From contig JACPJN010000008.1 of the NCBI GenBank assembly GCA_016187515.1, positions 4,525-68,524 of the forward strand: 64,000 nt of DNA. The letters are read 5' to 3'. Source of the DNA: Candidatus Uhrbacteria bacterium. GTDB taxonomy: Bacteria > Patescibacteriota > Patescibacteriia > GWA2-47-26. Shown in pieces: positions 1-64,000 of this stretch; position 1 is the first letter of the stretch; each line of letters opens with the position of its first letter. Below the pieces are notes generated by a model. It was not told where the DNA came from and ran no database searches. It was given only the letters and a program-made list of their open reading frames with translations. The translations under genes and the position numbers were made by a program.

Positions 1-588
1 GGATTGAAGCAAGGGCGGTACGGCAGCACCGTTACGGCGAAAACCGCCGGAGAAGTTATCGCGGCCTTAGCAAATTCCAGTTCGCTGGCGCCCAGAGTGA
101 TTCTTTACTCCGGCGACCTTGAAATTCTGGGTCGGGTGGCAATTCCTTCCACTCGCGGCGGAGTAACGGTCTTGGTTGATGGCAATCTATTGTTCGGATC
201 AGCTTCAGAATCAGCGCGCGTTGTCTATGAATCCGGCGTTAATTCCGATCCCCGTAAAATCCCGTCGGTCGCCTGGATCGCGCTTGATCCTAACCTGAAT
301 GATGATCTGGTAGAAGGCAATATTCAGATCGACCCTTCTGTCGGTGAGTTAGTGGGCGCTCTTTTTGCCGCCGATACCATTGCCACCGGCGCGGGAGGAA
401 GACAGCTTCAGGTGCAGGGGCTAATGGTGGCGCGGCGGTTTAGATTTGAGCGGGAATATACTCCTGATCCGGAGGAACCGCAGGGAGCGGAGGTAATTAT
501 TTATGACGGACGCGTGGCGCTCAATCCTCCTCCGGGACTTGCCGATCTGGTGAAAACCTTGCCAACCTCCAATGTGGTCCCGCGCTAG
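1..588 (+). CDS. C-terminal part of a large pilus-associated (PilX-like) protein, 5' end outside the window
   Basis: Frame open from base 1; C-terminus GLMVARRFRFER...AEVIIYDGRVALNPPPGL resembles CPR pilus-cluster proteins; directly upstream of pilM. Confidence 0.6.
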   Translation, partial: GLKQGRYGSTVTAKTAGEVIAALANSSSLAPRVILYSGDLEILGRVAIPSTRGGVTVLVDGNLLFGSASESARVVYESGVNSDPRKIPSVAWIALDPNLNDDLVEGNIQIDPSVGELVGALFAADTIATGAGGRQLQVQGLMVARRFRFEREYTPDPEEPQGAEVIIYDGRVALNPPPGLADLVKTLPTSNVVPR

Positions 589-618
589 TGGATAAGACCT
601 ATTCGACCTATCGGACTT

Positions 619-1707
619 ATGAGCATATTTAAACGAAAACAAAAAGGATACCTGGGGATAGATTTTGGCGCGGGAGGAATTAAGGTTATCCAGCTTGCTC
701 CGGAGGGCGGGCGGGGAAACCTTTTTACCTATGGATTTACCGAACGCCCGCCCGAAGAGATTGGCGGGGACTACTTGGAATCCGCGGAGATTGCCGGCGG
801 TCTTTTAAAGCAGATCTGCGCCAGAGCGCGGACTTCGGTTACCCACGCGGTATCCGCCCTGCCGATCCCCACCGTATTTTCCGCCGTGTTATCCATCGCG
901 GCCGTGCCTAAAAAAGAGCTGCTCAAGGCCGTGGAGTGGGAGGCCAAAAAGCTTATCCCGCTTCCGCTGGAGGAAGTGCGCCTGGACTACAAAGAGCTTA
1001 ATCTAAAAGGCGAAAAGGCGGACCGCGGGGAAGAGCAAGGCGCCCGCGGCGGGTCGGCGGAGTCAATTGCGGTCTTGTTAACCGCGGCGCCGCGGAGTAT
1101 AATAGATAAGTACCTGGCCATTGCCAAAGTTGCCGGGCTGAATCTCGGCTCGCTCGAGACCGAGGCCTTCGCGCTCATCCGCGCCCTTATTGGAAAGGAC
1201 TTATCGCCCGCGGTTATCCTGGATATGGGGGCGCTCCGCTCCAACATTCTGATGGTTGATCGGGGAATTCCGATGTTTACGCGCTCCATAGAAATTGGAG
1301 GAAAACGGTGCACCGAGGCGATCGCGCAGTCCTTGAAGGTGAACCTTGGCCAGGCCGAGGCAATGAAGCGCGATGTAAGCGCGCCGGCGGGAGCGGCCCC
1401 CCCCTCGGATATTCCGCATATTTTGCAAGAGGTGCTTCAGCCGCTCGTGAATGAGATGAAGTATAGTTTTCATGTCTATCGCACGCGAAATGTCATTGCC
1501 CGTCCTCCGGAGCGAATCATTTTAACCGGAGGCGGCGCGCAAATTGCCGGATTTGCGGAGTTTCTTAGCCGAGAGTTCAATATTCGCGCGTTTATCGGCA
1601 ATCCTTGGGAGCGCGTGAATGTGCCTCCGGATTTAGCGCCCCTGCTTCAGGGATTTGGAAGCCGTTTCGCGGTCGCGATCGGACTCGCCTTGCGCAATAT
1701 TATCTAA
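619..1707 (+). CDS. pilM: Type IV pilus assembly protein PilM
   Basis: Actin-like motifs LGIDFG, ILDMGA, IILTGGGA and C-terminal FAVAIGLALR. Confidence 0.93.
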   Translation: MSIFKRKQKGYLGIDFGAGGIKVIQLAPEGGRGNLFTYGFTERPPEEIGGDYLESAEIAGGLLKQICARARTSVTHAVSALPIPTVFSAVLSIAAVPKKELLKAVEWEAKKLIPLPLEEVRLDYKELNLKGEKADRGEEQGARGGSAESIAVLLTAAPRSIIDKYLAIAKVAGLNLGSLETEAFALIRALIGKDLSPAVILDMGALRSNILMVDRGIPMFTRSIEIGGKRCTEAIAQSLKVNLGQAEAMKRDVSAPAGAAPPSDIPHILQEVLQPLVNEMKYSFHVYRTRNVIARPPERIILTGGGAQIAGFAEFLSREFNIRAFIGNPWERVNVPPDLAPLLQGFGSRFAVAIGLALRNII

Positions 1708-1715
1708 CCCTTGAT

Positions 1716-2318
1716 ATGGCCAAAAAAATAAGACCATCCGCGCCGGTGGAGGTTAGCTTACTGCCGGATGATCCGGGTCGGAGAGCGGATCACGGGCGTA
1801 AAAGTTTGGCGTACATACTTTGGCTGGTACTGCTCGCTCTTGTGGCGGGGCTCACGGTAACCGCCGGGTATTTTCGATTCTCCGCGAATAAGATGAGCGA
1901 TAAAAGCGCGGTATTGCTCCGGCAGCTGCGGGATCTGGACCGGCAGATTGGTGAAGCGGAGCGGAAGGTTGGTCCGGTGAAGGATATTGGCCGACGTATT
2001 GGGTTGGCCAAAAGCGCGCTGGCCCAGCACCTTAGCGGTTTTCCATTACTGGAAGCGCTTCAGGCGACCGCGATTCCCGAGGTGGTCGTTAAGCAAATCA
2101 ACGCGGATGCCAAAGGTACGGTAGTGCTCTCCGGCCGCGGTAAGACCGTCAGTACGGTAATTCGGCAAATTTTGGCCTGGAATGGCCACCCGGCGGTTCA
2201 AGATGTGAAAATTTCCGGAATTTCCAATATTCTAAATAACGTGGGAGAGCTGGAAGGGGTGGAGTTCACCGCGACACTGATTTTTGATTCCGCATTATTT
2301 ACAAGCGGTCTAAAATAG
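1716..2318 (+). CDS. PilN-like pilus assembly protein
   Basis: ATG 1716; VSLLP motif (cf. PilN INLLP), one TM helix, coiled coil; follows pilM. Confidence 0.7.
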   Translation: MAKKIRPSAPVEVSLLPDDPGRRADHGRKSLAYILWLVLLALVAGLTVTAGYFRFSANKMSDKSAVLLRQLRDLDRQIGEAERKVGPVKDIGRRIGLAKSALAQHLSGFPLLEALQATAIPEVVVKQINADAKGTVVLSGRGKTVSTVIRQILAWNGHPAVQDVKISGISNILNNVGELEGVEFTATLIFDSALFTSGLK

Positions 2319-2323
2319 CGGGT

Positions 2324-2998
2324 ATGTCAGTTTCATTTTTTTCACGCGTCAGCGCGCTTATCCCGGGGATTTTGGCGGTACTGGTTGGAACCATCGGATT
2401 CAGCGTTTTATTGCGGCCGGGCCTGGATCGTTTTCAGGAGATTCGCGCGGAGCTTAATGGGCGGCAGCGCGATTATCAGGACGCCCGGACGCGTTTTGGC
2501 GAATTAAGTGAAATTGAAAACCGGTTAAAAGCAATCAGCCCGGATGAGCTTAAAAAACTAAAAGCATTTTTCGTGGAAGCGCCGGAAGTTGCGCATCTGC
2601 TTAACGCTTTGGCGGATCGGGCGGCCGCGGCGGGTTTTTTTATCGGATCGCTGGAGGTCGGACGGGCACGGGAGACGGAAATAACGGGCCCGCTTACGGA
2701 TGTCAGCATTCAAGTGCAATTAAAAGGCGGAGGATATCGCGAGCTTAAGCAATTGCTTTATCTGCTCTCTAAAACCGTGCCGCTTCTGGATTTTACCTCT
2801 TTTGCTTTTCAACCCCAAAACGCGCTAGTCAGTTTGAATCTCAAAGCCCGGGCGGTCGTGAAAGCCGATACTCCGAGCGCGGTTCCGCTGGATGTGAGTT
2901 TTTTCACTGATCCGAATTTTCAGGCGCTTTCCGCTCCGGTGGATCTGCCGGCGCTCGAGGCGGTTGGCCGAGAAAATCCGTTCGCGCCCTTAGAGTGA
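2324..2998 (+). CDS. PilO-like pilus assembly protein
   Basis: N-terminal TM, coiled coil, C-terminal GRENPF motif; order M-N-O. Confidence 0.7.
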   Translation: MSVSFFSRVSALIPGILAVLVGTIGFSVLLRPGLDRFQEIRAELNGRQRDYQDARTRFGELSEIENRLKAISPDELKKLKAFFVEAPEVAHLLNALADRAAAAGFFIGSLEVGRARETEITGPLTDVSIQVQLKGGGYRELKQLLYLLSKTVPLLDFTSFAFQPQNALVSLNLKARAVVKADTPSAVPLDVSFFTDPNFQALSAPVDLPALEAVGRENPFAPLE

Positions 2999-3059
2999 CT
3001 GTTGCCGATGGAGTAGTTTGACTCCGGGATTGGTCGGAAAATGAAACCACCACCGCAGT

Positions 3060-4802
3060 ATGCAATCGTTGGTACAGGTACAAAACGAATTTCTGAAATT
3101 TTTGGTTAGCCAGGGCCTCCTCTCTAATGAAAGCGCCCGGGAGGTTGAGCAGCACGCGAGCGCCGAAGGGGTTGCGGCTGATCAGCTGCTGGTCCGCGAG
3201 AAAATTATTTCCGAGGAGGAATTAACCAAGCGGAAGGCCGTTTTTTTCGGTATTCCGTACGCTGATCTAACCGGCCAGCGCGTTGATCCGCGAGTCCTAA
3301 AGATTATCCCCAAGCATGTCGCGGAGAACTATCACGTCGTCGCTTTCGGAAGGGATGCCGGCGAACTTAAAGTGGCAATTGCAGACCCGCGTAATTTTCA
3401 AGCGATGGCCGCGCTTGATGTGCTGGCCTCCAAGGTGAACCTGCGCTTGCGGTATTATGCCGCGTCACCCTCTAGTTTTGATTCCGCGTTTAAGGGCTAC
3501 GCGGAACTCAAAGGCGAAGTGGAGGAAGCCGCGGAAGTCGCCCGAAAAGAGCTGGAACCGACCGGCAAAAAGGACGCCGCGCCGGTAGCGGAGGTGATTA
3601 AAGGAGCGCCGGTTTCCCGCATCGTATCCGTTATTATGCGGCATGCCTATGAAGGGCACGCTTCCGATATTCACATCGAACTTCATCAAGGAACCTCGCG
3701 CGTGCGCTATCGGATTGACGGAGTATTGCGGACTACCCTGACCTTGCCGGAGGCGCTTCACTCTTCCATCATCGCGCGCGTTAAAGTGCTCGCCAATTTA
3801 AAACTCGACGAAACGCGGGTTCCCCAAGACGGCCGGATTACCGAGACGATTGGAGATAGACCCATTGATTTCCGCGTCTCCACTTTGCCGCTCCAGGAGG
3901 GGGTGGAAAAAGTAGTGCTCCGGATTCTTTCCACCGAAAGCGCGCCAACGCTGGCCGATCTCGGATTCAATGCCGAGCATATAAAAATTATTGAGAGTAA
4001 TATAAAAAAGCCGCACGGCCTGATCCTGATTTCCGGTCCAACCGGCGCGGGTAAGTCCACCACCCTGTACGCGATATTGACTTTGCTCAATCGCGAAGGG
4101 ATTAATATCGTGACCCTGGAAGACCCGATCGAATACTTCATTGAAGGGATTAATCAGTCGCAGATTCGTCCGGAGGTTGGCTATACTTTCGCCACCGGGC
4201 TGCGTTCAATCTTGCGCCAAGACCCCAATGTGATTATGGTCGGGGAGATTCGCGACGGAGAAACTGCCGAACTTGGCGTGCATGCCGGACTAACCGGACA
4301 CCTGCTGCTGACAACCATTCATACCAATGACGTGCTGGGCGTTATCCCGCGGCTTATTGATCTGAAAGTCGAACCGTTTTTGCTGGCCGCGACATTTATG
4401 CTGGGTATTGCCCAGCGCCTGGCCCGGAAGATCTGTCCGGATTGCAAGGAAACCGCGAAAATCCCCGATAGTTTGGCGGCCGCCATGCGGGACGAGCTGA
4501 AGAAAATTCCGAAGCGTTATCTTACGGACAATATCAATAGCGGCGCGCCCTTGACATTTTATCGCGGCCGGGGATGCCCAAAGTGTGGTACAATGGGTTA
4601 TCGGGGACGCGTGGCCGTCTCGGAAGTCCTGCAGGTAACGCCCGCCTTGTCGCAGCTAATCGCGGACGGTTTTAAAATGGGCGATGAAGTAACCCGCGAA
4701 TTATCCGCGCAAGAAATGATTAGCATGAAACAAGACGCCCTGCTAAAAGCGCTTCAAGGACTGACCACGATTGAGGAAGTTCTGCGCGTGAGTAAAGAAT
4801 GA
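3060..4802 (+). CDS. pilB: Type IV pilus assembly ATPase PilB/GspE
   Basis: ASDIHIE, Walker A GPTGAGKST, TLEDPIE, LRQDPNVIMVGEIRD, CxxC zinc motifs. Confidence 0.95.
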   Translation: MQSLVQVQNEFLKFLVSQGLLSNESAREVEQHASAEGVAADQLLVREKIISEEELTKRKAVFFGIPYADLTGQRVDPRVLKIIPKHVAENYHVVAFGRDAGELKVAIADPRNFQAMAALDVLASKVNLRLRYYAASPSSFDSAFKGYAELKGEVEEAAEVARKELEPTGKKDAAPVAEVIKGAPVSRIVSVIMRHAYEGHASDIHIELHQGTSRVRYRIDGVLRTTLTLPEALHSSIIARVKVLANLKLDETRVPQDGRITETIGDRPIDFRVSTLPLQEGVEKVVLRILSTESAPTLADLGFNAEHIKIIESNIKKPHGLILISGPTGAGKSTTLYAILTLLNREGINIVTLEDPIEYFIEGINQSQIRPEVGYTFATGLRSILRQDPNVIMVGEIRDGETAELGVHAGLTGHLLLTTIHTNDVLGVIPRLIDLKVEPFLLAATFMLGIAQRLARKICPDCKETAKIPDSLAAAMRDELKKIPKRYLTDNINSGAPLTFYRGRGCPKCGTMGYRGRVAVSEVLQVTPALSQLIADGFKMGDEVTRELSAQEMISMKQDALLKALQGLTTIEEVLRVSKE

Positions 4803-4831
4803 TAAAGTAATAAAATAATAAAACTAATCGT

Positions 4832-5218
4832 ATGCCGCAATCGAAAAAGACCAAAATTCTAATTGTGGAGGATGATACCTTTCTCGCGGGCATTTACGCG
4901 AATAAATTTGAGAAGGAAGGATTTGAAGTGTCGCTGGCAACGGATGGCGAGGCGGGACTGAAGGCCGCCGGCAAAGAAAAACCCGACATCGTTCTGCTGG
5001 ATATTTTACTTCCCAAGCTGGACGGTTTTGAAGTGCTGGAAAAGTTAAAGGCGGATACGGGACTGCGCGCGATACCGGTAATCTTGCTCACTAATCTTGG
5101 ACAGAAAGAGGATGTTGATAAAGGACTGAAATTGGGCGCGGCCGACTACCTGATCAAGGCGCATTTCATGCCTTCGGAGACCGTAGATAAGGTGAAAAAG
5201 GTCTTGAGCGCGACATGA
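4832..5218 (+). CDS. Single-domain response regulator receiver
   Basis: ILIVEDD, LLDILLP, DGFEVL, GAADYLIK. Confidence 0.92.
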   Translation: MPQSKKTKILIVEDDTFLAGIYANKFEKEGFEVSLATDGEAGLKAAGKEKPDIVLLDILLPKLDGFEVLEKLKADTGLRAIPVILLTNLGQKEDVDKGLKLGAADYLIKAHFMPSETVDKVKKVLSAT

Positions 5219-5232
5219 TCCGTTTTTAAATT

Positions 5233-6432
5233 ATGGCCGCCTTTAAGTATCGCGCCCGCAGCAAAGCGGGCAAGGTAATTGTCGGAAGGATTGACGCGCC
5301 CAGTATTCAGTTCGCGGAGGATACGCTTTCCGAGCGAGGGCTTCAGGTCATTCTTCTGGAGGAGACGCGCGAGCGCTTTACGATTTCATGGCTCCACGGC
5401 CGGGTTACCGCGCGTGAACTCGTTATTCTTTTTCGTCAGCTTTCCACGCTTTCCGGCGCGAACGTGCCGCTGGTGCAGTCCTTGCGGACGATTGTCGCGC
5501 AGACGACCAATCACGAGCTCAAACGCGTCCTGGCGCTTGTCGCTGACGACGTAGAGGGCGGAGCGCGGCTTTCTTTCGCGTGCGCGAAGCATCCGCGGAT
5601 CTTCACCAATTTTTTTGTAAGCATGCTGAAGTCCGGGGAAACCGCCGGCCGGCTCGCGGAGGTTCTGGAGTACCTTGCCAATCAAACCGAGAAAGAATAT
5701 GATTTGGTTTCCAAAGTGCGCGGGGCGCTGATCTACCCGGCGTTTATTGTTTTTGGAATGCTGGCGGTGGGCGTCGTGCTTTTGGTTTTTGTCATTCCCC
5801 AGCTTACCCAGGTCCTTATTGAATCCGGGGCTGAACTCCCCCTGACGACCCGGATGCTCATCACCAGTTCGGATTTCATGCGGAGCTTTTGGTGGCTGAT
5901 TCTGATTTTTATTGTGGCCGCCTTCGGCGCGTTCCGCTGGGGTTTGCGTTTTAGCGATTTTCGATTGCGGGTGGATACCTGGAAACTGCGGATGCCGATC
6001 CTGGGCACCCTGTTGCAGAAAATTTATTTGGCCAGGATTACGCGGAGTTTGCAGATCCTTATTTCCGGGGGAGTTGACGCGGTGGGGGCGCTCGAGGTGA
6101 CTTCCGACGTAGTGGGAAATAAATATTATGAGGAATTATTGCGGGAAACCAAGCGCGAAGTCGCGGATGGCAGTCCAATGACCACAGTACTCCAGCAAAG
6201 CCCGCTGGTTCCCGGAATGGTTTCCCAGATGCTTACGGTTGGCGAAGAAACCGGACAATTTACCGCCATTTTAGATAAACTGACCGGATTTTATACGCGG
6301 GAGGTTGATAATGCCGTAACCACCCTGGTTTCCGTGATCGAACCGCTGCTCATGGTTGTTATTGGGATTGGAGTGGGACTCGTGGTGGCCTCGATTATTT
6401 TGCCAATGTATCGGCTGGCGGGACAATTTTAA
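5233..6432 (+). CDS. pilC: Type IV pilus platform protein PilC/GspF
   Basis: FRQLSTL, GETAGRL, ALIYP, GEETGQ, IEPLLMV, ILPMY. Confidence 0.95.
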   Translation: MAAFKYRARSKAGKVIVGRIDAPSIQFAEDTLSERGLQVILLEETRERFTISWLHGRVTARELVILFRQLSTLSGANVPLVQSLRTIVAQTTNHELKRVLALVADDVEGGARLSFACAKHPRIFTNFFVSMLKSGETAGRLAEVLEYLANQTEKEYDLVSKVRGALIYPAFIVFGMLAVGVVLLVFVIPQLTQVLIESGAELPLTTRMLITSSDFMRSFWWLILIFIVAAFGAFRWGLRFSDFRLRVDTWKLRMPILGTLLQKIYLARITRSLQILISGGVDAVGALEVTSDVVGNKYYEELLRETKREVADGSPMTTVLQQSPLVPGMVSQMLTVGEETGQFTAILDKLTGFYTREVDNAVTTLVSVIEPLLMVVIGIGVGLVVASIILPMYRLAGQF

Positions 6433-6447
6433 GCGTGGTATACTAGT

Positions 6448-6535
6448 CCTATGTGGATAAGTGACCCCGATCGCGATCGGGGTCATCCTGAGGAGTCCCG
6501 ACCAAGTCGGGACGACGAAGGATCTCGCGCCTATG
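6448..6535. repeat. REP-like composite hairpin between a -10 element and the pilin start, flanked by CCTATG direct repeats
   Basis: GACCCCGATCGCGATCGGGGTC palindrome, then GTCATCCTGAG..[GTCCCGACCAAGTCGGGAC]..CGAAGGATCTC; CCTATG at 6448-6453 and 6530-6535. Confidence 0.75.
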
Positions 6536-6976
6536 AAGAAGAAGGGTTTTACCCTAATTGAGCTTTTAGTGGTCATCGCGATTATCGGAATACTCGCGGT
6601 AGTCAGCGCCGTATCGCTTAATCAGGCGCGCCGGCGCGCGCGGGATACCAAACGCGTCGCGGATATACAGCAGCTGCGCAATGCCATGCTGTTATATTCA
6701 AATTCGCGCGCGGATTATCCGGCCGGGAGCGGGGTTAACCTTGGCGAGGGAAACGCGCGCTGTCTTGATGATGACGGCTTGCACGACAATTGCGCTCCGG
6801 GCGGCCTGCTCATTATGGAGCGCGTGCCGGGCGAGGCGACAAACGGCCACCCCGAATATGTCTATACGAGGGTCGATGCCAATGAGTATCAGATTACGTT
6901 TCAATTGGAAGGGCCGATCGGCGATTTAGCCGGCGGGAATTGTACCGCCGATTCAGAGGCGATTACCTGTACTTAG
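6533..6976 (+). CDS. Type IV pilin
   Basis: MKKKG|FTLIELLVVIAIIGIL class III signal; ARDTKRVADI. Confidence 0.92.
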   Translation: MKKKGFTLIELLVVIAIIGILAVVSAVSLNQARRRARDTKRVADIQQLRNAMLLYSNSRADYPAGSGVNLGEGNARCLDDDGLHDNCAPGGLLIMERVPGEATNGHPEYVYTRVDANEYQITFQLEGPIGDLAGGNCTADSEAITCT

Positions 6977-7011
6977 GCCTCGTCCTTAAGCAAAAGAAAG
7001 GGGGTGAGACA

Positions 7012-7536
7012 ATGACAATAAGAATGAAAAATGCAAAATTGAAAATGCAAAATAGGCGGGGCTTCACCCTCATTGAACTTTTGGTAGTGATCGCGATTAT
7101 CGGAATACTCTCGACGCTGGCCGTTGTCTCACTTGGCAATGCTCGAGTACGCGCTCGAGATTCTAAGCGAGTGGCGGATATTCGCAATACCCAGACCGCG
7201 CTGGAGATCTACTACACCGACCGGACTGCCTATCCGGCGGCAGCTACCTCTGGCGCATGCGTGCCGGGAACTACGCTGGAAGGCTGCTGTCTGGAGAATG
7301 CGGCAACTGGCGGCGGATGGCTCGCGACCTGCACCAGCGCCAACCGTTTGATCACCGTGCCCAATGACCCGCGAAACGGGACCGGGACCACGGATGACTA
7401 TCTTTATCAGCAAAGCGGGAGCAATTACTCAATCACCTTTAACCTGGAGAGCGGCGCGGGGGATTTGAGCAGCGGAGCGAATTGCGCGCGGCCGTCTGGA
7501 ATTTCTGCAGTCGGTACAGGTACATGCGCGCCATAG
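7012..7536 (+). CDS. Type IV pilin, probably the major pilin
   Basis: G|FTLIELLVVIAIIGILS, ARDSKRVADI; strong SD (AAGGGGGTGA) upstream and terminator downstream. Confidence 0.92.
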   Translation: MTIRMKNAKLKMQNRRGFTLIELLVVIAIIGILSTLAVVSLGNARVRARDSKRVADIRNTQTALEIYYTDRTAYPAAATSGACVPGTTLEGCCLENAATGGGWLATCTSANRLITVPNDPRNGTGTTDDYLYQQSGSNYSITFNLESGAGDLSSGANCARPSGISAVGTGTCAP

Positions 7537-7563
7537 GGCCGATCCAGACGTAGTAAGGAAGCG

Positions 7564-7592
7564 AAGGCTGCCTCATGAAGAGGCAGCCTTTT
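7564..7592 (+). terminator. Intrinsic terminator after pilin
   Basis: AAGGCTGCCTC-atgaa-GAGGCAGCCTT followed by T-rich tail. Confidence 0.8.
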
Positions 7593-7617
7593 GCGTTTTG
7601 TGATACAATAGTGGACT

Positions 7618-8487
7618 ATGACGGCAATCATTTTTGTCCTTGGTTTGGCTGTGGGTAGTTTTTTAAATGCTTATATTTGGCGTTTACACGCAATGACGGA
7701 TAGCCGCGGATTAAGTGGACAGCTAGCCGCGGATCACCGATTACCACGAATTTGGGAAGGACGATCAATGTGCCCCAAGTGCCGCAAGACCTTGCGCTGG
7801 TTGGAGTTAATTCCGCTGGTCTCATTTATTATCCAACTCGGCCGCTGCCGGGGGTGCAAGGCTCGTATTGATATCCAATATCCACTTGTTGAACTAGCGA
7901 CTGGTATTTTGTTCGTACTAAGTGTTTGGAATTTGTCCTCCCACGGCGGACCCGCCTCGGGCGGGGAAATTGGGATTTGGGATTTGTTTCGGATTTCGGA
8001 TTTCGGATTTCGGATTTTACCACAGTGGTACTTATTGGCCGTACTGGTCATTCTGTTCGTCTACGATCTTCGCTTTGGGTTGGTTCCGGACCGTGTCGTA
8101 TTGCCGGCAATCCTGATCGCCTTTCTGTATGGCATGATTCGTCCGGGTCAGATAAATCAATTATCCATGATTCATAATTCATTATTCATGATTCTGGCAA
8201 CCACGGTTGGCGCCGGCTTTTTCGCGCTTCAATACTATCTTTCCAAAGGCCGCTGGCTTGGCGCCGGCGACATCCGCATCGGCGCGCTGATGGGAGCGAT
8301 GCTGGGTTTTCCGCTGATTTTTGAAGGGCTGGCAGTGTCGTATTTTATAGGCGGCGCGGTGGGAATCGGATTGCTGGCGGCGGGACGAAAGCGGTTTGGG
8401 GAGACCCTGCCCTTGGGAACATTTTTAACCGTCGGCGCCGCGATCGCGTTTTTGTATGGTCAGGAGCTTTGGAACTGGTATTTTTGA
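7618..8487 (+). CDS. pilD: Prepilin peptidase PilD with repeat-derived in-frame segments
   Basis: GSFLN, RSMCPKC, GRCRGC, YPLVEL, YDLR, LGAGD, LPLGTFL. Confidence 0.93.
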   Translation: MTAIIFVLGLAVGSFLNAYIWRLHAMTDSRGLSGQLAADHRLPRIWEGRSMCPKCRKTLRWLELIPLVSFIIQLGRCRGCKARIDIQYPLVELATGILFVLSVWNLSSHGGPASGGEIGIWDLFRISDFGFRILPQWYLLAVLVILFVYDLRFGLVPDRVVLPAILIAFLYGMIRPGQINQLSMIHNSLFMILATTVGAGFFALQYYLSKGRWLGAGDIRIGALMGAMLGFPLIFEGLAVSYFIGGAVGIGLLAAGRKRFGETLPLGTFLTVGAAIAFLYGQELWNWYF

Positions 8488-8491
8488 TAAT

Positions 8492-9223
8492 ATGAGTACG
8501 AATTGCGAATCTCGCGCAAATACTACTAATTCGAGTGATCGATATATTCGTAATATTCGCAACTCATTCGTTGATTCGTACACAGAGCGCGGAGCGCGAG
8601 GTTTTACGCTTATTGAGCTCTTGGTGGTGATTGCGATTTTTGGCATCGTGACAACCGCCGTGGTCGCTAATTTAAAAATCGGCGAGCAGGGAAGCGAGTT
8701 GCGCCTTTCCGCGCAGGCCCTGGTCAGCCAGCTTCGAGAAATGCAAACCATGGCGCAGACCGGTAAAACGGTTAAAATGTGCGCCGGGCAGGGCGCGGTT
8801 GGGTCCCCGGGATATTGCGAGGATAGGCAGGCCGGCGGCCTTTGCGAAAATACAAATATCCAGTGCGATTGCAGCTGTGTTGATCAAGTCCCGCCCGGCG
8901 GCTATGGTCTGCGCATTGATCGTACGGCCGTTACGGCTTTTGTGGATATCAATCGCTCCCATGTTTATGAGGAAGGAGAGGAATTTACCGGTGTGGACTT
9001 TGAACTTCCGCGGCGGATCGCGGTTTCCGAACTTATTCCCGCGGCTCCTCTGGATATTGTCTTTACTCCGCCCGCCGGATCCGTCTGGATTAACGGGTGC
9101 GATTCGGGAATTGCCGAAAATGACTGTCCTCCTGCCGCGCGGGTTACTTTAGGGCACGCGCGGCTCCCGCAAGTCCGGACCGTTACGATTTACCGCGTGA
9201 GCGGAAGAATCGAGTCGGAATAA
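8492..9223 (+). CDS. Minor pilin (FimT/GspH-like) with long hairpin-derived leader
   Basis: G|FTLIELLVVIAIFGI; ATG 8492; leader DNA 8496-8581 is an imperfect inverted repeat. Confidence 0.85.
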   Translation: MSTNCESRANTTNSSDRYIRNIRNSFVDSYTERGARGFTLIELLVVIAIFGIVTTAVVANLKIGEQGSELRLSAQALVSQLREMQTMAQTGKTVKMCAGQGAVGSPGYCEDRQAGGLCENTNIQCDCSCVDQVPPGGYGLRIDRTAVTAFVDINRSHVYEEGEEFTGVDFELPRRIAVSELIPAAPLDIVFTPPAGSVWINGCDSGIAENDCPPAARVTLGHARLPQVRTVTIYRVSGRIESE

Positions 9224-9239
9224 TTTTTTACGAAAATTT

Positions 9240-9806
9240 ATGCTCTCCCACGCGCGCGGCCAAGGCCTTCTGGAAACGGTTGTCGCGATCGGAATTATTA
9301 CGACCGGTCTGTTTTCGGTTATTACCCTGGTCATTTCCAATCTGACTACCCAGCGTGAAGCCGCGTTTCGCTATCAGGCCATGAATTTCGCGCGCGAGGG
9401 GGTTGAACTTGCGCGCAACATTCGCGACTCCAATTGGTTGACGGGGCAAGATGACGTGTGGGCCGGTCTGCCGGCGGGTCAGTTAATTCCGCAGTTTGCT
9501 ATTGGAGAGGCGGAAATTAGGTTTGAACCGGCGCAGACGGGATCCCGGATTATTTATCAATGCGAGGACGGCTCCTACGCGCAGGGCCGCGCCAGCTGTA
9601 CCGCACCCACGCCTTTTTCGCGCACTGTCACGCTCGATATCTTGCCTTGCGGCGAGGAGGAGACCGTCCCCTGCGAGGGGCTGGAGGGGCTTCCAAGCGA
9701 GCGGCGGGCGCGAATCGCGATGCGGGTAACTGTCGAGGTGGCGTGGATAGACCAGGAGCGGCCGCGGAGCGTCGAATTAAGTCAGCTGTTATATGACTGG
9801 CGTTAG
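9240..9806 (+). CDS. Minor pilin (PilV-like)
   Basis: RGQGLLETVVAIGII; AREGVELARNIRDSNWL. Confidence 0.85.
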   Translation: MLSHARGQGLLETVVAIGIITTGLFSVITLVISNLTTQREAAFRYQAMNFAREGVELARNIRDSNWLTGQDDVWAGLPAGQLIPQFAIGEAEIRFEPAQTGSRIIYQCEDGSYAQGRASCTAPTPFSRTVTLDILPCGEEETVPCEGLEGLPSERRARIAMRVTVEVAWIDQERPRSVELSQLLYDWR

Positions 9807-10455
9807 AAAATGTAAAATGCAAAATGTAAAATGTAAAATTTTAAATTTTAAATTTTTAATTTTACATTCCAATAGGGGTTTTACACTAATGGAAATGCTG
9901 GTTGCTCTGACGCTGTTTTCGGTAGTGGTAACCGTGACCACGGATTTATTTTTTACATTTCAGCGCACCAGCCGAAGGACGGAAAACTTGGAAAGCGTAG
10001 TGGCGAGCGGCCGCTTGATGATGGAGCAGATCGCCCGCGAGGCGCGGCAGGGGACGATTGATTACGATTGGTATGCGCGGCAGTCAATCGATCTTTCGGC
10101 GCGGGCGGCCCAGCCGGTTTTAGCGCTTCGTGATCGAGAGGGCGGTCAGGTTCAGTTTGAATTTGACGAAAACCTCGGGACGCTGATGATGAGCCGGCGG
10201 GGAGGAAATCCGGAATCCTTGAATTCTCCGGATACGGCGGTGCTGCGGAATGCATATTTCTCAATTACCCCGGCCAGTGACCCGTTTCAGTTTATTAGCG
10301 ACCAAGATGATCCGCGCGCGGGACAATTTGGCGCCGATATTCAGCCGCGCGTAACGATTCTTCTGGCGCTACGCACCGCGGCTTTGCGCGGTCAGCAAAA
10401 TTATCTCGAGTATGATCTGCAAACTACCATCTCCAGCCGCGTTTACCGAAGATAG
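9793..10455 (+). CDS. Minor pilin (PilW-like) with AT-rich hairpin leader
   Basis: RG|FTLMEMLVALTLF; C-terminal LQTTISSR. Confidence 0.85.
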   Translation: MTGVRKCKMQNVKCKILNFKFLILHSNRGFTLMEMLVALTLFSVVVTVTTDLFFTFQRTSRRTENLESVVASGRLMMEQIAREARQGTIDYDWYARQSIDLSARAAQPVLALRDREGGQVQFEFDENLGTLMMSRRGGNPESLNSPDTAVLRNAYFSITPASDPFQFISDQDDPRAGQFGADIQPRVTILLALRTAALRGQQNYLEYDLQTTISSRVYRR

Positions 10456-11215
10456 GCGCGGGCCCGCCCGCCTGAAATTTTTTCCGCGCAAAAATTTGGA
10501 CGGGTACGCCTTACTGCTTGCGCTTGTGATCGTGAGCGCGGTGCTTTCCGCCGCCTCCGCGCTGGCCAGAATTGTTTTGTCGGAAATTAGACAAACGCGC
10601 GAGCTGGTTGATTCAATTCAGGCCTACGGGCAGGCGGAAAGTTTAAGCGAGACCGCTCTTTTTCTGGTTCGAAACCGGGAGTCGCTTGACGACGCGCAGG
10701 GCGCGTTTCCTTCCGGAGTTACGGTTGAGGAGGCCGCGGAGGCCCAGTATTTTACGATTGAAGACAGCGATTTTGTTTCTTTGCCAATACCGTTAAGCCA
10801 GGGACGGGAGCAAGTCAATCCGCGAATTATCGAGTGGACTCCGCAGGCCCAGTGCGCGGACGTGAGTTGGATTGAAATCACGACGATTTCCTGGAATCAA
10901 GGACCGCCGGCCGATGAAGATCCTTTTCAGTTTCAGCACTATCAGTTCTCGCGAGGGAGCAACTTTAACGCCGTGTCCGGTTCGGATATTATTCAATTCC
11001 CGCCCGGAATTCCAACCGAAATGCGCGTCCGCGCGTTATTTTGCGGGATTGAGCGCCTGGGCATTTCCGGAATTCCCGGACGCCTGCGCGTCGCTTCCAG
11101 CGCGACCGAGAAGGGGGTGCGGCAGACGATTGAAACCTATATACCGCAGCGCGCGCCGGTGTCGGGCTTGTTTGATTTTGTGATATTTTCCGAGGAAGAA
11201 ATCGTCAAAAATTAG
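10412..11215 (+). CDS. PilX-like minor pilin; start uncertain
   Basis: G-YALLLALVIVSAVL, SIQAYGQAESLSETAL; last gene of the pilin run. Confidence 0.7.
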   Translation: MICKLPSPAAFTEDRRGPARLKFFPRKNLDGYALLLALVIVSAVLSAASALARIVLSEIRQTRELVDSIQAYGQAESLSETALFLVRNRESLDDAQGAFPSGVTVEEAAEAQYFTIEDSDFVSLPIPLSQGREQVNPRIIEWTPQAQCADVSWIEITTISWNQGPPADEDPFQFQHYQFSRGSNFNAVSGSDIIQFPPGIPTEMRVRALFCGIERLGISGIPGRLRVASSATEKGVRQTIETYIPQRAPVSGLFDFVIFSEEEIVKN

Positions 11216-11229
11216 ACCGGGATTAAAAT

Positions 11230-13392
11230 ATGACTAAACAAGAGGCAAAGCAGAGGATTTCCAAATTGCGTCAAGCGATTGATCATCATCGCTATCTTTA
11301 TCATGTGCTGGATCGGCAAGAGATCTCGGAAGCCGCGCTTGACTCGCTTAAGCATGAATTATTTAAGTTGGAGCAGGAGTTTCCGGAATTTATCACTCCG
11401 GATTCGCCAACCCAGCGGGTCGGCGGGGCGCCTTTACCCGAGTTTAAGAAGGTGCCGCATAAGACCCCAATGCTTTCAATGGAAGATGTGTTTACCGCGG
11501 AGGAATTAAGCGAGTGGCTGGCGCGTATTAAGCGGTTATATCCGGCAGGCGCGTATGATTTTTACGCCGAGTTAAAGATGGACGGGCTTGCGGTCTCACT
11601 TATCTATAAACGCGGCGTCCTCGCCGTTGGCTCTACGCGTGGCGATGGGAGAGTGGGGGAGGATGTCACCCAGAATTTAAAGACGATCGAAGCGATCCCG
11701 CTCCGATTACGTATCCCGACGGAGAAGGAGATCAGAGAAATTTTTGCGGATCATAACCCCTCCCAACCTCCCCTTACCTTAAGGGGAGGAGATCGATCAA
11801 TACCCCCTCTTAAGATAAGAGGGGGGAGGGGGAGTTATGAGGCCGCAGGAAAGGCAGTGTATAACAACATCAGGAATGCGCTTGAACATGGCGAGATTGA
11901 AGTGCGCGGCGAGGTGTTCATGCTGAAGAAAACATTTGACGCACTCAATCGCGCACAAAATAAAAAAGGAGAAGAGCCGTTTGCCAATCCGCGCAATGCC
12001 TCCGCCGGTGCGATACGCCAGCTTGATCCGGCGATCAGTGCGTCGCGAAAACTTTCTTTTTTTGGTTATGCGCTTCTTTGCGATCTTGGTTTGACCATGC
12101 ATGCGCAGGAACATGAACTCATGAAATTGCTCGGTGTGCCGATTAATCCTTTGAGCGAGCATTGTGCGACCGTTAATGAAGTTGCTGCATATCAGAAACA
12201 TATTCAGAAAATGCGCGAAAAACTGCCATATTGGACCGATGGGATTGTGGCAGTCGTAAATGATGATCGCACTTTTGAACGGTTAGGCGTGGTCGGCAAA
12301 ACCCCGCGCGGAATCGTGGCATATAAATTCCCGGCGGAGCAGTCAACCACACACGTGGCCGAGGTGCGCTGGCAGGTGGGACGCACTGGAGTGCTCACCC
12401 CCGTGGCGGTGATGGATCCGGTATTTGTGGCCGGTACGACGGTGAGGCACGCGACCCTCCATAATATGGACGAGATTGAGCGGTTGGGGCTCAAGATGGG
12501 GGATACGGTTATTTTGGAAAAAGCCGGAGATATTATTCCGAAGATCATCAAGGTGCTTCCCAAATTGCGGACGGGAAAAGAAAAAGCGATCCAGGCGCCC
12601 ACGCACTGTCCGGTCTGCGCCGCGCGCGTGGAACGTCCCGAGGGAGAGGTGGCCATTCAATGCACGAACAAAAATTGTCCGGCCAAGCACCATGAGCGGC
12701 TGATTCATTTCGTGTCTAGAAAGGCGTTTGACATCGATGGACTGGGAGAAAAGATTGTGAAGCAGCTTATGGATGTTGGTCTTATCTCCACCCCGGCGGA
12801 TATTTTTAAACTGGAAAAAAGCGATCTGGTGGATCTCGAGCGATTCGCCGACAAGTCGGCAGAAAATTTGATTGCCGCCATTGCTAAAGCCCGCGAGATC
12901 AGTTTACCGCGCTTTATTTTTGCCCTCGGAATCAAACATGTTGGTGAAGAGACCGCGGTGGATTTGGCGAAAAGGTTTGGTACGCTAAAGAAGATTCGCG
13001 AGGCCACGTTTGAAGAATTGAATTCGGTTCCGAACATCGGAGAAGTCGTGGCGCAGTCATTACACGAATACTTTTCCGACAAGCACAGCCAAAAGCTGAT
13101 TGACGACTTACTCGCGTCCGGCATCAAAGTTCAAAGCTCTAAGCTCTCTGCCATAAGCCCTAAGCTTCACGGCCTGACGTTCGTTTTGACCGGCGGCCTG
13201 GAATCCATGACCCGCGATGAAGCCAAAGAAAAAATCCGCGATTTAGGCGGCGATATTTCCAGTTCTGTCTCGAAGAATACCGACTATGTTGTGGTTGGCA
13301 GCGAGCCAGGGGATAAACTGGCGCGAGCTAAAAAATTAAATGTAAAAATACTTAACGAGAAGCAATTTCTGGAAATGCTAACGGAAAAGTAA
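11230..13392 (+). CDS. ligA: NAD-dependent DNA ligase
   Basis: ELKMDG adenylation motif, STRGDG, EVRGE, NPRNA, AYKFP, Zn finger, HhH, BRCT. Confidence 0.97.
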   Translation: MTKQEAKQRISKLRQAIDHHRYLYHVLDRQEISEAALDSLKHELFKLEQEFPEFITPDSPTQRVGGAPLPEFKKVPHKTPMLSMEDVFTAEELSEWLARIKRLYPAGAYDFYAELKMDGLAVSLIYKRGVLAVGSTRGDGRVGEDVTQNLKTIEAIPLRLRIPTEKEIREIFADHNPSQPPLTLRGGDRSIPPLKIRGGRGSYEAAGKAVYNNIRNALEHGEIEVRGEVFMLKKTFDALNRAQNKKGEEPFANPRNASAGAIRQLDPAISASRKLSFFGYALLCDLGLTMHAQEHELMKLLGVPINPLSEHCATVNEVAAYQKHIQKMREKLPYWTDGIVAVVNDDRTFERLGVVGKTPRGIVAYKFPAEQSTTHVAEVRWQVGRTGVLTPVAVMDPVFVAGTTVRHATLHNMDEIERLGLKMGDTVILEKAGDIIPKIIKVLPKLRTGKEKAIQAPTHCPVCAARVERPEGEVAIQCTNKNCPAKHHERLIHFVSRKAFDIDGLGEKIVKQLMDVGLISTPADIFKLEKSDLVDLERFADKSAENLIAAIAKAREISLPRFIFALGIKHVGEETAVDLAKRFGTLKKIREATFEELNSVPNIGEVVAQSLHEYFSDKHSQKLIDDLLASGIKVQSSKLSAISPKLHGLTFVLTGGLESMTRDEAKEKIRDLGGDISSSVSKNTDYVVVGSEPGDKLARAKKLNVKILNEKQFLEMLTEK
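11751..11840. repeat. 90-bp Y-shaped palindromic element (TCATAAC...GTTATGA) in frame in ligA
   Basis: Outer inverted ends plus two inner hairpins CCTCCCCTTA-cct-TAAGGGGAGG and CCCCCTCTTA-aga-TAAGAGGGGG; encodes HNPSQPPLTLRGGDRSIPPLKIRGGRGSYE. Confidence 0.95.
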
Positions 13393-13515
13393 CAAGGGTA
13401 GAAAATAATTAAAATCACTCAAAACGTCAAAATACTCAAAAGAATCCATAGCCCATAGCCGTAAAATACTCACGATCGTGAATAAAATTCTACTACGTCT
13501 GCCGTATTCATTATT

Positions 13516-14133
13516 ATGCCGCAAAAAAGTAAAAAGAGGAGTCCATCACGCACTCAGCGCATTTTAGCTAAAATTGATCCGGTGCTTACTCCCGCGCGAG
13601 AGGCATTGTATGAACTAAATCTATTTCTCGGAGCCGCTTCCGGATGGCATCCGATGAGTATTAGTGAATACGAAGACCGCCTTGCAGGGCAGCAGTGGCG
13701 TGAAAAGAAGGAGCGAATTCAATATCTCAAAGAACGGAAATGGATTGAAACGAAAAAGATAGGAAAAAAACTGATGGTGCGGCTTACCGAAAAGGGATGG
13801 CAACAGGTGTTGCGCGACCACATACGATGCACAAAAGTTATGTGCAAGGATGGGGTATGCATTCTCGTGATTTTTGATGTTCCGGAATCGCAACGGCATG
13901 TGCGCGATACATTGCGTTGGATTTTGTCGGAGTGTGGTTTTACTATGCTCCAGAAAAGCGTGTGGTACACCAATAAAGACGTACTTGAACCCCTCTGCGC
14001 GCTTCTTCAAGGAGCAAAACTCAATAAGTGGGTACGTATCATTGTAGGTAATGAGTTTCGGCAGTCGATGATAAAAAATGCAGTAGTTCGTCTGCACGCT
14101 AGGCAAAAGTCCGCAAAAAGCTCACGATCGTGA
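13516..14133 (+). CDS. PaaX-like protein (wHTH plus Cas2-like ferredoxin-fold domain)
   Basis: RLTEKG wing; LVIFDVPE...RDTLR...L..CGFTMLQKSVW motif. Confidence 0.8.
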   Translation: MPQKSKKRSPSRTQRILAKIDPVLTPAREALYELNLFLGAASGWHPMSISEYEDRLAGQQWREKKERIQYLKERKWIETKKIGKKLMVRLTEKGWQQVLRDHIRCTKVMCKDGVCILVIFDVPESQRHVRDTLRWILSECGFTMLQKSVWYTNKDVLEPLCALLQGAKLNKWVRIIVGNEFRQSMIKNAVVRLHARQKSAKSSRS

Positions 14134-14144
14134 GCTTTTTGCGG
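14111..14144. repeat. 34-bp perfect palindrome containing the stop codon of the PaaX-like gene
   Basis: CCGCAAAAAGCTCACGATCGTGAGCTTTTTGCGG; identical copy at 58403-58436. Confidence 0.95.
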
Positions 14145-14249
14145 CAATGGACGGGGTAGTGTGTTTATTGGTGTGGTAGTGTTGCTGATATTTTTACTGG
14201 TAGTGTTGCTCGGTAGAGGTAGCAGAATCACTACTGCGCATTTGTCGCG

Positions 14250-14279
14250 GTATATTATTTACGATCGTAAATAATATAC
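14250..14279. repeat. 30-bp perfect palindrome with ACGATCGT core
   Basis: GTATATTATTTACGATCGTAAATAATATAC. Confidence 0.9.
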
Positions 14280-14344
14280 GGAAGGCGGAAGGATGACATG
14301 GCAAGCCAGTAGAGTCAATTATGGCAAATTGTGGAGAAAGTGGA

Positions 14345-14372
14345 GAAAAAGAAAACCGAGCGAGGGCTCGGT
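14345..14372 (-). terminator. Intrinsic terminator for the minus-strand lipoprotein gene
   Basis: Minus strand AACCGAGC-cctc-GCTCGGTT followed by TTCTTTTTC. Confidence 0.7.
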
Positions 14373-14436
14373 TGGCGGCGTGCGCGGTGCACGTTCGCCC
14401 TAGTGATACAGTCGTGGGTGGCCTGCCTGCTGTTGA

Positions 14437-15510
14437 TCAGGAAACTGGCGGACAGGTACCTCTGTGCATGCCTCCCTCGTCCGGTTCGGGGAGCGGCCAA
14501 GCATCCTCCGGCTCGTAGATCTTGCCGAGCGGAGACAGCTCCATGCGGATAATCCCTTGTGCATCCGTTGGCGCTGGCTTGGCGTTGGGCCAGTGGATCT
14601 GGCCGCAGCAGGGGGAATTGACAAGCATGTCACGGTAGAGCGGTACGGCTTGCCGGATGAGCGGCGATGGGTCGCTCCGTTCGAGATCCGCAAGTACCGG
14701 GCTCCAGATCCTCGCTCCTTCTGCGCGATCATCTTGATGCATCCCTGCGATGGCGTTAAGCCAGCCATGCAGCAGAGCGAGACGAACTTCCTCCGGCAGT
14801 CGGGTATCCCGGAAGCGCTGCACTCTTACGATGCTCGTGAGAGCGCCACGGCGCGTGAAATACACCGCGATCCGCATTGCGGCACGCGCGAGGTCTCCAT
14901 CGCAGTGCTGGATGTCGTCCGTCACGGTCTGCTCGAACCACGGTTCGGCCGCGAGCGCCCGGCTGCGCGAATTCTCAATAAGCGTGTCAGAGGGCGTCTT
15001 ACCAAGCTGGTCCGCAAGACCCCTGTACGCGTGGTAGCGTAGGTGGGCTTTGGTTTCCTTGGGATTAGGATGGCCATGAAGGTATTCACGCAGGAACGCG
15101 TAGAACTGATCGAACTCCGCCGGAGTACGCTTCGAAGGCGCGATCGCCCGATCGATGCGGATCTTGCCGTCCTCGTTACGTGCTGGCAAGAGACACAGCA
15201 GCGTATCCGGTGCGCTCGGGTCCGGAAACATGTCCGTGTAGTAGTCGAAGACCATGTATTCTCCGCACTGCCGCGGCTTGAAGGTAGCATCCACCTCCGA
15301 CTCGCCCTTGGGTGCGCAGGCGCTGCCGTTTTGGTTCGTGCGCATGTGGTAGCCCGTAGGGCAGGCGATCTGTTGAGATGCAACTGACGGTGCACGATCC
15401 GCGGGCTGCTTTTGTACCACACGGGACGTGAGCCAGTGCTCCTGCTTTTTCGAGGTCGCGCATCCGGCGAGCGCCAGAGCGCAGATCATGAGAACGTGCA
15501 AAGAGCGCAT
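14437..15510 (-). CDS. Hypothetical lipoprotein
   Basis: AAGGAGG RBS before ATG 15510; lipobox LALAG|C; GC-rich. Confidence 0.7.
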   Translation of the reverse strand: MRSLHVLMICALALAGCATSKKQEHWLTSRVVQKQPADRAPSVASQQIACPTGYHMRTNQNGSACAPKGESEVDATFKPRQCGEYMVFDYYTDMFPDPSAPDTLLCLLPARNEDGKIRIDRAIAPSKRTPAEFDQFYAFLREYLHGHPNPKETKAHLRYHAYRGLADQLGKTPSDTLIENSRSRALAAEPWFEQTVTDDIQHCDGDLARAAMRIAVYFTRRGALTSIVRVQRFRDTRLPEEVRLALLHGWLNAIAGMHQDDRAEGARIWSPVLADLERSDPSPLIRQAVPLYRDMLVNSPCCGQIHWPNAKPAPTDAQGIIRMELSPLGKIYEPEDAWPLPEPDEGGMHRGTCPPVS

Positions 15511-15673
15511 CGGGAATTCCTCCTTGTTTATGCTCTCCATGGGGCTTAGGTAGCACTGGTGACTGGCTAAAAGAGCGTTGCCCCATCACTATTTTTAACC
15601 TATCACTGATTACAGTGAAAGTCAAGAGGTCGGCTATTGCATTGCGTTATAAAGTAGAGTACACTGTTTAACT

Positions 15674-15967
15674 ATGGCACTCACTAAAGCAGAAGTCCTG
15701 CATATTGCAAAATTGGCGCGGTTGGAGTTGAAGGAAGAAGAGGTGGAGAAATTTCGGACGCAGTTGTCCGAGATTTTGGAGTATGTGGGGCAGTTGCAAA
15801 AGGTGGACACGGCCGGGATTGAGCCGATTTCCCAAATTACGGGTTTGCAAAATGTAGTGCGGGAAGATTTGGTGCGCGGATGTGAACCGGACGTGCGGGA
15901 CGCTATGCTTGAGCAGTTTCCGAAAAGGAGAGGAGATTTGCTCGAGACACTAGGCGTGTTTGAGTAA
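15674..15967 (+). CDS. gatC: Asp/Glu-tRNA amidotransferase subunit C
   Basis: HIAKLARL, ILEYVGQLQKVDT, NVVRED. Confidence 0.93.
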   Translation: MALTKAEVLHIAKLARLELKEEEVEKFRTQLSEILEYVGQLQKVDTAGIEPISQITGLQNVVREDLVRGCEPDVRDAMLEQFPKRRGDLLETLGVFE

Positions 15968-16085
15968 TTTCTAATTGTTCTAATTATTCTAATTGATCTA
16001 AACAATGACTAATGTCCAATGACCAAAATTGGGATTTGGGGCTTGGGATTTGTTTAGAATAATTAGGTCAATTAGGTGAATTAGA
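15966..16085. repeat. AT-rich imperfect hairpin, copy 1 (gatC-gatA)
   Basis: CTAATT-unit arm, loop, AATTAG-unit arm; near-identical arms at 17547-17658. Confidence 0.85.
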
Positions 16086-16092
16086 TCAATTT

Positions 16093-17556
16093 ATGCCAAA
16101 GCTCAACGAACTCACCATCACCGCCGCCCACGAGGGTTTAAAGCAAAAAGAATTTTCGTCCGAGGAATTGACGCGGGCGTGTCTTAGTCGTATTGCCGAG
16201 GTGGATGGCAAGATCGGCGCGTTTTTGACGGTGCTTGATAAAGAGGCGATCGCGCAGGCCAAAGCCGTGGATAAAAACATCAAGGCCGGTTTGATTCCGG
16301 GTCCGCTGGAGGGGATTCCGGTAGCGCTCAAAGATAATATGTTGGTGCAAGGAGTGAAATGCACGGCGTCTTCGCGTATTTTGGAAAACTACGTTGCGGC
16401 GTATGACGCAACAGTGGTTACAAAGCTCAAACGCGCCGGCGCGGTGATTTTAGGTAAGACCAACAATGATGAATTCGCCATGGGATCTTCCGGCGAAAAC
16501 TCGGCATTCAAGGTTACAAAAAATCCTCATGACCCGGAGCGCGTGCCGGGCGGATCCTCGGCTGGATCGGCGGCCGCAGTGGCGGCCCACGAAACAATCT
16601 ACGCGCTGGGATCTGATACGGGCGGCTCCATTCGTCAGCCGGCTGCGTTATGCGGCGTGGTGGGACTGAAGCCCACTTACGGTTCAGTGTCTCGGTATGG
16701 GTTAATTGCTATGTCATCCGGCTTAGATATCATTGGGCCGTTGACCAAAACCGTGGAAGATGCTCGGATTGTGTTTGATGCGATAAGAGGGAAAGACCCG
16801 ATGGATGCGACGACGGTGGAATTGAGAGAATCAGGAATCATGAATTATGAATCAGGGGTTGGGTTGAAAGACGTACGTATCGGTGTACCGAAGGAGTATT
16901 TTATTGATGGGATGGATAAGGAGACTGAAGCGCGGGTACGCGAGGGCATTGCACAGCTTAAAAAACTCGGCGCTCAAATTGTCGAAATTTCTTTACCATA
17001 TTCTCCGTATGCGCTGGCGGTCTATTATATTTTGATGCCGGCGGAGGTGTCGGCGAATTTGGCAAGGTATGATGGAATACGATATGGATATAGTGAATTA
17101 GTTCACAGTCCACAGTCGTCAGTTCACAGTTTGTTGGAGTTGTACGAGAAATCGCGTTCCGAAGGTTTTGGCGACGAGCCAAAGCGGCGGATTATGATCG
17201 GAACGTATGTGCTTTCGGCCGGATACGCCGATGCTTATTATAAAAAGGCACAAGCCGTTCGCACCCTCGTAAAGCGCGATTTTGATGAGGCCTTTTTGAA
17301 AGTGGATTGTATTGCCACTCCAACTACACCAACTCCGGCTTGGCTTATTGGCGAGAAGATGGATGATCCGCTGTCCATGTATCTTGCCGATATTTATACT
17401 GTGTCCGCAAATATCGCGGGGATTCCGGGAATTTCAGTACCTTGCGGCAAGGCGCAGGGGCTGCCGGTGGGGTTGCAAATTCTGGCGCCGCAGTTGCGAG
17501 AGGATGTGGTGTTTAGGGTGGCAGGAGCGTATGAGCAGAGTCGTACAAATTTCTAA
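16093..17556 (+). CDS. gatA: Asp/Glu-tRNA amidotransferase subunit A
   Basis: Amidase signature PGGSSAGSAA, GSDTGGSIRQPA, NLARYDG, KRRIMIG. Confidence 0.97.
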   Translation: MPKLNELTITAAHEGLKQKEFSSEELTRACLSRIAEVDGKIGAFLTVLDKEAIAQAKAVDKNIKAGLIPGPLEGIPVALKDNMLVQGVKCTASSRILENYVAAYDATVVTKLKRAGAVILGKTNNDEFAMGSSGENSAFKVTKNPHDPERVPGGSSAGSAAAVAAHETIYALGSDTGGSIRQPAALCGVVGLKPTYGSVSRYGLIAMSSGLDIIGPLTKTVEDARIVFDAIRGKDPMDATTVELRESGIMNYESGVGLKDVRIGVPKEYFIDGMDKETEARVREGIAQLKKLGAQIVEISLPYSPYALAVYYILMPAEVSANLARYDGIRYGYSELVHSPQSSVHSLLELYEKSRSEGFGDEPKRRIMIGTYVLSAGYADAYYKKAQAVRTLVKRDFDEAFLKVDCIATPTTPTPAWLIGEKMDDPLSMYLADIYTVSANIAGIPGISVPCGKAQGLPVGLQILAPQLREDVVFRVAGAYEQSRTNF

Positions 17557-17658
17557 TTGCTCTAATTATTCTAATTGACCTAAACAATACACAATATCCA
17601 ATGTTCAATCTTGGGATTTGTTTAGAATAATTAGGTCAATTAGGTGAATTAGAAATTT
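17547..17658. repeat. AT-rich imperfect hairpin, copy 2 (gatA-lgt); contains gatA stop
   Basis: AAATTTCTAATT...AATTAGAAATTT terminal inverted repeat. Confidence 0.85.
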
Positions 17659-17661
17659 ACC

Positions 17662-18429
17662 ATGCTTCCTTATTTTAATACCTCGACTTTTTCGCTCGGT
17701 CCTCTCACCATCCACACCTGGGGTTTTGTGGTGTCTTTGGGATTTTTGGTAGCCATATTGGTGGCCTATCGCCGGGCAAAGCACACTGGACTCAATGCCA
17801 ATCGGGTGCTGGATCTTGCCTTTTGGATAATAGCGCTTGCATTTATCGGCGCGCGGATTTTCCATGTATTTTTTTACGAGTGGGGGTATTTTCAGGATCA
17901 TCTTTTTGAAATCGTTAGGATTGATCAGGGCGGACTATCGTCGTTTGGGGGGTTTATTGGCGCGACAGTAGCATTTATTATATTTACGCGGAAATATCAC
18001 CTGGATCGCTGGAGATACGCCGACCTGCTTATGTTCGCCTGGCCATTGGGCCATGCGCTTGGCCGCATCGGATGTTTTTTAACGCACATGCATCCCGGGC
18101 GATTGAGCAGCGTCTGGTGGGCAGTGCAATATCCGGGCGGCGCGCGGTTGGATATGGGAATGGCCGAGAGTGTCGTGTTATTAAGTTATTGGGTTATTAT
18201 GTTATTAGTTTCACGCAAACACAAACGGTTTGATGGGTTTTATCTTATATCCGGCATGATTTTTTATGGCGCCACGCGTTTCATCTTGGATTTTTTCCGC
18301 GCGACAGATCTGCCGATGTCGGACGCGCGCTATTTGGGATTGACGCCGGCGCAGTATGGCAGTATTGCCCTCGTGATTATCGCGCTGACGATTTGGAAAA
18401 AACGCGCGCAGTGGGTAAAGTCGGCGTAG
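17662..18429 (+). CDS. lgt: Prolipoprotein diacylglyceryl transferase
   Basis: IGARIFHV, GGLSSFGG, LGRIGCF, RFILDFFR; multi-TM. Confidence 0.9.
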   Translation: MLPYFNTSTFSLGPLTIHTWGFVVSLGFLVAILVAYRRAKHTGLNANRVLDLAFWIIALAFIGARIFHVFFYEWGYFQDHLFEIVRIDQGGLSSFGGFIGATVAFIIFTRKYHLDRWRYADLLMFAWPLGHALGRIGCFLTHMHPGRLSSVWWAVQYPGGARLDMGMAESVVLLSYWVIMLLVSRKHKRFDGFYLISGMIFYGATRFILDFFRATDLPMSDARYLGLTPAQYGSIALVIIALTIWKKRAQWVKSA

Positions 18430-18450
18430 CGTGATATACTGAAAATGTTT

Positions 18451-18562
18451 AAGAATTAACACCTGCGCAGGTTCACACGAATATCCACGAATAGACGGCC
18501 GCCGGAAGCGACGGTTTCCTGCGCTGCTCTGGCCAGGCGGCCTTACAAATGAACACGAATAA
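18451..18562. repeat. ~110-bp dispersed element upstream of zwf; inverted copy at 60081-60191
   Basis: AAGAATTAAC.CCTGCGCAG..ACACGAATATCCACGAATAGACGGCCGCC...CCAGGCGGCCT shared with reverse complement of 60081-60191. Confidence 0.85.
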
Positions 18563-18597
18563 TCAATTGTTTAACGGTCTCATACTAATACCTGAAT

Positions 18598-20019
18598 ATG
18601 GCGTTTAAGCCCGGGGTGCACACCCCGACCATTTTTATTGTCCTTGGCGCAACCGGGGATTTGATGGCCAGAAAAGTTCTGCCCGCGCTTTTTAATTTGT
18701 TTGAGACCGGACGGCTTCCCGCGCGTTTTCAAGTAGTGGGTTTTTCGCGGCGTGAGCTCACTACCGCGGCTTTTCAGAAATATGTCGAGGATATTTTGCT
18801 GACGCATAAGGATATTCGGCCAAAACGGACGGCACGGAAGAAATTCATCAAGGCAATCCAGTATGTGCAGGGAAATTTTGATGGGGAGCGCGATTACGAG
18901 CGGCTGGCCAAAAAACTTGCGGAAATTGATAAGCAGTGGGGAATATGTTCCAGTAAATTATTTCATCTGGCGGTGCCGCCCCATCTTTATGAGACGATTC
19001 TAAAGCAGCTGGCCCGTTCCGGACTGACCAAGGGCTGCGGCCCGGATGGCGGATGGATGAAAGTGATTGTTGAAAAACCATTTGGGAAAAATTTTGAAAC
19101 CGCGGAAAAACTGGATACCCTCCTGGGAACGCTGTTTCGCGAAGGCCAGATTTACCGTATTGATCATTATCTGGGAAAGGCCATGATTCATAATATCCTG
19201 GCGTTTCGTTTTTCCAATAAGTTATTTGAAGAGGGCTGGGATCGGGATTCAATCGAGCAGATTAGGATCCGTTTGCTCGAAAATTTGGGCGTGAAAGATC
19301 GGGGCGCGTTTTATGACGGAATCGGCGCGCTTCGGGATGTTGGTCAAAATCATATGCTCCAAATGCTGGCGCTGACCACCATGGATCCGCCGCAGGAATT
19401 TAGCGCCGCGGGGATTCGCCGCAAGCGTTACGAACTCTTAAGCACTTTGCGGCCGTTTACTCGCGCGGCAATAAGAGCGCAGACCTCGCGCGGCCAGTAT
19501 CAAGGATATTCGAAAATAAAGGGAGTGGCCGCCGGATCAAAGACGGAAACATTTTTCAAAATTAACCTGGAGTTGGATGCGCCGCGCTGGAGGGGAGTGC
19601 CGATTACGCTGACGAGCGGAAAATCCATGGGTAGAAATGAAAAAGACATCACCATTGTCTTTAAGCATCCGACGCCGTGTCTGTGTCCCGCGCGCTCCCC
19701 GCATACTTTTCGCAATGAGGTGGTTTTTGAAATAGAACCCGAGGAATCAATTCGCATCCGTTTCTGGGCAAAAAAACCCGGACTGACGATGGAACTGGAG
19801 GAGCGCGAGTTTTATCTGCCGTACCATGAAAAGCGGGTGAGTCGGGTTGAAGAATACGCCAAACTCCTTTATGATTGTATTGCCGGAGACCAGACGCTTT
19901 TTGTCTCCACCGGCGAGGTACAAGCCATGTGGCGTTTTATTGATCCGATTGTGCGCGCCTGGCAAAAAAATTTAGTGCCGCTGGCGTATTATAAATCCGG
20001 TCAGCCGCCGAAATTATAA
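18598..20019 (+). CDS. zwf: Glucose-6-phosphate dehydrogenase
   Basis: GATGDLMARK, EKPFG, RIDHYLGK, RDVGQNH. Confidence 0.96.
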   Translation: MAFKPGVHTPTIFIVLGATGDLMARKVLPALFNLFETGRLPARFQVVGFSRRELTTAAFQKYVEDILLTHKDIRPKRTARKKFIKAIQYVQGNFDGERDYERLAKKLAEIDKQWGICSSKLFHLAVPPHLYETILKQLARSGLTKGCGPDGGWMKVIVEKPFGKNFETAEKLDTLLGTLFREGQIYRIDHYLGKAMIHNILAFRFSNKLFEEGWDRDSIEQIRIRLLENLGVKDRGAFYDGIGALRDVGQNHMLQMLALTTMDPPQEFSAAGIRRKRYELLSTLRPFTRAAIRAQTSRGQYQGYSKIKGVAAGSKTETFFKINLELDAPRWRGVPITLTSGKSMGRNEKDITIVFKHPTPCLCPARSPHTFRNEVVFEIEPEESIRIRFWAKKPGLTMELEEREFYLPYHEKRVSRVEEYAKLLYDCIAGDQTLFVSTGEVQAMWRFIDPIVRAWQKNLVPLAYYKSGQPPKL

Positions 20020-20031
20020 ATCCAGAACAAT

Positions 20032-20958
20032 ATGCGTAAGGAAATTGGCCTGATTGGGCTGGGAAAAATGGGAGCAGGATTGGCGCGCAATCTGCGCGGC
20101 CAGGGCTGGCAGGTGGTCGCCTTTAATCGTACGGCGCAGGTCACCCGCGCTATGGAACAAGAAGGGATTATTGGCGCCTACCATCTTGAGGGGTTGGTCC
20201 AGAAGCTAAAGGCGCCGCGGGTGGTGTGGCTCATGCTCCCCAGCGGAAAGCCGGTGGATGAGATGATCTTTGGTAAAGTTGGTCTGATACATCTCCTTTC
20301 CAAAGGTGATACAATTGTTGACGGAGCTAATTCCTATTTTAAGGATACGCAGGCGCGCTATAAAAAAATCGCCAAGACCGGAATTCGTTTTATTGATGTC
20401 GGTGTTTCCGGCGGCCCGGGAGGGGCCAGAGGCGGCGCGTGCATTATGGTCGGCGGGCCGAAAAAGTTATTTAAAGAACTTGAACCGCTGTTTCGGGACT
20501 TATCCGTGCCGGAAGGGTACGCGCATTTTGAAGGACTGGGCGCCGGACATTTTGTAAAAATGGTCCATAACGGCATTGAGTATGGCATGATGCAAGCGCT
20601 GGCCGAGGGGTTTGCGGTACTCAAGAAATCGCCATATCATATTGACCTAAAACGCGCCGCCGGTATTTACAATCGCGGTAGTGTAATTGAATCGCGTTTG
20701 GTTGGTTGGCTTAATAGCGCCTTTAAAGAATTCGGGATTGATTTAAAAGGGGTGGATGGTGCGGTCGGATATACCGGAGAAGGCGAGTGGACCGTAAAAA
20801 TCGCGAAAAAATTACAGGTCGCGGTTCCAATTCTCGAAGGATCTTTTAAGTTTAGAGTTGGATCGCAAAAAAATCCAAGTTATACCGGGAAATTGCTATC
20901 GGCGATGCGCAATCAATTCGGCGGTCATGCGCTTAAAAAAGCGCCGATACGGCATTAG
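20032..20958 (+). CDS. gnd: 6-phosphogluconate dehydrogenase (short, YqeC-type)
   Basis: IGLGKMG, GVSGG, GHFVKMVHNGIEYGMMQ, MRNQFGGH. Confidence 0.94.
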   Translation: MRKEIGLIGLGKMGAGLARNLRGQGWQVVAFNRTAQVTRAMEQEGIIGAYHLEGLVQKLKAPRVVWLMLPSGKPVDEMIFGKVGLIHLLSKGDTIVDGANSYFKDTQARYKKIAKTGIRFIDVGVSGGPGGARGGACIMVGGPKKLFKELEPLFRDLSVPEGYAHFEGLGAGHFVKMVHNGIEYGMMQALAEGFAVLKKSPYHIDLKRAAGIYNRGSVIESRLVGWLNSAFKEFGIDLKGVDGAVGYTGEGEWTVKIAKKLQVAVPILEGSFKFRVGSQKNPSYTGKLLSAMRNQFGGHALKKAPIRH

Positions 20959-20973
20959 TATAGGACATAAGAT

Positions 20974-21843
20974 ATGAAACCGGCAAATCTACGGACGAAA
21001 ATATTTCTTGATGGGGGAGATCCGGAGGAGACGCGCGAGATTATTGAGTTACTCGGATTTTTGGATGGACAAACCACTAATCCGACGCTGATTGCCAAAA
21101 ATCCGGAAGCAAAAGCGCGACTCGCGCGTGGGGGAAAATTTACGGAAAAAGAAATTTATGATTTTTATCGCGGCGTGGTAAAAGAAATATCGGTCATGAT
21201 CCCGGACGGCTCGGTGTCAATCGAGGTATACGCGGATGCTGCGACGCGTGCCGAGGATATGTTGAAGCAGGGGCGCGAATTTTTTGCGTGGGTACCCAAT
21301 GCCCATATTAAATATCCGACCACAAAAGCGGGGCTAGAAGCGGCGCAGCAGTCGGTCAAAGAGGGCCTGCGGGTGAATATGACGCTTTGTTTTTCGCAAG
21401 AACAGGCCGCAGCGGTGTATGCGGCAACACGAGGAGCCAAAAAGGGGCAAGTGTTTGTTTCGCCATTTGTAGGGCGGCTGGATGATAAGGGAGAAAACGG
21501 CATGGAGTTGATTGCCAATATTGTGCGGATGTACAAGGAAGGTGATGGACACACGGAAATTCTGACTGCCAGCGTGCGCACGCTGGAGCACTTTCTGTAT
21601 GCACTGGCGCTTAAATCTGATATAATTACTGCGCCGGCAAAAACCCTGCGCGAGTGGGCGGAAAAGGAGATGCCGGTGCCGCCGGAGGATTATGTTTATA
21701 ATGCGGGCGCACTCCAGGCGATTGCATACCAAAGCATCGCGCTGACGAAACCGTGGCAGGAATATAATATCGCGCACGCGCTTACGGATGCGGGGATTGC
21801 GAAATTTGCCGAGGATTGGAATGGATTGATAGCGAGTAAGTGA
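20974..21843 (+). CDS. tal: Transaldolase
   Basis: GQTTNPTLI, VNMTLCFS, VSPFVGRLDD, ASVR. Confidence 0.9.
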   Translation: MKPANLRTKIFLDGGDPEETREIIELLGFLDGQTTNPTLIAKNPEAKARLARGGKFTEKEIYDFYRGVVKEISVMIPDGSVSIEVYADAATRAEDMLKQGREFFAWVPNAHIKYPTTKAGLEAAQQSVKEGLRVNMTLCFSQEQAAAVYAATRGAKKGQVFVSPFVGRLDDKGENGMELIANIVRMYKEGDGHTEILTASVRTLEHFLYALALKSDIITAPAKTLREWAEKEMPVPPEDYVYNAGALQAIAYQSIALTKPWQEYNIAHALTDAGIAKFAEDWNGLIASK

Positions 21844-21880
21844 GTAAGTGAGTAAGTGAATAAGTTGTAAGTAGTAGGTT
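21833..21880. repeat. GAGTAAGT tandem tract upstream of four-helix-bundle gene
   Basis: (GAGTAAGT)n variants; complementary tract at 22248-22283. Confidence 0.8.
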
Positions 21881-22237
21881 ATGTTGGTCAAAACTTTTAA
21901 CGACATTATCGCGTGGCAGAAAGCGCATGAGCTGGCACTTGCAGTCTACAGAATTACCGAGAAGTTTCCGAAAACCGAAATCTTTGGATTAGTGAGTCAG
22001 ATGCGAAGGTGCGGGGTGTCGATCCCGTCAAATATCGCGGAAGGATTTAAAAGAAAATCAAAAAATGATTCAGTACATTTTTACAACATCGCGGAGGGAT
22101 CATTGGAAGAATTGAAGTATCAATTACTTTTGTCTTCAGATTTAGGTTATATTTCAAAGGAGGTCTATCAACAAATGAGCGCAATTGCGGACGAAACCGG
22201 TAAATTGTTGAATGGTTGGAAGAGGGCTCAAAAATGA
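21881..22237 (+). CDS. Four-helix-bundle protein (23S rRNA intervening-sequence protein family, Avd-like fold)
   Basis: AWQKAHEL, FPKTEIFGLVSQMRR, SIPSNIAEG, IAEGSLEE. Confidence 0.92.
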   Translation: MLVKTFNDIIAWQKAHELALAVYRITEKFPKTEIFGLVSQMRRCGVSIPSNIAEGFKRKSKNDSVHFYNIAEGSLEELKYQLLLSSDLGYISKEVYQQMSAIADETGKLLNGWKRAQK

Positions 22238-22287
22238 ACTGCCTCACGACTTACCCACTTACCACTTATTCACTTATACACTGATCT

Positions 22288-23247
22288 ATGATGGACCAAG
22301 CAATTCGTGATTTTCCAAAACAATTTAAGTTTCGTCTCAAGATTGAGGGCGGCAAAGTTAAAAAATATAAAAAATTTTTGGTCTGCGGCATGGGCGGTTC
22401 AGGCCAGCCGCCGCAAGTGCTCAATAGCATTGCGCCGGAGCTGGATATTGTCGTGCACAAGGATTACGGATTGCCCGCCGGGGATCTGCGAAAGACGCTG
22501 GTGATCGCAATGTCATATTCTGGAGAAACCGAGGAAACTATTTCTGCTCTTGAGGAGGCAAAAGAAAAAGGCCTGCCGGCCGCAGTCGTGGCAACCGGCG
22601 GAACGCTTATCGCGCGCGCCAAGCAGTACGGGTTTCCGTATGTGCAAATTCCCAATACCGGTATTCAGCCGCGCACCGCGACCGGCTTGTTGTATTGCGC
22701 GCTTCTAAAACTCATGAAACAGAATGAGCTGTTGCGCGCCTGCCGCGATCTTGCAAAAACGCTGGGGCGTTCCGATGAAGAAGCGCGCGGAAAAGAACTC
22801 GCGCGGACACTGCAGGGCACAGTTCCACTGATCTACGCCTCCAGCCGGAATTTTCCGTTGGCCTATATGTGGAAGATTAAGTTCAATGAGACCGGAAAAA
22901 TTCCCGCGTTTTACAATGTATTTCCGGAATTAAATCATAACGAAATGACCGCGTTTGACATTAAAGACGCCACGCGCGGACTTTCGGAAAAATTTCATTT
23001 TATATTTTTGACCGATTCTACGGATTTACAAAAGAACCAAACTCGCATGGATGTTACGACAAAACTTTACCAGGATCGGGGATTGCGCGTGAGTACGATC
23101 ATGCTTTCCGGTGAAAACCGGCAAGCGCGCGTTTTTTCCGCCCTTATTTTGGGCGATTGGACCGCATTTTATACCGCGCAGCTGTATGGGCTGGAGGCGG
23201 AACAGGTGCCAATGGTGGAGGAGTTTAAATTATTGATGAGGAATTAG
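22288..23247 (+). CDS. Bifunctional phosphoglucose/phosphomannose isomerase (SIS)
   Basis: GMGGSG, SYSGETEET, QPR, NETGK, PELNHNE. Confidence 0.9.
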   Translation: MMDQAIRDFPKQFKFRLKIEGGKVKKYKKFLVCGMGGSGQPPQVLNSIAPELDIVVHKDYGLPAGDLRKTLVIAMSYSGETEETISALEEAKEKGLPAAVVATGGTLIARAKQYGFPYVQIPNTGIQPRTATGLLYCALLKLMKQNELLRACRDLAKTLGRSDEEARGKELARTLQGTVPLIYASSRNFPLAYMWKIKFNETGKIPAFYNVFPELNHNEMTAFDIKDATRGLSEKFHFIFLTDSTDLQKNQTRMDVTTKLYQDRGLRVSTIMLSGENRQARVFSALILGDWTAFYTAQLYGLEAEQVPMVEEFKLLMRN

Positions 23248-23263
23248 TGAAAGTGTATAAACA

Positions 23264-23415
23264 GACCCCCTCTCACTCCCCCTTGAAAAGGGGTAGAAAA
23301 CGGCGGGACCCCCTCTAACTCCCCCTCGGAGAGGGGGAGAAGCGATCCGATTTCCTCCCCTTACCAAGGGGAGGTTAGGAGGGGTCTAACCGAGAGGGGG
23401 AGATCAGGAGGGGGT
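23264..23415. repeat. Nested CCCCCT/AGGGGG palindromic elements, intergenic
   Basis: Inner 80-bp element GACCCCCTCTAACTCCCCCTCGG...GGAGGTTAGGAGGGGTC (23307-23386) inside a second element; same family as metG 50735 and 58920. Confidence 0.9.
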
Positions 23416-23429
23416 GGGAGCAATTTCCT

Positions 23430-24059
23430 ATGAAAATTATCGACATTTCCGTGCCGCTCTATCCCGGCATGGCCACCTATCCGGGGGACCCCACCGTGGA
23501 ATTCAGACCGTGGCCCGGAAAGGATTGGGCGCTGACCGAGATTACTTTAGGAACGCATACCGGCACCCACGCGGATGCGCCCCGGCATGTATTTAAAAAT
23601 GGCGCGCGAATTGATGAATTGCCGCTTGAAAAATTTGTCGGCCCTTGCCGCGTACTGGATATGACCCATGTAAAGCACGCAATCGAACTGCGCGATCTCC
23701 AGGCGGCGCGGATTAAAAAAGGTGAGCGGATTCTTGTAAAAACGCGCAACTCGCTTCGGTCGCCAGAAGTGTTTCGCCCGGATTATGTGTATCTTTCCGG
23801 CGACGCAACGCAGTATCTGGCGAAATTGCCGATCACGCTTTTTGGAATTGACGCGTTTTCGGTAAAACAGCGCGGAAGCGGCGATCGGCGGCCGCATACG
23901 GTGTTGCTAAAGAAAAAGATTGTGATTTTGGAGCGGCTGGCGCTTCAGTCCGTCAAAGCCGGAGCATATTTTTTGGCGGCGCTTCCGCTTCGGTTGCGCG
24001 GATTGGACGGATCGCCGGTACGCGCGATATTACTGCAAGGAAAGGGGGTGAGCATATGA
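23430..24059 (+). CDS. Cyclase family / kynurenine formamidase-like protein
   Basis: HTGTHADAP, GID, DGSPVRA. Confidence 0.9.
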   Translation: MKIIDISVPLYPGMATYPGDPTVEFRPWPGKDWALTEITLGTHTGTHADAPRHVFKNGARIDELPLEKFVGPCRVLDMTHVKHAIELRDLQAARIKKGERILVKTRNSLRSPEVFRPDYVYLSGDATQYLAKLPITLFGIDAFSVKQRGSGDRRPHTVLLKKKIVILERLALQSVKAGAYFLAALPLRLRGLDGSPVRAILLQGKGVSI

Positions 24060-24514
24060 AAGGTCTTTTGTGTGGAAAAAGTTCCGTAAGTTGCGGAGAG
24101 TGGGGACTGCTTATACTTCGGGTGGCAGTTGGCTTGGTATTTTTTGCGCATGGGGCGCAGAAACTGCTCGGTTGGTTTGGCGGGCCGGGTATTGCCGGAA
24201 CCGCCGGTTTTCTTGGCCAGCTGGGATTTGCCGGCGCCGGATTCTGGGCTTGGGCGCTTGCGCTGGCGGAATTTTTCGGCGGCCTGGGATTGATTTTAGG
24301 ATTATGTACGGGCATTGCGGCGATTCTCCTTGGTATTGTTATGCTAGTCGCGCTCTTTACCGTGCATCTCAAAAACGGGTTTTTTGCTCCCGGCGGTATT
24401 GAATATGTGCTAGTACTGCTGGCCGCGGCTGCCGCGCTTGGTCTGGCCGGTCCGGGAAAATGGGCTCTTGGCGAGCGCCTCGGTTGTGATCGAAATAAGA
24501 ATGTGCTAAGCTAG
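24056..24514 (+). CDS. DoxX family membrane protein
   Basis: LRVAVGLVFFAHGAQKL, AEFFGG, GGIEY. Confidence 0.9.
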   Translation: MKGLLCGKSSVSCGEWGLLILRVAVGLVFFAHGAQKLLGWFGGPGIAGTAGFLGQLGFAGAGFWAWALALAEFFGGLGLILGLCTGIAAILLGIVMLVALFTVHLKNGFFAPGGIEYVLVLLAAAAALGLAGPGKWALGERLGCDRNKNVLS

Positions 24515-24523
24515 GGTTGCGCT

Positions 24524-25051
24524 ATGGAACCGCATATTATCAGCAAAAAAGCCATTGCGTTTTTGCGCAATCTGGTTTTTGGCGTAGAAGACAGTTTGGT
24601 GTCCACCGTGGGCCTGCTTTCCGGAATTGCCGTGGCCGGAACTTCGCGCGACACGATTTTCCTTACCGGGGTAGTGCTTATTTTTGTGGAGGCGTTTTCC
24701 ATGGGGGTGGGCAGTTTTATCTCGGAGCATGCGGTAGAAAGCTATGCCAGCAAAGAAAGCAAATCGAATGCCGATCACAGCCATACAAAACTCGGGGGGA
24801 TTGTGATGTTTTTCTCATATTTTGTAGCTGGCTTTATCCCGTTGTTTCCCTATATGGTCACCGAGGTTAAACGCGCTTTCCCATTTTCTATCCTGATTTC
24901 ACTGTTGGCGCTTTTTGGACTCGGAATTTTGACCGGTAAACTGTTTCGTCTTAATATCTGGTCCCGCGGTTGGCAAATGCTGATCCTGGGCGGGATCGCC
25001 ATTGCGCTCGGCATCATCGTTGGAAAAGGCGTGGAAGTATTTCTTGGGTAG
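24524..25051 (+). CDS. VIT1/CCC1 family transporter
   Basis: VFGVEDSLVST, AFSMGVGSF, GFIPLFPY. Confidence 0.88.
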   Translation: MEPHIISKKAIAFLRNLVFGVEDSLVSTVGLLSGIAVAGTSRDTIFLTGVVLIFVEAFSMGVGSFISEHAVESYASKESKSNADHSHTKLGGIVMFFSYFVAGFIPLFPYMVTEVKRAFPFSILISLLALFGLGILTGKLFRLNIWSRGWQMLILGGIAIALGIIVGKGVEVFLG

Positions 25052-25062
25052 GTTTAAGGATT

Positions 25063-26886
25063 ATGACTGCAACTGAAGATATCAAGGCCCGCCTTGATAT
25101 CGTTGACGTTATCAATACTTACGTTCCCCTTAAACGCGCCGGAGTAAATTTCTCCGGCCGCTGTCCTTTTCATTCGGAAAAAACCCCCTCCTTCATGGTT
25201 TCGCGATCCAAACAGCTTTGGTATTGTTTTGGCGCGTGCAGTGAGGGCGGCGATATTTTCAAATTTGTAATGAAGATGGAGGGGCTGGAATTTTTGGAAG
25301 CGCTGAAATTGCTGGCGGATAAAGCCGGAGTGGTCTTGCCCAAATATGACCGCGCGCGAGACGCGCGGCGCAATGTGCTTTTGGATATCGTAAAAACCGC
25401 CGTAGAGATATACGCGCGCGAACTGAACAGTCCGCGCGGAAATTTTGCCCTTGAATATCTGAAGCGGCGCGGATTAGACCAAGCCGTAACCCGTCAGTTT
25501 GCGCTGGGGTACGCGCCGGATACCTGGGATACGCTTACCAAAGCGCTTTTGGAGAAATTTAAACCCGCGGATATCCTGGCCTCTGGAGTGGTAATCAAGA
25601 GTGAGCGCAACCAGGGCTTATATGATCGGTTTCGCCATCGGCTAATGTTTCCAATTTGCGATATTCATGGCAATCCGGTTGGATTTACCAGCCGGATTCT
25701 TGATGAGACCAGAAAGGAGGGGAAATATGTCAATACGCCGGAGACCCTGATATACAGCAAGGGTAAGGTTCTTTATGGGCTTAATCTGGCCCGCGAGGCG
25801 ATTCGCGCGCAGGACTGCGCGATGGTGGTGGAAGGAAACATGGATGTAATCGCTTGCCATCAATTCGGCATTGCTAATGTCGTCGCCTCCTCCGGCACGG
25901 CGCTTACGATTGACCAAGCTCGGCTGCTTAAGCGTTATACGCAGAATTTAAAAATTGCGTTTGACGCGGATCCGGCCGGGCAAAGCGCGGCCCGGCGCGG
26001 CATTGACGTGATCTTGCAGGAAGGCATGCGGGTCAAGATTATTACATTTCCGGAGGGGTGCGGCAAGGATCCGGACGAGTGCATCCGGAAGAGTAAGCCG
26101 GTTTTTGAAAGCGCGGTTTTAGAAGCCCGGGAGATTATGGAATATTATATCACGCGAGCGCTGGGTCAGTATGATATTAAAGGGGCCGAGGGACAATCGA
26201 AGTTTGCCAATCTAATGCTGCGCGAGATTCTCAAAGTAACGGACCTTATTGAGCAGGATTTTTGGTTAAAACGCATTGCGGAAATTTGCAAGGCCGATGA
26301 AAAAGTACTGCGCGCGCAACTGGCGCGTTTGAACACCCCGCCGTTGCGCGGATCCAGAAATGCTTCCGCGGAAGTATTGCCGAGTGCGGTTCGTCCGCCA
26401 AAAGCGCGGCTGGAACTTTTGTCCGAGCGAATTCTCGCGATATTTTTGCTTTCGCCGCAAGCGGCCGCGGATGGGCTGGCCTTGATCACCGCGGAGATGC
26501 TGGCGCCCCAGGTCTTGCGGGAACTTTACACCCGAGTTACTTTAGGATATAATGCGTATAATTCAATACCCAGGTCAGGCAATGCCGACCTAAACTTCCG
26601 CCAGTTTTGGCGAAATTGGGCCATAAAAGAGCCCCCCGACATTTTATCCACAGCCGATATCCTCGAACTCCTTGCGGATAAGGAGTTTGAAGGATGGTCT
26701 TTGCTTCAATTGAAGCACGAGGCAGAATTTATTATTGAAGAGGTGCGCCGCGAATATACCAAAGTTCGGCGGGCGAAACTGCGCGAGGCGATGAGTCAGG
26801 CCGAGCGTTTTGGCAATCATGCTCGCGCGGCAGAGCTTGCGCGGGAATTTAATGTGTTGCAAGCGGATACCACGAATAAAACGTAG
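25063..26886 (+). CDS. dnaG: DNA primase
   Basis: [48 protein letters not shown]. Confidence 0.97.
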
Positions 26887-26960
26887 CGGCGGCAAAAGCA
26901 CCGCATAAGCGCGGGGTAACTTTTTGTTTTGATTTTTTAATCGGGGTTCTACTATTGGGT

Positions 26961-28124
26961 ATGGTTAAAAAGAAAAGCACTAAGCAAAAAAAAGTCCCGG
27001 CGAAAAAACTCGGACGCCGGCCAAAAGTCCTGCCGCCCTCCGAAGCGGTGATCGCGCACGCGGTCGCGAAGGCGCGCCTGCGCGGGTTTATTACAGAAAC
27101 CGAATTGCTTTACGTGTTTACGGACTTGGAAGAATACCTGGCGGTCTATGAGGCGTTTTTGGATCGCCTGGACGAGCAGGGAATTATTGTGGTGGAGACG
27201 CGCGAGTCGCTGCTGGGGGCGCGTCCCCAGCAGGTCCCGGGCGCGCCCGCTATTCCAAAATTATCCGGAAAAGGGACGGTGGTAACCGACGCCGGCGAAA
27301 TAATGACTGATTCGGTTCAGGTGTATCTTCGAGAAATCGGCAAGATCCCGCTTTTAACTTCGGAAGAGGAAGTGGCGTTGGCGAAAAGAAAGGAACGCGG
27401 GGAAAAAGAGGCGGAGAAGCGGCTGATTGAGGCAAATTTGCGCTTAGTAGTATCGATCGCGAAAAAATTCGTGGGGAAAAGTCTTTCACTTTTAGATCTT
27501 ATTCAAGAGGGCAATGTGGGACTTTTTCGAGCGGTCCGAAAATTTGAATATCGCAAAGGATACAAATTCTCCACTTACGCGACTTGGTGGATTCGCCAAG
27601 CGATCACGCGCGCGCTCGCCGATCAATCGCGCACCATTCGAATCCCGGTGCACATGGTGGAGACGATCAACCGGTTTCAGACGATTGAGCGGCAGTTGAT
27701 TCAAGACCTTGGACGCGAACCGCTTCCCGAGGAAATCGCGGCCGAAATGGGCGAATCGGTGGAAAAGATCAATTACATTATTAAAATCTCGCAGGACACC
27801 GTCTCCTTGGAGACCTCGGTGGGGGATGATGAAGAGGATTCCACTTTGCTGGATTTTCTTGAAGATGTGCGGACGGTTGCGCCGGATCGTTCAGCCGCCC
27901 AGCAATTGCTGCGCGACTATGTTAAGGCGGCGATTTACGATCTTAGTTCGCGCGAGCAGAAAATTTTGGAGATGCGTTTTGGACTAACGGACGGCGTAAC
28001 CCATACGCTTGAAGAAGTCGGTCGGGAGTTTGACGTAACCCGCGAACGCATCCGTCAAATTGAGGCCAAAGCGCTTGACAAAATCCGCGGACACGCTATG
28101 CTGGAGAAGTTGAAAGATTACTAG
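26961..28124 (+). CDS. rpoD: RNA polymerase primary sigma factor
   Basis: [43 protein letters not shown]...[10 protein letters not shown]. Confidence 0.97.
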
Positions 28125-28154
28125 AATGCGGAGCAGTGGCGAAGAACAGCGAAT

Positions 28155-28259
28155 TCCGGGGTGGCGCAGCGGTAGCGTACGCCTTGGGCGGGAGTCGTGC
28201 CTGTCCGCCTCTGGCGGAGGTTCTGCGCCTTAGGCGCACTCGCCTATGGCGAGGAATCC
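28155..28259 (+). pseudogene. Degenerate tRNA-Asn copy interrupted by four CGCC-NNN-GGCG hairpins
   Basis: 23-nt exact match to tRNA 5' end, then collinear GTCGTG, GGTTC, GAATCC fragments. Confidence 0.75.
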
Positions 28260-28292
28260 TTACGTCGTGTATAAATATATCGAGTTTCAGGC

Positions 28293-28364
28293 TCCGGGGT
28301 GGCGCAGCGGTAGCGCAGCTCCCTGTTAAGGAGTTGGTCGTGGGTTCGAATCCCACCCCCGGAG
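28293..28364 (+). tRNA. tRNA-Asn (GTT)
   Basis: Acceptor TCCGGGG/CCCCGGA, anticodon arm CTCC-CTGTTAA-GGAG, T arm GTGGGTTCGAATCCCAC; CCA not encoded. Confidence 0.95.
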
Positions 28365-28377
28365 CCTGAAACTTACT

Positions 28378-28479
28378 ATGTTCCATGTATATATCATCCA
28401 AAATCTTACTCGTGGTACGCGTTATGTGGGTAGTGCCGAGGATGAGGAATCCCACTCTCGGAGGCATAGTGAGAATTAA
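28378..28479 (+). pseudogene. Truncated GIY-YIG nuclease
   Basis: MFHVYIIQNLTRGTRYVGSAED matches the VYI...YVG N-terminus; stops after 33 codons. Confidence 0.6.
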
Positions 28480-28580
28480 ATTTCAATATTCTTCACTCGA
28501 CCCCCAAGCCCAACCGGGCTGATTTTTGTTTTTGAGGTGGTAGAGTGGGGGAATATGTTTGAAATACAAAACAAAGTGCA

Positions 28581-28752
28581 TTCTGCAATTCTGCGGAATC
28601 GCAGACCAAGAGGTGGGGAGGTGGGGGTCAACTCAATATCACCACCGCATCCCCCAAATGTCATCCCCGAGCGGCATCGGGGATCCAGTCAATTTCCCCT
28701 CTCCGACCGAGGTCGGAGGGATTAAGGCCTGCCTGCGCAGGCAGGGGTGGTT
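28581..28752 (+). repeat. Long island repeat L, copy 1
   Basis: GAATCGCAGACC.AGAGGTGGGGAGGTG.GGGTCAACTCAAT...GTCATCCCCGA...GGGGATCCAGTCAATTTCCCCTCTCCGACCGAGGTCGGAGGGATTAAG. Confidence 0.93.
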
Positions 28753-28806
28753 TTACTGCTCAAAGAGGGTTTACTTCAATGCTAAAAAGTGGTAGGATGG
28801 GGGAAT

Positions 28807-29415
28807 ATGAATCAGGAGGAAATTAAAAAGTTCTTGGAGTCATTTCAATCAAGGCAAGACAGGACTATCGTGATTGTTGATTATGGAAATGTAGAAAAGT
28901 GGAAAAATAGCTTAGGTTGGAAAGTTGGTATTAAGCAGTTGGGTAATCTTGTAAAACACTTTTCCAGCGGCAAGCAATTTTTACGTAGATTCTACTACGG
29001 GTCAGATTATGGGAAGAATGAGCGATCAACTTTGCGGTCCGAGTGGTCACGCTCGGCTACCGATCGCGCAAAGATGAACCGTTTTGAGGTGGTGACGAAA
29101 CGCGTCAAATGTATGCATAGCCAATCCAGCAAATATGGCTTTGAAAAGAAATGCGACTTAGATGTGGAGATGACCGTTGATCTTATCAAGGAGCGTGATA
29201 ATTATGACACGATTATTATCTTTTCAGGTGACGGAGACCTAATGTATGCAATTCGATATTTACGCGACATGTATGACAAGAAGTGTATTGTGTTTGGAGC
29301 CCGCGGACATATTGGGAGAGAGGTATTTGATGCGAAAGTTGAGGGGTTTGTAAATAATATTTTGTTTGCTGATGACTTTGAATATCGCCTTAATGACGCA
29401 CGATTTCGATGCTAA
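28807..29415 (+). CDS. NYN domain (LabA/DUF88) protein
   Basis: IVDYGNV, KKCDLDVEMTVD, FSGDGD acidic motifs. Confidence 0.9.
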   Translation: MNQEEIKKFLESFQSRQDRTIVIVDYGNVEKWKNSLGWKVGIKQLGNLVKHFSSGKQFLRRFYYGSDYGKNERSTLRSEWSRSATDRAKMNRFEVVTKRVKCMHSQSSKYGFEKKCDLDVEMTVDLIKERDNYDTIIIFSGDGDLMYAIRYLRDMYDKKCIVFGARGHIGREVFDAKVEGFVNNILFADDFEYRLNDARFRC

Positions 29416-29622
29416 AAATCAAAAACCCGCCCAAATAGGCGGATTTTGATCAAAATGGGGTAAGCCCAAAGCTTACATTAATAATGTATCAAGCAAGCGC
29501 TGATTTGTCAATAGTTTTATCCACATGCGGTTTTTGGTTGAAAATCAGGCCATTCGGGCTTGAGTTTTTGTTTTTGAGGTGGTAGAGTGGGGGAATATGG
29601 CAATGCACAATTGAACACTCGG

Positions 29623-29820
29623 TCTGCGATTCGCGCGAATCGCAGACCGAGAGGTGGGGAGGTGCGGGTCAACTCAATATCACCACCGCATCCCCCAAAT
29701 GTCATCCCCGAGCGGCATCGGGGATCCAGTCAATTTCCCCTCTCCGACCGAGGTCGGAGGGATTAAGGCCTGCCCGCCAATCGCCTGACGGCTCAAGCCG
29801 GATGGCAGGCGGGGGTGGTT
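29623..29820 (+). repeat. Long island repeat L, copy 2
   Basis: Near-identical to 28581-28752 and 30893-31089. Confidence 0.93.
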
Positions 29821-29910
29821 GCCAACCGCCCGCCCCAAGCCCCAATCGGGCTTGATTTTTTGTTTTTCAAGGGTTTACTTCAATGCTAAAAGGTGGTAGA
29901 GTGGGGGAAT

Positions 29911-30627
29911 ATGAATGAGGAGGAAAAAATAAGAGAGATGGCCATCGAGTTTGCGAAGCGAAATAAAAAGCGTATCGCAAAAGTACTGACTGATCCAAAG
30001 GTGTATGCGCCGGATCCTAATCCGATATCGGTGTTTATGGCTGGTTCTCCCGGCGCGGGGAAAACGGAATTGTCAAAAAACCTGATTGATCTTTTGGAAC
30101 GGGAACGAGAGCGCCGCGTCATTCGTATTGATGGCGATGAAGTCCGTCCGCTTATCCCCGGATATACCGGGGTAAATTCAAACTTATTTCATGGCGCTAT
30201 ATCTCTTATCGTTGAAAAAATGCAGGATTTGGCGTTGCATCAAGGTCAAACGTTTATATTGGACGGAACCATGGCAAATACTAATAAAGCAGTTGATAAT
30301 GTGCAGAGGTCGCTCGATAAGAATCGCACGGTTATAGTGTTTTATGTTTACCAACGACCCGAAGTCGCTTGGCAGTTTACACAAGCTCGCGAAGCGAAAG
30401 AAGGAAGGAATATACCCAAGTCGGCATTTATTGAACAATTCTTTGGTGCAAAGGATACCGTGCGCCGCGTTCATGAATTATTTCCAAGGAACGTAATGAC
30501 GTTTCTCGTAAAAAAGGATTTCAAAAATCGGACAGTTGAACATGTTAAGCTTGAGCATTCCGGTGCCGCGCTTGACACATATATCGGGGAGACGTATACT
30601 AAAGATGAACTTGAGCAACACTTATGA
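29911..30627 (+). CDS. Zeta-toxin-like P-loop kinase
   Basis: FMAGSPGAGKT, RIDGD, FILDGT, EGRNIP. Confidence 0.85.
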   Translation: MNEEEKIREMAIEFAKRNKKRIAKVLTDPKVYAPDPNPISVFMAGSPGAGKTELSKNLIDLLERERERRVIRIDGDEVRPLIPGYTGVNSNLFHGAISLIVEKMQDLALHQGQTFILDGTMANTNKAVDNVQRSLDKNRTVIVFYVYQRPEVAWQFTQAREAKEGRNIPKSAFIEQFFGAKDTVRRVHELFPRNVMTFLVKKDFKNRTVEHVKLEHSGAALDTYIGETYTKDELEQHL

Positions 30628-30806
30628 AATTATTCAATATTTTTAAAAAACCAACTGAAGCCAAGCGTTCAGGGGGTTTTTCCGATTTCTTTTTGCATGC
30701 AAACGAAGAAGAAAAACGCAGAGTTATTGAAGAGGCCGCGCGGCGGGCCAACGAGGATCAACGCCGTCTGGTTGAACAATACGAAGCCCAAAAGAAAACC
30801 GCCTAA
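30624..30806 (+). CDS. Small protein coupled to zeta-like gene
   Basis: ATGA overlap; FSDFF...EEKRRV...RANEDQR; terminator follows. Confidence 0.65.
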   Translation: MKLFNIFKKPTEAKRSGGFSDFFLHANEEEKRRVIEEAARRANEDQRRLVEQYEAQKKTA

Positions 30807-30821
30807 CCCGGGCGGTTTTTT
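30796..30821 (+). terminator. Intrinsic terminator
   Basis: AAACCGCC-taacccg-GGCGGTTTTTT. Confidence 0.7.
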
Positions 30822-30892
30822 AGTACATCATAGAAACAGCCATGCTCACAGCTCACAAATCACCAAGCTCACAAAGGGCTTGATTTTTTCTA

Positions 30893-31089
30893 TTCTGCGA
30901 TTCTGCGGAATCGCAGACCAAGAGGTGGGGAGGTGCGGGTCAACTCAATGTCATCACCGCGCCCCCCAATGTCATCCCCGACCTGATCGGGGATCCAGTC
31001 AATTTCCCCTCTCCGACCGAGGTCGGAGGGATTAAGACCTGCCCGCCAATCGCCTGACGGCTCAAGCCGGATGGCAGGCGGGGGTGGTT
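30893..31089 (+). repeat. Long island repeat L, copy 3
   Basis: Near-identical to copy 2. Confidence 0.93.
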
Positions 31090-31210
31090 GCAAACAATCC
31101 GCCAATCAATTCCTCCCCTTAAGGTAAGGGGAGGCGAGGAGGGGTTATGCTTCCGTCTCAATCCCAATCGGAGTTGATTTTTTGTTTTTGAGGTGGTAGG
31201 ATAGGGGAAT

Positions 31211-31915
31211 ATGGAGGACACAAATCAAACTACAAACAAGGCCTTTACAATCCATGATCTGCCTTTTGAGGAGCGTCCGCGAGAGCGACTGGCGCAACTT
31301 GGTGAACAAGCGCTTTCAGCACAGGAATTGTTGCAGATTATTCTTGGCCGAGGCGTGGCCGGAGAATCAGTCGCGGTAACTTCCCAAAAGTTAATTTCAC
31401 GCTTTGGCAGTCTTCCAAAACTATCCGAAGCAAGTGTTGAAGAATTATCGCAGATAAAAGGCATTGGTCTTGCGAAAGCCGCTCAAATTAAAGCCGCGTT
31501 TGAAATCGGGCGGCGGGTTTCCACGCAGACCGCGCCTTACAAAAGCAAAGAGCTGAATGATCCTGAAAAAGTATTTCGGCTGATAAAAAGCAAACTCAAG
31601 GATTATCACAAAGAGCATTTTTACATTATTCCCATCAATAGTAGGAATTGGTCGGTGGCGGAAGTATCCATTGGCACACTTAACGCCAGCTTAGTGCATC
31701 CCCGCGAGGCATTTTCGCAAGCGATAAAGGCGAACGCCGCCTCGGTAATTTTCGCGCACAACCACCCGTCCGGAGATCCTGAACCTTCCGAAGACGACCT
31801 TGCAATCACAAAACGACTGGTTGAGGCGGGAAAACTGCTAGGAATTGAAGTGTTGGATCACCTTGTTGTCGTTCAAAATGGATTTTTTAGTTTCAAGGAG
31901 AAAGGCCTGATTTAG
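31211..31915 (+). CDS. radC: RadC family JAB-domain protein
   Basis: ERPRERL, KGIGLAKA, VHPRE, HNHPSGDPEPSEDD, LDH. Confidence 0.94.
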   Translation: MEDTNQTTNKAFTIHDLPFEERPRERLAQLGEQALSAQELLQIILGRGVAGESVAVTSQKLISRFGSLPKLSEASVEELSQIKGIGLAKAAQIKAAFEIGRRVSTQTAPYKSKELNDPEKVFRLIKSKLKDYHKEHFYIIPINSRNWSVAEVSIGTLNASLVHPREAFSQAIKANAASVIFAHNHPSGDPEPSEDDLAITKRLVEAGKLLGIEVLDHLVVVQNGFFSFKEKGLI

Positions 31916-31932
31916 TTATACACAGCCGGAGT

Positions 31933-31967
31933 TTGACAGAATTCAGGATGTACATTATTATGTACAT
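31933..31967 (+). promoter_or_regulatory. Sigma70 promoter overlapped by a YefM-type operator
   Basis: TTGACA-17-TATTAT; ATGTACAT at 31948-31955 and 31960-31967. Confidence 0.8.
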
Positions 31968-32052
31968 ATCATCATTTTAAAAATGATGCGGGATAAAACC
32001 CTGTAAAAATGTTTCTCGCAGTACGTAACTGCAGTTAACAAACGGAAACGCT

Positions 32053-32424
32053 ATGAATACTAAGACCACCATATCCATATCCGAGGCAAGGAAAAATATT
32101 TTTGACATCGCAGATGATGTTCAAAAACCAAATAATTATTACACACTAACCGAAAACGGACGGCCTAAGGCAGTCATTCTTTCGGCTGAAGAATTTGAGT
32201 CATGGCAGGAAACTCTTGAGGTAATGCGCGATTTTCCGGATTTGGATAAGGACGTAAAGGAAACGGATCGTGCGGTTGCAAGCGGTGAATGCAAGAAATG
32301 GGCGACTCTTGATGATATTCTTGCCAAAGAAGGATATATTGTGGCGGACCGGCCTAAACAAAAATATGGAGTATCAACTAAGGTTCAAATCAAGCGCGGA
32401 AAGAGAGTTAGAAAAAATAGATAG
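32053..32424 (+). CDS. Phd/YefM family antitoxin
   Basis: ISISEARKN, LTENGRPKAVILSAEEFESWQETLE. Confidence 0.9.
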   Translation: MNTKTTISISEARKNIFDIADDVQKPNNYYTLTENGRPKAVILSAEEFESWQETLEVMRDFPDLDKDVKETDRAVASGECKKWATLDDILAKEGYIVADRPKQKYGVSTKVQIKRGKRVRKNR

Positions 32425-32617
32425 TCGTTATAAACCCCGCATCCTTGAGGCAATCGTCAGCATTAGGCAGGATCCCTATATTGGCAAGAAATTAGAGGGG
32501 GATAGAAAAGGAGAATGGTCATATCGCGTATGGCCATATCGTATTATTTATCGCATTTACAAACACGAATTGTTGATAATCATCATCCGCATCGGGCACC
32601 GGCAGGGGGTGTATTAA
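32366..32617 (+). CDS. RelE/ParE family toxin
   Basis: AERELEKI, GKKLEG, YRVWPYRIIY, IGHRQGVY. Confidence 0.9.
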   Translation: MEYQLRFKSSAERELEKIDSRYKPRILEAIVSIRQDPYIGKKLEGDRKGEWSYRVWPYRIIYRIYKHELLIIIIRIGHRQGVY

Positions 32618-32620
32618 AAT

Positions 32621-35023
32621 ATGACACAATATAAAAATCTGGAAGAAAAAATTGGTGCATACCTGGACAGCAATGAAAAACAGACTGTCAATTTTAAGGC
32701 CAGTGATTGGAGTGTTGTGTATGGTAATAAAATTAAACAGCATAAGGTTGTAAATAAAGTTACAGGAGATGAGGAATTTGTACGAATGTATTTGGTTTCA
32801 AAATTAGTGAACGAATTAGGGTATAAAGATGAAAATATTGAACTCGAAAAAACTTACCAAGCAGGACGACCCAAAACTATAAAGCCTAGGATTGACGTTA
32901 TTGTAAAAGATTCAAAAGGCAATCCTTTCTTTTTTATAGAGATTAAAGCTCCTGAAGAATTTGAAGCGGGTAAAAGTTTGATTGAAGATCAACTCTTCGG
33001 GTTGGCGGCGTTGGAGGAGGGAAAGTACGGTACGAATATAAAATATTTAGTTTACTTTTCAGTTGACGTCAATGATGTTGGTGCAATTAGAGATAAGTTA
33101 ATTGTGATTGATTACCAAAAATACCGTACATATGAGGTATGGGAAAAAGATGGTTTTCTGTCAGTAGCGGATGAATTGCCCGCGCGATACGAAATGGCAC
33201 AGAAAGAACCCTATATAAAAGGTGGCAAGAAGGATTTACTAAAAACTTTTGATAAAACTGATTTGAATTCCTTACGTGCAAACTTGCACAATGTACTATG
33301 GGGTGGTGGCGGTACAGATGATAATGACGTATTCGCCTATTTGGTAAATATAGTATTGGCCAAGATTCAAGATGAAGGTGAAAAAGCAGATGGTGAAAAA
33401 TATGATTTTCAGATCTTTACCTATGAAAAACAAGGGGGTGAAAAGTTTGAAAGCGATGAAGAGCTTTTCGAGAGAATTAATGGACTATATAGGCGAGCAC
33501 TCAAACAAAGACTGTATATAACCGATGAGGCGAAGTTAAAAAAGAGTTTTGTTATTGATGAAAACAAATTTTCTTTGAACAAATTAAAATATGCGGTTGG
33601 TGCATTAGAAAAATATTCTTTTGTTGATGGAAAAAATAATTTTGATGGCAAAGATATTTTGGGCGACTTTTTTGAGGGTATTATTCGTGAGGGGTTTAAA
33701 CAGACAAAGGGTCAATTTTTTACGCATATCAATGTGGTCCGGTTCATGCTTTGGGGTCTGCAGCTTGATAAGCTCGCCATTGAAAGGGTAAATAAGGATG
33801 TTGAACTGCCGTATCTTATTGATCCAAGTGCAGGCAGTGGCACATTTCTTATTGAATACATGAAATTTATTACTGACAATCTCAAGCGGAGATTTAGGAA
33901 TCAACTTGCGAAAAAACGAGATGTCGAGGATAAATTTCATCAGTGGTTTTTACCAGACCATCGTGAGAATAAATGGGCAGAAAAATTTATCTACGGTGTA
34001 GAGATAAATTTTAATCTCGGAACTGCTACTAAGGTGAACATGATCCTGCATGGTGACGGTTCCACCAATGTTTTTGTCAAGGATGGTCTTTTGCCATTTC
34101 GATTTTATGATAAGGAGACGGCACCGAATTTTCTTAAGCAATACGAGGAAGAAAAGACGTATTTTGATAAGGAGGTAAATGCGCAATTTGATGTAGTCAT
34201 TAGCAATCCACCCTTTAGTGTTGATTTGGATAATGAAACAAAAAAGAGTGTGAAGAAGGAGTTTATCTTTGGTGATAAAAAGAACTCGGAAAATTTGTTT
34301 ATAGAAAGGTGGTATCAATTACTGCGTGAAAATGGCCGACTAGGAGTTGTTTTGCCCGAAAGCGTGTTTGACACCACGGAAAACAAATATATCCGCCTGT
34401 TCATCTATAAATATTTCAAAGTAAAAGCAGTCGTGAGTTTGCCCCAGCTTACCTTTGAGCCATTTACTTCCACTAAAACCAGCCTGCTTTTCGCCCAAAA
34501 GAAAACCAAAGCAGAAATAGAAGAATGGAATAAACTCTGGAGCAAATACTCAAACGAATGGAGCGCGCTCAAAACCCGATGTGAAAATCTACTTGCTGTA
34601 TACCTTGAAGACAAAGACAGAAAAAAACTGCCCTCGATTAAGGATCTGAAAGAAGCTGAAGAAAAGCAAATTCTCGCGCGAATGCTCAAGGATTATCTTG
34701 AAGAAGACGACAAGAAGCTTTCTGCTAAGGCGCTGGTAGAAAAGTATCAAGACGAGCTCAAAGAGCTTTGCAAATACGATAATGACACCAAGGACGCATT
34801 TGGCTTTGTAAATACTTGGTGGGTATTTGGCGAAGTGGCAAAAGAGCTCAATTACAAAATCTTTATGGCGGAAGTGGAAAATGTGGGCTACAAGCGCACC
34901 AAGCGCGGCGAAAAACCGATGTCAAACGAACTATATCGCACAAACAGCAAGGGTGAGATTTTGATTGATGACGGCGAAACCAGAACCGCGCTGGATTATA
35001 TGAGAAAAATTGAGTGGGAGTAA
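32621..35023 (+). CDS. Fused restriction endonuclease / N6-adenine methyltransferase (BcgI-like RM subunit)
   Basis: N-terminal RID...IEIK nuclease motif; GQFFT, DPSAGSGTFL, NPPF. Confidence 0.88.
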   Translation: MTQYKNLEEKIGAYLDSNEKQTVNFKASDWSVVYGNKIKQHKVVNKVTGDEEFVRMYLVSKLVNELGYKDENIELEKTYQAGRPKTIKPRIDVIVKDSKGNPFFFIEIKAPEEFEAGKSLIEDQLFGLAALEEGKYGTNIKYLVYFSVDVNDVGAIRDKLIVIDYQKYRTYEVWEKDGFLSVADELPARYEMAQKEPYIKGGKKDLLKTFDKTDLNSLRANLHNVLWGGGGTDDNDVFAYLVNIVLAKIQDEGEKADGEKYDFQIFTYEKQGGEKFESDEELFERINGLYRRALKQRLYITDEAKLKKSFVIDENKFSLNKLKYAVGALEKYSFVDGKNNFDGKDILGDFFEGIIREGFKQTKGQFFTHINVVRFMLWGLQLDKLAIERVNKDVELPYLIDPSAGSGTFLIEYMKFITDNLKRRFRNQLAKKRDVEDKFHQWFLPDHRENKWAEKFIYGVEINFNLGTATKVNMILHGDGSTNVFVKDGLLPFRFYDKETAPNFLKQYEEEKTYFDKEVNAQFDVVISNPPFSVDLDNETKKSVKKEFIFGDKKNSENLFIERWYQLLRENGRLGVVLPESVFDTTENKYIRLFIYKYFKVKAVVSLPQLTFEPFTSTKTSLLFAQKKTKAEIEEWNKLWSKYSNEWSALKTRCENLLAVYLEDKDRKKLPSIKDLKEAEEKQILARMLKDYLEEDDKKLSAKALVEKYQDELKELCKYDNDTKDAFGFVNTWWVFGEVAKELNYKIFMAEVENVGYKRTKRGEKPMSNELYRTNSKGEILIDDGETRTALDYMRKIEWE

Positions 35024-35027
35024 ATCT

Positions 35028-35966
35028 ATGTTTAAGCTTTGGAGTGAGCAAAATAATGAGGCGAAACAATTACTGAGTCCCAACCTTGATTTAAGGAGTT
35101 GGGACGATCTTTCAAATGAAGAAAAGGAAAAGATGTGGAATTTCCTTAAAGAATGGTTTAATCGCGAGGATGACCCGCGAGTTTTACTCGCGATTATTCA
35201 TTTAAATGAAGTGCATAAATTTAGGTCGTATGCGAGGGCGACGTTAGAGCATCCTTCTCCGAGGAGTTCCTCTGCGGATTTTAAGAATATATTTTTTAAT
35301 GAGAGCCGCCATGTTGTATTAGAATGCTTATCCTGCTTTTGCAAATCTGTTCTCGACGAACGCCGGCGTGATAGCGGGAGAATTTATCGACATGATTATG
35401 ATTCAGATGAAGAATACATGGAGGCATTGACCAGATGGCGATTTAACGAATTTGATAAATTCACAGAGAGAATCAATGATGTCTTTGAACATTTCAGTAT
35501 TAATTTGATTCTTACTCGAAGCGGATTTATTGATAGACAGGATCCGAAAGTAGTGCAGGAAATTTATGTACCAGTTTTAAATTTTCTTTCCTTGCCGAAA
35601 TGGAGAGATGTTAACAGAGACCTCAGTGATGCCTTCAAGGAATATCAAATAAAGACCGCGCAGAGTTATAGTAATTGCATCACGCATGCGGTCTCAGGCG
35701 TGCAGGCTTTTTTGCAGATTTTGGTGCATGAGCAAACAGGCGGCGAATATGGTATTAGCAACCTTATAAAACAAGCGCAAGAAAAAGGTCTCATTCCGGA
35801 GGATAAATTTTCCAATGCCATTTTTAAAAACGTAGAAACAATTTTGATGGGTGAGAGAGGGAAAACTGGAGATGCTCATCCAAAGCAAGAATATGCGAAT
35901 GAAAAGAACGCTCGTTTGGTCTTAAATTTGATTATGATATTCATCCAGCACTGTATTCAGAAATAA
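35028..35966 (+). CDS. Hypothetical protein in RM operon (AbiJ/Abi_C-like)
   Basis: Between MTase and S subunit; C-terminal R(x5)AH motif RGKTGDAH. Confidence 0.55.
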   Translation: MFKLWSEQNNEAKQLLSPNLDLRSWDDLSNEEKEKMWNFLKEWFNREDDPRVLLAIIHLNEVHKFRSYARATLEHPSPRSSSADFKNIFFNESRHVVLECLSCFCKSVLDERRRDSGRIYRHDYDSDEEYMEALTRWRFNEFDKFTERINDVFEHFSINLILTRSGFIDRQDPKVVQEIYVPVLNFLSLPKWRDVNRDLSDAFKEYQIKTAQSYSNCITHAVSGVQAFLQILVHEQTGGEYGISNLIKQAQEKGLIPEDKFSNAIFKNVETILMGERGKTGDAHPKQEYANEKNARLVLNLIMIFIQHCIQK

Positions 35967-35968
35967 CT

Positions 35969-37426
35969 ATGTCACTAAAACAATTTACAACTGACTTTCG
36001 GGAATTAGCTCAAGATAGTTTTTTGAGAAGTGACGAGAAATACCATGTCTTTTTAAATTCATCAGACTGGAATTTATTCGGTAACAAAGACAAAGATTTG
36101 GTAGCACTGAGAGACATTTTGATTGATGACTACCAAAATTTTAAATATGACGAGGGCGAGGAGTACAAAGGAATCCCGACAGGACAAACATATTTGGACG
36201 AAGACGGTTATATCAAAAGTTTCGATTTAGTAACGGCCGAAGATCATCCTGGGAGGTTGAAATATAGAGTTTCAAATGACAATATTCTTATTTCAAGCTT
36301 GAGATTGGCAAAATCTCCCGCTTTGTATTTTGAAAAAGAATATTTGGCTGGTTATGTTTTTTCAAACGGCTTTTATATCTATAAAGTCAAAGAGGGATGG
36401 AACAAGAAATTTCTTTTGTATATTTTACGGACAAAACGATTAAAAAGTATTTTGGATAATAACATCTATAGGGGCATTGGAATTTCTGCATACAAAGATG
36501 ATGATTTAAAGAAAATAAAAATTCCTCTAGTTTCAAAATCTACCCAAGACAAAATCGTTGCACGAATTGAGCCAATTGAGAAGAGGATTAAAGAGCTCAA
36601 AAATCAGATCACGCCGCCGCAGGAGGTTATCAATGAAGTTTTTGCACGAGAGTTTAAGTTTGATTTAAAGAAGTTTGAGGAACTAAAGAATATCAAGAAT
36701 TATTATCTTGAGCTGTCTAAATTTGCGGACAATAGAGATATTCGGCAAAGCGTTAAATTTCACAGAGAAGCAGGGGCATTTGTGATAGATCAGTCGAAAA
36801 AAGTTACCAACAAAAAAATAAAGCATTTTTTGGCGGAGCCGATCGTGCTTGGTAAAGGCGTTTCGCCTTCAAATTATGACGAGAATGGTGACTACTTCTA
36901 TGTTTCAATGGCGAATATCAAAAACTGGAAATTCGAAAGCGAAGATTCAAAATTAGTTTCAAACGAATATTCAAAAAAAAATCAGAACAAAACAGTTGCA
37001 AAAAACGATATTTTAATCGCCCGTTCCGGCGAGGGAACTATAGGGAAAGTCGCGCTAATTGACGATGAAGATTTGAAGGGAATTTTTGCCGATTTTACAA
37101 TGCGAGTTAGATTGCAAAATTATGCCCCTTTGTTTGCTTATTATTATTTTAGAACTGAATATTTCCAGTATTTAGTCGAGGTGAATAAAAAAGGACTTGG
37201 AAACAATACCAACATTTTCCCGAGCCAGATTCAGGAATTTCCGATGATTGATGTTTCTCTCAAAAACCAGCAAAAAATTGTGGCCGAAATCAAGACGGAG
37301 CTGGACGCGCAGGAAGAAATGAACCGAAAAATTGAAACCGAGCGAAATAAAATAGATGAAATCATAGAAAAGCTGATCCAGCATGCGAGATATCAACCCA
37401 CACCAGAACGGTTTTACAGCCCTTGA
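35969..37426 (+). CDS. RM specificity subunit (HsdS-like)
   Basis: Two TRDs with conserved helices IKIPL...Q.KIV and Q.KIVAEI; DILIARSGEGTIGK. Confidence 0.85.
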   Translation: MSLKQFTTDFRELAQDSFLRSDEKYHVFLNSSDWNLFGNKDKDLVALRDILIDDYQNFKYDEGEEYKGIPTGQTYLDEDGYIKSFDLVTAEDHPGRLKYRVSNDNILISSLRLAKSPALYFEKEYLAGYVFSNGFYIYKVKEGWNKKFLLYILRTKRLKSILDNNIYRGIGISAYKDDDLKKIKIPLVSKSTQDKIVARIEPIEKRIKELKNQITPPQEVINEVFAREFKFDLKKFEELKNIKNYYLELSKFADNRDIRQSVKFHREAGAFVIDQSKKVTNKKIKHFLAEPIVLGKGVSPSNYDENGDYFYVSMANIKNWKFESEDSKLVSNEYSKKNQNKTVAKNDILIARSGEGTIGKVALIDDEDLKGIFADFTMRVRLQNYAPLFAYYYFRTEYFQYLVEVNKKGLGNNTNIFPSQIQEFPMIDVSLKNQQKIVAEIKTELDAQEEMNRKIETERNKIDEIIEKLIQHARYQPTPERFYSP

Positions 37427-37465
37427 CTTTGTGTAGTTAATCAGTATAATGATTAGACAATTGCT

Positions 37466-38359
37466 ATGTCAGATCCATTTACAATTCGTATATTTGTTCC
37501 GGAGGGCGATCCGGAAGGGATTCGTATTATTGATCGCCTTAATTCGACAGGTACTTTTTTTGCATTTCCAAGAGCAAAATGGGCGCAAATGCGCAATCAT
37601 GAAAAACTTAATCAAGCCGGAATTTATATTTTAAACGGTTATGCAAATCCGGACGATGAATTGCCGACTATTTATGTTGGTCAAGCAGATGTAGTTAAGA
37701 ATAGAATTGAGCAGCATACGCGGAATAAAGATTTTTGGGACAAAGGAGTGGTGTTTGTTTCTTCAAACATGAATGTGACATACGCAAAGTGGCTTGAGTA
37801 TGCCCTAGTTAAGCAAGCATCGGAGGCTGGACGGAGTATACTTGAAAATGGTAATAATCCGCAGGAGCCCAACATTTCTGAATCGGAAAAAGCGGACATG
37901 CAAGTTTTTCTAAAGGAAATCTATCAGACATTACCGCTCGTTGGTCTGAGTGCATTTGAGATACCTAAGACAGTTGCGAAGCCGGAGACAGTGCGCCAAG
38001 AACATGCCAGCGATAGAGATACGATTGTGGTTCCGGCTCAAGAGGATGGATTTAAGCGGGTATTCCTCGGAGAAAATGCGTGGTGGTCTGTTCGCATATC
38101 CGGCGGCATGCTTGATAAGATTCGATATATCGCAGCATATCAAGTCGCACCAATAAAAGCCATTACACATATTGCTCAAGTGAATCGTATTGAACCGTAT
38201 GGTGAAGAGGGAAAATACAAATTAATCTTTACAGAGCCCGCAAGGCGTTTGGATAATCCAATTCCATTTGGCAATGCGCCACAGGGGATGATGCAAGGTC
38301 CAAAATACACGAATTTTGAAAAATTGAAGAAGGCAAAACAATTAACGGATCTTTTTTAA
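37466..38359 (+). CDS. GIY-YIG nuclease domain protein
   Basis: GIYIL...IYVGQA...RIEQH...KDFW; extra C-terminal domain. Confidence 0.82.
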   Translation: MSDPFTIRIFVPEGDPEGIRIIDRLNSTGTFFAFPRAKWAQMRNHEKLNQAGIYILNGYANPDDELPTIYVGQADVVKNRIEQHTRNKDFWDKGVVFVSSNMNVTYAKWLEYALVKQASEAGRSILENGNNPQEPNISESEKADMQVFLKEIYQTLPLVGLSAFEIPKTVAKPETVRQEHASDRDTIVVPAQEDGFKRVFLGENAWWSVRISGGMLDKIRYIAAYQVAPIKAITHIAQVNRIEPYGEEGKYKLIFTEPARRLDNPIPFGNAPQGMMQGPKYTNFEKLKKAKQLTDLF

Positions 38360-38384
38360 GTGTGTAGTGAATTTAACCCCGCAC

Positions 38385-38557
38385 ACTCATCCTTACAAAC
38401 TCCAGTATTTAAGGATGAAAGTGGTCATACAGATTTTTGCACTGGATAGAGGGCCTTGCGCCGGATTCCGTGGCCTGCCCCCACACCAATTTTAGAAATA
38501 TTGGTGTGGGGGCAGGCCGCGAGGCATTTGTGCTTATATATTTTTTCCGTGGATGAT
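38385..38557 (+). repeat. ~172-bp island repeat A, copy 1
   Basis: TCATCCTTA...TAAGGATGA, CCCCACACCAA..TTGGTGTGGGG hairpin; copy 2 at 39768-39939. Confidence 0.9.
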
Positions 38558-38915
38558 CATGTGAAATCTCTCCCACCCCCTCTAACTCCCCCTCGGGCAG
38601 GGGGAGAAATTTTATTGGGCAGGAGGGGAAAGTGATAACCGAATACTCGCCAAAAGATTTTAAAAATTTTTAATCCCACACCCCAAACTCCCAACCCCAA
38701 ACCATCCTTAAATTCTCAAGTATTTAAGGATAAAAAATCTCCATTCTGCGATTCCCTCCTACGGCGGACAGGCGCGCGAATCGCAGAATGCCGCAGTGGA
38801 CAGGCACACGTTAAGCGGGGTAGGCAGGAATCCAAAACGCGTCACCATTGGCGCGTTTGTGCATATACTTGACATTTTCCTTCATTTATGAAACAATGTC
38901 TTCAGGAGGAAAACA

Positions 38916-39623
38916 ATGGAAAATCGTTCATTTTCATTTGATACATACCAGGCCACACATCCAAAGACCGATGCGGTGTGGAAAGCACTTTGCGCCGGCC
39001 CGCTTCGTGCGGCAATTCAAGCCACGTTGAAGCTGTTCGTCGAAGATGCTTGTCGGTTTTTTGTCATCCATGCGGGGCAAGTACAGACCCTATCGCATGA
39101 TCAGCGCATTGAATTGTACTACCTTCATTACATTAGCCCTTTGTGTTCGCCGGGAAGCCTTCCAGATACCAAACCCCGCGAGGTATTCTCACGGGTACTC
39201 ATTGCCGCGATTACTGAATTCGTGGATTTGGAATCCGGACGTACATTCCCCGGCGCCAAGAGTCGCAAAGTTACCTTAGGCGAAGTCCATGAAACAAGTT
39301 TCGGGGGTGATGCCTCGGGTGAGAATGGTATAAGGATTGTGGATGCGGAAATTGAATTACTGCGGCATGTGTGGGATGAACTCTGCCAGCTAAAGGAGGT
39401 ATCGGATCTTGAGGATCGGACCGCAGGGGCGCCGGTTCTGAATTTTCCGTCGTCGTTGGATAGCGAATTCTGCGCGGAGGAGTTTTCCAGCGTGTGTATG
39501 GGTTCGTTCCTGCGTGTCCTTGTGGACAATATTCTCCACCTGTATGATTATTTCGGTGATCCGCAGTACGTGCGAGAAATGGCGGAGCAAGCGGCGCGCG
39601 AGGAAGCCAGATCTGGTAACTAG
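38916..39623 (+). CDS. Hypothetical protein
   Basis: AGGAGG RBS; 235 aa; no motif recognised. Confidence 0.65.
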   Translation: MENRSFSFDTYQATHPKTDAVWKALCAGPLRAAIQATLKLFVEDACRFFVIHAGQVQTLSHDQRIELYYLHYISPLCSPGSLPDTKPREVFSRVLIAAITEFVDLESGRTFPGAKSRKVTLGEVHETSFGGDASGENGIRIVDAEIELLRHVWDELCQLKEVSDLEDRTAGAPVLNFPSSLDSEFCAEEFSSVCMGSFLRVLVDNILHLYDYFGDPQYVREMAEQAAREEARSGN

Positions 39624-39767
39624 CCTATAAGGAGGGGTGCTCGACATTGCGCCGCACGACCCGGCATTTTGCCGTGGTCTTTTTTTGTAAAATGACCCAG
39701 AATTTCTTGACACCACCCCTCGCCGGGCGGGGGAGTGGGCGGATGTTCCACCCCCCCCCCAACACCA

Positions 39768-39939
39768 ACTCATCCTTAAATTCTCAAGTATTTAAGGATG
39801 AAAGTGGTCATCAGATTTTTACATTGTATAGACGGCCTTGCGCCGGATTCCGTGGCAAGCCCCCACACCAATTTTAGAAATATTGGTGTGGGGACAGGCC
39901 GCGAGGCAGTTGTGCCTATACATTTTTTCCGTGGATGAT
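39768..39939 (+). repeat. ~172-bp island repeat A, copy 2
   Basis: Direct repeat of 38385-38557. Confidence 0.9.
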
Positions 39940-40022
39940 TAGGATGGCATATAGTCCCGCGTACGACACTTTGTCTCGCGCGCTTGTTGGTATTTGATGG
40001 CGATGGTATACTATAGGTGTAT

Positions 40023-40529
40023 ATGGTAAAAAATCCCAAAATTAACGAGAAAAAGTACCGCAATGCCGTGCTTTTTTTCGCGAATAAGATTCGCAATGGT
40101 ACACTGGGCAAACTGAAGCTGATGAAGCTTTTGTATTATCTTGATTTTGATTTTTTTGAGAAGTATGGCCGGTCGGTGACTGGAGACGAATATTTGCGTT
40201 TTGAAAATGGGCCGGTACCACGGATGGCCGAGAAGACATTAAAGCGGATGCGGGGCAAGGAAATAAAAATTGTGAACCGCAAGATGCAAAAAGGATATAA
40301 TGATCAGCAGCACATTGAGCCGCTTATCACATTTGATCCAAGTTCTTTTTCACGAGAAGAAATTTTGATGATGGAAGAAATTGCTGATAAGTGGGAGAGG
40401 TTTACCGGAACGGAAATGAAAAGTGCGAGTCATGGTGAAGCGCCATGGATCGCCACAAAGCCGAACGATGTTATTGACTATAATCTTTCGTATTACCGCA
40501 ATAAATATGCCGAGATGGAACGGCTTTAG
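40023..40529 (+). CDS. Panacea (DUF4065/SocA-like) antitoxin
   Basis: KLMKLLYYLDF, GPVP, SHGEAPW. Confidence 0.85.
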   Translation: MVKNPKINEKKYRNAVLFFANKIRNGTLGKLKLMKLLYYLDFDFFEKYGRSVTGDEYLRFENGPVPRMAEKTLKRMRGKEIKIVNRKMQKGYNDQQHIEPLITFDPSSFSREEILMMEEIADKWERFTGTEMKSASHGEAPWIATKPNDVIDYNLSYYRNKYAEMERL

Positions 40530-40535
40530 TGTGGT

Positions 40536-40871
40536 ATGGAAATTTCTCGGCACGATGCTATTGAAAAAGATTTTCGTGCGTTAAGACGTTCTGCCGCGCC
40601 GCAAGAATCGCTTGAGGCATGGGAACGCCTTTTTTGTTTAAAGGGGTTACGGGAAACGCCGGCAATTGACGCGTTCCCCGGGTTTGGCGGGCGGAAAATT
40701 TTCAAAGGGCGAGTGGTGCCGCTTAAAGAAAATGTGGGCAAGTCAAAAGGGTATAGGGTTATTTTTGAGATGGTTCATGAAAGTCATTGTATCATTTTGG
40801 TTTTTTCGCGACATGGCGTGTACCATACTGAAACGGAGCTAGTTGCGCTAATTAAAGAACGCCTTCATTAA
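40536..40871 (+). CDS. Putative RelE-like toxin
   Basis: EKDFRAL, K.R, GKSKGYRVIF; 6 bp after the antitoxin. Confidence 0.6.
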   Translation: MEISRHDAIEKDFRALRRSAAPQESLEAWERLFCLKGLRETPAIDAFPGFGGRKIFKGRVVPLKENVGKSKGYRVIFEMVHESHCIILVFSRHGVYHTETELVALIKERLH

Positions 40872-41024
40872 AAGGGCGCTTGGGAGTGTTTACGGGAACT
40901 TGGTCAACGGGCAGGGGGAGAAATTTTAATGGGCAGGCGCTAGCCATCCTTCGACCGACGGTTGCTGTGGATAAGCAGATGTTGTACAATGCCACAATAA
41001 AAAATAAATGTGGATAGCTTTAAT

Positions 41025-41201
41025 ATGCACGATCTTTCCTGCGCGACCTGCGGCTCGCTTGCCGAGGGGTTTAAGTGCGCCGCGTGCGGAATTGAACAGG
41101 ACGAGTTTGAGGCCGGGCATTTGTGCGGCGACGAGCACCTGATGCCGAAATGCTCGATCTGCAGCGAGGCCGAAACCGAATGCAATTGCGATAGTTTATA
41201 G
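41025..41201 (+). CDS. Small Cys-rich zinc-ribbon protein
   Basis: CATC, CAAC, HLC, CSIC, CNC in 58 aa; terminator follows. Confidence 0.6.
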   Translation: MHDLSCATCGSLAEGFKCAACGIEQDEFEAGHLCGDEHLMPKCSICSEAETECNCDSL

Positions 41202-41206
41202 GGCAT

Positions 41207-41243
41207 AAAAACATATCCCCCTTATCGGGGGATATGTGTTTTT
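41207..41243. terminator. Intrinsic terminator hairpin
   Basis: ACATATCCCC-cttatc-GGGGATATGT then GTTTTT. Confidence 0.75.
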
Positions 41244-41268
41244 AATTTGTATGCTATAATACGCATAT

Positions 41269-41841
41269 ATGGGTATGGGATCCAAACTCTACGCTATCCA
41301 GAGTATCGCTCTGGCGGTGGGTATCATTATTGTTTTTAATCTTTTTGTTAATTTTGGCGTTCGGACGTTTTACGCGCCCCTGAAATACGAGCAATTTTGC
41401 GAGGAAGGGAAGGCCGCTCGGGCCTACTCCGAGCGTCAGTCCTGCGAGGGGGTGGGTGGATTTTGGTATGAGCCCGGCGCCAATCCCCATGGCAGTCCGT
41501 ATCCGGCCCGTCCGGTCGCGGTCGGCGAGAAGTATGAGCCGCAAGGATGGTGCGATCCGAATTATCAGTGCAATAAAAATTTCCAGAACTCGAGCGAGTT
41601 ATATAATCGCAATGTTTTTATTGTCCTGATCATTGCCGGGGTCTCAGCGCTGGCAATCGGACTTTTTATTAAGGCCGCGACCGCGGTGGCCACCGGATTT
41701 ATTTTTGGCGGGGTAGTATCGCTTATTGTCGGCACGATTCGCTATTGGTCGGACATGCAGGAGTACTTGCGGTTTATTATTCTGGGAATCGCGCTGGTAA
41801 TTCTCATCCTGGTTGGATGTCGGCGCCTTAAATCCGCGTAG
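41269..41841 (+). CDS. Hypothetical membrane protein
   Basis: Four TM segments with a Cys-containing external loop; TGcTATAAT upstream. Confidence 0.75.
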   Translation: MGMGSKLYAIQSIALAVGIIIVFNLFVNFGVRTFYAPLKYEQFCEEGKAARAYSERQSCEGVGGFWYEPGANPHGSPYPARPVAVGEKYEPQGWCDPNYQCNKNFQNSSELYNRNVFIVLIIAGVSALAIGLFIKAATAVATGFIFGGVVSLIVGTIRYWSDMQEYLRFIILGIALVILILVGCRRLKSA

Positions 41842-42029
41842 GATTTATATGTCATCGCCGAAGTCCGTACCGCTAAGGGCGGAACGCCGCGAGCGAAAGA
41901 AAAAAATCAAAATGGTGATCCACGGCAAGGGAGTAAAAACGCAGCCGTCTTACGGAATTCCCCGCTGCGCGCGGCGCGTAAAGCGGAGTCGGATCTTAGC
42001 CGGGCCTTCTCGCTCGGTTTAGACGGACG

Positions 42030-42055
42030 TGTAATGCTTTTGGAGCTGGCACGTC
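42030..42055 (+). promoter_or_regulatory. Putative ECF autoregulatory promoter
   Basis: TGTAAT-16-CGTC, ending 9 nt before the sigma ATG. Confidence 0.5.
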
Positions 42056-42064
42056 CACTTTTTT

Positions 42065-42604
42065 ATGGAGGGCAAGCCGATAATCTACGCCTCCGATATA
42101 CTTGATCTTGACGTGTTTGAGCGGCTTTATCGCGAATACGGGCAGCGCCTCTACCGGTTTATCTGGCTGCGAGTCGGACAGCGCGAGGACGCGGAAGATA
42201 TTCTCGCCACGGTATTTGTCCGGCTTTGGGAATTTTCGGAAAAATATCCCCAGACCCCCATTCGCTCGGTAAATGCCCTGCTTTATCGAATTGCGCGCAA
42301 TGCCGTGATTGACGCGCGGCGCAAGCGCAAAATCCCGCTGCTGTCCATGGAAGAGTTGAGCGCCCAAGGAATGGAATTTGAGGACGCTGCCCAACCCGAT
42401 CCGCGCGTCAGTTCGGAAATATCCTTGGTGCGGGAGGTGATGCGTTCACTTCAAAGCGCGGAATATGAAATTATCGAGCTGCGTTTTGTGGAGGGCTTCA
42501 AAGTCGCGGATATCGCCGCGCTTTACGGGATTTCCGAAAACAGCGCGGCCGTGCGCATTCATCGCGCCATGAAAGGTCTAAAGAAATTGATGAAAACCGG
42601 TTAG
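42065..42604 (+). CDS. ECF sigma factor
   Basis: FERLYREY, DAEDI, LYRIARNAVID, region 4 HTH. Confidence 0.9.
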   Translation: MEGKPIIYASDILDLDVFERLYREYGQRLYRFIWLRVGQREDAEDILATVFVRLWEFSEKYPQTPIRSVNALLYRIARNAVIDARRKRKIPLLSMEELSAQGMEFEDAAQPDPRVSSEISLVREVMRSLQSAEYEIIELRFVEGFKVADIAALYGISENSAAVRIHRAMKGLKKLMKTG

Positions 42605-42614
42605 CTTACCTACT

Positions 42615-43586
42615 ATGAACGAAGATCGAATCCAGCATCTTTTATCGCGGCTTGGTCAGGCGCGCCTGGACCAAGATACATCCGGGCGCATTTTTGGAGC
42701 GATCCGCCGGCGCTTGACCGTAAGGGAAACTTCCCCGCGATGGCGCGCCTGCGATTTTATGCCCGCGCTTTGTATGTTGCGGCGTTTTTCCTGTGTGGGA
42801 ATTATACTGGTCGCGATTATCATTGCCGCGGGAGGCGGAACAATTGCCGCGGCGCAAGTCGCCATGCCCGGCCATCCTTTTTATGGACTTAAACTCGTAA
42901 GCGAGCGGGTTTTCGAGCAGTTGACCCCGGGCGGTGAAGCGCGCCTGAATCTGTATAATGATCTGGTCGCGCGCCGCGCGCAAGAGCTGGCTAGCTTAAA
43001 AGTTCAAGCGCTTATTCCGCGCGATGGTCAGACGGCTTTATTGCGCCAGGGCGTTAAAAAAACCGCCGCGCGGCTGACCCAAAATATCGCGAATCTAAGG
43101 CAGGATGTGAATAAAATTTCCGCGAGCCCAGCCGCGAAAAAGTCATTCCCGACCCTGCAAACCCTAAATACCCGCGTGGAGGTTTTGGAAACCGTGCTTA
43201 ATGATCTTCAGGATACCGTGCCGCAAGATAGCCAGGCGGCGCAAACGGTGACCCAAGCGCAGCAGGCGGTTGAGGATTTGCAGGTGACGGTCAAGACCAT
43301 CGTGGCTCCTTCTTCCCGGGCAGAGGCCGGCGCGGCCTTGGAGGAGGCCCAAGCCGTGCTGGCCGAGATCCGGCGGGCGGAAGATCATCTTTCCAGCATG
43401 GGAATTTCCTCCACAGTGGGCATTACCGAGGACCTAAGGACTATGAGCGCGATGCTGAAGGATACTGATTCGTTTTTAGCCCGTGAACAATACTCCGAGG
43501 CCTATATGCTGGCCAAGACCGCGACTCGGATGGGCGACAAGATCTTGCGCGCCCTTGGCGATCGCCTGATTAACCGAGTTAAGTGA
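42615..43586 (+). CDS. Putative anti-sigma membrane protein (DUF5667-like)
   Basis: TM followed by AMPGHPFYGLKLVSE; follows ECF sigma. Confidence 0.7.
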   Translation: MNEDRIQHLLSRLGQARLDQDTSGRIFGAIRRRLTVRETSPRWRACDFMPALCMLRRFSCVGIILVAIIIAAGGGTIAAAQVAMPGHPFYGLKLVSERVFEQLTPGGEARLNLYNDLVARRAQELASLKVQALIPRDGQTALLRQGVKKTAARLTQNIANLRQDVNKISASPAAKKSFPTLQTLNTRVEVLETVLNDLQDTVPQDSQAAQTVTQAQQAVEDLQVTVKTIVAPSSRAEAGAALEEAQAVLAEIRRAEDHLSSMGISSTVGITEDLRTMSAMLKDTDSFLAREQYSEAYMLAKTATRMGDKILRALGDRLINRVK

Positions 43587-43641
43587 GCTTACGGCAGCCG
43601 GCGCATTTGTCGTCTTCCAGTATTTCGGGTATACTGGGGGC

Positions 43642-44208
43642 ATGAGATTTTTCAGGTTATTGCTTCCCAGCGTAGTCATTGTAATTGCCGCCTCCGGGGC
43701 TTACGCCGGAGCGCCGGATATTTTTATTATTTCTCCCGCGCCCGGCGAAGTGATTGTCGGCAGCCAGGCCGCGCTTAAAGTCGAACTTGCTCCGCGATTC
43801 ACGCTGACCGATCCGGAATTATATCCGCGCCACGCGGATGGACAAGGGCATCTGCATATTTGGCTGGACACGCTTCCCCGCCATGATGACGCGGTATCCA
43901 CGGTGCTTACCGATACTTCCGAGTATACTTTAAAGAATGTTGCGCCGGGCTTGCACACGATCTACGCTGAATTCTTTCGCAATGACCATGCCGCCTATGA
44001 ACCGCGCGTGATTGGGAGCGTTGAATTTGAAAACACGGCGGAGGTGATTTTTCCAGCCGGAGGCGTAGCCGCGCCCGGAGTCGGCGCGCCAGCGAGCAGC
44101 AGCGGAATTTTTCTGCCGGCCGGACGTTCCAACGCGATTTTGAGCATTGCGCTAATTCTGGCGGCCCTCGGCATACTCTGGTATCTATTGGGACGGAAGC
44201 GGAAGTAG
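43642..44208 (+). CDS. Exported membrane-anchored protein with His-rich motif
   Basis: Signal peptide, GHLHIWLD, PGLHTI, NDH, C-terminal TM plus RKRK. Confidence 0.7.
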   Translation: MRFFRLLLPSVVIVIAASGAYAGAPDIFIISPAPGEVIVGSQAALKVELAPRFTLTDPELYPRHADGQGHLHIWLDTLPRHDDAVSTVLTDTSEYTLKNVAPGLHTIYAEFFRNDHAAYEPRVIGSVEFENTAEVIFPAGGVAAPGVGAPASSSGIFLPAGRSNAILSIALILAALGILWYLLGRKRK

Positions 44209-44211
44209 GAT

Positions 44212-46200
44212 ATGGCCATACCTTACGCGCGGGATTTGAATCGCGAACAATTAGCAGTGGTGCAAGGGGGCGACGGCCCCTGTTTGGTCTTGGCCGGAGC
44301 CGGAACCGGAAAGACGCGCACCATTACCTATCGGGTCGCGTATTTACTGGAGCAGGGGGTGGCGCCCGGGCGCATTCTGCTCGTAACTTTTACCAACAAA
44401 GCCGCGCGGGAAATGCTCCGCAGGGTGGAACTCTTGATGGGTGCCCGGCCGCAAGGGCTCTGGGGCGGGACCTTTCACCATGTGGGTCACGCGCTCCTGC
44501 GCCGTTACGGGTCGCGCATCGGAATTCCGCCGTCATTTACAATTTTGGACGCGGATGACAATGCCGAATTGCTGAAAGCCGTAATGGCGGCCAGCGGCCG
44601 CGGTAAAAAAAGTGATCAGTACTTTCCGGCGCCGGACGTGGTGGAAAATCTGATCAGTTTCGCGGCCAATAGCGGACGTCCGCTGCCGGAGCTTATTTTA
44701 GAGTGGCTGCCGCGGCATGCTGATAAAACTCCGGAACTGCTGCGTATCGCGGCCGCTTATGAGCAAAGAAAACGTGAGCGGAATGTCGTCAGTTTTGATG
44801 ATCTCTTGGCTTTTTGGCTGCGCATTTTACGGGAGCGTCCGGAAGTGCGTGAAAAGCTGGGCGGAAAATTTGACTACATCTTAATTGATGAATATCAAGA
44901 TACGAATCGCCTGCAAGGGATGATTGTGGAGGAATTGGCGCGGGGCGCGAAAAATGTTTTGGTCGTCGGCGATGACGCCCAGTCCATCTATGCTTTCCGC
45001 GCCGCCACGGTTGAAAATATTATGCGCTTTCCGGAGGTCTTTCCCGGAGCGCGAACCTTCCGGCTGGTGCAGAATTATCGTTCCACCCAGGCGATTTTGG
45101 ATCTTGCCAATGCCGTAATTATTTGCAATCGCCGGCAGTTTGAAAAAGAACTGCGTACCGTGCGTGGCCGCGGATCTACACCGGAGCTCATCGGCTGCGC
45201 GGATAATCGCGAGGAAGCCCGATTTATTGTTGATCGCGTGCTGGAATTTCATAGTGAAGGCGAAACACTTTTGGAGAGCGCGGTATTATTCCGAGCCGCG
45301 TATCATGGCATGCAGATTGAACTGGAACTTCAAAAACGCGGCGTGCCCTACATTATTCGGGGCGGAATTCGGTTTTTTGAGCAGGCGCACATTAAGGATG
45401 TGGTGGCGTATTTGCGCGTGGTCGCCAATCCGCTAGACGAATTAGCGTGGCAGCGCATGCTTAAAATGGAAGAGGGGATCGGCGATAAAACGGCGGCAGT
45501 GATTGTAGAAAAGTTGATTCATAACGCCCCCCCGCCCCCTCTTACCTTAAGAGGGGGAGCGGCTGACAATCCTCCCCTTAAGATAAGGGGAGGTGCAGGA
45601 GGGGTTATGAAAAGCGAAGCAGGATTAGCAAAGGTGCTCCGGCGCGTGGATCACCTTAAGACCGTGCCGCAGGTTGATAAAATGATTTCGTATGTGCTGG
45701 AGGCGTTTTATGCGGATTATGCTCAAGCGCAGTTCGAAAATGCGACGGAGCGGCTGGAGGATCTTGAGCAACTGGCCTTGTTTGCGGCCTCCTATGAAAA
45801 ATTGGAGGAATTTTTAGCCGATGCGACGCTTTCGGAAGGATTTCGCGGTGATCGCGCCGCGGCAACGCCGCAGGATGCGGATAAAGAATATCTGGTGCTC
45901 TCGACCATCCATCAGGCCAAAGGTCTGGAATGGAAAAATGTATTTGTGGTCGGACTGGTTGACGGACAATTTCCGCATCACAAATCCCGCGCGCGCCGCG
46001 AGGAGCTGGAAGAAGAACGCCGTTTATTTTATGTGGCGATTACCCGCGCGCGGGAGCGGCTCTACTTAACTTATCCGCTAACAAGCTTAGCGGCGCTGGG
46101 AACCGCGATACACCAGCCGTCGCTGTTTGTGCGCGAACTTGATCCGGAATTATATCAAGAGATCCGGAATGAGGAAACCGTGATTGAATATGCGGACTAA
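44212..46200 (+). CDS. UvrD/PcrA family DNA helicase
   Basis: AGAGTGKT, TFTNKAA, DEYQD, VGDDAQSIY, NYRS, TIHQAKGLE, EERRLFYVAITRA. Confidence 0.95.
   Translation: MAIPYARDLNREQLAVVQGGDGPCLVLAGAGTGKTRTITYRVAYLLEQGVAPGRILLVTFTNKAAREMLRRVELLMGARPQGLWGGTFHHVGHALLRRYGSRIGIPPSFTILDADDNAELLKAVMAASGRGKKSDQYFPAPDVVENLISFAANSGRPLPELILEWLPRHADKTPELLRIAAAYEQRKRERNVVSFDDLLAFWLRILRERPEVREKLGGKFDYILIDEYQDTNRLQGMIVEELARGAKNVLVVGDDAQSIYAFRAATVENIMRFPEVFPGARTFRLVQNYRSTQAILDLANAVIICNRRQFEKELRTVRGRGSTPELIGCADNREEARFIVDRVLEFHSEGETLLESAVLFRAAYHGMQIELELQKRGVPYIIRGGIRFFEQAHIKDVVAYLRVVANPLDELAWQRMLKMEEGIGDKTAAVIVEKLIHNAPPPPLTLRGGAADNPPLKIRGGAGGVMKSEAGLAKVLRRVDHLKTVPQVDKMISYVLEAFYADYAQAQFENATERLEDLEQLALFAASYEKLEEFLADATLSEGFRGDRAAATPQDADKEYLVLSTIHQAKGLEWKNVFVVGLVDGQFPHHKSRARREELEEERRLFYVAITRARERLYLTYPLTSLAALGTAIHQPSLFVRELDPELYQEIRNEETVIEYAD
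45519..45610. repeat. TCATAAC...GTTATGA element in frame in the helicase
   Basis: Encodes HNAPPPPLTLRGGAADNPPLKIRGGAGGVM. Confidence 0.93.
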
Positions 46201-47494
46201 GCCAACCGTTTATCTTGACCATGCGGCGGCAACGCCGCTGGATCCGCGCGTGGCGGAAGCAATGGTGCCATACTTACGCGCAGAATATGGCAATCCATCC
46301 GCGCTTTACGCACTGGGACGTGCCGCACGCGAGGCAGTGGATAACGCGCGGGAGACCGTGGCGCGCATTTTGAATTGCCGCGCGGCGGAGATTGTATTTA
46401 CCGGCAGTGGAACCGAGTCGGACAATTTGGCGGTGTTTGGCGTGGCAAAAAACTACGCACATAACTCACCCCATCCCTCCCTTACCTCCGACGCCCTGAA
46501 GGGTCGGAGTCCGACCGAAGCGTCGGACTTAGGGGAGGGGGCCGATACAAATACCCCCCTTAGGGTAAGGGGGGGCAGGGGGGTTACGAAGGGCCACCTT
46601 ATCACCACCGCCATTGAACACCATGCCGTGCTCAATCCCTGCCGCGCGCTTGAAAAAGAGGACTATGCAGTAACTTATTTGAAAGTGGAACATGATGGAT
46701 TGATAACCCCGGAGCAACTTAGAGCCGCAATTCGGCCGGACACCGTGTTAATCTCAATAATGTATGCAAATAACGAGATCGGCACCATTGAGCCAATCGC
46801 GGCGCTGACCCGCGCGGTACGGGCGTGGAAAAAAGAACACGGTAGAAAGGAAAACGACCCGCCGTTTTTTCACACGGACGCGTGTCAGGCCGCCGGATAT
46901 CTGGACATGGATGTGGGGCGACTGGGTGTGGACTTGCTCACACTGAATGCCAGTAAAATCTACGGCCCAAAAGGTGTGGGAGCATTGTATGTGCGGCGAG
47001 GAATAAAATTGCAACCGTGCATTTACGGCGGCGGACAAGAGTTTGGGTTGCGCTCCGGCACAGAAAACGTGGCGGCGATTGTGGGGATGGGGAAGGCGCT
47101 GGAGTTGGTGGTGAGATTAAGAGACCAAGAGATTAAGAGATTAAGTGGGTTGCGGGATCGGTTGATTGCGGGGATTTTGGCGCGTGTGGAAGGTGCGGAA
47201 TTGAATGGACACCCCACGCAACGCCTGCCCAATAATGTGAATATCTCAATTTCCGGCATTGAGGGCGAGGCCATGCTATTCTATTTGGATGAACATGGAA
47301 TCTCGGCCGCTACCGGTTCGGCTTGCGAGTCCGCCGGTCCGGATCCATCGCATGTTGTTCAGGCGCTAGGAAAATCCCGCGACGCCGCGCGATCCAGTAT
47401 TCGCTTTACCCTGGGGCGCGGGACAATGAAGGACGACGTTGAGTATGTGTTGGAGGTATTACCGGGAATAGTTCAAAAATTGCGCCACAAATAA
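46190..47494 (+). CDS. iscS: Cysteine desulfurase
   Basis: YLDHAAATP, EHHAV, NNEIG, HTDACQ, KIYGPKG, RSGTEN, TGSAC. Confidence 0.93.
   Translation: MRTKPTVYLDHAAATPLDPRVAEAMVPYLRAEYGNPSALYALGRAAREAVDNARETVARILNCRAAEIVFTGSGTESDNLAVFGVAKNYAHNSPHPSLTSDALKGRSPTEASDLGEGADTNTPLRVRGGRGVTKGHLITTAIEHHAVLNPCRALEKEDYAVTYLKVEHDGLITPEQLRAAIRPDTVLISIMYANNEIGTIEPIAALTRAVRAWKKEHGRKENDPPFFHTDACQAAGYLDMDVGRLGVDLLTLNASKIYGPKGVGALYVRRGIKLQPCIYGGGQEFGLRSGTENVAAIVGMGKALELVVRLRDQEIKRLSGLRDRLIAGILARVEGAELNGHPTQRLPNNVNISISGIEGEAMLFYLDEHGISAATGSACESAGPDPSHVVQALGKSRDAARSSIRFTLGRGTMKDDVEYVLEVLPGIVQKLRHK
46460..46588. repeat. CATAAC element with a nested 42-bp TCCGAC...GTCGGAC hairpin, in frame in iscS
   Basis: 129 bp = 43 codons; nested part 46487-46528 = 14 codons. 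Confidence 0.92.
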
Positions 47495-47602
47495 TTTGTA
47501 ACGATTGTTCAACGGTCTCAACTGTGCGGGTTTGACGCGGTTTTTTTGTTATGATACATTAAAATCAGAAGGAAGTTCTTTCAATAAACCGAGGAGGCCA
47601 AC

Positions 47603-47743
47603 ATGAACAGTTGGGAAGTGGCACCAGTAGCCGTGCTTGCCAGCACGCTCGTAATTGTCGTGTTTCTGGCGGTCGGTATTGCCGCGTGGGAGGCGCATGG
47701 GTGGTGGGAACGTCGGAAACAGCGGCGTGCGGGATGGAACTGA
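47603..47743 (+). CDS. Small single-TM protein (46 aa, not in ORF track)
   Basis: GAGGAGG RBS; MNSWEVAPVAVLASTLVIVVFLAVGIAAWEAHGWWERRKQRRAGWN. Confidence 0.6.
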   Translation: MNSWEVAPVAVLASTLVIVVFLAVGIAAWEAHGWWERRKQRRAGWN

Positions 47744-47758
47744 ATCTCGGAGGCGATC

Positions 47759-47986
47759 ATGACTGAAAAACAATGGATGCGGGTACGCGGTCCGATCTTT
47801 CTCATGATGCTCGGCGGATTGATCTGGGGGATCATCAAGATCCAACTGGGTCCACATCGCGAGATCTTCCGGAGCTTTCTGTGGGAGACGATGGTTGTGT
47901 TAGCCCTGGTGTTCGCACTATTGAACGTTCCGTTAACCTTGCTCGCGTGGCACGAGGCAAAGCGGCGCACGGCGCGGCAAATTTAG
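47759..47986 (+). CDS. Small two-TM protein
   Basis: GGAGG RBS; two hydrophobic helices; basic tail. Confidence 0.6.
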   Translation: MTEKQWMRVRGPIFLMMLGGLIWGIIKIQLGPHREIFRSFLWETMVVLALVFALLNVPLTLLAWHEAKRRTARQI

Positions 47987-48062
47987 CCATGTACCTTCGA
48001 ACAGTCGGTTCTCTCGCGGAGCCGGCTCTTTTCTTTTTTTGTGAAATTTGGTAGTGTGTTGG

Positions 48063-48100
48063 CATAACCCCTCCTCGCCTCCCCTTACCTTAAGGGGAGG
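48063..48100. repeat. Left half of CATAAC element upstream of thiI
   Basis: CATAACCCCTCCTCGCCTCCCCTTACCTTAAGGGGAGG; exact inverted copy at 31111-31150. Confidence 0.9.
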
Positions 48101-48113
48101 AAATTGTTAGAGT

Positions 48114-49337
48114 ATGCAGCAGGTCTATGTAGTGCATTATCATGAAATCGCCTTAAAGGGCCGGAATCGGCCGGATTTTTTGCGGCAGCTGCAGGAAAAT
48201 ATTTGCCGGGCAACCGGGCTTCGGAAGGGGAGTGTGAAGATTGTGTCGGGGCGGCTACTGGTGCGACCCCCTCTTAATCTCCCCCTTGAAAAGGGGGAGA
48301 AAATTGTTCGCGCATTGCAACGGACGTTTGGGATTTCTTCGTTTTCACCGGCGGCGCTTGTTAAGGCGGAGTATGGAGAGATTGTGCAAGCAGTAAAAAG
48401 CTCCATAGTTCCAAGTATGGAACTTTTTACCAAGTGGAATACTTTTGCAATTAGAGCCACGCGCGGGGATAAAGAGTTTTCCCTGACCTCTAAGGAAATT
48501 GAAGTCAAGCTAGGAGATTTTGTGCGTGAAAAGTTTAAGAAAAAAGTGGATCTTGAAAGTCCGGATGTTACATTTTATGTTGAAGTTTTTTCCGCCAAAG
48601 GCGGATCCGCCTCGGGAGGACCCGGTGGCGCCGTGGTGTATACCGAAAAAATTCCTGGTCCGGGCGGTCTGCCGGTTGGCACGCAGGGAAAAGCGGCCGT
48701 GATGCTCTCGGGCGGCATTGATTCGCCAGTGGCCGCCTATCGCATATTAAAACGCGGCGCACCGATTGTGGGTGTGCATTTTCATAGTTACCCATTTACT
48801 TCTCGCGCTTCAATTGATAAAGTAAAAGAGCTGGCCGGAGTACTGGCGCGATATGGCGGCCCATTTAAATTGTTCCTGGTCCCGCTTACCGACGCGCAAA
48901 AAGCCGTAATACAGAATTGCGAGGAACGTTATCGCGTGCTGCTATATCGGCGGCTGATGGTGCGGATTGCGCAGGAACTGGCGCGCCACGAAGGCGCGCA
49001 AGCGTTGGTTACCGGGGAAGCGCTCGGGCAAGTCGCTTCGCAGACCATTGAAAACATCGGGGTAACGGACGCGGCCGCAACACTGCTCATCCTGCGCCCG
49101 CTTATCGGCTATGACAAAGAGGAAATCATCGCGGAGGCAAAACGCATCGGCACGTACGAAATTTCCATCCTGCCGCATGATGATTGCTGTACCATAATGA
49201 TGCCGAAAAATCCCGCTACCCGGGCGCGGCTTTCGGATGTGGAGCGAGAAGAAGTAAAGTTGGAGGTGAGTCGTCTTATTGATAACGCATTAGAATGCGC
49301 AGAACTCATAACCCTCCCCAGCCCTCCCTTATCTTAA
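48114..49337 (+). CDS. thiI: tRNA 4-thiouridine synthase (no rhodanese domain)
   Basis: EIALKGRNR, THUMP, GGLPVG, LSGGIDSPVA, GEALGQVASQT, DCC. Confidence 0.94.
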   Translation: MQQVYVVHYHEIALKGRNRPDFLRQLQENICRATGLRKGSVKIVSGRLLVRPPLNLPLEKGEKIVRALQRTFGISSFSPAALVKAEYGEIVQAVKSSIVPSMELFTKWNTFAIRATRGDKEFSLTSKEIEVKLGDFVREKFKKKVDLESPDVTFYVEVFSAKGGSASGGPGGAVVYTEKIPGPGGLPVGTQGKAAVMLSGGIDSPVAAYRILKRGAPIVGVHFHSYPFTSRASIDKVKELAGVLARYGGPFKLFLVPLTDAQKAVIQNCEERYRVLLYRRLMVRIAQELARHEGAQALVTGEALGQVASQTIENIGVTDAAATLLILRPLIGYDKEEIIAEAKRIGTYEISILPHDDCCTIMMPKNPATRARLSDVEREEVKLEVSRLIDNALECAELITLPSPPLS

Positions 49338-49395
49338 GGGAGGGAGACGATCGCGATCCCCCTCTTAAGGTACGAGGGGGTAGGGGGAGTTATGA
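49306..49395. repeat. 90-bp TCATAAC...GTTATGA element supplying the thiI stop
   Basis: Same architecture as ligA copy; TAA at 49335-49337 lies in the first hairpin. Confidence 0.93.
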
Positions 49396-49401
49396 ATTAA
49401 T

Positions 49402-50085
49402 ATGTCAAATTTCTATATTGTTGCCACTCCCATCGGCAATCTTGAGGATATTACCTTGCGGGCGCTTCGCGTGCTTAAGGAAGTGGATTTTATCATTTGT
49501 GAAGACACGCGGGTAACCAGCAAATTACTGGCGCGTTATGAGATAAAAAAGCCGCTGGTCAGTTATTTTCAGCATAGTCAACTCTCGCGCGTGGATGAAA
49601 TTATCGCCCGGCTTCGCCGGGGTGAAAATGCGGCGCTGGTTACCGATGCCGGAACGCCGGGAATTTCTGATCCGGGCGGCGTACTCATCAGGCAAATTAA
49701 CCAATTAACTAATCAACTAATTAACATCGTTCCCATTCCCGGTCCCTCGGCATTGACGGCGGCGCTTTCCATCTCCGGTTTTCCCACGGACAAATTTTTA
49801 TTCCTGGGTTTTCCGCCGCATAAAAAAGGACGGCAGAAGTTTTGGCAGCGCGTGGCAGAGAGTGAGGAAACCACAGTATTCTACGAATCCCCGCATCGCA
49901 TCTTGAAGTCGCTCAATGAACTCAAAAATAACTTAATAACTCAATCACATAATAACCCGATCGTCGTCTGCCGCGAACTGACCAAGATGTTTGAATCCAT
50001 ATATCGTGGTACAATGGAAGAAGTGCTTGAAAAAGCACAGCGCGATCCGATAAAAGGGGAATATGTCGTTGTGATAGGTAAGTAG
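49402..50085 (+). CDS. rsmI: 16S rRNA C1402 2'-O-methyltransferase
   Basis: ATPIGNLEDITLRA, CEDTR, DAGTPGISDPG, YESPHR, RELTK. Confidence 0.95.
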   Translation: MSNFYIVATPIGNLEDITLRALRVLKEVDFIICEDTRVTSKLLARYEIKKPLVSYFQHSQLSRVDEIIARLRRGENAALVTDAGTPGISDPGGVLIRQINQLTNQLINIVPIPGPSALTAALSISGFPTDKFLFLGFPPHKKGRQKFWQRVAESEETTVFYESPHRILKSLNELKNNLITQSHNNPIVVCRELTKMFESIYRGTMEEVLEKAQRDPIKGEYVVVIGK

Positions 50086-50089
50086 CAAA

Positions 50090-50118
50090 TGAAAAAGCCG
50101 AGCAGGCGCCTGCTCGGC
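50090..50118 (-). terminator. Intrinsic terminator (U-tract on minus strand)
   Basis: GCCGAGCAGGCGCCTGCTCGGC followed by TTTTTCAT on minus strand. Confidence 0.8.
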
Positions 50119-50499
50119 CCGGAGTTGGAGCGCTGTCGGTCGGGGGTACCAACCAACAGTCCCATGGATGCTCCGTCTCCTTAGGGACGTGTTTCGCCCG
50201 CGCGTCGTCATGGGGGCGACGGCCGCGCGTAACGCCACACGAACCCTATCGGAACAAGAGGGCCCGCAACTCGTACTGCGCCGGACGCCGTGGTGATGGC
50301 GAGGGGAGCGCGATCCACAGCGCCTCGGCAGCTAACGAGTTTTGGGCCCAAGGTAGAGGGCTGGTACTCCACCGGTTCAGGGTCGCCGGGGGTGGTTGGC
50401 GGCCTAGGGTACCGGCAGAGTACCAAGCCCGGCAGGAGATGGTGGTATCGCTCCACCGCATGTGGGATAGAATACCCACATTCTGCGTAACAGTCCCCT
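50090..50499 (-). ncRNA. Candidate large structured non-coding RNA, family unrecognised
   Basis: Series of long stems whose wobbles are G-U only on the minus strand; TATAGT hexamer at 50511-50506; terminator at 50118-50090. Confidence 0.55.
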
Positions 50500-50524
50500 G
50501 AAAGTACTATACACACTAAATCAT

Positions 50525-52240
50525 ATGCTCAAAAAGTTGTCAAGTACAGGCAAGAAATTCTATATCACAACTCCAATTTACTACGTCAACGACGTGCCGC
50601 ATATTGGGCATGCGTATACGACGATTGCGGCGGATGTGTTGGCGCGGTATTATCGGGCGCGCGGCGAGCCGGTGCGTTTTTTGTGCGGCACGGATGAGAA
50701 CGCGCAGAAGAATGTGGAGGCGGCGTTGCGACACACCCCCTCTAACTCCCCCTCGGAAAGGGGGAGAAAACAATTTCCTCCCCTTTTGAAGGGGAGGTTA
50801 GGAGGGGTCCGTGAAGTTGTCCAGCAGTACGTTGATGAAATGTCGGCGAAGTGGCAGCGCACGTGGGACGAGCTCCAGATTTCCAATGACGATTTTATCC
50901 GCACTACCGAGCCGCGGCATGTAAAATATGTGGAGAAATTTTGGGGCCTGGTAAAAAAGGGCGATATTTATAAAGGCCAGTACGAGGGTCTGTATTGTAC
51001 CGGTTGTGAAGCGTACAAAACCGAAACCGAACTTGTAAAAGGCAAGTGCCCGGATCATAATCGCGCGCCGGAAAAATTAAGCGAGGAAAATTATTTTTTC
51101 AAACTTTCCGCGTATCGCAAAAAATTGTTAGCGCATATTAAAAAGCATCCCGAATTTATTCAGCCCGAAGCGCGGCGCAATGAAGTAACGGCGTATATTC
51201 GCGACCACACGGCGGATTTCAGCATTTCGCGAAAAAATTTGGAGTGGGGGATTCCGGTTCCGGGCGATCCGTCGCAGACGATCTATGTCTGGTTTGACGC
51301 GCTGCTCAACTACATTAGTGCAGTAACTCCCTCACCCCCTCCTCAATCCTCCCCCATCAAGGGGGAGGAAGAAAAAGGAAGTTCCCCTCCCCTTGTGGGA
51401 GGGGTTAGGGGAGGGGTCAATGGTGAGGGGTGGTGGCCGGCGGATTTGCATCTGGTTGGCAAAGACATAATCAAATTTCACTGCGCCTACTGGCCGGCCA
51501 TGCTAATGTCAGCCGGACTTCCGCTTCCACGAACAATTTTTGCGCATGGATTTTTCACCGTGGATGGCCAGAAAATGAGCAAAACCATCGGCAATGTTGT
51601 TGATCCGGTGGCAATGGCGAAAAAATATGGTAATGACGTTTTGCGTTATTATTTAATGCGTGAAATTCCGTTTGGCGGAGATGGAGATTTTTCCGAAGCG
51701 CGTTTACGGGAGCGCTACAATGGCGAGCTGGCCAACGGGCTTGGAAATTTGGTGGCGCGAGTATTGACGATGGTGGAGAAGTACAGTGAAGGTGTGGTTC
51801 ATAACCCCTCCCAACCTCCCCTTACCTTAAGGGGAAGAGACGATCGCGTACCCCCTCTTAAGGTAAGAGGGGGCGAGGGGGAGTTATGGCAACAATACGA
51901 ATCCCACATGGCACAATATCAGCTTGACCGCGCGCTAGACACGGTGTGGAAATTTATTAGCGCACTGGACGCTTTGATTGATCAGGAACAGCCGTGGAAA
52001 TTGGCAAAACATGACAAAGAGCGCCTTAATATGGTATTATATACTTTAGCCGAGAATTTACGTCACATCGCTTGGATGCTCCTGCCTTTTATGCCGGAGA
52101 CCGCGGGAAAGATCTTTGAACAACTTGGTGTGCCACGCGAGACCTCCGAACGCACGTATGAACAGGCAAAAGAATGGGGCGGCCTCAAATCCGGCACAAA
52201 AATCGAGCGAGGAGATTCCTTATTTCCACGATTAATATAA
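50525..52240 (+). CDS. metG: Methionyl-tRNA synthetase with three in-frame palindromic segments
   Basis: YITTPIYYVN, HIGH, FIRTT, YVWFDAL, GKDI, KMSKT. Confidence 0.97.
   Translation: MLKKLSSTGKKFYITTPIYYVNDVPHIGHAYTTIAADVLARYYRARGEPVRFLCGTDENAQKNVEAALRHTPSNSPSERGRKQFPPLLKGRLGGVREVVQQYVDEMSAKWQRTWDELQISNDDFIRTTEPRHVKYVEKFWGLVKKGDIYKGQYEGLYCTGCEAYKTETELVKGKCPDHNRAPEKLSEENYFFKLSAYRKKLLAHIKKHPEFIQPEARRNEVTAYIRDHTADFSISRKNLEWGIPVPGDPSQTIYVWFDALLNYISAVTPSPPPQSSPIKGEEEKGSSPPLVGGVRGGVNGEGWWPADLHLVGKDIIKFHCAYWPAMLMSAGLPLPRTIFAHGFFTVDGQKMSKTIGNVVDPVAMAKKYGNDVLRYYLMREIPFGGDGDFSEARLRERYNGELANGLGNLVARVLTMVEKYSEGVVHNPSQPPLTLRGRDDRVPPLKVRGGEGELWQQYESHMAQYQLDRALDTVWKFISALDALIDQEQPWKLAKHDKERLNMVLYTLAENLRHIAWMLLPFMPETAGKIFEQLGVPRETSERTYEQAKEWGGLKSGTKIERGDSLFPRLI
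50735..50808. repeat. ACCCCCTCTAAC...GGAGGGGT element in metG
   Basis: Encodes TPSNSPSERGRKQFPPLLKGRLGGV. Confidence 0.92.
51329..51429. repeat. CCCTCACC...GGTGAGGG element in metG
   Basis: Encodes PSPPPQSSPIKGEEEKGSSPPLVGGVRGGVNGEG between YVWFDALLNY and WWPAD. Confidence 0.9.
51799..51888. repeat. CATAAC...GTTATG element in metG
   Basis: Encodes HNPSQPPLTLRGRDDRVPPLKVRGGEGEL. Confidence 0.93.
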
Positions 52241-52250
52241 TTCAATAAAA

Positions 52251-52336
52251 CTCCTCCCCTTAAGATAAGGGGAGGTTGGGAGGGGTTATGACAATTGACA
52301 TAACTCCCCCTGCCCCCTCTTACCTTAAGAGGGGGG
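52251..52336. repeat. Right half then left half of CATAAC element, intergenic
   Basis: ...GGGGTTATGA-caattga-CATAACTCCCCC... Confidence 0.9.
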
Positions 52337-52350
52337 ATGCATTGGCAAAT

Positions 52351-52851
52351 ATGATCACCCCTTTTGACCTCATTCTCATTCTTATCGTGTTCTCCTTCGT
52401 CCTTTTCGGACTTTGGTTTGGTCTGATTCACGCCATTGGCGGACTGCTCGGTACGATTGTTGGCGCGGTGGTCGCTTCCAAATATTACCGAAAATGGGGA
52501 ACCACCAATCTTGGACAAGTAGTTTCTTTTATCGTGCTGTTTACGTTAAGCAGTCGGCTGACCGGTTTTGTTTTTTATGGAATTGAAAAAGCGCTCAAGC
52601 TTGCCAATATCTTGCCTGGAATTAAAACCATCAATCGGTTGGCCGGCGGTATCCTTGGGCTGGTGGAGGGAGTAATTGTAGTGGGAGTGGCGCTGGCCTT
52701 TGCGACCCGTTTTCCTTTTCCGCTTTTAATCACCGCAGTCGGCCGTTCGGAAATGGCGCAATTTTTAATCGGAGTTGGCGCGTCCGTAATTCCATATTTC
52801 CCACGGTTACTAGAGCAGATTCAAGGAGCTTCCCGCGTCTTGCCCGAGTAA
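52351..52851 (+). CDS. CvpA (colicin V production) family membrane protein
   Basis: FDLILI...G..GLI, NRLAGGILG.V.G. Confidence 0.85.
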   Translation: MITPFDLILILIVFSFVLFGLWFGLIHAIGGLLGTIVGAVVASKYYRKWGTTNLGQVVSFIVLFTLSSRLTGFVFYGIEKALKLANILPGIKTINRLAGGILGLVEGVIVVGVALAFATRFPFPLLITAVGRSEMAQFLIGVGASVIPYFPRLLEQIQGASRVLPE

Positions 52852-52857
52852 GCGGTT

Positions 52858-53805
52858 ATGTTAATTGATTATCACGCCCATGTAAATTTTGGCGCATTTA
52901 AGGATGATGCGGAGGCGGTGATCAAACGCGCGCTTGACAGCGGCGTTTTTATGATTTTAGTGGGCACGCAGATTGACACGTCGCGGCGCGCGGTGGAGAT
53001 GGCGTCTATGCACAAAACAGGCGTGTGGGCGTCGGTGGGATTGCATCCGATACATTTAGAAAAAACCGAGCGCGATGAGGAAGAGAGTCATTTTATTTCA
53101 CGCGCCGAGGTGTTTGATCCGGCTGCCTACCGCGCGTTGGCACAGCACGAAAAAGTTGCCGCAATAGGGGAGTGTGGCCTTGATTATTGGCACATTGTAG
53201 ATGCGCAGACCCCTCCTATCCTCCCCTTGGCAAGGGGAGGAAAAATTTCTCCCCCTCTTGGAGGGGGAGTGAGAGTGGGTCCGGAGTGGGTTCAGGAAGT
53301 CAAAGCGCGTCAGCACCGAACATTTCGCCAGCATCTTGATTTAGCCGACGAGCTGGATTTACCGCTAATTTTGCATTGCCGGGGGAGCGTGGGTGATCCA
53401 GAAGATGCCTACCGCGACATGCTGGTGATTTTGCGCGAGTACGTGGAAGGCGGAAAAATAAAACGGCGCGGCTCTATCCATTGTTTTGTGTCCACTTGGG
53501 ACATCGCGCAAGATTTTCTGGGCCTGGGATTTCATATTGGATTTACCGGTGTAATTACATTTGTAAAAAGTGGCGTTGGCCCGTATGATGAGGTGGTACG
53601 CAATGTGCCACTTGAGCGCATTCTGGTGGAAACCGATTGTCCGTATCTTGCGCCAGTCCCGATGCGGGGAAAGCGCAATGAGCCGCTCTACGTCCGCTAT
53701 GTGGCGGAAAAAGTGGCGGAGATCAAGGGGATGAATCGGATGGATGTGAAAAAGCAGTTGTTCGAGAATACGTTAAGAGTGTTCTATAAAATTTCCTCCC
53801 CTTAA
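52858..53805 (+). CDS. tatD: TatD family nuclease
   Basis: DYHAH, GLHP, AIGECGLDY, LHCR, HCF, ETDCPYLAP, RGKRNEP. Confidence 0.94.
   Translation: MLIDYHAHVNFGAFKDDAEAVIKRALDSGVFMILVGTQIDTSRRAVEMASMHKTGVWASVGLHPIHLEKTERDEEESHFISRAEVFDPAAYRALAQHEKVAAIGECGLDYWHIVDAQTPPILPLARGGKISPPLGGGVRVGPEWVQEVKARQHRTFRQHLDLADELDLPLILHCRGSVGDPEDAYRDMLVILREYVEGGKIKRRGSIHCFVSTWDIAQDFLGLGFHIGFTGVITFVKSGVGPYDEVVRNVPLERILVETDCPYLAPVPMRGKRNEPLYVRYVAEKVAEIKGMNRMDVKKQLFENTLRVFYKISSP
53208..53281. repeat. Double-hairpin element in frame in tatD
   Basis: Encodes TPPILPLARGGKISPPLGGGVRVG. Confidence 0.88.
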
Positions 53806-53909
53806 GATAAGGGGAGGTCAGGAGGCGTTATGAAAAGTTCATAACTCACCCCAGCCCTCTCTTATCTTTCCGCCCGAGGCGGATCCGCCTCGGGCGGAAA
53901 GAGAGGGGG
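53794..53909. repeat. Right half (supplies tatD stop) then left half with nested 30-bp palindrome
   Basis: TCCGCCCGAGGCGGATCCGCCTCGGGCGGA at 53869-53898 sits in the hairpin loop. Confidence 0.9.
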
Positions 53910-54008
53910 ATTGATAAAAAAAAGCCGCCGGATCCGGAGGGGGGCGCTGCGCGGATTGACTCACGCGCATCCGAATCCGACGGCGGGGTGTAGAAGGAGC
54001 GGGGCGGG

Positions 54009-54347
54009 CTATTTGGCGGACGGGTCCGCGGGCGGCGACGCCTCCGGGTGTTCGATGCCCTCGATGATGTCGAGGAAGAGTTCGCACTGGACAAGCGCCG
54101 CTTTGCTCATTCGGAGATGCTCTGCGAGTTGTTCTGCATTCGGCCTCCGGATACAAAATTCGATTTCGATGCCGACTTGAGTGTGCAAGAGTTGCGCCAT
54201 TGCATTGTAAAATGCCGGAGCATCACAACTCTCTTTCCACTCGGCATTGACCCTTCGCATCGCCGCGATGGCCCGCCGGCAGACCGTAGGTGAGAGACCG
54301 GTGAGTTGCTCGCCGAGTACTTGTATTTGTTTTTGTTTCATTGCCAT
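54009..54347 (-). CDS. Hypothetical protein
   Basis: AAAGGAGG RBS 9 nt before ATG 54347; GC hairpin plus T8 downstream near 53915-53985. Confidence 0.55.
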   Translation of the reverse strand: MAMKQKQIQVLGEQLTGLSPTVCRRAIAAMRRVNAEWKESCDAPAFYNAMAQLLHTQVGIEIEFCIRRPNAEQLAEHLRMSKAALVQCELFLDIIEGIEHPEASPPADPSAK

Positions 54348-54419
54348 TGCTGACATCCTCCTTTGTGGTATTGACAGTTGTGGTAGGTGCTGAATATAGG
54401 GTAACATAGAACATAAGCT

Positions 54420-55238
54420 ATGTCAAGTGTATCCGTCATTATCCCGTGCTACAATGCCGAGCGCACGATTGAGCGGTGCTTGGAGTCAATTTTCGCGCAG
54501 ACGTATCGGAATGTTCACATTGTCATTGTGAATGATGGTTCTACGGATGCCACACTTTCAGTAGTGCACGATACGATTTCACGATTGCGCAATCGTGAAA
54601 TGCGTATCGAGGTGGTGTCGCAGGAAAATCGAGGGGCTAACGCGGCGAGAAATAGGGGATTTGCGGAATGTGTGACACATAACCCACCCCAACCCTCCCT
54701 TACCTTAAGGGAGGGGGAATCGTCCAGGGTTCCTCCCCTTAGGGTAAGGGGAGGTGAGGAAGGGTTACGAACCGCGCACTATGCGCTCTTCTGTGATGCG
54801 GATATTGTGCTCCGCCGCGACTGCCTTGAAAAAATGGTACGCGCGCTAGAGGAACACCCCGATGTATCATATGCTTACTCTTCATTTAAATTCGGATGGA
54901 AAACATTTAAGCTCTGGCCGTTTGATGCAGAGCGCTTGCATAAAATGCCATACATCCACACGACGTCGCTCATTCGCGCGGATCACTTTCCCGGTTGGGA
55001 TGAATCCATAAAACGCCTGCAGGACTGGGACCTTTGGCTTACCATGCTTGAACAAGGACACACCGGCGTATGGATTCCCGAAGTGCTATTTCGCGTGATA
55101 AATACCAAAGGCACCATGAGCACGTGGCTGCCCTCATTTGCCTATAACATCCCCAAATGGCTGGGAATACAACCCAAGGCCGTAATGCTCTATAATGAGG
55201 CCGTGGCGCGTATAAAAGCGAAACATAACCTAAAATAG
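54420..55238 (+). CDS. Glycosyltransferase family 2
   Basis: VSVIIPCYN, VNDGSTD, NRGANAARNRG, FCDAD, QDWDLWL. Confidence 0.93.
   Translation: MSSVSVIIPCYNAERTIERCLESIFAQTYRNVHIVIVNDGSTDATLSVVHDTISRLRNREMRIEVVSQENRGANAARNRGFAECVTHNPPQPSLTLREGESSRVPPLRVRGGEEGLRTAHYALFCDADIVLRRDCLEKMVRALEEHPDVSYAYSSFKFGWKTFKLWPFDAERLHKMPYIHTTSLIRADHFPGWDESIKRLQDWDLWLTMLEQGHTGVWIPEVLFRVINTKGTMSTWLPSFAYNIPKWLGIQPKAVMLYNEAVARIKAKHNLK
54569..54609. repeat. Palindrome in frame in GT2
   Basis: 26-bp perfect core ATTTCACGATTGCGCAATCGTGAAAT with CGATACG/CGTATCG arms. Confidence 0.85.
54678..54769. repeat. CATAAC...GTTACG element in frame in GT2
   Basis: Encodes HNPPQPSLTLREGESSRVPPLRVRGGEEGLR between ARNRG and the DxD strand. 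Confidence 0.93.
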
Positions 55239-55343
55239 TCATTCCGAGCGGCGCGTAAGCGAAGCGAGGAATCTCTTACGCCTGCCATGGTGAAGAGATT
55301 GCCACGTCGCTCCGACTGAAACGTCGGAGCTCCTCGCAATGAC
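55238..55343. repeat. REP-like doublet GTCATT...AATGAC
   Basis: GTCATTCCGAG..GAGGAATCTC / GAGATTGCCACG..[CTCCGAC..GTCGGAG]..CTCGCAATGAC. Confidence 0.85.
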
Positions 55344-55353
55344 TGATAGAAAT

Positions 55354-56151
55354 ATGCGGAAATACTGGACAATTTTTCGGGTGGTGCTGGAAAATAATCT
55401 GATGTATCGCGGGCACGCGTTTGTCTGGATGCTTTTTGATTTGCTTTGGATCGGGGTCTTCCCGTTTATCTGGTTTTTCATTATTAATGCGCAGGGCGGG
55501 GAAATTCAAGGGTGGAACAACTCCGCAATTATTGTGTACTACGTGTTTATGGCGGTTTTGAGCAACATTGTTTTAATGCATCCGGAAGCCCATATGGCGT
55601 ATGAAATTTACGAAGGAAAATTTTCAAATTACGTGATAAAACCGCACAGTTATCTCCTCTATGTGTTTTTGCACGAAAGCGCCTATAAAATGGTGCGTTT
55701 TCTGGCGTTCATACCTTTTGCGGTGCCTTTGATTTGGGCAATACAGCACTTCGGCGGATCTGGCGCAGTGCTGCCGCAATTGCCGTTTATTATCCTGGCG
55801 ACTTTGTTGGCGATGCCGATTTTTTTCCTGGTGGCGGCCATCATCGGTATGACATGTTTTTGGCTGGAGGACTCCTACGCCGCGCGCACCATCTTCTGGG
55901 CCTCCTCCGGACTTTTCGGCGGGCAATATGCGCCATTTGAGCTCATGCCGCCGATCTTGAATACTGTTGCGTCTGCGCTGCCCTTTAAATATGCGATTTA
56001 TTTTCCTTTGCGGCTCATCAGTCAGCAAGTGCCGCGCGCGGAGATGCTGCGCGGCTTGGGAATACAGCTCGTATGGATTGCGGCACTTTTTGTTTTGAGT
56101 TCAATTATCTGGAAAAAAGGACTTAAGCGCTACAGCGCGGTAGGACGTTAG
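55354..56151 (+). CDS. ABC-2 type permease
   Basis: Six TM; IYEGKFSNYVIKP; LPFKY; GLKRYSAVG. Confidence 0.88.
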   Translation: MRKYWTIFRVVLENNLMYRGHAFVWMLFDLLWIGVFPFIWFFIINAQGGEIQGWNNSAIIVYYVFMAVLSNIVLMHPEAHMAYEIYEGKFSNYVIKPHSYLLYVFLHESAYKMVRFLAFIPFAVPLIWAIQHFGGSGAVLPQLPFIILATLLAMPIFFLVAAIIGMTCFWLEDSYAARTIFWASSGLFGGQYAPFELMPPILNTVASALPFKYAIYFPLRLISQQVPRAEMLRGLGIQLVWIAALFVLSSIIWKKGLKRYSAVGR

Positions 56152-56155
56152 TGCT

Positions 56156-56941
56156 ATGCGGCGATATTTTAGAATCTTGAAAGTACTGGTGCGGGTGTCG
56201 TTTATTCGCGATATCGTATTTCGCGGAGCATTTTATATTGATTTATTTCACGCGGTACTCTGGCTGGGATTGTTTTTCCTAGTGATTGAGGTATTTTTTT
56301 CGCATACCGAATCCATCGTGGGTTGGACCAAAGGTAATTTGATCGTCCTGCTCGGAATATGGTCGCTTTTGGATGATCTGGCCAGTGGAACATTCTGGGA
56401 AGGCGTGAAACGGATTCCCACGCTTGTGGCCGATGGAAATATGGACTTTATTCTGACCCGTCCCGTAGATTCACAGTTCCTTATCGCGGCAGAACGTTTT
56501 CGGTTTAGTCGGGTGATTCCGCTTATCGCCGATATTGCGCTGATTTCTTATGGGCTTTCAATTGGCAGTATTGGTTCATTATGGACGATCCTGTTGGGAT
56601 TTCCCATTGTTATAATTGCCGGTTATCTGACCGTGTTATCCGTATTTTATCTGCTGCATACGCTGGGATTTTGGTTTTTACGCATTGATAACATTTGGGC
56701 GCTCTATGAGGGTATTGAAAATATCGGCAAGTACCCACTGGATGTGTTTGGGCGGCATATCAAACTGGTTTCGCTTACGGTAGTGCCGCTTACGGTCATG
56801 TTTACACTTCCGGCGGAAGCGCTTGTCGGATTTTTGTCCGGAGCAGAAGTAATCAACGCGCTGCTGGTGAGTGCCCTATTTTTATGGCTGACGCGGAAGT
56901 TTTATCAGTATTCGGTGCGGCGGTATAGCTCGGTGGCCTAG
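56156..56941 (+). CDS. ABC-2 type permease
   Basis: GNMDFILTRPVDSQF; KYPLDVF; RRYSS. Confidence 0.88.
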   Translation: MRRYFRILKVLVRVSFIRDIVFRGAFYIDLFHAVLWLGLFFLVIEVFFSHTESIVGWTKGNLIVLLGIWSLLDDLASGTFWEGVKRIPTLVADGNMDFILTRPVDSQFLIAAERFRFSRVIPLIADIALISYGLSIGSIGSLWTILLGFPIVIIAGYLTVLSVFYLLHTLGFWFLRIDNIWALYEGIENIGKYPLDVFGRHIKLVSLTVVPLTVMFTLPAEALVGFLSGAEVINALLVSALFLWLTRKFYQYSVRRYSSVA

Positions 56942-56950
56942 CACGCTTCT

Positions 56951-57058
56951 CCTCCCCTTAGGGTAAGGGGAGGTTGGCCTGCCTGCGCAGGCAGGGAGGG
57001 GTTACGAGATGTGCATGGCTCATAACCCACCCTACCCTCCCTTATCTTAAGGGAGGGG
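56951..57058. repeat. Right half (nested CCTGCCTGCGCAGGCAGG) then left half of CATAAC element
   Basis: GTTACGA 57001-57007; TCATAAC 57020-57026. Confidence 0.9.
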
Positions 57059-57063
57059 ATCCA

Positions 57064-57092
57064 TTGATTTGTGCACAACTGCAATGTATAAT
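57064..57092 (+). promoter_or_regulatory. Sigma70 promoter, near-leaderless
   Basis: TTGATT-17-TATAAT, 8 nt before ATG 57101. Confidence 0.75.
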
Positions 57093-57100
57093 AAATGAAT

Positions 57101-58078
57101 ATGCTAATCATTGAAGTAAAAAATCTTACCAAGAAGTACGAATACTATAAAAAGGCCCCTGGGCTTTTGGCATCGGTAAAAAGTTTATTCCATCGCGAAA
57201 AACTTTATACGAAGGCCGTGGACAATATCTCGTTTTCCGTTGAAGAAGGAGAATTAGTCGGTTTTTTAGGTCCCAATGGCGCGGGAAAGACCACCACGCT
57301 CAAGATGCTCTCCGGAATTTTATATCCGACAAGCGGCGAAGCGCGCGTACTGGGTTACACGCCCTGGGAGCGCAAGAAACAGTATCAAAAGCAATTTGCC
57401 ATTGTGATGGGACAGAAAAATCAGTTGTGGTGGGATTTGCCGGCGATGGACAGTTTTATTTTGAACAAGGAAATTTACGAGGTGCCTGATGCGCAATTCA
57501 AGCAGACGGTGGACGAACTGGCCGAACTTCTGGAAATTAAGGATATTCTTGACGTGCAAGTGCGCAAACTCTCGCTGGGCCAGCGCATGAAGTGTGAACT
57601 TATCGCGGCGTTGCTACATCAGCCAAAAGTGCTATTTTTGGATGAGCCGACCATTGGCCTGGACGTGGTGTCGCAGCAAAAAATGCGTGAGTTTATCAAA
57701 ACGTACAATGAACAGAAAAAAACCACGATTTTGCTAACCTCGCATTATATGGAAGACGTGGAGGCGCTGTGCAAGCGGATTATTATTATTGATCACGGTC
57801 AAATTCTCTATGACGGCGCGCTTGCGGATCTGATGGAAAAGTATGTGGATCATAAAGTGCTGACGGTAACCTTTACCAAGGCGGTGGAGCGTGGCGATTT
57901 GGAAAAATATGGCGAGATTAAGGAGAGCGCGCCCTTTCGGGCGCTACTCCACATTCCAAAAACGGAGGTTAAAAAGTCCGCCGCCGCGATTCTGACCAAA
58001 CTGCCGGTTGATGATATTTTGATTGACGAGGTGCCGGTGGAGGAGGTGATACGCAAGATTTTTACGGCACACAGATAG
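57101..58078 (+). CDS. ABC transporter ATP-binding protein
   Basis: GPNGAGKTT, LSLGQRM, LFLDEPT, TSH. Confidence 0.95.
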   Translation: MLIIEVKNLTKKYEYYKKAPGLLASVKSLFHREKLYTKAVDNISFSVEEGELVGFLGPNGAGKTTTLKMLSGILYPTSGEARVLGYTPWERKKQYQKQFAIVMGQKNQLWWDLPAMDSFILNKEIYEVPDAQFKQTVDELAELLEIKDILDVQVRKLSLGQRMKCELIAALLHQPKVLFLDEPTIGLDVVSQQKMREFIKTYNEQKKTTILLTSHYMEDVEALCKRIIIIDHGQILYDGALADLMEKYVDHKVLTVTFTKAVERGDLEKYGEIKESAPFRALLHIPKTEVKKSAAAILTKLPVDDILIDEVPVEEVIRKIFTAHR

Positions 58079-58115
58079 CCACGGATCGATGACCAGATTG
58101 CCACAGATCACGGAT

Positions 58116-59681
58116 ATGCGATTTCGTACTCTCGTTTTGATATTTCTTCTTGCCGAGCTTGTTTCATACACGGGATATTTTTTTCCAGCAATAAATACCG
58201 CGGGATTTTTTGTGACTGTGGCGGCGGCGTTGGTGCTATCGCTTAAGCGGCTGGAGTATGGATTGTATTTTGTATTGGCGGAATTGATTTTGGGAGGGAA
58301 AAGCGGAGCGCTGTTTTCTTTTGAATATGGGGGATTTTTTCTTTCGCTGCGCATGGCATTGTTTATCGTGATCATTGCAGTATGGTTTGCTAAAATGATC
58401 GGCCGCAAAAAGCTCACGATCGTGAGCTTTTTGCGGCAGCCATCTTTAAGATGGTGGGGCATTCTAGGTATCGCTGTGCTCTGGGGAATTATAGTTGGAC
58501 TTGCGCGCGGCAATGATTTTGGCAATGTGTTCCTAGATGCGAATGGATATTTTTATGCCGCATTAATTTTGCCAGTGTGGTGGGCGCTTAAGGGTGCGAA
58601 TTACGAATCCGTTGCGAATTCACGAATCTCGAATTCGGAGATTCGCAAATCCCAGTCGAATTCGCAATTCGCACCCCTCGGTACAGTGTTTTTTGCCGCC
58701 ACCACCCTCCTCGCGCTGAAGACGCTTTTTGCGGTGTATCTTTTTACCCACGCCGGCAGTAATTTTATTGGCGCGAATTTGGCGCCGTTTTATCGGTGGA
58801 TCAGGGATACCGGAGTAGGGGAGATTACTTGGCTGCCCGGAAATTTCGCAAGAGTGTTTTTCCAGAGTCAGATTTATAATGTGATGGCGTTTTTCGCGGT
58901 GCTGGTTATTCTGATGCGCACCCCCTCTCACTCCCCCTCGGAAAGGGGGAGAAATTGGTTGCAATTTCCTCCCCTTTTCAAGGGGAGGTTCGGAGGGGTC
59001 TTGATTCTCAATACCGCCGTCATCATTGTTTCCCTTTCCCGCAGTTTTTGGGTGGGGATGATCGCGGGATTGCTCGTGGTCGCGGTGGTCTCGGGCCGTA
59101 TCGGACGGATACGGCATATCGGACGCCTGGTCGGCCTCCTTGCGGGTTCCGCGGTCGCGGCAGTACTGCTGCTTCTTGCCTTCGCCCGTTTTCCATTCCC
59201 CAAACCGGCCCCGGCGGATTTGGGAACCGCGGTCCAAAGCCGGCTGGAAGCCGGAGACGCCGGACAAAGCCGCTGGAATCTTTTGCCGGCAATGTGGAGT
59301 ACCGTTCGTGAGCATCCAATCCTTGGCAGCGGATTTGGGCGCACGGTAACGTATATCTCGAATGATCCCAGAGTTCGTGAGGTTAGCCGTACCGGAGAAT
59401 ATACAACTTACGCTTTTGAATGGGGGTGGATTGACGTGTGGGTGAAGATGGGACTGATGGGACTTATAGGTCTTATCGGTCTTATGGGACGCATAGGAAT
59501 TATGCTCTACCGTCGGGCAAAAACTGACCCTCGGGCCTTGGCTGCTCTTGCAGTTCTCGCTGTTCTTGCTTCAATCAATATATTTACCCCCTACTTAAAT
59601 CACCCCTTGGGGCTGGGCATTTTAATCCTGCTTGCCGGGATAAGTATCGCTTGTCAGGAGAAGCGCCTTATGGTATCCTGA
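58116..59681 (+). CDS. O-antigen ligase/polymerase-like membrane protein with several in-frame repeats
   Basis: Multi-TM; SLSRSFW, R...W......HPILGSGFG; start 58089 or 58116. Confidence 0.8.
   Translation: MRFRTLVLIFLLAELVSYTGYFFPAINTAGFFVTVAAALVLSLKRLEYGLYFVLAELILGGKSGALFSFEYGGFFLSLRMALFIVIIAVWFAKMIGRKKLTIVSFLRQPSLRWWGILGIAVLWGIIVGLARGNDFGNVFLDANGYFYAALILPVWWALKGANYESVANSRISNSEIRKSQSNSQFAPLGTVFFAATTLLALKTLFAVYLFTHAGSNFIGANLAPFYRWIRDTGVGEITWLPGNFARVFFQSQIYNVMAFFAVLVILMRTPSHSPSERGRNWLQFPPLFKGRFGGVLILNTAVIIVSLSRSFWVGMIAGLLVVAVVSGRIGRIRHIGRLVGLLAGSAVAAVLLLLAFARFPFPKPAPADLGTAVQSRLEAGDAGQSRWNLLPAMWSTVREHPILGSGFGRTVTYISNDPRVREVSRTGEYTTYAFEWGWIDVWVKMGLMGLIGLIGLMGRIGIMLYRRAKTDPRALAALAVLAVLASINIFTPYLNHPLGLGILILLAGISIACQEKRLMVS
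58402..58437. repeat. 36-bp perfect palindrome in frame
   Basis: GCCGCAAAAAGCTCACGATCGTGAGCTTTTTGCGGC (RKKLTIVSFLR); core identical to 14111-14144. Confidence 0.95.
58592..58676. repeat. CGAAT/ATTCG hairpin in frame
   Basis: GGGTGCGAATT...AATTCGCACCC; encodes GANYESVANSRISNSEIRKSQSNSQFAP. Confidence 0.88.
58920..58999. repeat. ACCCCCTCTCAC...GGAGGGGT element in frame
   Basis: Encodes TPSHSPSERGRNWLQFPPLFKGRFGGV; close match to metG 50735-50808. Confidence 0.92.
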
Positions 59682-59689
59682 AAACGGCT

Positions 59690-60067
59690 ATGGGAGCGCG
59701 TATATTGATTATCGCGACCACGATATTTACGTGGCTGCTGTGGGGATTTGTGCTGATCCGTTTTGAGCCATCGGCCGGCGCGCCCTGGTCGCTAATTTTA
59801 TTTTATGGGACGCTGACCCTCGCGCTGTTTGGAACTTTTCTCAATATCGGAATGGCCTGGAATACTCGGAATCTTGGACGCCTCCCACTCGGCGGCGAAA
59901 CCGGAATCATTATTCGGCACGCGGTATTGCTGACGTTATTTATTCTGGTCATTTTAAATCTGGCGGCAATCCGTCTGCTGCGCGTCTGGAGCGTAATTCC
60001 GCTCGCGCTCTTGGTTATCCTGATTGAATTTTTTCTTGACTCGCTTATCCGACGCGGCGCCCGCTAG
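59690..60067 (+). CDS. Hypothetical four-TM membrane protein
   Basis: Four hydrophobic helices; TGgTATCCT upstream. Confidence 0.75.
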   Translation: MGARILIIATTIFTWLLWGFVLIRFEPSAGAPWSLILFYGTLTLALFGTFLNIGMAWNTRNLGRLPLGGETGIIIRHAVLLTLFILVILNLAAIRLLRVWSVIPLALLVILIEFFLDSLIRRGAR

Positions 60068-60080
60068 CCCGACCTATACT

Positions 60081-60191
60081 ATATTCGTGGTCATTCGTCA
60101 GGCCGCCTGGTAAGCGCCTCGCCGGAATACTGCGGTTTTGGCGGCCGTCTATTCGTGGATATTCGTGTAAACTGCGCAGGAGTTAATTCTT
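60081..60191. repeat. Inverted copy of 18451-18562, upstream of proS
   Basis: GGCGGCCGTCTATTCGTGGATATTCGTGT...CTGCGCAGG.GTTAATTCTT. Confidence 0.85.
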
Positions 60192-60206
60192 CAACACTCT
60201 CATCCT

Positions 60207-61469
60207 ATGCGACAATCTTTGCTTTTCGGAAAAACCCTGCGCGAGCTTCAAAGCGATGAGGTTAGCGTGAACGCGAAGCTGCTGCTGCGCGGCGGTTTTA
60301 TTGACAAACTCATGTCCGGCAGTTATACCTATCTTCCTTTGGGGCTGGCGGTTTTGCAAAACATCGCGGCGCTTATCCGCCAAGAGATGAACGCGATCGG
60401 CGGACAGGAGGTCTTAATGCCGGCGCTGCATCCCAAGGAGGCCTGGGAACAAACCGGACGCTGGAAAGATCCCGGGCGCGAGGTGATGTTCCAGTTTTCC
60501 GGGCGCGGCGATCGCCAGTACGGTTTGGGCTGGACCCACGAGGAGATTATTACTCCGCTCGCCAAAAAATTCGTTTCCTCGTATAAGGACTTGCCGCTTA
60601 AGCTCTACCAGATCCAGACGAAATTTCGCGATGAGCCGCGCGCGAAATCCGGCCTGCTGCGGGGACGCGAATTTATGATGAAAGATCTTTATAGTTTCCA
60701 CGGGAGCGAAACGGATCTGGATGAGTTTTATGAAAGGGCCAAGGGCGCGTATTTAAAAATTTTTAAGCGCGCGGGTCTGGAGGCGATTTTAACGGAAGCG
60801 TCCGGGGGCGCCTTTAGCCAGTATTCGCACGAGTTTCAGGTGGCCACCCCGGCGGGTGAGGATATTGTTATCACTTGCGCCGGCTGCGATTATGCTCAAA
60901 ATCGAGAAATCGCGAAACAGAAATCCGGTGATGCTTGTACGCGCTGTAAAGGCGAGATCCAGGCGCAGCGCGCCATTGAAGTCGGTAATATCTTCAAATT
61001 AAAAACGCGTTTTACCGAGGCCGTTCGTTTTACTTATCGCGGCGAAGACGGAACGAGCAATCCGGTGCTGATGGGCTGCTACGGAATCGGGCTGGGCCGG
61101 GTTATGGGCGCGATCGTCGAGGTACATCATGATGAGCGCGGCATCCTCTGGCCAGAGGCGGTCGCGCCATTTTCGGCGCACCTCCTGCGTCTGCAGCGCG
61201 ACCGGCGCCTCGGTAAGACCGCGGACGCACTGTACGCGTCTTTACAAAAATCCGGGTTTAGCGTATTGTACGATGATCGCGAGGAATCCTCGATTGGCGA
61301 AAAACTCGCTGACGCGGATTTAATCGGTATTCCGCTGCGCCTGGTAATCAGCGAAAAAACGCTTGAAAAAAATCAAATCGAAGTGAAGCTGCGCGGCGAG
61401 CCGGCGGCGGCGCTGATGCCGGAAAAAGATTTAATCAAATATCTTAAAACGGTTTTGGGCAGGGTTTGA
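60207..61469 (+). CDS. proS: Prolyl-tRNA synthetase (short, no editing domain)
   Basis: THEE, QTKFRDEPR..GLLRGREF.MKDLYSF, EVGNIF, MGCYGIG. Confidence 0.96.
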   Translation: MRQSLLFGKTLRELQSDEVSVNAKLLLRGGFIDKLMSGSYTYLPLGLAVLQNIAALIRQEMNAIGGQEVLMPALHPKEAWEQTGRWKDPGREVMFQFSGRGDRQYGLGWTHEEIITPLAKKFVSSYKDLPLKLYQIQTKFRDEPRAKSGLLRGREFMMKDLYSFHGSETDLDEFYERAKGAYLKIFKRAGLEAILTEASGGAFSQYSHEFQVATPAGEDIVITCAGCDYAQNREIAKQKSGDACTRCKGEIQAQRAIEVGNIFKLKTRFTEAVRFTYRGEDGTSNPVLMGCYGIGLGRVMGAIVEVHHDERGILWPEAVAPFSAHLLRLQRDRRLGKTADALYASLQKSGFSVLYDDREESSIGEKLADADLIGIPLRLVISEKTLEKNQIEVKLRGEPAAALMPEKDLIKYLKTVLGRV

Positions 61470-61506
61470 GCGCTATGCCCTTCACTACGGGGTTCTACTA
61501 CCGGAT

Positions 61507-62562
61507 ATGCTGGAGAAAATTTTCGGACATTTTTCCAAAGATGTCGGCATTGACTTGGGGACCGCCAATACCCTGGTGTACGTGCGCGATGCCGGGATTG
61601 TGATCAATGAACCCACGGTGGTCTCCATCAATACCCGCACGGATCAATTGGTGGCGGTCGGCTGCGCCGCGCGCGACATGATCGGCAAGACCCCGTCCTA
61701 TATTACCACCACCCGTCCGCTGATCAAGGGAATTATTTCGGATTTCGAAGTTACCGAAAAGATGCTGCGGCATTTCATCGAAAAGATTCACGCGGATACG
61801 ATGGCGTGGTATCCGCGCCCGCGCGTGGTCATCGGCGTGCCGCTGGACTTGACCGAAGTTGAACGCAAGGCCGTTGAAGACGCCGTGCTTTCCGCCGGAG
61901 CCCGGGCCGTTTATTTGGTTGAAGAACCCATGGCCGGCGCGATCGGCGCGCGCTTGCCGATTAAAGAAGCCGTGGGGACCATGCTGATCGACATCGGCGG
62001 GGGCGTTACGGAAATCGCGGTGCTCTCGCTTAGCGGAGCGGTAAATTGGCGCGTGATACCGATTGCCGGAAGCGAATTAAATCGCAGCATTATTCAGTAT
62101 GCCCGGGATATGTTCAACCTGCTCCTGGGGGAGCGCACCGCCGAGGAAATGAAAATTCGCATTGGTTCCGCGATTGAGCTGGCTACACCGCTCGAGGGTC
62201 CGATGCGCGGGCGCGACCTGTTAACCGGACTGCCGAAAGAAATTATGGTAACCGACAGCCAGATTCGCGAGGCAATTTCGCGGTCGGTAAAACAGATTAT
62301 TGAAAGCGTAAAACTTACCCTCGAGACCACCCCGCCGGAACTCGTTGCCGATATTTATGAACGCGGGATTGTCATGATGGGCGGGGGCGCGCTATTGCGC
62401 GGTCTGGATAAATTAATCGCCAAAGCGACCGAGATTCCGGTGCGCGTGGCGGATGATCCGCTTACTTGCGTAGTGCGGGGAACCGGGGTTATTCTTGAGG
62501 ATGACCTATTGCTGCATGAGATCGCGCTGCCCTCTCCTTCCACGGCCGGTATAATGCGCTAA
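61507..62562 (+). CDS. mreB: Rod shape-determining protein MreB
   Basis: GIDLGTANT, EEPMA, DIGGG, GGGALL. Confidence 0.96.
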   Translation: MLEKIFGHFSKDVGIDLGTANTLVYVRDAGIVINEPTVVSINTRTDQLVAVGCAARDMIGKTPSYITTTRPLIKGIISDFEVTEKMLRHFIEKIHADTMAWYPRPRVVIGVPLDLTEVERKAVEDAVLSAGARAVYLVEEPMAGAIGARLPIKEAVGTMLIDIGGGVTEIAVLSLSGAVNWRVIPIAGSELNRSIIQYARDMFNLLLGERTAEEMKIRIGSAIELATPLEGPMRGRDLLTGLPKEIMVTDSQIREAISRSVKQIIESVKLTLETTPPELVADIYERGIVMMGGGALLRGLDKLIAKATEIPVRVADDPLTCVVRGTGVILEDDLLLHEIALPSPSTAGIMR

Positions 62563-62585
62563 CATAATATTTGCCAGAGGTCTAT

Positions 62586-63401
62586 ATGCGCGGGTACGCG
62601 CGGGCGACGCGAGCAGTAATCCTTTTTTGTATCGGCCTCCTCGCGATTTTTGGGTTGGGCCGATTGCGCGCGGAAAATTATCCGCTCGCGTTTTTACGCC
62701 GCGTAGTTGATCCCGGCGCTACTTTGGCGCTGCAGCTGAAACAGCGGGTGTTTACCGGCCTGCGAGCGCTTACTGCCGGACCGCGGCTGCAGGGCGAAAT
62801 AGATCTTTTGCGGCGTGAATTTGCGCAGGTCGCCCAAGAAAACGCCCGCCTCTTGGAGCTTCGCGAGGAAAATGCTCGTCTGCGCCGCGTACTCGATTTC
62901 CGCGAGAAAAATGAATTGCGCGTTAGTATCGCCCGGGTGGTGGGAAAAACGTCGGTCGGCGGAACAACGTTTTTTACCCTTAATCAAGGCGCGGATGACG
63001 GGATTGCCCCGGGTTTCGCGGTTCTCGCGGATCAGGTCTTTGTCGGCAAAATTGTCAAAGTGAATTCGCGCTGGAGTATTGCCGCGCCGCTTACCGCTCC
63101 CGGAATCCGCACCGCCGCGACGCTTTCGGGCCATGAAAAGAACGCCGGAATTTTGGAGGGTGAACTTAATCTCGGCGCGGTCCTGCGCTTTATTCCCAAG
63201 GATGTAACGGTGCGCGAGGGCACGCCGATTATGAGCTCCGGACTGGAAGAAAACGTTCCGCGCGGCCTGCTGATTGGGCTCGTGGAGCGCGTTCTGTCTC
63301 AAGAGCAGGATCTTTTTCAAACTGCTTATCTCAAAGTCCCGCTGCGCCTGGAAGACGCCGCGCTGGTTAGTGTGATTATCGCGCCGGCCGCCTCGCTATA
63401 G
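62586..63401 (+). CDS. mreC: Rod shape-determining protein MreC
   Basis: ENARLRRVL, NQGADDGI..G, SSGL...P.GL.IG. Confidence 0.9.
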   Translation: MRGYARATRAVILFCIGLLAIFGLGRLRAENYPLAFLRRVVDPGATLALQLKQRVFTGLRALTAGPRLQGEIDLLRREFAQVAQENARLLELREENARLRRVLDFREKNELRVSIARVVGKTSVGGTTFFTLNQGADDGIAPGFAVLADQVFVGKIVKVNSRWSIAAPLTAPGIRTAATLSGHEKNAGILEGELNLGAVLRFIPKDVTVREGTPIMSSGLEENVPRGLLIGLVERVLSQEQDLFQTAYLKVPLRLEDAALVSVIIAPAASL

Positions 63402-63430
63402 AACTCCGGTGAATTATTAATTATTCAATT

Positions 63431-63952
63431 ATGCGAACTGTTCTCCGGCGCGCCGTATCCGGCCTCGGGCTCTTAATTATCGCCGGGGCCGTTTTAGCTC
63501 TGCTTAACAATCCGTACCTGAACGTCCCCGTGCTGTCGCTTATCGTGGTGCGGCTGATTGCCTCGCGATATTTCGCCCGCGTTTGGGCAATTTTGGTTGG
63601 CCTTATCGTGGAGATAAACTCGCCGTTTCCCGGACTGGTCTACGGAGTCAGCGTTCTTGCGGCCTACTTTTTCCTGGAAATATACGCGCTCCATTTCGTA
63701 AGCCGGCAGACCTTTCTGGGCGTCCTCATTTGCGGTTTGCTGACAGCAGCGGTCGCGGAAGCAACTATGCTGCTGCTGATATTTTTGAAAATCGGATCGC
63801 CCGCCGGATGGATTCCTCATCTGGATTGGGCGTATGGGATTTCCGCGCTTCGGCAGGGCGCGCTGACCTCCGGCGCGGCGGCGGTCATCGCGGTTTTTGG
63901 CATTCGCCGGTATTCTCCGCGTTTGCGGGGCACGGTGATTGCCAGTAGATAA
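63431..63952 (+). CDS. MreD-like membrane protein
   Basis: Multi-TM protein directly after mreC. Confidence 0.6.
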   Translation: MRTVLRRAVSGLGLLIIAGAVLALLNNPYLNVPVLSLIVVRLIASRYFARVWAILVGLIVEINSPFPGLVYGVSVLAAYFFLEIYALHFVSRQTFLGVLICGLLTAAVAEATMLLLIFLKIGSPAGWIPHLDWAYGISALRQGALTSGAAAVIAVFGIRRYSPRLRGTVIASR

Positions 63953-64000
63953 AAATGGATTTAGCCATCCTGCAATTCCGCAGAATCGCAGACACCATAA

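Follow-up and report, generated by a model that had tools for sequence, protein, structure and literature searches.

The BoxC repeat, an orphan since the 1990s, forms a triplex that has been proven in vitro; to our knowledge, no enzyme or role is known for it. In E. coli K-12 this element, also called the PIT element or TMECO, is present in 23 copies that are always intergenic, and its inverted TM pairs always combine two types, the A+B rule; Holder et al. (2015) report no stable triplex in vivo and name no enzyme for BoxC (PMC4666352). The REP/REPIN-RAYT systems have been described by Bertels and Rainey (2011; PMC3116915) and by Di Nocera et al. (2013; PMC3733652). DUF559-type nucleases and I-Bth0305I are Vsr-like enzymes of the same clade (PMC3424549). 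The 64,000-nt stretch of a Candidatus Uhrbacteria genome analysed here (the window) carries palindromic elements within essential enzyme genes. There is little doubt, identity and translation taken together, that these are single or paired GC-rich repeats of ~40 nt of the BoxC type (intrastrand triplex motif), likely translated with their hosts.

All ten in-gene elements reported in an earlier note on this DNA were found in place and within open frames, and Pfam assigns their hosts to LigA, UvrD, aminotransferase V/IscS, ThiI, MetG, TatD, GT2 and Wzy_C (Table 1). Further copies lie between genes and at gene ends. What had been taken as one second family comprises at least two in the window, B and D. 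The five in-gene family-A copies that had been named do all start in the HN.. frame. Of the other two frames, one meets the TAA of CTTAAG as described, and the other meets the TAA of CATAAC; the Y-L-K frame, which otherwise meets this second TAA, is used by 3 of the 86 in-gene family-A units. The exit frames of the five copies differ (SYE, GVM, ELW, GVT and GLR) because linker and spacer lengths change. Units also nest within units and hairpins within loops, and some sites shared with the sister genus (G003) hold layered remnants.

Table 1. Repeat elements in the window, with their hosts and the state of the same sites in other genomes.
Positions	Strand	Element	Location	Remarks
11751..11840	+	in-frame family-A dimer; its two inverted halves have their tails outward	ligA, ORF 11230-13392	same loop occupied by three unrelated hairpin families in G002, G003 and G005; short in G001
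23261..23387	.	cluster of three family-B halves	intergenic	
31107..31150	+	single family-A half	intergenic	
38571..38611	-	single family-C half	intergenic	
45519..45610	+	family-A dimer	uvrD, ORF 44212-46200	G003: family-D dimer and old A tail; G004 and G005: A/A' remnants
46460..46588	+	family-A dimer	iscS, ORF 46184-47494	longer because an unrelated nested hairpin of ~40 nt (about 46487-46527) occupies the left loop
48062..48105	-	single family-A half	immediately upstream of thiI	
48265..48302	+	single family-B half	thiI, ORF 48114-49337	
49306..49395	+	family-A dimer	across thiI 3' end	hairpin TAA is the stop codon (49335-49337)
50735..50808	+	family-B dimer	metG, ORF 50525-52240, aa ~70-95	predicted low-confidence loop; another repeat in G003
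51329..51429	+	family-D dimer	metG, aa ~268-302	one family-E half in G003; empty in G005
51799..51888	+	family-A dimer	metG, aa ~426-455	common to G003; unrelated hairpin family in G005
52251..52338	.	family-A pair, tails inward	intergenic	arrangement that brackets DUF559 genes
53208..53281	+	family-B-type dimer	tatD, ORF 52858-53805	
53791..53910	.	family-A pair, tails inward	tatD end	first unit gives stop (53803-53805); nested hairpin in second unit's loop
54678..54769	+	family-A dimer	GT2 glycosyltransferase, ORF 54420-55238	dimer of another family in G003
56946..57062	.	family-A pair	intergenic	nested palindrome in one unit's linker
58920..58999	+	family-B dimer	O-antigen ligase/Wzy gene, ORF 58089-59681	

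The earlier note had proposed a Y fold as the conserved unit. The unit that is conserved is instead a ~40-nt half, made up of a pyrimidine arm, a loop, a purine arm, a linker and a third strand that mirrors the hairpin's purine arm, as in class II of the triplex motif. The outer arms of the Y are fully complementary in none of 28 dimers, and the outer stem was rejected as a conserved helix. The covariation check that had been suggested gave a positive result of another kind: covariation is three-way, linking the two hairpin arms and the mirrored third strand inside each half. Among 153 family-A units, 133 have a perfect hairpin (mean 32 and maximum 48 after shuffling) and 133 a perfect mirror (mean 31 and maximum 47). 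The first loop base matches the terminal pyrimidine as A-T in 104 of these units, G-C in 44 and G-T in 3, with 2 others, and both A-T and G-C pairings are present within several stem subtypes. Genome-wide there are 365 triplex-motif-like units; two shuffled genomes gave 0 each, and the reversed genome gave 4. Like purine arms are joined in only 1 of 68 inverted pairs from three genomes (null 15.6, minimum 5).

The repeat families are regex classes defined in this analysis, D being a catch-all in the genome counts of elements and pairs and in the site comparison with the sister genus. Family E, with 36 copies under a looser pattern, fits the TMECO consensus (with 9-nt CCCTCNCCC arms) in form, and families A, B and C have arms unlike it. 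In family A the arms are 7 nt long, the stem is extended by TTA/TAA, and the end, GTTA(Y)G, covaries with the loop. An Rfam scan of the window matched only a tRNA, and viral contigs gave 0 matches to one strict pattern for the full family-A dimer.

The genome contains 231 elements, of which 147 (64%) lie in 116 of the 1,039 called genes; about one gene in nine (11%) of this streamlined 1.2-Mb genome is affected, with a load of about 3,500 repeat-derived residues. In two genomes, flanks matching one protein surround 130/147 and 137/153 of the elements inside ORFs, and 0/84 and 0/44 of those outside. The inserts are thus likely translated and not excised, since none of the 84 other elements breaks a gene; removal before translation, which the earlier note had left as an option, finds no interrupted gene to act on. 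As in the RPE type, the inserts keep the frame, leave their genes intact and lie where the protein has loops. The products are likely disordered Pro/Gly-rich protein loops. Tolerance in surface loops, also proposed earlier, agrees with a predicted MetG model, in which the three inserts fall between helices at pLDDT 36-56, a low value for which the thin alignment is partly responsible, and most of the core exceeds 85. That structure and not peptide is conserved was likewise borne out by the MetG insert common to the sister genus: 81 of 93 nt are identical, and four-fold sites agree at 10/11 positions inside it and 40/109 outside. The repeat load illustrates the extent to which parasitic loops are tolerated by essential enzymes, and the inserts form a natural map of insertion-tolerant protein sites.

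The description of the elements as a mobile-looking hairpin family is supported. Comparison with the sister genus shows a triplex repeat at 73 of 134 sites, 36 of another family and 37 of the same (with D as a catch-all), and 72 genes are decorated in both genomes (expected 27.7, maximum 40). These family differences suggest in-place replacement, and whole dimers at unrelated loci are up to 97% alike; the differences could also arise, however, if only a small number of loops tolerate inserts. Random independent insertion might be funnelled by selection into the same few hundred tolerant loops, with no replacement at all. Such loops are few: only 354 other large-indel loops were counted, so independent hits on a set of that size could give much of the site sharing, although the count is a lower bound. 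Unrelated, non-triplex hairpin families favour the same loops (13/64 in G005, where the null gives 2.3, or 4.5 when confined to genes), the ligA loop holds four unrelated hairpin families across four genomes, and MetG site 1 also carries an insert in G029, which belongs to a distant family of the class. Several features speak against this reading, however. In uvrD, remains of old tails are still present next to newer dimers, and the SEAGL codons downstream resemble an older tail that has worn down; nesting is seen at the level of both units and loops; and 12 of the 109 inverted pairs in the genome combine the classes A, B, C and D otherwise than as A+A, D+D, B+C or B+B. At 3 of 12 orthologous A units the subtype has switched in all three arms, and 8 of 12 have kept it, in a count that misses units with nested or altered ends. 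Insertion without replacement is rather unlikely, and the balance tilts slightly towards in-place replacement as a main route of turnover.

The earlier note had advised looking for an adjacent RAYT or DUF559 gene. The 100%-complete genome has 0 RAYT (Y1_Tnp) matches; it has five DUF559 genes, all flanked by triplex-motif halves that point inward at the gene, mostly of a distinct family each. In the family-A cassette, whose DUF559 gene is at C7:123358-123678 on the minus strand of G000, the repeat halves provide the purine-rich leader, the ATG and the TAA. A unit points at the DUF559 gene at 65/71 loci across the class and at 49/73 cross-phylum loci (no flank was called at the other 24/73), compared with 4/522 control windows and 66/1,032 ordinary genes; the locus search used a single DUF559 protein as query, and the alignment holds no conserved word. 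The E. coli DUF559 gene ycjD ends in a half, with a BoxC copy ~170 nt downstream. DUF559 proteins are ~120-aa, Vsr-like products of free-standing ORFs between repeat halves. Their fold matches 3HRL (N. gonorrhoeae) and I-Bth0305I (3R3P) with TM 0.66-0.68, and their alignment has invariant E61, D63 and G64 and nearly invariant H67 and D76. On a poorly resolved tree the A-flanked nucleases group together (5 changes vs 10.5; quick and FastTree trees, L084 excluded as too short, 41/70 forks open), which is no proof of co-evolution because flanks and gene travel together. Main texts, with few subscription papers among them, yielded no literature linking DUF559 to BoxC or triplex repeats, nor any on intragenic palindromes in CPR.

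From these sequence relationships, the DUF559 protein is a candidate nuclease and probably the enzyme that drives the repeats. It could alternatively be a cargo or addiction gene, the repeats being moved in trans by another enzyme, such as a RAYT since lost or some other transposase, or through recombination by the host where forks stall at triplexes. We know of no Vsr-like fold that acts as a transposase. The strict family-A pattern occurs in 21 genomes; among the loci fetched, only 6 of these show an A-flanked DUF559 gene, so that 15 of 21 carry A units without one, and DUF559 is also found in 61/130 genomes without that pattern. Holder et al. propose instability through replication stalling (PMC4666352). 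Against these points stand the lack of Y1_Tnp and the triplex-motif flanks, mostly family-specific, on each of the five genes. Target duplications, looked for as the earlier note had suggested, are not above chance: in 28 dimers their length distribution resembles that of shuffled pairs, and none is visible at empty sites in relatives, where identity is 66%. Family counts also track the nucleases held in three genomes, with one exception: B/C units number 57/33 in G000 vs 3/6 in G003, which has D- and E-flanked genes and 62 A units without any A-flanked gene, and G005, whose sole DUF559 gene is A-like, has 33 A units. A cargo or addiction role is rather unlikely.

The repeats might instead be kept for an RNA role (mRNA hairpins, Shine-Dalgarno supply, termination) or for their peptides, as start or stop signals are supplied in places. 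This is improbable: the mirrored third strand plays no part in Watson-Crick pairing, RNA is said not to form triplexes of the purine motif (PMC4666352), families at one site encode different peptides, and elements lie in genes in both orientations. Excision from DNA or RNA before translation, in the manner of a tiny intron, would fit the stable folds (z -3.3 to -6.5, from tools that score Watson-Crick and wobble pairs only) and the intragenic bias of tails-outward dimers (78/87, vs 5/22 for tails-inward, a difference explained in part at most). Only 34/162 A-dimer frames are open, yet frame keeping is strict and no gene is interrupted in either genome; of 22 elements that sit at the ends of genes, 19 include the stop codon, and a conserved segment of UvrD appears to have incorporated an old tail. 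No RNA run appears among the sequencing runs listed for this DNA, which has no bearing on expression. DNA contigs, possibly from runs of the source samples, bridge the iscS, tatD and Wzy elements gap-free, and contigs of four DNA runs had no joint that skips exactly one element (15 of 95 joints, ligA not among them). Excision is very improbable. An assembly artefact of collapsed repeats, to which the coincidence of several elements with contig breaks might point, is largely refuted by filled sites in independently assembled genera, always-intact frames and the three bridged elements, and is hardly credible.

The most plausible account, and one we think probable, is that BoxC-type repeats lie in frame, are likely translated, and are likely copied and exchanged in place by the DUF559 proteins whose genes they bracket. 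A single-stranded unit would form an intrastrand triplex of the purine motif, with the first loop base pairing with the GTTA(Y)G end as a cap, and the cognate nuclease would nick at the folded unit. Repair would copy another unit or dimer into the break, so that families would sweep through sites already holding a hairpin and reach new sites only sometimes, and selection would retain an insert only where its frame is open and the loop tolerates it. More tentatively, with the odds somewhat against it, these may be a widespread undescribed kind of selfish DNA, in which minimal Vsr-like nucleases read a folded triplex, one family each, and overwrite rival repeats in place. If so, the contest in this lineage plays out within the proteome: turnover at the DNA level rewrites hundreds of loops in enzymes, and the tails of old repeats turn into protein structure.

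Unlike MITEs, the repeats have no target-site duplication. Rickettsia palindromic elements, the precedent offered earlier, are also palindromic and in frame in housekeeping genes of a small genome. The match ends with coding: as far as the accessible part of their description goes, they are of another sequence kind, and the triplex mirror arm, candidate nuclease and family turnover at shared sites belong to the repeats here, to which BoxC/triplex and REPIN-RAYT systems are closer. I-Bth0305I (3R3P) and 3HRL share with DUF559 the fold and acidic/His residues, whereas the DUF559 genes here lack an intron or intein and are bounded by repeats. REP/REPIN-RAYT systems likewise consist of short palindromic units that form inverted doublets and fall into several families, each next to an enzyme gene of its own; they too insert into or beside existing repeats, and some of their copies are intragenic. 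In contrast, the unit ends here (GTTAYG, GGGGT(C), GTGGGAG and GGTGAGG) lack the GTAG or CGTC tag, the partner is a ~120-aa Vsr-like nuclease and not an HUH tyrosine transposase, location is mostly intragenic, and doublets have heterotypic arms and do not form one long hairpin. BoxC/TMECO is built alike, from a C-rich arm, a short loop and a G-rich arm followed, after a linker of ~3 nt, by a mirrored G-rich third strand, and it has the same heterotypic inverted pairs, with family E in the E. coli form, and ycjD adjoins BoxC copy 9. It differs in that the repeats here are 64% intragenic and of several families, and intergenic location is rather a property of the E. coli copies than of the BoxC motif. 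Since repeat-bracketed candidate nuclease genes include E. coli ycjD, the question of the BoxC enzyme is directly testable in K-12.

The genome under study, G000 (1,215,133 bases in 10 contigs, 100% complete; the window lies at G000:C3:4525-68524; relatives in its class have genomes of 0.6-1.6 Mb), carries repeat units of about 40 nt, each a hairpin plus a third strand mirroring its purine arm. A generic finder located 365 of these; it returned 0 from each of two shuffled genomes and 4 from the reversed one. Elements built from 352 units number 231: 147 lie within 116 genes (by our own calls, 1,039 genes in all), 58 are intergenic, and 22 and 4 are at 3' and 5' gene ends, respectively. Together the elements within genes contribute some 3,500 residues to proteins. 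The elements of the earlier note are real; all ten that it placed within genes were found, each with an open frame and in the host gene named. Of 87 pairs whose tails point outward ('Y' dimers), 78 are intragenic, compared with 5 of the 22 whose tails point inward; the corresponding shares in G003, from a sister genus, are 39/40 and 3/8. Frame alone is insufficient to explain this genome-wide bias, outward pairs being almost all intragenic and inward pairs mostly intergenic.

The anatomy of the family-A unit is that of the BoxC/PIT/TM motif. On the G-rich strand, a half opens with a pyrimidine arm of 7 nt and TTA; after a loop of 3 nt come TAA, the purine arm, a linker of 1-5 nt, a third strand of 7 nt and TTA(Y)G. 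The hairpin is perfect in 133 of 153 units (shuffled mean 32) and the third strand mirrors the unit's own purine arm, T being accepted for A, in 133 of 153 (shuffled mean 31). The same check gave 49/61 in G003 and 20/32 in another relative, G005. The first loop base and the terminal pyrimidine are A-T in 104 units, G-C in 44, G-T in 3 and otherwise in 2, a covariation seen within several stem subtypes, which suggests a capping pair. Since copies share descent, none of these counts represents independent events. The Y fold, earlier taken as the structure, did not hold up: outer arms are fully complementary in 0 of 28 Y dimers, so the Y produced by folding programs merely reflects two units in inverted orientation. 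Purine arms are identical within 1 of 68 inverted pairs (15.6 expected). The available portion of Holder et al. (2015; PMC4666352) gives A+B types for 5/5 inverted pairs in E. coli K-12, and a triplex stable in vitro with no stable one in vivo.

In-gene elements are likely translated, not excised. Both flanks of 130 of the 147 inside elements align in order to one G003 protein, and in the reverse test the same holds for 137/153 inside elements of G003. The alternative of removal before translation found no counterpart outside genes, where no element interrupts a gene (0/84 in G000, 0/44 in G003, with both flanks in one protein). A single reading frame is used by 83 of 86 in-gene family-A units; only 34 of 162 A-dimer frames are open, so that many broken frames would be expected were the elements excised. 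In the MetG model the core is kept and the three inserts are predicted as low-confidence loops between helices; the alignment to solved MetG structures breaks at two inserts and has a gap at the third. DNA contigs, possibly those of the source samples themselves, run through the elements of iscS, tatD and Wzy without alteration; the sequencing runs listed include none of RNA.

G003 (median identity 66%) could be compared at 134 of 147 sites, of which 37 hold the same class, 36 another class, 24 are filled without a triplex call, 36 are empty and 1 is unaligned. Both orthologues are decorated in 72 of 611 pairs, versus 27.7 expected after length stratification. A second classification found triplex units and other hairpins at 77 and 11 of 125 sites in G003 and at 21 and 19 of 91 in G005; in control windows of the same genes the two counts were 60 and 17 of 375 for G003 and 15 and 19 of 273 for G005. 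In uvrD, an old A tail trails a D dimer in G003, A/A' remnants are present in G004 and G005, and G000 has a fresh A dimer ahead of a worn tail now translated as SEAGL. Four unrelated hairpin families occupy ligA across four genomes; its helix-loop with the insert (aa ~160-215) is missing in G004, and the repeats thus colonised a lineage-specific insertion. Among 12 orthologous family-A units, all three arms changed subtype simultaneously in 3 and 8 were unchanged. Secondary hairpins are nested in family-A loops in G000, G003 and G005. Family-A units contain small unrelated palindromes, in either their loop or their linker, at window positions 46487-46527, 53839-53905 and 56970-56995, and the iscS type recurs at three loci in G003 and one in G005. 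The mixed families, uvrD layers, subtype changes and nesting point to exchange in place, as read from sequence. Independent hits on a few tolerant loops are a less likely but plausible source of these patterns: non-triplex hairpins prefer the same sites (13/64 versus a null of 2.3-4.5), and other large-indel loops counted only 354. For REPINs, too, insertion into or beside one another is described in the accessible part of PMC3116915.

The earlier note had asked for a search for a nearby nuclease gene. No RAYT (REP-associated transposase) was found in the G000 genome and no target-site duplication at the elements; five genes for DUF559, a small Vsr-like candidate nuclease, lie outside the window, each with inward-pointing repeat halves. 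The family-A cassette takes its start from the left half's GTTATG and its stop from the right half's TCATAA. The 74 DUF559 loci examined, about two thirds of the strong matches, were picked on score and for their origin in A-bearing genomes. Of the 71 clear of contig edges, 65 are flanked by a unit, 33 of them on both sides. Across phyla, 73 of 80 loci were scored, 49 with a unit pointing at the gene and 24 with no flank called; control rates were 4/522 windows and 66/1,032 ordinary genes. E. coli K-12 ycjD, annotated as DUF559, ends inside a half, with TMECO copy 9 downstream. The predicted DUF559 structure (pLDDT 91) matches 3HRL and I-Bth0305I, which the available text of PMC3424549 groups with Vsr. 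A DUF559 gene is present in 20 of the 21 genomes that show the strict A pattern versus 61 of the 130 that do not, related genomes not being independent. A-flanked proteins cluster (5 changes versus 10.5, 0/500 shuffles) in a weak tree. Counted against DUF559 as the enzyme is that, among loci fetched, an A-flanked gene occurs in only 6 of 21 strict-A genomes and in none for G003, which has 62 family-A units. The gene arrangement suggests DUF559 as a candidate enzyme for the repeats. At G005:C5:28209-29405, an A-like DUF559 gene lacking the right flank is fused in frame to an unrelated membrane protein.

Other repeat and gene features are tabulated. The PaaX-like gene and its palindromes are possibly a further nuclease-plus-repeat pair; three related copies lie within 900 nt on G003 contig C10. 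The leaders precede NYN, zeta-toxin-like, unknown and RadC genes, followed by Phd/YefM and a restriction-modification set, and window positions 28293-38360 look like a cassette array or island. Hairpins resembling the GIY-YIG-flanking family occur in protein loops of two relatives, G002 and G005.

Further repeat and gene features of G000 (window positions unless a contig is given)
Feature	Position	Context
PaaX-like gene with Cas2-like domain	13516-14133	bracketed by second palindrome family (13459-14146)
Perfect 35-nt copy of the palindrome bracketing the PaaX-like gene	58402-58436	in frame, Wzy gene
Repeated leaders, ~120-155 nt	28508-31214	following a tRNA gene, ahead of single cassette-like genes
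Small GIY-YIG gene (L236)	G000:C7:188772-188993	own long hairpin family on flanks
AT-rich repeat families	6544-7181, 9809-9853, 15966-17658	some within pilin-like ORFs
23S-IVP/bAvd-like four-helix-bundle gene	21881-22237	same window as AT-rich repeat families

The repeat itself is of a known kind, and REPs inside genes are already known (PMC3733652, in the part available). The consulted text on the K-12 motif links no mobile element to it (PMC4666352). In the literature searched, we found no publication on the repeat's intragenic abundance, nuclease partner or loop turnover; these three, the partner as a candidate and the turnover as suggested by sequence comparison, appear to be new. K-12 copies of BoxC/TM are intergenic without exception in the same portion of PMC4666352, whereas 147 of the 231 elements of G000 are intragenic.
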